From Nonlabens ponticola (GTDB lineage: Bacteria; Bacteroidota; Bacteroidia; Flavobacteriales; Flavobacteriaceae): a stretch of 32,000 nt of DNA. Under the pieces are notes generated by a model. It did not search any database and had not been told where the DNA came from. It saw only the letters and a program-made list of their open reading frames with translations. Below, piece by piece: positions 1 to 32,000 of the stretch; the first letter of the stretch is position 1, and each line of letters begins with the position of its first letter. Both the position numbers and the translations under genes were made by a program. Where the stretch lies: positions 2,130,001 to 2,162,000 of the forward strand of contig NZ_CP034549.1 in NCBI RefSeq assembly GCF_003966335.1, given 5' to 3'.

Positions 1-1
1 A

Positions 2-652
2 GTAAACTTTGTAATTCAAAAGCTGGAAGAGCTCTACCCTACTATTCCTATACCTCTTGATCATAAAGATCCATACACATTGCTAATCGCCGTTCTATTG
101 AGCGCTCAAAGCACCGATGTGCGCGTGAATCAAATAACACCATTACTTTTTGAACGAGCAGACAATCCTTATGACATGATAAAAATATCCATAGAGGAAA
201 TCAGAGAAATCATCAAACCTGTAGGCTTGTCACCCATGAAGTCTAAAGGTATTCACGGTCTATCCCATATATTGATCGATAAACATGAGGGTCAGGTGCC
301 ACAAACCTATGAGGATCTAGAGGCCTTGCCTGCCGTGGGTCACAAAACGGCTGCGGTGGTGATGTCACAGGCCTTTGGGATACCGGCTTTTCCCGTGGAC
401 ACTCATATTCATAGGTTGATGTACCGTTGGAATTTAACCAATGGAAAAAACGTGGTGCAAACTGAAAAAGATGCCAAACGCTTGTTTCCAGAAGAAAAAT
501 GGAATGATTTACACCTGCAAATAATATGGTACGGTCGTGAATACAGTCCAGCTCGTGGCTGGGATCTGGAAAAAGATATCATCACAAGTACTGTAGGAAG
601 AAAAAAGGTACTGGATGATTACTATAAAAAGAGAATCCGCACTAAAAAATAG
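2..652 (+). CDS. nth: Endonuclease III family DNA glycosylase/lyase (HhH-GPD), 5' end outside the window
   Basis: The frame is open from position 2 (VNFVIQKLEELYPTIPIPLDHKDPYTLLIAVLLSAQSTD...), upstream of the listed ORF start at 80. HhH motif LEALPAVGHKTAAVV with the catalytic Lys, and VDTHIHR with the catalytic Asp. The C-terminus has no Cys residues, so there is no 4Fe-4S loop. Confidence 0.85.
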   Translation, partial: VNFVIQKLEELYPTIPIPLDHKDPYTLLIAVLLSAQSTDVRVNQITPLLFERADNPYDMIKISIEEIREIIKPVGLSPMKSKGIHGLSHILIDKHEGQVPQTYEDLEALPAVGHKTAAVVMSQAFGIPAFPVDTHIHRLMYRWNLTNGKNVVQTEKDAKRLFPEEKWNDLHLQIIWYGREYSPARGWDLEKDIITSTVGRKKVLDDYYKKRIRTKK

Positions 653-663
653 TGCGGATTCTC
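631..663 (-). terminator. Rho-independent terminator for the minus-strand sigma-factor unit, embedded in the nth 3' end
   Basis: Perfect 13-bp stem (631-643 gagaatccgcact pairs with 651-663 agtgcggattctc) and a 7-nt loop. On the minus strand the hairpin is followed by TTTTTAT (complement of 624-630). There is no T tract on the plus side. Confidence 0.55.
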
Positions 664-680
664 GATCTGAAAACAAAAAT

Positions 681-827
681 CTAATTGTTAAGCGTCTCAA
701 ATATCATGTTCTTGTATCGCGTGACACTTAATGCTTTTGAGTAGTTGAGTATACTACTAATGGTTTCTGGCCTTGGACCTGTAGGTTTCAAACGTTCAGG
801 TGTTGATGAATTGTAAAGTTTTGGCAT
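681..827 (-). CDS. Candidate small ORF (48 aa) downstream of the sigma factor, hypothetical
   Basis: Hand translation gives ATG (827-825) ... TAG (683-681): MPKLYNSSTPERLKPTGPRPETISSILNYSKALSVTRYKNMIFETLNN. It is below the ORF-track length cutoff. It lies 62 nt after the sigma-factor stop and 17 nt before the 631-663 terminator. There is no homology evidence. Confidence 0.3.
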   Translation of the reverse strand: MPKLYNSSTPERLKPTGPRPETISSILNYSKALSVTRYKNMIFETLNN

Positions 828-889
828 GTTTGTATCGTTTATTGATAGTAAAACGATACTTGCTTTAAATTATTATCTATTTAATCCTC

Positions 890-1474
890 TTATTTTGTAA
901 GAATAATATTATGCTTATCGATCACTTTTCGCAAATTGATGAGTGCATATCTCATTCTGCCTAGAGCAGTGTTGATACTTACATCAGTTTGTTCTGCAAT
1001 TTCTTTAAAGGACATTTCCTTGTAGATGCGCATGATGAGTACCTCTCGTTGATCGTCTGGTAATTCATCTACTAACTTGCGCACATCACTGTGAACTTGG
1101 CTTGTAATCAAATCTGACTCGATGCTCTCACATCCATCACTAATGACGTCAAAAATGTCAAAGTCGTTTCTTGCCTGAAACTTAGGCATGCGCTTATTAC
1201 GACGGAAGTGGTCGATGACAAGATTGTGACTTATCCTCATGACCCATGGCAAGAACTTACCTTCCTCATTATACTTACCACGTTTTAGGGTACGTATCAC
1301 TTTAATAAAGGTATCCTGAAAGATATCTTCTGTGATATCACGATTCATGACCTTAGAAAAAATAAAGCTGTAGAGTCTTTGTTTGTGGCGATTGACCAGT
1401 ACTTCTAGAGCACTTTCATTTCCATCCATGTACTGTCTCACGAGGACAGCATCGTTAACGTTGTTCTTTTCCAT
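890..1474 (-). CDS. RNA polymerase sigma-70 family factor (ECF-like)
   Basis: 194 aa. Region 2-like DIFQDTFIKVIRTL...PWVMRISHNLVIDHFRR and region 4 HTH SFKEIAEQTDVSINTALGRMRYALINLR. Confidence 0.85.
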   Translation of the reverse strand: MEKNNVNDAVLVRQYMDGNESALEVLVNRHKQRLYSFIFSKVMNRDITEDIFQDTFIKVIRTLKRGKYNEEGKFLPWVMRISHNLVIDHFRRNKRMPKFQARNDFDIFDVISDGCESIESDLITSQVHSDVRKLVDELPDDQREVLIMRIYKEMSFKEIAEQTDVSINTALGRMRYALINLRKVIDKHNIILTK

Positions 1475-1665
1475 ATAGCAACTACTTAATAGCTAGTTTT
1501 TTATCAACCAGAATTTTTAGAGAGTAGTTTTATGGAATACGCAGATTGTTTATAAATTGTTAACGGGATAAATATAGCAACTTTTATTCCACAATAGCAA
1601 AAATCTATTTTACAATTTAACAATTTAATAGATTTGACCGTTTATCATATCGATCAACGGCTGCT

Positions 1666-1673
1666 TATCTTTG
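1666..1673 (+). promoter_or_regulatory. Candidate Bacteroidota -7 promoter box (TAnnTTTG) for uvrA
   Basis: TATCTTTG is an exact match to TAnnTTTG and ends 6 nt before the uvrA ATG at 1680. This would give a leaderless or near-leaderless mRNA. There is no well-spaced -33 TTG. Confidence 0.3.
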
Positions 1674-1679
1674 TTAGCT

Positions 1680-4484
1680 ATGGCTACAAATCAATTGTTT
1701 GATAATATAGATTCTCTAAGTCCCAAAGAGAATATTCTCATAAAAGGTGCACAATTGCACAACCTCAAAAATCTCAATGCCGTCATACCACGCAACGAGC
1801 TGGTTGTGATAACTGGTTTATCCGGTAGCGGTAAATCATCGCTAGCATTTGATACCTTGTATGCCGAAGGTCAACGCAGGTATGTCGAGAGTCTATCGTC
1901 TTATGCACGCCAGTTTTTAGGAAGGCTCAATAAGCCTAAAGTGGAGTACATAAAAGGAATTGCACCAGCCATCGCGATTGAACAGAAAGTAAATTCTACC
2001 AATCCACGATCTACGGTAGGAACCACGACAGAGGTTTATGATTATCTCAAGTTGCTATTTGCCCGTATAGGTCGCACCATCTCGCCTATCTCTGGCGATG
2101 AAGTAAAGAAAGATACGATTACAGATGTTGTCAATTATATAAAAGAGCAAGAAGAAGGCACCAAACTTTTGCTCACGACAAGACTTCTTATTAAAGGTAA
2201 GCGTGATGTAAAGGAGCAGCTAGCAGTGCTTTTACAGCAAGGATTTACCAGGATAAAAGTCAATGATCAGGTAGTGCGCATTGATCAGGATGATTTAAAC
2301 GTATCAAAAAAAGATGAAGTTTTCATAGTCATCGATCGTATTATCAAACGAGATGATGAGGATTTTTTCAATCGCCTGGCAGATGCTATTGATACTGCGT
2401 TTTTTGAAGGTAAAGGTGTCGCCTATATTGAACACATGGATGGCAGCAAACGTCGTGAGTTTACTAATAAATTTGAGCTGGACGGCATGGAGTTTCTGGA
2501 ACCTAATCCTCATTTATTCAGTTTTAATAATCCGTATGGCGCCTGTCCTAAATGCGAAGGTTATGGCGATGTCATAGGGATTGATGAGGATCTTGTGATA
2601 CCCAACACAGCTTTATCGGTTTATGAGAGCGCAGTCTTCCCATGGCGCGGTGAGAATATGAAATGGTACAAAGAGCAACTCATAAAAAATGCTGACAAAT
2701 TTAATTTCCCTATACATAGGCCTTGGTTTGAATTGACTGAACAGGAAAAGAATCTAGTTTGGGATGGTAACAAATACTTTAGTGGTATCAATGATTTTTT
2801 TGCAGAGCTTGAAGCCAAAGCCTACAAAATTCAAAATCGTGTGATGCTTTCTCGCTATCGCGGTAAGACTAGATGTTTACAGTGTAAAGGCAAGCGATTG
2901 CGCAAAGAGGCCAACTATGTGAAGATCAATGGAACCACCATTACAGATCTTGTTGAGATGCCTATCAAGAAGTTGAAACCATTTTTTGACGAGCTAGAAC
3001 TCAATACTACCGAAGAGCAAATTGCCAAAAGATTACTTAAAGAAATCAGATCGCGACTCAATTTCCTGTCAGATGTTGGGCTTAATTATTTGACACTCAA
3101 CCGTAAGTCAAACACCTTATCCGGTGGTGAATCCCAGCGCATCAATCTTGCTACTTCGCTGGGCAGCAGCTTGGTTGGCAGTATGTATATTCTAGATGAA
3201 CCTAGCATAGGGCTACATCCTCGAGATACGGCGCGACTCATCAAGGTGCTCAAGAACTTGCGCGATCTAGGCAACACGGTTATCGTCGTCGAGCATGATG
3301 AGGAAATCATGCAGGCCGCAGATCGCATCATTGATATAGGTCCTGAGGCTGGCACCCATGGTGGTGAGGTCGTTGCGGCAGGCACACTTGCAGAGATACT
3401 GGAAAGTAGCAGCTTAACCGCTAGCTATCTCAATGGGTCTATGGAGATTCCGCTTCCGCGAAAGCGTAACAAGCACAAATATTACATTGACATTAAAGGA
3501 GCGCGCGAGAATAACTTGAAAAACATTGATGTGCGCTTCCCACTAGGTGTACTTACCATGGTCACTGGTGTTTCAGGTAGTGGAAAAAGTACGCTCGTAA
3601 AGCAGATACTGTATCCAGCTATCATGAAAAAGCTAGGTGGTTACGGTCAAAAACCAGGACAATTCACGGATATATCTGGAAAGTATGAGAACCTAAAAAC
3701 CGTTGAGTTTATTGACCAGAATCCCATAGGTCGTAGCTCGCGTTCCAATCCTGTGACGTATATCAAAGCCTATGATGACATACGTAATTTGATGTCCAAC
3801 CAAAAGTTGTCTCATATCAGGAATTATAAACCAAAGCATTTCTCATTTAATGTGGACGGCGGTCGCTGTGAAACCTGTAAAGGTGATGGTGAGGTAACAA
3901 TCGAGATGCAGTTCATGGCAGATGTCACACTGGTTTGCGAGACCTGTAATGGCAAGCGATTCAAGAAAGATATACTAGAGGTCACGTTTGTAGATAAAAA
4001 TATTGACGATATTCTGAATCTGACGATTGATGACGCCATGGATTTTTTCACAGCGCAAGGAGAAGATAAAATTGCTCGTAAAATCAAGCCGTTAAAAGAT
4101 GTAGGTCTAGGATATGTGACTTTGGGACAAAGCAGCTCTACTCTGTCTGGTGGTGAGGCACAAAGAATAAAACTTGCTAGTTTCTTGGTTAAAGGAACAA
4201 CCAAGGACAAGACGCTATTCATTTTTGACGAGCCTACAACAGGACTTCACTTTCATGATATCAATAAACTATTGGACAGTTTTAATGCACTTATTGAAAA
4301 GGGACATAGCGTGATTGTTATTGAACACAACATGGATCTTGCAAAATGTGCCGATCATATCATCGATCTTGGTCCCAATGGTGGTGCAGATGGTGGATAT
4401 CTAGTGGCGTCAGGAACACCGGAAGAAGTTGCACAGGTAACCGAAAGTTATACGGCACCTTATATAGCAGAAAAGCTATCTTAG
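1680..4484 (+). CDS. uvrA: Excinuclease ABC subunit A
   Basis: Two Walker A motifs (GLSGSGKSS, GVSGSGKST), two LSGGE signatures, and zinc modules CPKCEGYG and CETCKGDG...CETCNG. ATG 1680 (MATNQLF) is preferred over the track's TTG at 1671, which lies inside the putative -7 box. Confidence 0.97.
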   Translation: MATNQLFDNIDSLSPKENILIKGAQLHNLKNLNAVIPRNELVVITGLSGSGKSSLAFDTLYAEGQRRYVESLSSYARQFLGRLNKPKVEYIKGIAPAIAIEQKVNSTNPRSTVGTTTEVYDYLKLLFARIGRTISPISGDEVKKDTITDVVNYIKEQEEGTKLLLTTRLLIKGKRDVKEQLAVLLQQGFTRIKVNDQVVRIDQDDLNVSKKDEVFIVIDRIIKRDDEDFFNRLADAIDTAFFEGKGVAYIEHMDGSKRREFTNKFELDGMEFLEPNPHLFSFNNPYGACPKCEGYGDVIGIDEDLVIPNTALSVYESAVFPWRGENMKWYKEQLIKNADKFNFPIHRPWFELTEQEKNLVWDGNKYFSGINDFFAELEAKAYKIQNRVMLSRYRGKTRCLQCKGKRLRKEANYVKINGTTITDLVEMPIKKLKPFFDELELNTTEEQIAKRLLKEIRSRLNFLSDVGLNYLTLNRKSNTLSGGESQRINLATSLGSSLVGSMYILDEPSIGLHPRDTARLIKVLKNLRDLGNTVIVVEHDEEIMQAADRIIDIGPEAGTHGGEVVAAGTLAEILESSSLTASYLNGSMEIPLPRKRNKHKYYIDIKGARENNLKNIDVRFPLGVLTMVTGVSGSGKSTLVKQILYPAIMKKLGGYGQKPGQFTDISGKYENLKTVEFIDQNPIGRSSRSNPVTYIKAYDDIRNLMSNQKLSHIRNYKPKHFSFNVDGGRCETCKGDGEVTIEMQFMADVTLVCETCNGKRFKKDILEVTFVDKNIDDILNLTIDDAMDFFTAQGEDKIARKIKPLKDVGLGYVTLGQSSSTLSGGEAQRIKLASFLVKGTTKDKTLFIFDEPTTGLHFHDINKLLDSFNALIEKGHSVIVIEHNMDLAKCADHIIDLGPNGGADGGYLVASGTPEEVAQVTESYTAPYIAEKLS
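3452..3465. repeat. Iterated palindrome, one-mismatch copy GCTTCCGCGAAAGC (inside uvrA)
   Basis: Differs from the consensus only at 3456 (T to C). The right flank GTAAC is as in other copies. It encodes LPRKR in the linker before the second Walker A. Confidence 0.7.
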
Positions 4485-4502
4485 TAATCTAATCAATGAT
4501 CT

Positions 4503-5576
4503 ATGATGATTAAGCCTAGATTCCGCAGACGTGCGACGCCCAAAAGCATCAATACCGTTTTTCAACCACCAGGAACTATATCTTATGTAGGTGAACAACG
4601 CACAGAAGAGGTTACCACCGAGACCATTCTTTATAATGAACATGAGTTCTCACAGCAAGAAGGAATATTACTAGATCGTCTAGAGGATGACCAGGTCAAT
4701 TGGTATAATATCGATGGAGTACATGATATCAATCTTCTTGAGCGTGTAGGTGATAAATTCAACATCCATCCTTTGTTACTAGAGGACATTGCAAACACAA
4801 CACAGCGACCCAAAACAGAGTTCTATCCTGAAGGTATCTATCAATGTATCAAGATGATAAGCTATGATGCGACCCATCATGAGTTGATGGATGAGCAAGT
4901 AAGCATTTTATTGACTCAACATGCGGTTCTCACCTTTCAAGAAAAGACAGGCGACGTCTTTGAAAGTATCAGGGAACGCATTGCAAATTCACGCGGCCGC
5001 ATAAGAACTAGTGGTAACGACTATTTGTTCTATGCACTCATGGACAGCATCATAGACCATTATTTTGTGGCTATTGAGCAAATAGGTGAATATCTCAACA
5101 ATCTAGAAGATGAGATATTTGACGAGCCTGATAAGGAATCGTTAGAGAAAGTTCAAAAAAATAAAAGACTACTGCTGACATTGAGACGTGCGATCTATCC
5201 GCTTAGAGAATCCATAAGTCGCCTATTGAAAGAAGAAAGTCCTTTTATGGACAATCAGATTAAAAGTTACTTGCAGGATGCTTATGACCACTGTATTCAA
5301 ATAATAGAAACAGTCGAGTCCTATCGTGAAATTAATGCTGGATTACGCGATATGTATTTATCAAGTGTGAGTCATAAGATGAATCAGATCATGCAGGTTC
5401 TTACCATCATGTCGTCCATTTTTATACCTATGACCTTTCTCGCAGGTATCTATGGGATGAACTTTGAACATATTCCAGAACTTACCTGGGAACACGGTTA
5501 TAGATACTTCTGGATTATGTGTGGTATCATGTTTATATCCTTACTGGGATTCTTTAAATGGAAGAAGTGGCTGTGA
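4503..5576 (+). CDS. corA: Magnesium/cobalt transporter CorA
   Basis: 357 aa. YGMNF signature followed by two C-terminal TM helices. It starts 18 nt after the uvrA stop, so the two are probably co-transcribed. Confidence 0.9.
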   Translation: MMIKPRFRRRATPKSINTVFQPPGTISYVGEQRTEEVTTETILYNEHEFSQQEGILLDRLEDDQVNWYNIDGVHDINLLERVGDKFNIHPLLLEDIANTTQRPKTEFYPEGIYQCIKMISYDATHHELMDEQVSILLTQHAVLTFQEKTGDVFESIRERIANSRGRIRTSGNDYLFYALMDSIIDHYFVAIEQIGEYLNNLEDEIFDEPDKESLEKVQKNKRLLLTLRRAIYPLRESISRLLKEESPFMDNQIKSYLQDAYDHCIQIIETVESYREINAGLRDMYLSSVSHKMNQIMQVLTIMSSIFIPMTFLAGIYGMNFEHIPELTWEHGYRYFWIMCGIMFISLLGFFKWKKWL

Positions 5577-5684
5577 TTTATTATGCGTGCATACTATTTT
5601 GGCACGCGCTTTGTAATATGTATTACGAGAGTCATTTACAGAGTTTAAATTTCTTTCAAATAAAGTTTTTTGGTTGGTTAGTTG

Positions 5685-5726
5685 GAAATCCTGAGTAGTC
5701 TTCTTGACACTCGGGATTTCTTTTTA
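5685..5726 (+). terminator. Rho-independent terminator after corA
   Basis: 12-bp stem (5685-5696 gaaatcctgagt pairs with 5709-5720 actcgggatttc, one G-U pair), 12-nt loop, then TTTTT at 5721-5725. Confidence 0.7.
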
Positions 5727-5762
5727 CATAGGTCTTTCTAGTCTAATGAATATCTTTATCCT

Positions 5763-6353
5763 ATGAAACAACTCTTTTACTTTATAGCGCTCGTACTATT
5801 AATTTCTTGCAACAATCCAGAATCGCAGACTAATGCTTCTCCAATTTCAGAAGTTTCAACAGACTCAATCGTGGAGACCAAGAAAATGAAAAAATTCCCA
5901 GAAGACTTTCTAGGAATCTATAAGGGTGATTTGATCGTTACAAATAGCGCTGGAGATCAAATAGTTCCTATGGAATTTCAAATGCTCGCTACCCAAAATA
6001 AGGATAAGTATATCTATAAGATCAAATACGGTGTTGAGAAAGAAACCCGCAACTATAATCTTGAGCGTACAAGCAATCCCAATCTTTTTTTAGTGGATGA
6101 AAATAATGGTATAATTCTCGAAAGTGCATATGCTAACCAGACACTCTACAGTATTTATGAAGTTCAGGGAAACCTATTGCAAAGCACAGAGATATTCTAT
6201 GATGACCGCATGGAGTTTATGATAGGTCTGGCGAGAGTAAGAGACACTTCATTGACAGGAAATGAGGAAAGTGCGAAAGTTAAAAATTATCCGTTATCTG
6301 TAATGCAGCGTGCGACACTTATGAAGCAGCAGGATTCCACAGCTACAAATTGA
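5763..6353 (+). CDS. Hypothetical lipoprotein
   Basis: 196 aa. Signal peptide with lipobox (FIALVLLISC). No recognisable catalytic motifs. Confidence 0.6.
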   Translation: MKQLFYFIALVLLISCNNPESQTNASPISEVSTDSIVETKKMKKFPEDFLGIYKGDLIVTNSAGDQIVPMEFQMLATQNKDKYIYKIKYGVEKETRNYNLERTSNPNLFLVDENNGIILESAYANQTLYSIYEVQGNLLQSTEIFYDDRMEFMIGLARVRDTSLTGNEESAKVKNYPLSVMQRATLMKQQDSTATN

Positions 6354-6506
6354 AATTATTCTGGCACGGTTTAAAGTTCTAGAAGATTATTTTGAGGAAG
6401 AATTTTTAAACAATCACTTCGGCCGCTGACAAGGATTAAAAAATAAGACTTTAAAATTAAATTTTATCAGTCCACTAAAACCGCGTGTAGCCGTCTGAAA
6501 TTAAAC

Positions 6507-6531
6507 AACGCTCTTGAAAATCAAGAGCGTT
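6507..6531. terminator. Bidirectional hairpin terminator between convergent genes
   Basis: 11-bp perfect stem (6507-6517 aacgctcttga pairs with 6521-6531 tcaagagcgtt) with a 3-nt loop. Both flanks are T-rich in the direction of transcription. It lies between the 5763-6353 (+) and 6574-7830 (-) 3' ends. Confidence 0.6.
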
Positions 6532-6550
6532 TATGATATTTAATAGTTAC

Positions 6551-6564
6551 GCTTTCGCGAAAGC
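6551..6564. repeat. Iterated palindrome GCTTTCGCGAAAGC, exact copy (intergenic)
   Basis: Exact 14-mer, 9 nt downstream of the stop of the 6574-7830 gene. Flanks are gttac / taac. Confidence 0.95.
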
Positions 6565-6573
6565 TAACTTATA

Positions 6574-7830
6574 TTATGCCATAGCTGCTGCTACACCAGC
6601 ACTCATACGTTTATATATACCTTTATCTAGGCGTTCTCTAATAGCGTCAAAGGCATCCAGAGTTTCCTCGATATCTTGCATAGTATGCGATGCGGTTGGT
6701 ATCAATCTCAACAAGATCAATCCTTTAGGTATTACTGGATACACCACTATACTACAGAATACACCATAGTTTTCACGCAGGTCTTTTACCAGAGCCATGG
6801 CTTCTGGTATACTACCCTTTAAGTAAACAGGTGTTACACAACTTTGTGTGGTACCTATATCAAAACCTCTTTTCTTGAGGCCTGACTGCAAGGCATTTAC
6901 ATTATCCCAAAGTTTTTCTTTTAACTCTGGCATCGTGCGCAACATGTCAAGACGCTTTAAAGCACCTTTAACTAGTTGCATTTGCAATGATTTAGCAAAC
7001 ATCTGCGAGCGCAGATTGTATTTCAAGTAATCTATGATCTCTTTATCAGCAGCAATAAAAGCACCTGTACTTGCAAGAGACTTTGCAAATGTGGCAAAGT
7101 ACACATCAATTTGATCTTGAACACCTTGCTCCTGTCCTGCTCCAGCACCTGTTTTTCCTAATGTTCCAAAACCGTGCGCATCATCGACAAAAAGACGGAA
7201 GTTGTACTTCTCTTTAAGTGCGACAATCTCCTTCAACTTTCCTTGCTCACCGCGCATACCGAAAACACCTTCTGAAATCACTAGGATTCCGCCGCCAGTT
7301 TCCTCTGCGATTTTTGTCGCGCGTTGCAAGTTCTTTTCTATACTTTCAAGATCATTGTGCTTGTAAGTAAATCGCTTACCGTGGTGCAATCTCACACCAT
7401 CAATGATACAAGCATGTGCATCGACATCATAAACGATAACATCATCTTTGGAAACCAATGCATCAACGGTAGATACCATTCCTTGATAACCGAAGTTCAA
7501 TAGGTAAGCTGCTTCTTTCTCAACAAACTCTGCTAACTCGTCTTGAAGTTGCTCGTGCATATCAGTGTGACCACTCATCATACGAGCACCCATTGGGTAA
7601 GCACTACCATACTCTGCAGCTGCCTCTGCATCTACTTTGCGTACTTCTGGGTGATTAGCGAGTCCTAGATAGTCATTGACACTCCAGGTAATTACCTCAC
7701 GACCATTAAATTGCATACGGTTTGCAATAGGCCCTTCAAGTTTTGGGAATACAAAGTAACCTTCGGCAACAGATGCCCATTTACCTAGTGGTCCTTTGTC
7801 TTTATAAATCTTATCAAATAAGTCTTTCAT
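6574..7830 (-). CDS. PLP-dependent alpha-oxoamine synthase family acyltransferase, serine palmitoyltransferase / cysteate-C-fatty-acyltransferase (CapB/SulA)-like
   Basis: 418 aa. NDYLGLANHP motif, HG-rich DDAHGFG, and PLP-lysine context ATFAKSLASTGAFIAAD. That context resembles Bacteroidota SPT/CFAT-type enzymes (TFSKSLAS) more than E. coli Kbl (TLGKALGG). The family call is firm. The substrate call is inference. Confidence 0.85.
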   Translation of the reverse strand: MKDLFDKIYKDKGPLGKWASVAEGYFVFPKLEGPIANRMQFNGREVITWSVNDYLGLANHPEVRKVDAEAAAEYGSAYPMGARMMSGHTDMHEQLQDELAEFVEKEAAYLLNFGYQGMVSTVDALVSKDDVIVYDVDAHACIIDGVRLHHGKRFTYKHNDLESIEKNLQRATKIAEETGGGILVISEGVFGMRGEQGKLKEIVALKEKYNFRLFVDDAHGFGTLGKTGAGAGQEQGVQDQIDVYFATFAKSLASTGAFIAADKEIIDYLKYNLRSQMFAKSLQMQLVKGALKRLDMLRTMPELKEKLWDNVNALQSGLKKRGFDIGTTQSCVTPVYLKGSIPEAMALVKDLRENYGVFCSIVVYPVIPKGLILLRLIPTASHTMQDIEETLDAFDAIRERLDKGIYKRMSAGVAAAMA

Positions 7831-7847
7831 CCTACAAATTAAGTAGG

Positions 7848-7855
7848 CAAATATA
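7848..7855 (-). promoter_or_regulatory. Candidate -7 promoter box (TAnnTTTG) for the 6574-7830 gene
   Basis: The minus strand reads TATATTTG, an exact consensus match, ending 17 nt upstream of the ATG at 7830. Confidence 0.4.
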
Positions 7856-7998
7856 CGACAGAAACCGCATTATTCCTATGCTAACGAGCGATCTACGAAA
7901 GCGTTATAGTTAATAACTTGTTGAAATGTAGCGTGTTGAATTTGAAAGGAGTTGATACTGGAAGAAATGAAAATCTGTTAGTCTAATACATAATATAC

Positions 7999-8349
7999 TC
8001 ACTCATCGTCCAATCTCACATCGGTGACTTTATAAAATTGTTCGGGAAACAAATTTGCTGTACAAATGAAAATCCCTTCTTCCGATCGTTCCATTTGAAA
8101 CGTGATGTTTATTCCTTCAGTCTTAAATTGATCAGGTAGTGTTGCGGTGATTATATCGTATTCAAAAAAATCAACCTCAATGGAATAAGCCGAATCGCCT
8201 GCATCTGTAGAACATGAAGCTGGACCGACAACTGTACCGTTCACCATGTCATTATCAGCATCATCATCTGATGAGCAGCTACTAAGGAAACATAGAAATA
8301 TGGTGAATAGAATACCGATATATTTGAAGCGTTGAAGAAGAAAATACAT
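7999..8349 (-). CDS. Hypothetical small lipoprotein
   Basis: 116 aa. Signal peptide plus lipobox (FLCFLSSCSSDDD). No recognisable domain. Confidence 0.55.
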   Translation of the reverse strand: MYFLLQRFKYIGILFTIFLCFLSSCSSDDDADNDMVNGTVVGPASCSTDAGDSAYSIEVDFFEYDIITATLPDQFKTEGINITFQMERSEEGIFICTANLFPEQFYKVTDVRLDDE

Positions 8350-8366
8350 ATACTGAAAATTAATTA

Positions 8367-8924
8367 TTAATCACGCCCTAAATTAATAACAATGATTTTA
8401 TTTGAATCTTCATGAGTAGTGATAATAGTGAAGAAATATTCATACGATATTAATTTTTGCAACCTTGGTTTTGCAATATTCTCGGCATCACAGAAATAAA
8501 ATTTTCGCGTTTTTGAATTTTCAAGTGCAAGTTTTTGAGTGTAGTACAGTTGAAATAAATTTAATTGATCCGCCAACTTGTTCCAGCCCTCATTTCTCCA
8601 ATAACAGATATACTCCTCAATCTTTAATAAGTAATCTTCGTAGTTTAATTCTATAAAATCCGATTCAACGATACTACCCTTGATGATAGGACCGTACAAC
8701 TCGATTACATCACTTTCTTCAGGAAACGATTTGAAATAGCTTTTAAATTTATCGTTCCTAATCTTGAGTTGATCATCACTATAGAAATATGGTTTTTTCA
8801 ACAAACCGAATTTTAGGAGATCCTTAAGGCTAGCGTTCGGATTATCAGATTCCAAAACATTAAACACACCAAATCCATTCTCATCAATGATTTTGAATTC
8901 GTGCTCTATATGATTTAAAAGCAT
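8367..8924 (-). CDS. Hypothetical protein, AT-rich orphan
   Basis: 185 aa with no signal peptide and rich in Y/F/K/E/N. Hand counts on four 60-nt lines gave 25-35% G+C, versus about 42% on sampled lines of the flanking genes. Confidence 0.5.
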   Translation of the reverse strand: MLLNHIEHEFKIIDENGFGVFNVLESDNPNASLKDLLKFGLLKKPYFYSDDQLKIRNDKFKSYFKSFPEESDVIELYGPIIKGSIVESDFIELNYEDYLLKIEEYICYWRNEGWNKLADQLNLFQLYYTQKLALENSKTRKFYFCDAENIAKPRLQKLISYEYFFTIITTHEDSNKIIVINLGRD

Positions 8925-8939
8925 AAATGGAAAATAAAC

Positions 8940-9980
8940 CTACTTCACATACTCGATCGTCTGCGATTCTGCGGTAGAAACTCGATCAAAGAAACCTTGC
9001 TCCTCCATCCATTGATCATTGTAAATCTTACTCATGTAACGTGAACCATGATCTGGGAATATGACTACCACGACAGAGTCTTTATCAAACATACCTTGCT
9101 TCTCTAATTGCTTAGTTGCTTGCATCGCCGCGCCACTGGTGTAGCCTACAAACATACCTTCGGTCTGTGAAATGCGGCGTGCCATGTGTGCTGCGTCCTC
9201 GTCTTTCACTTTGGTAAAGCTATCGATCACGTCAAAGTAGGTAGCCGTTGGTATCAAATTCTTTCCTAGACCTTCAATGCGGTATGGATAAATCTCGTCC
9301 TTATCAAATTCTTGCGTTTCATGATATTTTTTGAGAACACTACCATAGGCATCAACTCCAAGAATCTGAACATTTGGATTTTGTTCTTTGAGGTATTTTG
9401 CTGTTCCTGATATAGTACCGCCAGTACCACTACACGCTACAAGGTGTGTTATTTTACCTGCTGTTTGCTTCCATATTTCTGGACCAGTTGATAGATAATG
9501 AGCTTCTGTATTGAGCTCATTGAAATATTGATTGATATAGATACTATTCTTGATCTCGTTGTGTAGACGCTTGGCAACCTCATAATAACTACGTGGATCA
9601 TCTGCGCTCACGTGTGCTGGACACACATAAACTTTAGCGCCCATGGACTTGAGCATATCAATCTTGTCTGCACTAGATTTTGAACTTACCGCAAGAATAC
9701 AATCATAGCCCTTGATACGGCTTACCATCGCAATACTAAAACCAGTATTACCACTAGTGGTCTCGATTATGGTATCACCAGGCTTGAGAATTCCTTTCTT
9801 CTCTGCCTGCTCTATAATATGTAACGCGATGCGATCTTTGGATGAGTGTCCTGGATTAAATGCCTCAACTTTGGCATAATACGATCCTGGGAAATCTGCT
9901 ACGGTGCTTGAAAGTTTTACAAGTGGCGTCTCGCCTATTAATTCAAGAACATTATTGTAGGCCTGTATGTCTCCGTTCAT
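8940..9980 (-). CDS. Cysteine synthase / cystathionine beta-synthase family PLP enzyme without CBS-pair domains (possible cysteate synthase CapA-like)
   Basis: 346 aa. PLP-lysine motif NPGHSSKDR, asparagine loop TSGNTG, and glycine loop SGTGGTISG. The family call is firm. The specific reaction is inferred from context only. Confidence 0.85.
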
Positions 9981-10042
9981 AAAGTTTGTTTATGCTTTGA
10001 CTTTAAAAAAGCGCAAAACGTGGCAAATTTACATAAAAATTA

Positions 10043-12094
10043 TCATCGCTCCTGATTCTCAAGATCTAGCAGGAAGGCAAACTCTAGCGCGACTTCTTTT
10101 AATGCGTCGTATCTACCAGAGGCACCGCTGTGTCCACTGGACATATCTGTTTTGAAAAGGATTTGTTGATCACCCGTATGATATTCACGCAAGCGAGCGA
10201 CCCATTTAGCTGGCTCCCAATATTGTACCTGACTATCATGGTAACCAGTGGTTACAAAGGTATTAGGATAAGACTGACTACTCACCTGATCATATGGCGA
10301 GTACGACAGCATGTACTCATAGCTGTCTTTATTATTAGGATTTCCCCATTCGTCATATTCACCTGTAGTTAGTGGTATCGTGTCGTCCAGCATAGTTGTC
10401 ACGACATCGACAAAAGGCACCGCAGCAAGGATACCGTTGTATAAATGCGGTGCCAGATTCATGATGGCACCCATTAACAATCCACCTGCAGATCCACCGC
10501 TGGCGTATAAGTGTCCCGCTTTCGCGAAAGCGTGATCCAACAAATATTCACTACAAGCAATAAAGTCGGTAAAGGTGTTGCGCTTCTCAAACATGCGGCC
10601 TTGCTCGTACCATTCACGGCCTAGATACTCGCCGCCACGCACATGGGCAATAGCAAAGACAAAACCGCGATCCAATAAACTAAGTCTAGAAATTGAGAAA
10701 TAAGGATCTATAGTCGATCCATAACTACCATAGCCGTACTGCAGTAATGGATTGCCATCTTCCTGCTTCAAGTCTTTTCTATATACCAGACTTATTGGGA
10801 TGCGCTTGCCATCACTCGCTGTTGCCCAAACTCGTTGGGAATCATAGTTGTTGGGATCAAAATCAGGATCCTCGATGGGTTGAGTTTTGAGAACTCGCTC
10901 CTCTTGAGTATCCATATTAAATTCCATAATTGATGGTGGCGTGGTGAGCGAATTGTAGGCATATCGCAGCCACACATTTTCAAATTGAAAATTGGCACTC
11001 GTATATGCAGTATAGGTTTCACTTGAAAAAGGTAAAAAATAATCCACCGTACCATCCCAAGCCTTGATTCGTATTCTATTGAGACCGTTAAATCGATCTG
11101 TAATCACCAGATACTTCTTGAAAATATCAATGTCTTCAAGAAGTGATTTAGGATCATGCGGTATGACGTCCACCCAATTTTCCATTTGTGGTGTCTCAAT
11201 CATGGTTTTCATTACCTTAAAATTGAAGGCTCCATCCTTATTAGTCATCATGTAAAAGGAGTCTTGATAATGAGAAACACTGTATTCCATTTCAGGCACT
11301 CTACTTTGTATGACCTTGAAGGTGCTGTCAGGTTTTGCGGCCTCAATGTATCTCACTTCATCACTCATAGTAGATGAAGACTTGATCATGATGTACTTCT
11401 CTGACATGGTTTTATAGACAAAGGAGCTGAAGGTTTCGTCCTTTTCTTCATACACTACGGAAGCACTATCTACTGGTTGACCCCATAAATAGCGGTAGAT
11501 TTTGTTTGCTCTTAAGGTTTGTGGATCCTTGCGAGCAAAGAACAAGGTCGCGTTATCATTTGCCCAGACAGAGCTGCCTGTAGTGCCAAGTACACATTCT
11601 TCCTTGATCTGGCCAGTAGAAAGGTCTTTCACAAATAAAGAATATTCCCTTCGGCCTATGCTGTCGACACCATAAGCCACCAAATTATTATTAGGTGAAA
11701 TGTTGAGGCCAACTAGTTTGTAGAATTCGTGGCCTTCAGCCATTTCATTGACATTGAACAGTAGTATATCTTCATCAGTACCATCCTTGCGTCGGTAATA
11801 GAATGGATAGGACTCGCCTTGTTCCATCTTAGTAAAATACCAGTAGCCATTGTATAAATAAGGAACAGACTGATCATCTTCCTTTATGCGTGCTTTGATT
11901 TCTTCAAAGAGACTGTTCTTGAGCTCTGTAGTGTGAGCAGTCATTTGCTCATAGTAATCATTTTCTTCTTCTAGATACTGGATTACCTCAGGAGCATCGC
12001 GATCACGCATCCAGTGATAAGGATCTATGCGTTCATGATCGTGTTTGCTGTGTACGTGATTGATTTTTTTAGCTACTGGTGGCTTGATAGACAT
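10043..12094 (-). CDS. ptrB: Oligopeptidase B / prolyl oligopeptidase family S9A serine peptidase
   Basis: N-terminal beta-propeller-type region and a C-terminal catalytic domain with GGSAGG (YASGGSAGGLLMG). ATG 12094 (MSIKPPVAKK) is preferred over the track start at 12139. Confidence 0.9.
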   Translation of the reverse strand: MSIKPPVAKKINHVHSKHDHERIDPYHWMRDRDAPEVIQYLEEENDYYEQMTAHTTELKNSLFEEIKARIKEDDQSVPYLYNGYWYFTKMEQGESYPFYYRRKDGTDEDILLFNVNEMAEGHEFYKLVGLNISPNNNLVAYGVDSIGRREYSLFVKDLSTGQIKEECVLGTTGSSVWANDNATLFFARKDPQTLRANKIYRYLWGQPVDSASVVYEEKDETFSSFVYKTMSEKYIMIKSSSTMSDEVRYIEAAKPDSTFKVIQSRVPEMEYSVSHYQDSFYMMTNKDGAFNFKVMKTMIETPQMENWVDVIPHDPKSLLEDIDIFKKYLVITDRFNGLNRIRIKAWDGTVDYFLPFSSETYTAYTSANFQFENVWLRYAYNSLTTPPSIMEFNMDTQEERVLKTQPIEDPDFDPNNYDSQRVWATASDGKRIPISLVYRKDLKQEDGNPLLQYGYGSYGSTIDPYFSISRLSLLDRGFVFAIAHVRGGEYLGREWYEQGRMFEKRNTFTDFIACSEYLLDHAFAKAGHLYASGGSAGGLLMGAIMNLAPHLYNGILAAVPFVDVVTTMLDDTIPLTTGEYDEWGNPNNKDSYEYMLSYSPYDQVSSQSYPNTFVTTGYHDSQVQYWEPAKWVARLREYHTGDQQILFKTDMSSGHSGASGRYDALKEVALEFAFLLDLENQER
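10518..10531. repeat. Iterated palindrome GCTTTCGCGAAAGC, exact copy (inside ptrB)
   Basis: Exact 14-mer. It encodes AFAKA in DHAFAKAGHLYASGGSAGG, just upstream of the catalytic serine motif. Confidence 0.95.
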
Positions 12095-12166
12095 AGGGAA
12101 TTTTACAGAATAAAAAGGCTGCAAGATAATCAACAGCACGCAGGTATATCAATTGCAGGGAACTCG

Positions 12167-12174
12167 TATTTTTG
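12167..12174 (+). promoter_or_regulatory. Candidate -7 promoter box (TAnnTTTG) for ybaB
   Basis: TATTTTTG is an exact consensus match, 25 nt upstream of the ATG at 12200. Confidence 0.4.
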
Positions 12175-12199
12175 TAGTACAATTTAAAAAGAGCAGAAT

Positions 12200-12523
12200 A
12201 TGTTTGGCGATATGATGGGCATGATGGGAAAACTTAAAGAAACCCAGAAAAAGGTTGAAGAAACTAAAAACAGAATGACTACAGTCCTTATCGATGAGAA
12301 GTCTAGTGATGACCTTCTTAACGTGACAGTAACCGCAGATAGATCGATAAAGAAAATCGATATTGCAGATGAGCTGCTTGCTGATAAAGAACAACTTGAG
12401 GACTATCTAATAGTAACGCTCAACAAGGCCTTGTCAAGAGCTAGTGACATTTATGACAAAGAGGTCGCTGCTGTTGCCAGTGAAGGAATGCCTAACATTC
12501 CAGGTATGGACATGTTTAAATAG
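12200..12523 (+). CDS. ybaB: YbaB/EbfC family nucleoid-associated DNA-binding protein
   Basis: 107 aa. Typical N-terminus [21 protein letters not shown] and central [16 protein letters not shown]...[13 protein letters not shown]. Confidence 0.85.
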
Positions 12524-12623
12524 TGGATTAGTGGATTAGTGGATTAGTGGATTAGTGGATTAGTGGATTAGTGGATTAGTGGATTAGTGGATTAGTGGAT
12601 TAGTGGATTAGTGGATTAGTGGA
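12521..12623. repeat. Perfect tandem repeat, 8-bp unit TAGTGGAT x ~12.9
   Basis: 103 bp of uninterrupted TAGTGGAT units counted by hand. The first TAG is the ybaB stop codon. The unit places stops in all six frames. Confidence 0.95.
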
Positions 12624-12702
12624 AGTTGAAATTTTGAGCTGAATCGAGAGATATTCTAAGGTATTTTCAAATTAAAATCAAACATTGCATTCCGATTCAA
12701 GT

Positions 12703-13716
12703 TCAATTACCAAATTCACTCATCAACCTCATAAACTCATCATGCTGCTCATCGGTATAATCTAGATGCGTTACTAGTCTCAACTTACCAGAACCCATAT
12801 TACTGATGATGATATCATTTTTGGCGCAAAAATTCATCACGGCAATCTCGTCCTGAACCTCAAAGATCACTATGTTGGTTTCTACTGGTTCTACTTTTTC
12901 CACCCATGACAACGTGGACAAAAATGTGCCTAATGCTATTGCTTTATCGTGATCCTGTTTAAGCCTATCTATATTATGATCTAGTGCATAAATCGCCGCA
13001 GCCGCCATGTAGCCTGTCTGGCGCATGCCACCGCCCAAGACTTTGCGCACGCGCATCGCTTTTTTCATGATCTCAGCTTTTCCTGCAAGCACAGTGCCTT
13101 GTGGCGTTCCCATTCCTTTTGAGAAACAAACGGAAACTGTGTCAAATATTTCGCCGTATTCCGTAGGATTTTGACCTGTTTTGACTAGTGCATTCCACAA
13201 TCTAGCGCCATCCAGGTGTAATCCCAACTCGTGCTCATCGGCAACCTCTTTGATCTCTTTTACAATATTCCAGTTATAACAAGCGCCGCCACCTTTATTG
13301 GTCGTGTTTTCTAAACAGACAAGACTGGTGAATGGACTGTGATAGAAATCTGGTGGGTTGATCGCATCCTCAACCTGCTGTGCGGTAATCATACCTCTAG
13401 AACCGTCGACTAGTTTACAGGAAACACCACTATTGAAAGACACGCCACCACCTTCATAATTATAGACGTGCGCGTACTTATCACATATCAATTGCTCGCC
13501 AGGTTGCGTGTGCATCTTGATCGCGGCCTGATTTGCCATGCTACCTGTAGGGAAAAAGAGCGCGTCATCCATCCCAAACATTTCGGCAACGCGACGTTCA
13601 AGCTCATTGACGGTAGGATCTTCCTTATATACGTCATCGCCAACTTCGGCATTGAACATGGCATCCAGCATGCCTTTGCTAGGCTTCGTTACCGTGTCAC
13701 TTCTTAAATCAATCAT
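12703..13716 (-). CDS. ltaE: Low-specificity L-threonine aldolase
   Basis: N-terminal MIDLRSDTVTKPS motif and PLP-lysine context SVCFSKGMGTP. ATG 13716 is preferred over the track start at 13752. Confidence 0.88.
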   Translation of the reverse strand: MIDLRSDTVTKPSKGMLDAMFNAEVGDDVYKEDPTVNELERRVAEMFGMDDALFFPTGSMANQAAIKMHTQPGEQLICDKYAHVYNYEGGGVSFNSGVSCKLVDGSRGMITAQQVEDAINPPDFYHSPFTSLVCLENTTNKGGGACYNWNIVKEIKEVADEHELGLHLDGARLWNALVKTGQNPTEYGEIFDTVSVCFSKGMGTPQGTVLAGKAEIMKKAMRVRKVLGGGMRQTGYMAAAAIYALDHNIDRLKQDHDKAIALGTFLSTLSWVEKVEPVETNIVIFEVQDEIAVMNFCAKNDIIISNMGSGKLRLVTHLDYTDEQHDEFMRLMSEFGN

Positions 13717-13720
13717 AGTA

Positions 13721-13728
13721 TATATTTG
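13721..13728 (+). promoter_or_regulatory. Candidate distal -7 box (TAnnTTTG) reading toward prfB
   Basis: TATATTTG on the plus strand, 155 nt upstream of the prfB ATG. If used, palindrome copy 13772-13785 would lie in the 5' UTR. A weaker box, TATTTTTA, lies at 13856-13863. Confidence 0.25.
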
Positions 13729-13771
13729 CGATGATGGTGTTGGATTACGCACTTGAGTTAGCTCTGCACAC

Positions 13772-13785
13772 GCTTTCGCGAAAGC
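13772..13785. repeat. Iterated palindrome GCTTTCGCGAAAGC, exact copy (intergenic)
   Basis: Exact 14-mer in the divergent ltaE / prfB intergenic region. Confidence 0.95.
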
Positions 13786-13883
13786 GGTACAACCACAAAT
13801 CTAATAAACTATTCTAAAGCACCATTGCTTCTAGAAAGTTCCCTGCAAATAGCCGTATTTTTACCATCCAAAATTGTCCATTT

Positions 13884-14990
13884 ATGATCACAGCAGACCA
13901 AGTAGCGCAACTCAAAGAACGTATCCTTGCGCTCAAGGATTATCTGCAAATTGAAGCTAAGGAGATCGAAATCAGAAATCTAGAGGAAAAAACCTTCTCG
14001 CCAGACTTCTGGAACGATTCCAAAGAAGCTGAAGGAATAATGAAAGTCTTGCGTAATAAAAAGGCGTGGACAACTGACTATGCAACCGCCATCACTCTCA
14101 ATGAAGATCTAGAAGTGCTCTACGAATTCTTTAAAGAGGATGAGGCGACCGAGGCTGATGTGACCAACAAGTACAACGCCGCACTGGAACTTGTGGAAAA
14201 GCTTGAGTTCAAGAACATGCTTTCAAATGAAGGCGATGATTTAAGTGCTGTCCTTCAAATTACTGCTGGCGCTGGTGGTACCGAGTCATGCGATTGGGCA
14301 GAAATGCTCATGCGCATGTACATCATGTGGGCAGAGAAAAGTGGTTATAAGGTAAAAGAATTAAACCATCAATCTGGTGATGTAGCTGGTATTAAGACCG
14401 TGACACTAGAAATTGAGGGCGATTATAGTTTTGGTTGGTTAAAAGGCGAGAACGGTGTTCATAGATTGGTGCGTATTTCTCCGTTTGATTCAAATGCAAA
14501 ACGTCATACATCCTTTGCATCAGTATACGTATATCCACTAGCAGATGATACGATTGAAATTGACATCAATCCAGCAGATATCTCATGGGATTTTGCTAGA
14601 TCCAGCGGCGCTGGTGGACAAAATGTCAATAAAGTTGAAACTAAAGCCATACTAACGCACCATCCTTCAGGCATTATCATTCATAATTCTGAAACGCGAT
14701 CGCAACTTGAAAATCGTGAAAAAGCCATGCAGATGTTGAAGTCACAATTGTATGAAATTGAGTTGCAAAAGAAGAATGCCGCTCGTGATGAGATTGAGGC
14801 CGGCAAGATGAAAATTGAATGGGGTTCTCAAATACGCAATTATGTTCTACATCCTTACAAATTGATCAAGGATGTAAGAACAGCACATGAGACTGGTAAT
14901 GTAGATGCTGTACTTAACGGCGATCTTGACGCTTTCTTGAAGGCTTTCCTTATGGAGTCTGGACAAGAAAAACCTAGTGACCAATTGTAG
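13884..14990 (+). CDS. prfB: Peptide chain release factor 2
   Basis: 368 aa in one uninterrupted frame. SPF tripeptide (RISPFDS) and GGQ (SSGAGGQNVNK). Confidence 0.95.
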   Translation: MITADQVAQLKERILALKDYLQIEAKEIEIRNLEEKTFSPDFWNDSKEAEGIMKVLRNKKAWTTDYATAITLNEDLEVLYEFFKEDEATEADVTNKYNAALELVEKLEFKNMLSNEGDDLSAVLQITAGAGGTESCDWAEMLMRMYIMWAEKSGYKVKELNHQSGDVAGIKTVTLEIEGDYSFGWLKGENGVHRLVRISPFDSNAKRHTSFASVYVYPLADDTIEIDINPADISWDFARSSGAGGQNVNKVETKAILTHHPSGIIIHNSETRSQLENREKAMQMLKSQLYEIELQKKNAARDEIEAGKMKIEWGSQIRNYVLHPYKLIKDVRTAHETGNVDAVLNGDLDAFLKAFLMESGQEKPSDQL

Positions 14991-15091
14991 GTATGTTGTG
15001 GTCGTGTATAGGTCATATTAACTTAGGATTGGCATTCTTGCATTGAACCTGTAGATAGCTTCGTGGTCTTAATGACTTACTTCTATCTATT

Positions 15092-17545
15092 ATGAAAATT
15101 ATCATTTCCAGCGTATTTCTTTTAGTTTGTCTTAATAGTCTAGCGCAAAAACCGGTAGAAATTAAGGGGAAAGTTATTGAGGAAACGACTGGAGCGCCGT
15201 TAGAATTTGCAACAGTTTCATTTGCTAGCAACGATCCTGATGTATCACCGCAAGGTGGTATTACAGATATTGATGGTAATTATCAATTTCTTGTTACCCC
15301 AGGAACATATACAGTCAAATGGGAGTTCATATCCTTTAAATCAAAATCTCAAGAGAATGTAATTATTAATGCTGATAGAGACTTCGGCATCACAACTCTT
15401 GCACAAGACATTGCTACTCTAGATGCAACAGTGGTCATTGCAGAAAAGACTACCGTTGACTTGAGATTGGATAAGAAGATTTATAACATAGGCAAAGACC
15501 TGACCGTGCGAGGCGGCACCGCAAGTGATGTTTTAGATAATGTACCATCCGTTTCAGTCGATGTTGAAGGTAATGTAGCATTGAGAGGAAATGATAACGT
15601 TAGGATATTAATTGATGGAAGACCTAGCGCTCTAGTAGGCTTTAATGGTGCTGAAGCCTTGAGACAAATACCGTCTGAAGCCATTGAGAAAATAGAGGTA
15701 ATCACATCGCCTAGCGCAAGATATGATGCCGAAGGTACTGCTGGTATCCTCAATATCATTCTACGCAAGAATAGATTACAGGGTTTTAATGGCGTACTTA
15801 ATTTGAATGCTGGTTATCCAGAGCAATATGGTGCTTCAATCAATGCTAATTATCGCACACAAAATTGGAATTTCTTTTCTAATACGGGTTATAATTATCG
15901 CACGTCACCGGGAAATGCTTCTTCTCAAACTGAGTTTTTCAATGGGACGTCTGAGAATGTATTTATAAATGAGCAGCGTGATTTTGATCGATTAGGTAGA
16001 AATTATTTTACCAGTTTAGGTGCCGAGTATTTTATAGATGACAGCAGTAGCATTATCGGTAATATTGTTTATCGATTAGGAAATGACGATGATGTTACCA
16101 CGAACAATATCCAGCGATTTGCAGCAGACCGTAGTTTGAATGAGGCAACTTTTAGAGAGGAACAAGAAGGTGAAGATGAAGATAGCTTTCAGATAAGCTT
16201 TGATTATCAAAATGAATTAGATGATAATGGTCAAAAATTACAGGCCAGCATTCAATATTCTACTGATCTTGAAGAAAAGGTTTCAAACATTTTTGAACGT
16301 GAGACTACCACTAATACTATTAATGATGTTGAATTTGTCTTTGAAGAACAAGATGAGCGCGAGGCACTAATTCAAGTTGATTGGGAGAAACCTGTAGGTG
16401 AAAATATCCAATACGAGGCTGGTTATAGAGGTAATTACCGTCAGATCTCTAACAGTTTTTTTCTATCAGAAATCCCACAGGATTCATTACCCAATGGTGC
16501 ATTAGTCCCAGATGCTGGTTTGAACAATACGTTTGTCTATGAAGAATTTGTAAACGCTGCCTATGGGCAATATGGTCAAGAATTTGGTGATTTTTCAGTT
16601 CTTGCTGGATTAAGATTTGAGCAAACTAATATCAATATAGATCAAGAAACTACAAATGTTACCGACACTAAAGAGTATAGCAGCCTATTCCCTACTTTGA
16701 ATTTAGGATATGAATTTCAAGAAGGAGAGAATATTACGTTGGGCTATAACCGTAGGATAAGCAGACCACGTGGTAGATCTCTTAATCCATTTCCTAGTAG
16801 ATCTAGTGAGTCTAATATTTTTCAAGGAAACATTGACCTTGACCCTACTTTTAGCAATGCTGTTGATCTAGGATACCTAAGACGCTGGAAAAAATTGACT
16901 CTAAGTACTTCTATTTACTACAATCGCAGTGATGATAATGTCGAGCGTATACAACAAGAAGTTTTGAACGATGATGGTACCGCTGCATTAACAGACAATG
17001 GTGATCAAATCATCAGACGATTTCCAGTAAACCTATCGACACAAGATAGATTGGGTTATGAACTTACCTTGACCTACAGACCATTTGATTGGTGGACCAT
17101 CAATGCAGATGCAAACGTTTTTAGGGTTACCACAGATGGAGATTTTGATGGTCAAAATTTTGACTTTGAAAACACCACCTATTTTGCGAGACTCAATCAA
17201 AAGTTTGAATTGCCATTTAAAACTGATTTTCAAGCTAGAATCTTTTATCGCGGCGCATCTGAAGACGCACAAGGAACGCAAAATGGTATCGCTACAGTAA
17301 ATCTAGCGGCTAGCAAGGATATTATTAATGACAAGGCATCGATTACCTTTAATGTAAGTGATTTATTCAACTCTAGACGTCGTGAATCTACAACGATTAC
17401 ACCCAACTTTATTCAAGACAGCGAGTTTCAATGGCGCGAGCGACAATTCACGGTAGCATTTATCTATCGCTTTAACCAGAAAAAGCAGCGAGAGCGCGGC
17501 GATCGCCGTGGCGACGGTGATGACGATTTTGAATTTGAGGGTTGA
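15092..17545 (+). CDS. TonB-dependent receptor-like outer membrane beta-barrel with N-terminal CarboxypepD_reg-like domain
   Basis: 817 aa. Signal peptide, IKGKVIEETTGAPLEFATVSF (carboxypeptidase-regulatory fold), a plug-like segment DVLDNVPSVSVDVEGNVALRGNDNVRILIDGRPS, and a long alternating beta-strand region. Confidence 0.85.
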   Translation: MKIIISSVFLLVCLNSLAQKPVEIKGKVIEETTGAPLEFATVSFASNDPDVSPQGGITDIDGNYQFLVTPGTYTVKWEFISFKSKSQENVIINADRDFGITTLAQDIATLDATVVIAEKTTVDLRLDKKIYNIGKDLTVRGGTASDVLDNVPSVSVDVEGNVALRGNDNVRILIDGRPSALVGFNGAEALRQIPSEAIEKIEVITSPSARYDAEGTAGILNIILRKNRLQGFNGVLNLNAGYPEQYGASINANYRTQNWNFFSNTGYNYRTSPGNASSQTEFFNGTSENVFINEQRDFDRLGRNYFTSLGAEYFIDDSSSIIGNIVYRLGNDDDVTTNNIQRFAADRSLNEATFREEQEGEDEDSFQISFDYQNELDDNGQKLQASIQYSTDLEEKVSNIFERETTTNTINDVEFVFEEQDEREALIQVDWEKPVGENIQYEAGYRGNYRQISNSFFLSEIPQDSLPNGALVPDAGLNNTFVYEEFVNAAYGQYGQEFGDFSVLAGLRFEQTNINIDQETTNVTDTKEYSSLFPTLNLGYEFQEGENITLGYNRRISRPRGRSLNPFPSRSSESNIFQGNIDLDPTFSNAVDLGYLRRWKKLTLSTSIYYNRSDDNVERIQQEVLNDDGTAALTDNGDQIIRRFPVNLSTQDRLGYELTLTYRPFDWWTINADANVFRVTTDGDFDGQNFDFENTTYFARLNQKFELPFKTDFQARIFYRGASEDAQGTQNGIATVNLAASKDIINDKASITFNVSDLFNSRRRESTTITPNFIQDSEFQWRERQFTVAFIYRFNQKKQRERGDRRGDGDDDFEFEG

Positions 17546-17638
17546 TAAATTGTAAGAAACAACTCAACTAATTCTTAACATATAATACAGAATCCTTGAC
17601 TTTACATAGATGCATATTTGTCTAAACAAATTATCATT

Positions 17639-18130
17639 ATGAAAAAAATTCTTTTAACTCTCGTTGTAGCACTAGGTGCAGTAACGATCTCTCAAGCTCA
17701 AGAAATTTCTAAAAATGCTATCGGTCTTAGATTTGGTGATGGTGATGGTCTAGGTACTGAAATTAGTTACCAGCGCGGTCTGGGCGATAACAATCGTCTT
17801 GAGCTGGACTTAGGTTATGAAAACAACGATAGATTTGACGCTTTTAAACTTACTGGGGTATACCAGTGGTTATGGAACATCGACGGCGGTTTTAATTGGT
17901 ATGCTGGTGTAGGTGGTGGTTTAGGAAGCATTGATATCGATGATGACTTTAGAGGTCGTGATGACGATGACGATGAATTCTTCTTACTGGCTGCTGGACA
18001 GGTAGGTATCGAGTATAACTTTGATATTCCGCTTTTAATATCACTTGATATAAGACCAGAGTTTTATTTCAACGATTTTAGAGATGATACTGAGATTGAT
18101 ATTGCACTAGGTGTGCGTTACCAATTCTAA
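17639..18130 (+). CDS. Small outer membrane beta-barrel protein (OmpA/OmpW-like porin-family fold)
   Basis: Signal peptide MKKILLTLVVALGAVTISQAQE, alternating aromatic/Gly strands, and a C-terminal GVRYQF beta-signal. ATG 17639 is preferred over the TTG at 17618. Confidence 0.7.
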   Translation: MKKILLTLVVALGAVTISQAQEISKNAIGLRFGDGDGLGTEISYQRGLGDNNRLELDLGYENNDRFDAFKLTGVYQWLWNIDGGFNWYAGVGGGLGSIDIDDDFRGRDDDDDEFFLLAAGQVGIEYNFDIPLLISLDIRPEFYFNDFRDDTEIDIALGVRYQF

Positions 18131-18150
18131 TCTTGTAATATGACAAATTA

Positions 18151-18178
18151 AAAAGGGAGCCAATTGGCTCCCTTTTTT
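18151..18178. terminator. Bidirectional rho-independent terminator
   Basis: AAAA, then the perfect 18-nt palindrome GGGAGCCAATTGGCTCCC (18155-18172), then TTTTTT. It lies between convergent 3' ends at 18130 (+) and 18182 (-). Confidence 0.8.
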
Positions 18179-18181
18179 GGT

Positions 18182-18652
18182 TTAGAATGTGACAACTACT
18201 TCTTTCTTAGGGTAAGGAACTTTGATGACTTTAAATGGTGTTGTCAAAGCCATGGTGACTTTCTCCTTTTTACCAGGATTTTGAACTTCAAAAGTGTAAG
18301 AGACACGCTCATCAGGATTTACTTGAACCTCACTAATGTTGATACTATGACCACCTGTATTAAATTGCCCAGCGTGCGCCACGATTATTGCTTCCTTGCG
18401 CCAGTTTACTTTAGGTAATTTAATTTTATTACCATTTGACTGCATCATCGCAACGAGAGCTTCTGCATCTTCTTTTGATCCTAACACTTCTACATCACGA
18501 TCTTGCATACCACTGTTACTGCCTTCCATGATCACTTCATAGTAACTTTCCTGACCAAACATTTCGTTAGCATTGTGCTTCTTGCTTGATCCACAGGAGA
18601 TGAGAAATGCTGTGCTAACTATTGCTAATAAGGCTTTGGTATAATTCTTCAT
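18182..18652 (-). CDS. Lipoprotein, PrcB C-terminal domain-like
   Basis: 156 aa. Lipobox AFLISCGSS. The segment IIVAHAGQFNTGGHSINISEV resembles the PrcB_C TGG motif. This assignment is from memory and is tentative. Confidence 0.55.
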   Translation of the reverse strand: MKNYTKALLAIVSTAFLISCGSSKKHNANEMFGQESYYEVIMEGSNSGMQDRDVEVLGSKEDAEALVAMMQSNGNKIKLPKVNWRKEAIIVAHAGQFNTGGHSINISEVQVNPDERVSYTFEVQNPGKKEKVTMALTTPFKVIKVPYPKKEVVVTF

Positions 18653-19742
18653 ATTGTGGTATAATTAATTGAATGTCAAATTGTTTTGCTTTCGCGAAAG
18701 CGGAATTCTTAAATTTCTCTAACACATCATCATCCTTGAGAATACTAATGGCATGTTGCGCCATTTCTTGGACGTTTCCCACATCACTCGTGTATCCAGT
18801 CACGCCATGGTCATTCACCTCAGGTAATCCACCAGTATTGGTCGAGATCACTGGCGTATGGTTCGCCATGGCTTCAAGCGCAGCGAGACCAAAGCTTTCC
18901 TTCTCAGATGGCAACAGGAATAGATCAGAAAAACACAAGATGCGGTCAATCTCTGTACTATTACCCAGCCATTTGATTTTGAGCTGTAGATTTTTCTTGC
19001 GTGCGTACTCTTCTGCTTCTGCGCGGTCTGTGCCGTCGCCTACCATTACTAGAATACTAGGTACTTCTTTCTCAATAAGTTCAAAGATCTTGACAACATC
19101 TTTAATGCGTTTTACAGGTCGCATATTACTGATGTGAGTGATGATACGTTCTTGTGGGAATGCCATAAAAGATCGATCGCAATTATCAAACTCTGTCTTG
19201 TAAAGCGACATATCGATGAAGTTGGGAACGACATTGATTTCTTTGGTAATGTCAAATAAGTCAAGAGTGTCCTGTCGCAAACTAGCAGATACCGAAGTAA
19301 CCACATCGCTATTATTGATACTAAAGGTTACCGAGGGTTTATAAACTGGATGATTACCTACAAGAGTAATATCTGTGCCATGCAAGGTGGTCACCATAGG
19401 TAGATGGATATTTTGCTCCTTCAACATTTGCTGCGCCATGTAACCTGCATAAGCATGTGGTATAGCATAATGCACGTGCAACACATCAATCCCATATTCC
19501 TGTACCACATTGACCAACTTACTACTCAAGGCAAGATCATACGGCTGGTAATGAAATAACGGATATTCCTCTACATCAACCTCATGAAAGTAGATCTGAT
19601 GACTCAACAGCTCAAGACGTACAGGCATTTTGTAAGTGACAAAATGTACCTCGTGACCACGATGAGCGAGAGCCGTTCCCAGCATGGTTGCTACTACACC
19701 ACTACCGCCAAATGTTGGATAACAAACAATCGCAATTTTCAT
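18615..19742 (-). CDS. bshA: N-acetyl-alpha-D-glucosaminyl L-malate synthase (bacillithiol biosynthesis glycosyltransferase, GT4)
   Basis: 375 aa. N-terminus MKIAIVCYPTFGGSGVVATMLGTALAHRGHEVHFVT parallels Bacillus BshA. GT4 motif EKESFGLAALEAMANHTPVI. Confidence 0.85.
   Translation of the reverse strand: MKIAIVCYPTFGGSGVVATMLGTALAHRGHEVHFVTYKMPVRLELLSHQIYFHEVDVEEYPLFHYQPYDLALSSKLVNVVQEYGIDVLHVHYAIPHAYAGYMAQQMLKEQNIHLPMVTTLHGTDITLVGNHPVYKPSVTFSINNSDVVTSVSASLRQDTLDLFDITKEINVVPNFIDMSLYKTEFDNCDRSFMAFPQERIITHISNMRPVKRIKDVVKIFELIEKEVPSILVMVGDGTDRAEAEEYARKKNLQLKIKWLGNSTEIDRILCFSDLFLLPSEKESFGLAALEAMANHTPVISTNTGGLPEVNDHGVTGYTSDVGNVQEMAQHAISILKDDDVLEKFKNSAFAKAKQFDIQLIIPQYEELYQSLISNS
18688..18701. repeat. 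Iterated palindrome GCTTTCGCGAAAGC, exact copy (inside bshA)
   Basis: Exact 14-mer. It encodes AFAKA in KNSAFAKAKQFD near the BshA C-terminus. Confidence 0.95.
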
Positions 19743-19754
19743 GAATGATATTCT

Positions 19755-22679
19755 TTACTCAATGATCGCATCATAGATTATTTGCTGAATTTTAGTCCTG
19801 ATATCTTCCTTAATCAAATACCGATTGCTGGCATCTGGATGAACACGGTTTGCCAGGAAAACGTAAACTAGTTCCTCTTCAGGATCTGCCCATGTGTAGG
19901 CGCCTGTAAAACCACTGTGACCAAAGCTTTTATTACTTAAACAGTTACAGGTATTGCCTACAGTGCCGTCAATCGACGGCTTGTCAAAACCGACGCCGCG
20001 ACGTACATCGTCATCAGCGTAATATTGAAAATTGAACTTATCAAACGTCTCTTCTTTAAAATATCGCTTACCACCGTAAGTTCCTTTTTGAAGGTACATC
20101 TGCATGATTTTGGCAACATCATTTGCAGTACTAAATAATCCTGCATGACCACCTATGCCACCTTGCATGGCAGCACCTTGATCGTGGACATAACCGTGCA
20201 CTAATTGCCTGCGAAATAGCGTGTCATTCTCAGTAGGTGCGATTTGAATTTTAGGAAATCTCTTTAATGGCAAATAACCTGTATGATTCATTCCCATGGA
20301 TTGGTAAAAATGGTCCTGGGTTAATTCATTCAGATCTTTAGAATAATAGCTTTCCACATAATCTTTCATCATGTAATAAGGCAAATCGCTGTATTTGTAT
20401 CCTTCACGTTCCCGCAAATCGCTTGATACAATACGATTGAGCATGGTGTCGCTCACAATAGATCGAGCATAGAAATGGTCAGCTATTTCGGTTTGAAAGT
20501 CTTTTCTTCTAGATTTTGCATAAAGGTTGTCCAATGGCTCATTGGTAATAGAATCAAGCGTATACCTGTAAAAAGGTATCCAGGCTTGCAATTGTGCCAC
20601 GTGAGAAAGGATTTGCTTTACCGTTAGCGTGTCTTTATTGGTATTAGCATATTTAGGAAGCAAACTACCTATGGTTGACTCAAGACTCATTACTTGCCGC
20701 TCTTCTAATTCCATGACCAGCGGTAATGTGGCCAGTATTTTAGTTACCGATGCTACATCATAAATATTATCATCTTTTACGGGCGTATTCATACTGTAAT
20801 CCAGATGGCCATAATTTTTATCAAAAATTACTTTTCCCTTACGCGCCACAACGATTTGCATGCCTGGCGCACCTTTTTCTTCAATAGTAAGGTTTGCGAT
20901 AGAATCAATTTTATTAAGCATTGATCCATTCATACCTACACTACTGGGCGTGTGACCATAAGAAAGTCTATTGATAGAGGTCACGTCGATTCCAGCACCT
21001 ACTTTAAACTCACCAGAGCTTACGGGTAATCTACCTTCTATCTCACGAGCACCAAAAATCATTTGAGCACTTATCTTCTGGCTCCACTCGCTATTTTGAT
21101 AAGACATCAAGACAGCTTCTATGGACTCAATACCAGTAAGTTGTTCAAGCATATATGGTCGCAAAAATAAGTCAAGAATGACGACATTTTGCTGTGCAAG
21201 TTGTTTGATCAGTTCAAGTTCTGATTTTTTGAGTGTGTATGATTTCCAAGGTGTTGCATTACTGCGATGAGCACCAATGATAATAGTATTATACTGTTGA
21301 GCGCGATTGAGAATGGTGGCGTTACTTCCTGAAAGCTGATCAACTTGAGTGTAACGCTTCAATTCCTTGAAAAACATAGATCCATCATCATCACCTACTT
21401 TGACATAAGCAATTTTTTTAGTCTCTAGATTTTTAATAGGTAGTAATGAATCTTGATTTTTTAGCAACGTGATACTGCTAGCCATGGCTCGCTCGTGAAC
21501 TACCTCGTCGATTTCTTGATTGAGATCACTCACCAAATTTACAGTGTCAATTGGCTGATAATTAGCTAGACCTACTTTGTATTTGGTCATCAATATTTTC
21601 TTCACACTATGCTCTAGGCGATCCTTAGTAACGTCACCGTCAAGGATGGCTTTATTAATCAGCTTAATGGACTTTGGGATATCCTCAGAAATTAATAGCA
21701 CATCATTACCTGCTTTAAAAGCTGCCAAATCAATAGCTCCAGGTTCACTGTAATTACTAGCGCCTTTCATATTGAGAGCATCTGTAAAAATCAAACCTTT
21801 AAAATCCAATTGTTCTTTGAGCATTCCAGTCACTACTTTCTTGCTGATACTGGTAGGATAACCAGATCTGCTTTCTAGGCTTGGAATATTCAAATGCGCC
21901 ACCATCACACTAGCTAGACCATTATTGATCAGTTTTCTATAAGGATAAAGCTCTACACTATCAATGCGCTGCGCAGTGAATTTGACTGTCGGTAATGTTT
22001 TATGACTATCTTGATCTGTATCGCCGTGACCTGGGAAATGCTTTGCACACGCCAGTGTTCCTGTACTTTGCATGCCTTGCATAAATGCATAAGCCTTGCT
22101 CGTTACATTGCCACGATCCTCGCCAAAACTACGGTTCCCAATAATCGGATTCTTAGGATTTGTATTGATATCCACGTCAGGAGCAAAATTGATATGAACT
22201 CCTAGCCTTTTACAATGTTCGCCAATACGCTCGCCTACTTCATAGCTGCTTCTTTCAGTTTGAGATGCACCTAGGGTCATATTCCAGGGAAAGGCGTGTA
22301 CGCTATCCAATCTCATCGCAAGACCCCATTCGGCATCCATAGCAATGAGCATGGGCGTTTTAGAGACTGCCTGTAATTCATTTGTTAAAGCAGCTTGTTG
22401 CATAGGGCCACCTTTTGAGAATATGATGCCGCCTATTTTTTGCTTCTTGACCAGTTCGCGCACTTTGTTGATATGCGCTGTTCCTTTATTGGAGAATAAA
22501 TCCACCATAAACAATTGGCCTATTTTCTCCTCTTGCGTCAAGCTGTTGTACACGCTGTCGACCCATTGTTGTTGGGCTTGAACTTCTATGGCCTGTAGTG
22601 GTTGTCTTGCAAGTGCTGCTTGAGAGTTTGCTTTCGCGAAAGCAAAAACCCCTAAAATCAACAATACTATTCTATGCAT
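19755..22679 (-). CDS. Fusion protein: glycoside hydrolase family 3 (NagZ-like beta-N-acetylhexosaminidase) N-domain plus serine hydrolase/beta-lactamase-fold C-domain
   Basis: GH3 motif KHFPGHGDTDQDSH in the N-half. S-x-x-K motif DVASVTKILAT in the C-half. Signal peptide MHRIVLLILGVFAFA. ATG 22679 is preferred over the TTG at 22706. Confidence 0.88.
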   Translation of the reverse strand: MHRIVLLILGVFAFAKANSQAALARQPLQAIEVQAQQQWVDSVYNSLTQEEKIGQLFMVDLFSNKGTAHINKVRELVKKQKIGGIIFSKGGPMQQAALTNELQAVSKTPMLIAMDAEWGLAMRLDSVHAFPWNMTLGASQTERSSYEVGERIGEHCKRLGVHINFAPDVDINTNPKNPIIGNRSFGEDRGNVTSKAYAFMQGMQSTGTLACAKHFPGHGDTDQDSHKTLPTVKFTAQRIDSVELYPYRKLINNGLASVMVAHLNIPSLESRSGYPTSISKKVVTGMLKEQLDFKGLIFTDALNMKGASNYSEPGAIDLAAFKAGNDVLLISEDIPKSIKLINKAILDGDVTKDRLEHSVKKILMTKYKVGLANYQPIDTVNLVSDLNQEIDEVVHERAMASSITLLKNQDSLLPIKNLETKKIAYVKVGDDDGSMFFKELKRYTQVDQLSGSNATILNRAQQYNTIIIGAHRSNATPWKSYTLKKSELELIKQLAQQNVVILDLFLRPYMLEQLTGIESIEAVLMSYQNSEWSQKISAQMIFGAREIEGRLPVSSGEFKVGAGIDVTSINRLSYGHTPSSVGMNGSMLNKIDSIANLTIEEKGAPGMQIVVARKGKVIFDKNYGHLDYSMNTPVKDDNIYDVASVTKILATLPLVMELEERQVMSLESTIGSLLPKYANTNKDTLTVKQILSHVAQLQAWIPFYRYTLDSITNEPLDNLYAKSRRKDFQTEIADHFYARSIVSDTMLNRIVSSDLREREGYKYSDLPYYMMKDYVESYYSKDLNELTQDHFYQSMGMNHTGYLPLKRFPKIQIAPTENDTLFRRQLVHGYVHDQGAAMQGGIGGHAGLFSTANDVAKIMQMYLQKGTYGGKRYFKEETFDKFNFQYYADDDVRRGVGFDKPSIDGTVGNTCNCLSNKSFGHSGFTGAYTWADPEEELVYVFLANRVHPDASNRYLIKEDIRTKIQQIIYDAIIE
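22630..22643. repeat. Iterated palindrome GCTTTCGCGAAAGC, exact copy (inside the GH3/beta-lactamase signal peptide)
   Basis: Exact 14-mer, extended to the 20-bp palindrome TTTGCTTTCGCGAAAGCAAA. It encodes AFAKA in LGVFAFAKANSQ. Confidence 0.95.
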
Positions 22680-22817
22680 TTGTGTAAATATCAATCGTAT
22701 AAACAAGTTGTTTCAACAACCGTTCCCATTGACTTAAAGATATTGAAAATTGATGGGTGATAAGTGCAAAGTAAGCCCAAATATGTTAAGCTTGCTAACT
22801 AGTTTTAAAGGATCTTT

Positions 22818-23300
22818 CTAGAAAAATCGCGCATGCCAGCTTTCACTTGCTGGAACTTCCCAGTGATCTTTATACTCGCCTACGGTTTGTACTAAATTGT
22901 TAAATACAATAGTTTTTGCACTAACCGACTTTGCCTTAGCCATCTTGCGGAAGTCTGCTAGATCCTTGTAGGCGACATACTCGCCATTCTTAAAACTTAC
23001 ATTCATCTTATCCATAAGATCAACGTTATACTTCTTCTCGACGGCTTGAATAAAGTGCACTGATGCATCAATGCTACAACCAGTCGCTTGAGCACTTGAT
23101 TGATCCAATCCTATCACAATAAAACGGTTGTATGGCAAATCATAAGCGGCTTGCAAATCTTGACCGTGCGCTGTCCATTGCTCCAGAAAGGCATCGAGCT
23201 CTTTCTTAAGTGTCGATAACTCCTCATCGCTTATGGTTCTATTTGCTTGATAGATCCATACTCGTGCATCGTCTGGTAATTCTTTAAAATCTGTGAGCAT
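22818..23300 (-). CDS. Conserved hypothetical soluble protein (160 aa, single Cys in GCSID)
   Basis: The long ORF has good coding appearance and is co-directional with the Fe-S genes. I can name no recognisable catalytic motif. Confidence 0.6.
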   Translation of the reverse strand: MLTDFKELPDDARVWIYQANRTISDEELSTLKKELDAFLEQWTAHGQDLQAAYDLPYNRFIVIGLDQSSAQATGCSIDASVHFIQAVEKKYNVDLMDKMNVSFKNGEYVAYKDLADFRKMAKAKSVSAKTIVFNNLVQTVGEYKDHWEVPASESWHARFF

Positions 23301-23340
23301 GCTTGTGATTATACCTTTAATTCTATTATTATAAGAATGA

Positions 23341-23562
23341 TTATTTCTTTTCGGCTTTCTTAAGAAACAAGTAAGAGGTTAGAAACATTCCCAAAAACAT
23401 AAACAAGGTATGGAATATCACCAACCAAATTGATGGCACAAAATCATCCATCAAATACCTGAAGCCAAAATAAAAAACACTAGTCAATGGTGCAGTGATA
23501 GTAGCAAATAACAACCTCACTTTTAGACTTGCTCTGTTCTCGTTGTTCGCAAGAAATCCCAT
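23341..23562 (-). CDS. Small membrane protein (two predicted TM helices)
   Basis: 73 aa with two hydrophobic stretches (LLFATITAPLTSVFYFGF and SIWLVIFHTLFMFLGMFLTSYLF). It starts 4 nt after the upstream gene stop. Confidence 0.5.
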   Translation of the reverse strand: MGFLANNENRASLKVRLLFATITAPLTSVFYFGFRYLMDDFVPSIWLVIFHTLFMFLGMFLTSYLFLKKAEKK

Positions 23563-23566
23563 AAGT

Positions 23567-24358
23567 CTATAAGTCTTCGGCAGTGGCGATAAGTTCGGCT
23601 AGGTCAAGTACTTCTACTTGCCCTTCTTTATTAGCAGCCTTGATACCGTCGCTCATCATCGTATTACAAAATGGACAAGCTGCGGCAATAACGTCTGCAC
23701 CTGTTTCTAGAGCTTCTTCAGTGCGTTCAATGTTGATGTCCTTTTTACCTTCTTCTGGTTCTTTAAACATTTGTGCGCCGCCCGCACCACAACATAAACC
23801 GTTACGCTTACTGCGTTTCATTTCTACCAGCGCAGCATCTAGCTTTTCTATAAGGTCACGCGGTGCCTCATAAATATCGTTAGCACGACCTAAGTAACAT
23901 GGATCGTGATAGGTGATTTTTTTACCCTTAAACTTACCGCCTTCAATTGTCAATTTACCAGTTGCGATAAGATCCTTAAGAAATGAGGTGTGGTGAATGA
24001 CTTCATAATTACCGCCTAATTCTGGGTACTCATTTTTAAGTGTATTAAAACAGTGAGGACAAGCGGTGACAATTTTCTTGATCTCATAGCCGTTGAGTAC
24101 CTCAATATTCATCATCGCCTGCATCTGGAATAAGAACTCGTTACCAGCACGTTTTGCAGGGTCGCCCGTACAGCTTTCTTCAGCTCCCAATACTGCAAAC
24201 TCGACGCCTGCCTTGTTAAGAAGCTTAACAAAAGCCTTAGTTATCTTCTTTGACCTATCGTCAAAACTACCACTACAGCCCACCCAGAATAATACTTCTG
24301 GTTGTTTGCCTTGTGCAACATACTCTGCAACTGTTGGTACTTTTATGGTCTCACTCAT
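23567..24358 (-). CDS. CCG-domain (cysteine-rich) Fe-S protein, HdrD/DsrK/GlpC C-terminal-like
   Basis: 263 aa. Two Cys-rich modules. The first is degenerate (GCSGS...SCTGD...CPHC). The second is canonical (PCYLGR...CCGAGG...CPFC). Confidence 0.85.
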   Translation of the reverse strand: MSETIKVPTVAEYVAQGKQPEVLFWVGCSGSFDDRSKKITKAFVKLLNKAGVEFAVLGAEESCTGDPAKRAGNEFLFQMQAMMNIEVLNGYEIKKIVTACPHCFNTLKNEYPELGGNYEVIHHTSFLKDLIATGKLTIEGGKFKGKKITYHDPCYLGRANDIYEAPRDLIEKLDAALVEMKRSKRNGLCCGAGGAQMFKEPEEGKKDINIERTEEALETGADVIAAACPFCNTMMSDGIKAANKEGQVEVLDLAELIATAEDL

Positions 24359-24454
24359 GTTACTGTAATTTTGGTTGATGGTTTAAAGCCATCTTGTAAT
24401 TGGATAGTTGATTGTTCAATCATTCTTTTTAAACGAATTGACGTTGATGTTTTT

Positions 24455-24468
24455 GCTTTCGCGAAAGC
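24455..24468. repeat. Iterated palindrome GCTTTCGCGAAAGC, exact copy (intergenic)
   Basis: Exact 14-mer, 10 nt downstream of the HAD gene stop and 96 nt upstream of the CCG-protein start. The left flank is a T run and the right flank is GTAATCC. Confidence 0.95.
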
Positions 24469-24478
24469 GTAATCCTTA

Positions 24479-24904
24479 TTAATCCTTAAACACCTCAATG
24501 GTTGCTTTTTTCTCGACGAGATCTGTGAACTCGCCTTTATATCTAGTGGCACGCACCATATGATTATCAATCCAGTGGTAATTGCCGCCGCGAGGCTTTC
24601 CCATCAATAGACTGTGAAATTTAAAACCGTGTTTGTTCAACCAGTTTTCGGTCACTTCTCGATGCTCCTCAGTTCTTGATGTAAAGAAACAAATCTTGTG
24701 ACCATTGTCGTACCAACCGTTCAAGGTTTCTAAGGCATCAGGAAAAGGCTCGCAGGTCTCCATGCGTTCTGGCTCTTCGTTAGGTACATCTTCAGTTACG
24801 GTACCATCTATATCAATCAAATAATTTTTTACGCCATCAGCAAGTACGGGACTTATCAGCGATCCATCTTCTGCTTTGGTTTCTATAAAATTGTTGTCGC
24901 TCAT
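24479..24904 (-). CDS. HAD-superfamily phosphatase-like protein
   Basis: DxDxT motif (LIDIDGTVTED), motif II FFTSR, motif III GKPRGG, and IDNH. ATG 24904 overlaps the upstream stop as TAATG. The track start at 24952 is probably too long. Confidence 0.7.
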   Translation of the reverse strand: MSDNNFIETKAEDGSLISPVLADGVKNYLIDIDGTVTEDVPNEEPERMETCEPFPDALETLNGWYDNGHKICFFTSRTEEHREVTENWLNKHGFKFHSLLMGKPRGGNYHWIDNHMVRATRYKGEFTDLVEKKATIEVFKD

Positions 24905-26262
24905 TATAATTCGTTTGCCCAGTTTAAACGGTCTTGTTGATTGTACGGCCATGGTGCGCCGTTGTTCTCGATGTTACTCATGGTAACGTTAAGCTCTGTA
25001 GGTGCTGCGCTGTTTTCTAATACTAGATAACGTCTCATGTCCATAATGATACTCAATGGATCGATACCTATAGGACAGGCCTCGACACAGGCATTACATG
25101 TAGTACATGCCCAAAGTTCTTCAACGCTTATGTAATCATTCAACAATTTTTTACCATCATCCTCAAACTTGCCTTTCTTATTTATGATTTCTCCTACATC
25201 TTCTAGTCGATCACGCGTGTCCATCATGATTTTACGTGGACTCAATTTCTTACCGGTAATATTTGCAGGACATTCTGCAGTACAACGACCGCACTCTGTA
25301 CAAGTGTATGCGTTGAGCAACTGTACTTGATTCAAGTCAAATATATCGCTAGCTCCTAGGGATGCTGGTTCTTCATCTGCCGCCACAGGATCTGGTGCGG
25401 CAAAAGGATCTGCATTAGGATCCATCATGAGCTTTACCTCGGCAGTAACGGCCTCCATGTTAGTAAACTGACCTTTAGGTGTGAGTTTTGCAAAATACAC
25501 ATTGGGAAAAGCAAGCATGATGTGCAAGTGCTTTGACCAATATAAATAGTTCAAGAAAATCAAGATACCTACAATGTGTGCCCACCAGCATGCACGCTCA
25601 ATTAAATGCAGCGTGTCAAAGCTCATACCATCAAATAATGGAGTAATCCATGAACTAATGGGGAAACTACCGGCCTGTACGTAATGAGTTGCTGCCTCGC
25701 TAGTAAACTGTCCAGCTGCGACGCCTTGCTGGATCGCAAGATCTGCGGCATTCATGGTAAGGAACAGCAACATCAATACCACTTCAAAGTAAAGAATATA
25801 ATTGGCATCGTTTTTAGGCCAACCTTTAAGTTCACGAGCTAGAAAACGTCTGATATTCATCACGTTCCTGCGTATCCAGAAAATAATTACGGTAGCCAGA
25901 ACTAGGAAAGCCAATATTTCAAAGGTCGCGATCAATACATCATAAAGACCACCCAAAAATGGTGCGAAAATCCTGTGCTGGCCCGTTAAACCATCGATGA
26001 TGATTTCAAGCACTTCAATATTAATGATTACAAAACCTACATAGACCACGAAGTGCAGGATTCCAGCGATAGGCCTGCGTACCATTTTTGATTGCCCTAA
26101 TGCGATGCGAGCAGTTTGTGCCCAGCGTTCACCCTTATTATCCGATCGATCTACTTCTCTACCCAACTTGACGTTGCGTATCATCCTGCGTATGTTTCTT
26201 GTAAAAAAACCTACCATACCTATAAGTAGTATGGCAAAAACGATCATTGGTAGGTACTCCAT
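24904..26262 (-). CDS. Membrane-anchored 4Fe-4S dicluster protein (DsrM/HdrE/NarI-like polytopic domain fused to a DsrK/HdrD-like ferredoxin domain)
   Basis: 452 aa. About 5 TM helices with conserved His residues (ILHFVVY, WWAHIVGIL, SKHLHIMLAF), then CTECGRCTAECP and CTTCNACVEACP cluster motifs. Confidence 0.85.
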   Translation of the reverse strand: MEYLPMIVFAILLIGMVGFFTRNIRRMIRNVKLGREVDRSDNKGERWAQTARIALGQSKMVRRPIAGILHFVVYVGFVIINIEVLEIIIDGLTGQHRIFAPFLGGLYDVLIATFEILAFLVLATVIIFWIRRNVMNIRRFLARELKGWPKNDANYILYFEVVLMLLFLTMNAADLAIQQGVAAGQFTSEAATHYVQAGSFPISSWITPLFDGMSFDTLHLIERACWWAHIVGILIFLNYLYWSKHLHIMLAFPNVYFAKLTPKGQFTNMEAVTAEVKLMMDPNADPFAAPDPVAADEEPASLGASDIFDLNQVQLLNAYTCTECGRCTAECPANITGKKLSPRKIMMDTRDRLEDVGEIINKKGKFEDDGKKLLNDYISVEELWACTTCNACVEACPIGIDPLSIIMDMRRYLVLENSAAPTELNVTMSNIENNGAPWPYNQQDRLNWANEL

Positions 26263-26265
26263 AAA

Positions 26266-27219
26266 TTACTGGTTACGGTTGTCTGGTTGTACGTATTCTT
26301 CCTGCTTTTTACCAAAGACAGAAACGTTCACGTATCTCTTAGGGTTTAATTTGATGTCTTGCAGCAACATTTCTGCTTGACGAGTGGCACGTTCTAGGTT
26401 TGTGTACAATGCGTCGTCAGTCATGAGCTTACCTAACGAGCCTTCACCACTACTCACATCATCCAGCAAGCCATTGAATTTACCGATGGATGTTTCTAGG
26501 TCTGCCACTACTGCTGCTATCTCTACTTTAGAAAGCTCGTCAGATATTCCTGCAAAATTCTCTGTAGTACGATCAAGATTCTTAATGGTATTGCTCAATT
26601 CCTGCTCGTTGTTAGCCAGGAAACCATTTGCTTGATTAGATAATTGTCTTATCTCTACCAGCGTGCGATTGACCTCTTCTAGACTTTGTGTAATCGCCTT
26701 ACGTGTATTAGGATTGAGTGTCCTGTTGACATTTGTAAGAACTGAATCTGCACTGACGATCATGTTTTCTATCTTATCCTTGAGCGGTAAGAATTCATCC
26801 ATGATTTGCCCTTCAATACCGGCATCTGTTTTTGAGCTCAAGGTATCACCTGGTTGTGCCAATCTACTATCAGATTCAAAATCTGGAACAATGGCAAGTG
26901 CCTTACCACCTATAAGTCCAGTGCTGTAAACCGTTGCGGAACTTTCCTTGGAAAATTTAAATGATTCATCTACATGAAATTTTACCAATAGTCTACCACG
27001 ACTATCTAGAAACGATATGTCATCGATATTACCAACTATAAGACCATTGATGGTTACAGGTGCAGATTTAGTAAGGCCTTCTACATTATTATAAACGGCA
27101 TAAAAAGAGCGATCTGCTCTCAATAAGTTGCGCCCTTTAAGGAAGCTGTAGCCAAAAATGAATAATGCGATTGCTGCTACCGTGAGTAGTCCTACTTTAA
27201 TTTCTTTTGTGAATTTCAT
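26266..27219 (-). CDS. MlaD/MCE family protein
   Basis: 317 aa. N-terminal TM anchor, an MCE domain (YAVYNNVEGLTKSAPVTINGLIVGNIDDISF), and a C-terminal coiled-coil-like region. Confidence 0.85.
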   Translation of the reverse strand: MKFTKEIKVGLLTVAAIALFIFGYSFLKGRNLLRADRSFYAVYNNVEGLTKSAPVTINGLIVGNIDDISFLDSRGRLLVKFHVDESFKFSKESSATVYSTGLIGGKALAIVPDFESDSRLAQPGDTLSSKTDAGIEGQIMDEFLPLKDKIENMIVSADSVLTNVNRTLNPNTRKAITQSLEEVNRTLVEIRQLSNQANGFLANNEQELSNTIKNLDRTTENFAGISDELSKVEIAAVVADLETSIGKFNGLLDDVSSGEGSLGKLMTDDALYTNLERATRQAEMLLQDIKLNPKRYVNVSVFGKKQEEYVQPDNRNQ

Positions 27220-27296
27220 TGCAAGGGCAGTTTCAACAAATGTAAAGATAAGATATGCCCAATGAATAAGGCTAACATTTATTTAGTAGTTAATTC

Positions 27297-28379
27297 TTAC
27301 AACCTACTATACACGCCATTCTCGACAACGACAATGAACGCTGTTTTATAACCTTTCTTTATGGCTTTTGCCCTCAAGTCATTTGCCTTTTCTAGTGAGT
27401 CAAATGAACCACTGTAATAACGATATATATTACCTGATTTAACCCGACTAATTTCAGGTAACTTATTGAAGTTGTATGATTTTGCCGCAATAGCTTTACT
27501 TCCAGCTGCTATTTGAACTTTATAAATAGCATCATTGCTCACTGGATCAACGGCAACGCCACTTGTGTTTCCATCACTTACCGTGGATAAATTTACATCT
27601 CTGGTTTCCCTATACTTTAGGATACCATCATAAATACTCTTAACCACAGCGTCGTGTCCTTTTTTACTAGTCAAGTAGTCACGCTCGCTAGGGTTTGATA
27701 AAAAGCCTATTTCTATTAAGACACTAGGCATGTATGATTTGAGCAGCACTACAAACCAGTTTTGTTTTACACCACGATTGACTCGCTTTACATTTTGAGC
27801 AAAATTGCCTTGGATCATGGCAGCCAGTTCAATACTATCTTCCATAAACTGTTCTTGAGTTAACAAGCTTGTCACATATGCTGATGGATCATTAGGATCA
27901 TAACCCTTATAGTTCTCCTCATAATTTTCTTCTAGTAGGATTACATTGTTCTCGCGCATCACCACATCAAGGTTGTCCTTACTTTTAGTTAGTCCTAGAA
28001 CCCACGTCTCATTACCATTTGCTTGACTCTTATGAAAACTGTTACAATGAATGGATACAAAAAGATCTGCTTTTGCCTTATTGGCGATATCCGCACGTTT
28101 ATTAAGTGGTATGAAAACATCAGTCTTGCGGGTATAAATCACCTCAAAACCACCATGAGCTTCCAGCTTTTTCCCTACTGCTAGTACTGCCTTGAGTGCG
28201 ACATTTTTCTCATAAACACCATGATGTGAGTTACCGCCATCATCGCCGCCGTGTCCGGCATCAAGGACCACAACAAACTTTGCCATACCATCCGGTGGAT
28301 TGAGATTAGAATCAACAGCTGCAGCAGTCGATGCCATTGCGGTGATAAAGGCAATAAAGAAAAATATGTTCGTTCTCAT
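27297..28379 (-). CDS. N-acetylmuramoyl-L-alanine amidase (Amidase_3) with C-terminal SPOR domain
   Basis: VVVLDAGHGGDDGG and FVSIHCNSF zinc-ligand motifs. C-terminal SPOR-like YKVQIAAGSK...YRYYSGSF...KGYKTAFIV. The start is ATG 28379 (MRTNIFFF signal peptide) or ATG 28394. The track's TTG at 28442 is unlikely. Confidence 0.88.
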   Translation of the reverse strand: MRTNIFFFIAFITAMASTAAAVDSNLNPPDGMAKFVVVLDAGHGGDDGGNSHHGVYEKNVALKAVLAVGKKLEAHGGFEVIYTRKTDVFIPLNKRADIANKAKADLFVSIHCNSFHKSQANGNETWVLGLTKSKDNLDVVMRENNVILLEENYEENYKGYDPNDPSAYVTSLLTQEQFMEDSIELAAMIQGNFAQNVKRVNRGVKQNWFVVLLKSYMPSVLIEIGFLSNPSERDYLTSKKGHDAVVKSIYDGILKYRETRDVNLSTVSDGNTSGVAVDPVSNDAIYKVQIAAGSKAIAAKSYNFNKLPEISRVKSGNIYRYYSGSFDSLEKANDLRAKAIKKGYKTAFIVVVENGVYSRL

Positions 28380-28417
28380 AGGGACTATAAACATTGTGAG
28401 TGGTTTGTTTTTATTAT

Positions 28418-28431
28418 GCTTTCGCGAAAGC
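28418..28431. repeat. Iterated palindrome GCTTTCGCGAAAGC, exact copy (intergenic)
   Basis: Exact 14-mer in the divergent amidase / LptD-like intergenic region. The right flank is GTAATTACC. Confidence 0.95.
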
Positions 28432-28463
28432 GTAATTACCAAAAATCACTTTGAAATTATATG

Positions 28464-28471
28464 TAGTTTTG
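28464..28471 (+). promoter_or_regulatory. Candidate -7 promoter box (TAnnTTTG) for the LptD-like gene
   Basis: TAGTTTTG is an exact consensus match, 50 nt upstream of the TTG start at 28522. Confidence 0.35.
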
Positions 28472-28521
28472 ACAATTCAAAAACCAGACCATTTCCATTA
28501 ACGAATATACCCTAGTATAGA

Positions 28522-31233
28522 TTGCATTCCATTTACAGGCATATAATTTTATTCATAGTCTTTTTAACAGGAAGTGCGGTAATGGTGGCTCAAGACGTGC
28601 CTAATTCTGGTAAAGAAATTGAACCAGTTAGAGAGATTGAGCCTGGTGAAGAAGTAATACCCAAACCACCTATAATTGAGAGTGATAGCATTGAAAATGA
28701 TAGTCTCAAGAACCCCAATTATCTAGAATACAAACTAGAAACACAGGCCGCAAATTATAGACGCCTAGATCGACGCAATAATACCATCACGCTGTATGAT
28801 CAAGCAGTGATCATATACGGTGATATCAAATTAGAAGCTGGTAAAATTATCGTGAATAATAATACTGGTGATGTGTTTGCCTATGGTATTGTTGACGACA
28901 GTACAGGGGCTTATGTGCAAACGCCTGTTTTTACCCAAGGTGCCAACGTGGTCAAACCTGACAGTATTGTTTTCAATAAAAACTCTCAAAAGGCGCTTAC
29001 CTACAATAGTCGCACAGCCCAAGGCGAGTTCAATGTAGTTGCAGAAGTCACTAAAAAAGTAAATGATTCCGTTTTCTTTATGCGTAATGCGAGATTCACT
29101 ACCTCAAAAAACCCAGAAAATCCTGAGTATTATTTCCTGGCGCGCAAGATCAAGTTTGTACCTAAAAAGAAAATCGTCACGGGTCTTGTCAACATGTACA
29201 TTGCTGATGTCCCAACACCAATTGGTTTACCATTTGCCTTTTTCCCGATGACAAGCGAGCGTCGCAGCGGTATTATACTGCCCTCATTTGGTAATAATAA
29301 TAGTCAAGGCTATTTCTTGCAAAATGGTGGATACTATTTTGCCGTTAGCGATTACTTTGACCTTACGGTTCTAGGTGATTATTTCACAAATGGTAGTTAT
29401 GGCGCGCGTGTAGAGAGTGATTATAAGGTGCGCTACAAGTTCAACGGTAGCTTGAGATTCCTGTATGAAAACCAACTTAGAAGTGAGCGTGGTTTTTCTG
29501 ACTTTAATCAAACTAGTAGATATAATATCAACTGGGTTCACAATCAAGATCCTAATAGCAATCCCAATTCTAGATTTAGTGCTAGTGTGAACTTAGGTAG
29601 CTCTACTTTTTTCCAAAATAGTTTTAACCAGACAAATCAAAGTGCTTCATTGGTTAATACGCTGGCCAGTTCCATTTCTTATTCTAAAACCTTTCCTGGA
29701 GAACCACAGATTAATCTTAACACCGCAGTCTCGGTGAATCAAAGTACCCGTGATAATCTGGTAAACCTAACCCTACCGACTTTTCAAGGAAGTGTCTCCA
29801 GAGTATTCCCATTTGCACCTAAACAAGGTTCTAAAAGTGGCATTATCGAGAACATCAACCTGCAATACAACGTACGTGCAGAAAACCGAGTTACCACAAC
29901 TGACGACCGCATCTTTAGCTCAGACGTAGTTGAAAACGGCCGCATGGGCGTGGAACATAGCATACCTATATCCACTAACTTTAAGGTAGCCAAATTCTTC
30001 TCAATAAGCGCCAACGCCAGCCTTGAAGAAAACTGGGTGTTTGAAACCATTGATCAAACGCTGTTTTTAAATGAAGACAATAGGATCGAGACCAGACGAG
30101 ACACGATAAGTGGTTTTGATCGCTACCTTACTTATAGGTATGGTGCCAATATAGGTACCACGATCTATGGTAATTTCTCCTCATCAAATCCTGATGCAAA
30201 ATTTGCCGCAGTACGACACGTCATACGTCCTAATATAAGCTACAGTGCCAACCCTAGTTTTGATCAATTTTATGAGCAATTGCTTGATGAGCAAGGATTA
30301 GACATCAGTGAAGAAGAAAGATTTTTCTCGAGATTTGAAGGAACATTAGCTGGCGCACCTAGCCAAAATTTCTCTAGCAGCATAGGTTTCTCAATACAAA
30401 ATACTCTAGAAGCCAAAGTACGTGACAAGGACGACCCAGATGCAGACTTGAGGTTAGTAAAATTGATTAAAAGTTTGAATTTAAATACTGGCTACAATCT
30501 TGCGGGTGATTCTCTCAATATCAATCCGGTAAGAATAAGTGGTGTGATCCCATTGACTAAAAAGGTGGATTTAAACATGGATGCTAATCTAGATCCATAT
30601 GCTCTTGACAACAACAATCAGCGTGTGGATGAATTCAATATTGATAACGGCGGTAGCCTATTTAGATTGACAAGAGCTGGCGCGCGAGTCAATTTTAAAT
30701 TAAGTAACAAAGACTTTGAAAAAAATACGGAGGAAGAAGAAGGTGAAGAATTGAACCGTGCAGACAATACCACATTACGCAATGGTGGTCGTGAGGATGA
30801 TCTCTTTGGCAAACCTATCGATCCTGCTGACGGTGTTTATTATGAGGATGAAGAACCTGTAGAAGAAAACGTCGATATCGACAAGAGCCGCTATAGATTT
30901 AAGATCCCATGGTCACTCAATGTCGCCTACACAATGACGTACAACAATGCTCAACGTCAAAATGAGATCAATCGTCAAAGTCTCATGGTAAGCGGTGATC
31001 TAGAACTATCACCGCGCTGGAGTATAGGTGGTAACACTGGTTATGATTTTGCCAATAAAGGAATCTCGTTTACCACATTGAGATTTCAGCGCGATCTAGA
31101 GAGCTTCCGTATGAGTTTTAATTGGAATCCTATAGGAGATCGACGCAGCTGGTTCTTCTTTATAGGAATAAAGGCTGGTGCTTTAAGCGATATAAAGTAC
31201 GACCAGCGACAGCAGCCTGACCCAAGGTTCTAG
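28522..31233 (+). CDS. lptD: Large outer membrane protein, Bacteroidota LptD-like (LPS assembly)
   Basis: 903 aa. Signal peptide, an OstA-like N-terminal beta-jellyroll-type segment (ITLYDQAVIIYGDIKLEAGKIIVNNNTGDVFAYG), and a long beta-strand-rich body. The only in-frame start before the signal peptide is TTG 28522. The family call is from memory of flavobacterial synteny (divergent amidase) and is moderately secure. Confidence 0.7.
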   Translation: MHSIYRHIILFIVFLTGSAVMVAQDVPNSGKEIEPVREIEPGEEVIPKPPIIESDSIENDSLKNPNYLEYKLETQAANYRRLDRRNNTITLYDQAVIIYGDIKLEAGKIIVNNNTGDVFAYGIVDDSTGAYVQTPVFTQGANVVKPDSIVFNKNSQKALTYNSRTAQGEFNVVAEVTKKVNDSVFFMRNARFTTSKNPENPEYYFLARKIKFVPKKKIVTGLVNMYIADVPTPIGLPFAFFPMTSERRSGIILPSFGNNNSQGYFLQNGGYYFAVSDYFDLTVLGDYFTNGSYGARVESDYKVRYKFNGSLRFLYENQLRSERGFSDFNQTSRYNINWVHNQDPNSNPNSRFSASVNLGSSTFFQNSFNQTNQSASLVNTLASSISYSKTFPGEPQINLNTAVSVNQSTRDNLVNLTLPTFQGSVSRVFPFAPKQGSKSGIIENINLQYNVRAENRVTTTDDRIFSSDVVENGRMGVEHSIPISTNFKVAKFFSISANASLEENWVFETIDQTLFLNEDNRIETRRDTISGFDRYLTYRYGANIGTTIYGNFSSSNPDAKFAAVRHVIRPNISYSANPSFDQFYEQLLDEQGLDISEEERFFSRFEGTLAGAPSQNFSSSIGFSIQNTLEAKVRDKDDPDADLRLVKLIKSLNLNTGYNLAGDSLNINPVRISGVIPLTKKVDLNMDANLDPYALDNNNQRVDEFNIDNGGSLFRLTRAGARVNFKLSNKDFEKNTEEEEGEELNRADNTTLRNGGREDDLFGKPIDPADGVYYEDEEPVEENVDIDKSRYRFKIPWSLNVAYTMTYNNAQRQNEINRQSLMVSGDLELSPRWSIGGNTGYDFANKGISFTTLRFQRDLESFRMSFNWNPIGDRRSWFFFIGIKAGALSDIKYDQRQQPDPRF

Positions 31234-31254
31234 ACGATACACTCAAATTTTCAC

Positions 31255-32000
31255 TTAGTTAAGAACAGGTGTCTCCTTTAAAATCTCCTTCAAGAATTTC
31301 CAGAATTTTTGAACTGATTTGATTTCTACAAATTCGTCTGGACTGTGTGCTCGTCTTATATTAGGGCCAAAGGAGATCATGTCTAAACCTGGATAACGCT
31401 CGCCCAGAATGCCACACTCCAATCCTGCGTGACAAGCCACTACCCTAGGCTTTTCTTGAAACAGGATTTTGTATTGAGCCTCGGCAATTTTGAGCATCTC
31501 GCTGTTCAAATTTGGCTGCCAGCCTGGATAATCACCAGTAAATTCGACGTCAAGACCATTGAGACGCATCACACCGGCGATGGTTCCTTTTAGATCATCT
31601 TTCTGGCTCTCGACTGATGATCGAGATAGACAGGCAACTTCTAAAGCACCATCTTCCAAAACGACTCTTGCAAGATTATTACTGGATTGCACCAAGTCAT
31701 CAAAATCGGGACTCCAGCGGTAAACACCATTGACTATTCCCAACAGCATGTAAATAAGGTTTGCGGTATCAATTTCGCTTAAGGCCTTATGACTTTCGGT
31801 ACTTTCAATCTCGATAGACATGTTAGGTTCCAGACTTTCATATTCAGCAAGAATTGCAGTTTTACACCTTTTAAATGCATCAATGATTTTTTTGTTCTCG
31901 CTTTCGCGAAAGCTAACCACGCTAACTGCTTCTCTAGGTATAGCATTTCTCAAACCACCGCCATTAAATTCCTGCAAGTGGATTTTACCATTGTTGCGCA
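31255..32000 (-). CDS. pepD: Aminoacyl-histidine (Xaa-His) dipeptidase, 5' end outside the window
   Basis: The frame stays open to the window edge. FNGGGLRNAIPREA and the C-terminal GPNIRRAHSPDEFVEIKSVQKFWKFLKEILKE parallel E. coli PepD. Confidence 0.9.
   Translation of the reverse strand, partial: RNNGKIHLQEFNGGGLRNAIPREAVSVVSFRESENKKIIDAFKRCKTAILAEYESLEPNMSIEIESTESHKALSEIDTANLIYMLLGIVNGVYRWSPDFDDLVQSSNNLARVVLEDGALEVACLSRSSVESQKDDLKGTIAGVMRLNGLDVEFTGDYPGWQPNLNSEMLKIAEAQYKILFQEKPRVVACHAGLECGILGERYPGLDMISFGPNIRRAHSPDEFVEIKSVQKFWKFLKEILKETPVLN
31900..31913. repeat. Iterated palindrome GCTTTCGCGAAAGC, exact copy (inside pepD)
   Basis: Exact 14-mer, read in a different frame (SFRES in VVSFRESENKK). 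Confidence 0.95.

Follow-up and report, generated by a model that had tools for sequence, protein, structure and literature searches.

A dispersed 14-bp palindrome of Nonlabens and Dokdonia that looks like a counterpart of HIP1 and of DNA uptake sequences

Copies of the palindrome in the Nonlabens ponticola window

The window, a stretch of 32,000 nucleotides from Nonlabens ponticola with a GC content of 40%, includes genes for UvrA, oligopeptidase B, BshA, a GH3/beta-lactamase fusion and a PepD-like dipeptidase. These genes and the intervening spacers harbor eight exact copies of the 14-bp perfect palindrome GCTTTCGCGAAAGC and one copy with a single mismatch, GCTTCCGCGAAAGC (Table 1). The first-pass annotation had reported the same nine copies at identical start positions, five of them inside CDSs, and had named the same unrelated host genes; at up to two mismatches, the window contains no copies beyond these nine.

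Table 1. Copies of the palindrome in the N. ponticola window and their state in related genomes.
Copy	Coordinates	Location	Encoded residues or neighboring features	Orthologous positions in relatives
One mismatch, GCTTCCGCGAAAGC	3452..3465	Genic: uvrA (+ strand; UvrA equivalog)	In-frame L-P-R-K (..EIPLPRKRNK..)	
Exact	6551..6564	Intergenic: convergent spacer, flanked by ttac and taac	10 nt beyond the stop codon of a BioF/Kbl-family acyltransferase gene (6574..7830, - strand)	
Exact	10518..10531	Genic: oligopeptidase B gene ptrB (- strand)	A-F-A-K-A in a variable stretch (..LLDH-AFAKA-GHLYASGGSAGG..)	Shared with N. agnitus; NYTSP/GYTST of equal length in N. ulvanivorans and N. arenilitoris
Exact	13772..13785	Intergenic: divergent spacer	Threonine-aldolase-like gene (-) and prfB (+)	N. 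agnitus, Nonlabens sp. Ci31, N. arenilitoris; one mismatch in N. ulvanivorans
Exact	18688..18701	Genic: bshA (- strand)	A-F-A-K-A	
Exact	22630..22643	Genic: GH3/beta-lactamase fusion gene (- strand)	A-F-A/K-A at the signal-peptide end (MHRIVLLILGVF-AFAKA-NSQAA)	Retained in six other Nonlabens loci (exact; one mismatch in Ci31), remaining signal peptide divergent
Exact	24455..24468	Intergenic: tandem spacer	11 nt beyond the stop of a 157-aa gene (24479..24952, -); 97 nt upstream of a CCG-domain gene (23567..24358, -)	N. agnitus, Nonlabens sp. MIC269; independent one-mismatch decays in N. ulvanivorans and N. arenilitoris
Exact	28418..28431	Intergenic: divergent spacer	Amidase gene (-) and LptD-like gene (+); within a TTG-extended ORF, yet ~24 nt ahead of the ATG at which the amidase gene probably starts	N. 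agnitus, N. ulvanivorans, N. arenilitoris, L125 lineage; unrelated sequence of equal length in syntenic outgroup L129
Exact	31900..31913	Genic: PepD-like dipeptidase gene (- strand; runs off the window)	In-frame F-R-E-S (..VVSFRESENKK..)	

The earlier exclusion of chance stands. A zero-order model expects about 6e-5 exact copies in 32 kb, and the eight observed represent an enrichment of more than 1e5-fold. Dinucleotide-preserving shuffles of the window give 0.08 expected matches at up to two mismatches, and none of 100 shuffles reached nine. The copies are also spaced more evenly than chance (coefficient of variation of the spacings 0.25, P = 2.4e-4), at kilobase distances that, as proposed at the outset, do not fit a CRISPR array. 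No earlier description of the motif was found in the literature.

Taxonomic distribution and conservation of copies

The motif marks a clade, comprising Nonlabens, Dokdonia (both marine flavobacteria) and related uncultured Flavobacteriaceae. Among at least 120 matches to a scan of public genomes, at least 57 are from Nonlabens, Dokdonia or strain BBFL7 and at least 26 from uncultured Flavobacteriaceae, the latter often with two or three copies per 8 kb; nearly all listed matches from other taxa are single. The bshA-anchored loci of N. agnitus, Ci31, MIC269, N. ulvanivorans, N. arenilitoris and a further lineage with a BshA identity of 74% each contain three to six exact copies per 21 kb. In the sampled loci of the fully syntenic sister L129, of Aquimarina (L127) and of L128, no copies were found at up to two mismatches, and no dialect of the motif was seen in the outgroup samples.

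A copy, once present, stays letter-perfect in place across species. Each of the six copies in the N. agnitus locus has its orthologue among the window copies, and a comparison of orthologous positions in relatives, suggested by the first-pass annotation, found the copies retained letter-perfect while the flanks diverge. Pairwise identity in the motif columns versus elsewhere is 1.0 versus 0.70 in the LptD/amidase spacer (copy 28418), 0.97 versus 0.49 in the spacer between the threonine-aldolase-like gene and prfB (copy 13772), and 0.74 versus 0.46 in the spacer of copy 24455. The bshA site has the identical 14 nt in all seven motif-bearing relatives sampled, with nearby synonymous sites varying, and GCGTTTAATCAGGC or other sequences in the outgroups. 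The encoded AFAKA is invariant across 59 of 120 BshA homologues; distant ones have AKEAA, AFQQA and others, at unchanged length. The constraint acts at the level of DNA, on neither RNA nor protein.

New copies replace existing sequence, with no insertion: length is equal with and without the motif in bshA, in ptrB and, relative to the outgroup, in the LptD/amidase spacer. The motif-less orthologues differ at 5 to 11 of the 14 nt, and none of the taxa sampled shows an intermediate state.

The copies divide into 101 genic (~66%) and 51 intergenic ones. The genic copies occupy all three frames in a ratio of 57:23:21 (AFAKA > FRES ≈ LSRK). Spacers are enriched about three-fold per base, with 34% of copies in the ~14% of DNA outside called ORFs; among the intergenic copies, 31 are in tandem, 15 in divergent and five in convergent spacers, roughly proportional to spacer length. 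The palindromic form and the enrichment in spacers could suggest a miniature mobile element (REP/REPIN, MITE) or a transcription signal (terminator, regulon operator), and the TTAC beside the hairpin recalls the target tetranucleotides of IS200/IS605 and RAYT. REP/REPIN elements and MITEs resemble the motif in being short palindromes that number in the hundreds, are inherited vertically and are in some cases bound by host proteins, but REPs are extragenic, imperfect, 20-40 nt long, length-adding and dependent on RAYT transposases. The predominance of genic copies and the equal length of motif-less orthologues, for genic and intergenic copies alike, uphold the first-pass rejection of a REP or MITE. 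Flank sequences are unrelated and do not lengthen the hairpin, genera share the sites as orthologues instead of showing polymorphic insertions, the host genes have unrelated functions, and no Rfam family matches the motif. We therefore regard this explanation as hardly credible. A terminator, also dismissed earlier, is ruled out, as an A-rich sequence and no T tract follows the motif and the spacer orientations show no convergent bias.

Structure and spacing of the element

The full element is TTaC-GCTTTCGCGAAAGC-GtAA, which is two-fold symmetric. Base frequencies across 146 copies uphold the proposed extended consensus, the 22-mer TTACGCTTTCGCGAAAGCGTAA: C precedes the motif (position -1) and G follows it (+14) in 81% of copies (n=146), and positions -3/-4 are T-rich. 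The surrounding ~25 nt are mirror-symmetric in composition on either strand, the 5' side being G/T-rich and C-poor and the 3' side A/C-rich and G-poor. This skew is seen in every reading frame and in spacers, is two-sided at 67% of copies versus 18% of random positions, and has faded at about 30 nt from the motif. The first-pass statement that the motif lacks a longer body thus holds for conserved sequence, but not for composition, which is skewed over ~25-30 nt per side. No complementarity extends more than 4 nt to either side, and the hairpin of the 14-mer is weak (-2.1 kcal/mol).

The motif is an all-or-none unit of 14-16 bp. We counted 146 exact, 13 one-mismatch and 14 two-mismatch copies, a ratio of exact to one-mismatch copies of ~10:1. 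In 159 kb, the 14-mer occurs 33 times, the 16-mer 23 times and TCGCGA 47 times, 33 of these within the motif, and half-sites are nearly confined to it. In the same 159 kb, neither TCGCGA outside the 14-mer (14 observed, ~20 expected) nor CGCG overall (210 versus 220) is enriched, so the selected unit is the whole 14-16-mer. These counts argue against the earlier suggestion of a methyltransferase or restriction target, as far as a simple 6-bp site is concerned. They also weigh against a by-product of methylation and repair, in which TCGCGA/CGCG would be the target of an orphan methyltransferase, or of restriction-modification coupled to short-patch repair, and the system would over-produce its own context; the same idea has been raised for HIP1. 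The core does hold TCGCGA (an NruI-type site) and CGCG, HIP1 has been linked to orphan methyltransferases (PMC4390886), and action on any resident DNA would account for the copies that prophage-like elements carry. However, all 14-16 positions are fixed, far above the known specificity of short-patch repair, and even spacing together with site-specific conservation points to site-by-site selection rather than mutational bias, which makes such a by-product highly unlikely.

The symmetry, the all-or-none unit and the weak hairpin suggest that a homodimeric protein with sequence specificity recognizes the element in its double-stranded form. One candidate binder of the 16-bp palindrome would be a nucleoid-associated protein that acts as a dimer and is specific to the clade; another would be a loading or unloading factor resembling ParB, Noc or SlmA. 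In either case, sites would be kept at regular intervals to organize, compact or segregate the chromosome. Two half-sites of 7-8 bp in perfect two-fold symmetry over 14-16 bp are the classic format of a homodimeric DNA-binding protein, and the mirror-symmetric flank preferences, even spacing, conserved positions and indifference to genes and transcription direction fit such a role. An architectural role has been proposed for HIP1 (Xu et al., PMC5861425). The binding sites parS, Noc NBS and SlmA SBS are likewise (near-)perfect dimer palindromes of 12-16 bp, independent of genes and distributed along the chromosome. Those sites and matS, however, number tens per genome and tolerate degeneracy, whereas the Nonlabens copies are letter-perfect and several hundred are implied. 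The resemblance to parS and Noc-binding sites is weak (6/16 aligned positions), and conservation in phage structural genes (see below) is not predicted. We know of no chromosome-organizing protein for the motif and consider architectural sites a doubtful explanation.

The density of the motif is about one per 3.5-7 kb, as estimated from sampled loci that together span ~0.8 Mb, a large part of which was selected for containing a copy. Spacings below 1 kb are depleted across 43 independent loci (two of 53, against 14.5 expected), a deficit matched in none of 20000 simulations.

Phage copies, known systems and possible function

A flavobacterial siphovirus/prophage family has conserved copies in its portal, protease, head and adaptor region; in diverged relatives the motif is intact within structural genes although the flanks are only 59% identical. 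No copies were found in the lytic Nonlabens phage P12024S, which encodes an Erf-like annealing protein and a YqaJ-like exonuclease; a search for Erf/YqaJ homologues in the captured, partial phage segments matched SSB alone. The contrast is between one cultured phage and one metagenomic family.

These observations suit a Chi-like protective self tag, where the motif, directly or through a bound protein, would halt or switch a processive nuclease or translocase of the host, similar to RecBCD/AddAB, or else a defence motor. Any resident replicon would gain from one copy per few kilobases, and a palindrome would serve both directions of approach. Both motifs are clade-specific, are sensitive to single mismatches, have a G/T-rich context and occur in some phages only, and the density of about one per 4-5 kb is near that of Chi in Escherichia coli (~1 per 4.5 kb). 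Even spacing with few short gaps would be expected if the longest unprotected gap matters. The motif-free P12024S, with Erf-like and YqaJ-like proteins of its own, matches the pattern reportedly described for Chi in phages by Bobay et al. in 2013, and either strand has a G/T-rich 5' flank, the composition of single-stranded DNA that RecA reportedly prefers (Tracy and Kowalczykowski, 1996). However, all Chi sites known to us are 5-8 nt long and asymmetric, are recognized in single-stranded form and show an orientation bias, and Chi is replication-oriented and only few-fold over-represented, while the Nonlabens motif is a perfect palindrome of 14-16 bp over-represented more than 1e5-fold. On balance, we consider a Chi-like tag unlikely.

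The spread of the motif in and between unrelated genes, its letter-perfect positions across species and its absence from neighboring genera make it look like a counterpart, so far undescribed, of HIP1 from cyanobacteria or of the DNA uptake sequences of Neisseria and Haemophilus. This agrees with the class proposed in the first pass, a motif maintained genome-wide, in that it is shared by the clade, conserved in place, absent from sisters and evenly spaced. HIP1 (GCGATCGC) is also a perfect palindrome with a CpG-containing core and a restriction-type sub-site, hyper-abundant in genes and spacers, clade-restricted, non-randomly spaced and conserved by selection at orthologous positions (PMC5861425, PMC4390886). 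The Nonlabens motif differs in its length (14-16 versus 8 bp), its host phylum (Bacteroidota versus cyanobacteria), its frequency (once per 4-5 kb versus up to more than one per gene), its enrichment solely as a whole, with no independent enrichment of the inner 6-mer, its ~25-nt skewed flanks, and a short-range kilobase evenness in place of a periodicity of 18-94 kb. Unlike for HIP1, we know of no cognate methyltransferase.

Uptake sequences (USS/DUS) share with the motif hundreds of clade-specific exact copies absent in neighboring lineages, a genic share of about two thirds with frame bias and tolerant protein segments, an origin by substitution, and a core with low-information flanks (in part from PMC2817400). 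They differ in that the Nonlabens motif is palindromic, longer and 3-5 times sparser, its intergenic copies are not terminator pairs, some phage genomes carry conserved copies, no dialect appears in outgroup samples, and neither Nonlabens nor Dokdonia is known to be naturally competent. To our knowledge, the known uptake sequences have 9-12 nt and none is palindromic, which counts against an uptake role.

The best reading is a motif of the HIP1/USS class that a dimeric protein recognizes in double-stranded DNA. For its function, we rank a self tag for uptake or recombination first, followed by the Chi-like tag or architectural sites, and tentatively propose that the motif may mark DNA of the own species during exchange and enhance uptake or transformation. 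The genic/intergenic split and the frame bias are like those of uptake sequences. Riemerella columbina, which is placed in Flavobacteriaceae in the corresponding paper, is naturally competent and favors its own DNA (PMC7965970). Selection acts on HIP1, whose spacing is non-random (PMC5861425); HIP1 also enhances transformation, and a role as an uptake sequence has been proposed (bioRxiv 10.1101/2024.09.10.611283, 10.64898/2026.06.24.733823). Against a self tag, near-copies are rare and intermediates absent from the taxa sampled, whereas a graded stepwise drive should leave more of them, and the flank skew is not explained. Conservation in phage structural genes is not predicted by pure uptake drive; it fits a tag that benefits any host replicon. 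As a self tag, the motif would promote uptake or enhance transformation in the manner of USS/DUS and in that now proposed for HIP1; copies would be multiplied and preserved by uptake or recombination bias (molecular drive), by selection or by both, and the drive and/or selection would penalize redundant neighboring copies.

Motif copies in the window and across the clade

The 14-mer GCTTTCGCGAAAGC is present in the window in eight exact copies and one near copy, GCTTCCGCGAAAGC, and a pattern search over all 32 kb found no further copies at up to two mismatches. Dinucleotide-preserving shuffles give 0.08 expected matches per window at ≤2 mismatches. At a G+C content of 40% the zero-order expectation is, by our own arithmetic, ~6e-5 exact copies; with eight found, chance is excluded, as the first-pass annotation had concluded. 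The unrelated host genes that it had named are borne out by ORF translations, NCBIfam and homology. The window BshA matches that of Nonlabens ponticola at 100% identity.

Coordinates of motif copies and other features in the window and in related loci
Locus and position	Feature	Gene or spacer	Remark
window 3452	near copy	uvrA	genic, read as LPRK
window 6551	exact copy	convergent spacer	intergenic
window 10518	exact copy	oligopeptidase B (ptrB)	genic, read as AFAKA
window 13772	exact copy	divergent spacer	intergenic
window 18688	exact copy	bshA	genic, read as AFAKA
window 22630-22643	exact copy	GH3/beta-lactamase fusion	genic, A-F-A/K-A closing the signal peptide
window 24455	exact copy	tandem spacer	intergenic
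window 28418	exact copy	divergent spacer	intergenic
window 31900	exact copy	PepD-like dipeptidase	genic, read as FRES
L121:7106, L124:7073, L130:7073, L131:7073	motif	GH3 signal peptide	examples from other Nonlabens loci
L026:4855, L043:1303, L100:6347, L110:157	motif		hydrophobic-AFAKA-polar translation, clade loci
L125:19435-19448, L105:939-952	2-mismatch variant GCTTTCGCGAAAAT	
window ~28440-28510	~60-nt block with TATATTCGTTAAT, GAAATGGTCTGGTTTTTGAA and TCAAAACTACATATAATTT	LptD/amidase divergent spacer	adjoins the motif
L121:1051-1140	same block		kept across Nonlabens
L129:1330-1400	same block		recognisable, motif-free locus
window 12521-12623	perfect 8-bp tandem repeat (TAGTGGAT) x 12.9, 100% matches	convergent spacer, YbaB-like ORF (12200..12523, +) / threonine-aldolase-like gene (12703..13752, -)	microsatellite-like
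window 7999-8924	two small ORFs (116 and 185 aa, - strand)	PALP-domain (cysteine synthase-like) to acyltransferase gene	

Two other features of the window are a microsatellite-like 8-bp repeat and a pair of small ORFs. The ORFs are absent in the syntenic locus of N. agnitus, where the PALP-domain and acyltransferase genes are adjacent; from this comparison the segment, which holds no motif copy, appears to be a strain- or species-specific insertion.

The 14-mer was searched in the genomes of 185,579 species (596 Gb). Among the 120 matches listed, 57 belong to Nonlabens, Dokdonia or strain BBFL7 and 26 to uncultured Flavobacteriaceae, so that the clade accounts for 83, often with 2-3 copies per 8-kb block. 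Other taxa among the matches listed have nearly all single matches, as chance predicts in 596 Gb. A sample independent of the motif is provided by 21-kb loci that were chosen by way of bshA and share synteny with the window. They contain six exact copies in N. agnitus, four exact and one 1-mismatch copy in N. arenilitoris, three exact and two 1-mismatch copies in N. ulvanivorans, three exact and one 1-mismatch copy in Nonlabens sp. Ci31, three copies in Nonlabens sp. MIC269, four in a related metagenome contig, and six in a lineage with 74% BshA identity. The three outgroup loci (L127 from Aquimarina, L128 and L129) have zero copies at ≤2 mismatches, and one of them shares the LptD-amidase-...-GH3-bshA gene order at 70% BshA identity. 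Given these counts and the empty outgroups, the clade carries about one copy per 3.5-7 kb, with a sharp boundary to the sister lineages; the ingroup loci hold 33 copies in 159 kb versus ~0 expected. No iterated sequence of at least 12 nt that would represent a different "dialect" was found in L127-L129 or in the phage P12024S.

Conservation, gain and spacing of the sites

Orthologous positions in relatives, to which the first-pass annotation had drawn attention, do carry the motif. All six copies of N. agnitus are orthologous to window copies, and five sites recur genus-wide: the LptD/amidase spacer, the spacer upstream of the CCG-domain gene, the GH3 signal peptide, bshA, and the prfB/aldolase spacer. 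Independent one-base decays are occasional across the Nonlabens loci. The 14 nt in bshA are identical in seven ingroup genomes while adjacent synonymous positions vary, which shows that the DNA is under constraint; the outgroup sequences at this site are GCGTTTAATCAGGC, GCCTTTGCTGAGGC and GCAAAAGAAGCATC. The AFAKA peptide is fixed in 59 of 120 BshA homologues, and the distant ones vary freely with unchanged length. In three spacers the pairwise identity is 1.0, 0.74 and 0.97 in the motif columns versus 0.70, 0.46 and 0.49 elsewhere.

Gain and loss are length-neutral, as in ptrB (LLDH-AFAKA-GHLY versus LINN-NYTSP-SHLY), and in the outgroup spacer the place of the motif is taken by an equally long, unrelated stretch. 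Sampled relatives without the motif at a given site differ from it at 5-11 of the 14 orthologous nt. Copies are mostly exact, the ratio of exact, 1-mismatch and 2-mismatch copies being 146:13:14. Orthology, length-neutral change and exactness together exclude transposition and show that the DNA sequence is maintained site by site. The REP, REPIN and MITE classes are rejected likewise, in agreement with the first-pass annotation: 66% of copies are genic, no indel is seen relative to orthologues or to the outgroup spacer, and the flanks are unrelated.

Two of the recurrent sites have features of their own. The prfB/aldolase motif is not found at the orthologous spacer of the more distant metagenome-assembled genome L105 (aldolase 69% identical). 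The variant GCTTTCGCGAAAAT occurs in L105 and in the motif-bearing lineage L125, two unrelated clade genomes; the L125 copy abuts the annotated prfB start on its upstream side and may be a decayed remnant of the prfB/aldolase site. The ~60-nt block in the LptD/amidase spacer has no Rfam family match; it may act as a promoter or belong to a 5' leader or small RNA.

Distances between neighbours among the nine window copies are 1.8-4.9 kb and vary less than uniform placement predicts (coefficient of variation 0.25, P = 2.4e-4). From 43 independent 8-kb loci, each with two or more copies, 53 spacings were obtained, and only two of them are shorter than 1 kb versus 14.5 expected, a value reached in 0 of 20,000 simulations. 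Copies avoid one another, and the regular spacing is a short-range evenness. A CRISPR array, with spacers of ~25-50 bp, was correctly dismissed earlier, as the motif spacings are 0.9-6.8 kb.

Anatomy of the element and its genic context

The anatomy of the element was derived from 146 copies, drawn from clade loci that total ~650 kb. The core is preceded by C (-1) and followed by G (+14) in 81% of copies; -3/-4 are rich in T and +16/+17 in A, which extends the consensus to the 22-bp palindrome TTaC-GCTTTCGCGAAAGC-GtAA. The outer flanks are unrelated in sequence among copies, and their composition is skewed in a mirror-symmetric manner, with T and G elevated in the 5' flank and A and C in the 3' flank. 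The frequency of C is 0.08 in the 5' flank and that of G 0.10 in the 3' flank, versus backgrounds of 0.18 and 0.21. This skew peaks at -2 to -20, vanishes by about -30, and is seen in every reading frame and in spacers; its two-sided form characterizes 67% of copies versus 18% of random positions. Orthologous sites that lack the motif in sampled relatives also lack the skew: its index averages 3.5 where the motif is present (n=11) and -0.3 where it is not (n=22), in a small and phylogenetically non-independent sample. A longer hairpin or MITE body was rejected, since beyond 4 nt on each side the flanks are no more complementary to each other than to shuffled partners. The earlier statement that there is no longer conserved body therefore stands for flank sequence and hairpin extension, but not for flank composition, which is skewed to ~30 nt. 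Signal peptides are not the general cause of the skew, since only a minority of copies lie there and all frames and spacers show it. The skew might stem from extended contacts with a protein, from a preference for structure-free single strands, or from strand-specific deamination of DNA repeatedly unwound nearby; it is accounted for by none of the functional models.

Nested counts define the unit under selection. In 159 kb of ingroup loci the count is 47 for TCGCGA (33 within the motif), 35 for the 10-mer, 33 for the 14-mer and 23 for the 16-mer. Outside the motif there are 14 TCGCGA versus ~20 expected, CGCG occurs 210 times versus 220, and half-sites are nearly confined to the full palindrome. 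The enrichment is all-or-none for the full motif. These counts rule out a 4-6-bp restriction or methyltransferase site as the biased unit and speak against a reading of the motif as a methylation by-product, which is disfavoured. The core had been proposed as a methyltransferase or restriction-modification target or as a site for a dimeric protein; the 6-bp unit does not survive the nested counts, while the dimeric reading is favoured by the symmetry. TCGCGA falls short of expectation in the 63 kb of the outgroup loci L127-L129, with one observed versus ~6 expected, and is near expectation in the ingroup outside the motif. The contrast between ingroup and outgroup may hint at differing restriction pressure on the hexamer, the sample being small.

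Among 152 classifiable copies, 101 are in ORFs and 51 in spacers (66% genic), and per base the copies are ~3-fold enriched in spacers. The spacer copies comprise 31 in tandem, 15 in divergent and 5 in convergent spacers, which roughly follows spacer length and hence reveals no terminator or promoter logic. An intrinsic terminator, already dismissed in the first reading, is rejected because an A-rich sequence follows the motif, the single-stranded hairpin is weak (-2.1 kcal/mol for the 14-mer; the 22-mer reaches -7.3 kcal/mol), and just 5 of 51 intergenic copies are in convergent spacers. A promoter role finds no spacer orientation bias and no position-specific signal, the flank logo being ≤0.5 bit beyond -1. 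A known RNA is also rejected, as Rfam covariance models gave no matches at gathering thresholds in the whole window. Mobile-element and transcription-signal readings in general are rejected in view of the genic copies, the lack of added length and the lack of spacer orientation bias.

In long ORFs the motif is read as AFAKA in 57 copies, as FRES in 23 and as LSRK in 21. A protein-level cause acting on AFAKA is rejected, since three frames are used, a third of copies are intergenic, codons are invariant, and outgroup residues vary freely. Part of the AFAKA copies encode the A-x-A end of a signal peptide. The motif at the end of the GH3/beta-lactamase signal peptide is kept in six other Nonlabens loci, with one mismatch in Ci31, and the remaining signal peptide differs in length and sequence; hydrophobic-AFAKA-polar translations are seen in many other clade copies. 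Judged by these translations, it appears that a motif of the DNA has been recruited to serve as a site for signal peptidase. The pattern also calls for caution in annotation, as the motif forces AFAKA, FRES and LSRK into unrelated proteins, signal-peptide cleavage sites included.

Phage copies, related motifs and possible function

A scan of IMG/VR returned mostly single chance matches in high-GC contigs, together with a low-GC contig family that has 2-3 copies per 11-14 kb with typical flanks. Its members (L220, L245, L248, L217, L136/L185 and L184) are flavobacterial siphovirus or prophage contigs with PHROGs portal, head-maturation protease, major head and adaptor genes, and their closest cultured relative is the Cellulophaga phage phi39:1. 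Copies occupy matching positions inside structural genes, namely within DTAFAKAKIKDNNV in a protease/scaffold-like gene and within GVRFRESENHKATME. L220 and L217 have diverged to 59% identity in the flanks, with the motif intact. No copy at ≤2 mismatches is present in the 35.7 kb of P12024S, a cultured lytic Nonlabens phage that has genes for an Erf-like annealing protein and an exonuclease of its own. A tblastn search with its Erf, YqaJ and SSB proteins against partial motif-bearing viral loci matched an SSB homologue alone.

In the sampled loci the element is a palindrome over-represented by orders of magnitude, conserved at both genic and intergenic positions and non-randomly spaced, as are motifs of the HIP class, and it belongs to the small class of genome-wide maintained motifs. 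The likeness to HIP1 and uptake sequences noted in the first-pass annotation is thereby supported through clade restriction, orthologous conservation and even spacing. HIP1 proper (GCGATCGC) is cyanobacterial and has the orphan methyltransferases DmtA and DmtC, whereas the Nonlabens motif differs in sequence and phylum. With the uptake sequences USS and DUS it shares clade-specific exact copies, genic location with frame bias, and gain by substitution. Depletion in phage and recently acquired DNA characterizes USS and DUS; for the Nonlabens motif the phage samples point both ways, with no copies in P12024S and 2-3 conserved copies per 11-14 kb in the siphovirus/prophage family.

The two-fold symmetry, the all-or-none unit of 14-16 bp, the mirror-symmetric flanks and the weak hairpin suggest that a dimeric protein would read the motif as double-stranded DNA. 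We rank first, by analogy, a role as a self-DNA tag in DNA exchange similar to an uptake sequence, because its clade specificity, exactness, 2:1 genic to intergenic ratio, frame bias and substitutional origin resemble USS/DUS statistics (PMC2817400). In the USS/DUS systems a specific receptor lets competent cells take up motif-bearing DNA preferentially. Indirect support for such a preference comes solely from Riemerella columbina, placed in Flavobacteriaceae in the respective paper, which favours its own DNA during natural transformation (PMC7965970). For HIP1, an enhancement of transformation was reported and a role as uptake sequence proposed (bioRxiv 10.1101/2024.09.10.611283, 10.64898/2026.06.24.733823). 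Second comes a protective tag resembling the RecBCD/AddAB regulator Chi, which would explain rather well how the motif is distributed among phages, how its copies are spaced and why the 5' flank is rich in G/T, but clashes with all known Chi formats: Chi sites are 5-8 nt long, asymmetric and orientation-biased, whereas the Nonlabens motif is a perfect palindrome of 14-16 bp. Alongside it stands an architectural binding site, with which format and spacing agree but copy number and conservation in phages do not.

In open-access full text we found no paper with the 14-mer and none linking iterated palindromes with Flavobacteria, and an earlier description may exist outside it; the first-pass annotation had likewise named no described function for such a motif in Flavobacteriaceae. 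Matches for "palindrom" in the Dokdonia/Nonlabens literature are, judging by titles and low counts, apparently incidental and probably due to the CRISPR name, and Elhai 2015 has no mention of Bacteroidetes, phage or VSP. We rate as new the occurrence of the HIP/USS class in another phylum, the longer format, the skewed flanks, the kilobase-scale even spacing and the phage-borne copies.

To our knowledge, genome-wide maintained motifs are rare. The understood examples, USS/DUS, Chi and KOPS, each exposed a core DNA-handling mechanism, and the function of HIP1 has been unexplained for 30 years. The present motif is an independent, much longer palindrome in abundant, culturable marine flavobacteria, and owing to this length a statistically clean example. 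Motif-free sister lineages, phages with and without the motif, and the distinctive flank signature make the question of the role of such palindromes directly testable. The near-unique 14-mer is also a clade marker for metagenomes, and may offer a handle for better genetic transformation. We tentatively propose, as a possibility that is more doubtful than probable, that the 16-bp palindrome with its skewed flanks would be the first sequence-specific self-DNA tag in Bacteroidota. A clade-specific dimeric reader would use it to govern uptake, recombination or sparing from degradation, and temperate phages of these hosts would have acquired it by copying, so as to be taken for self. The clade would thus have independently invented the principle of USS/DUS, HIP1 or Chi in a new recognition format.
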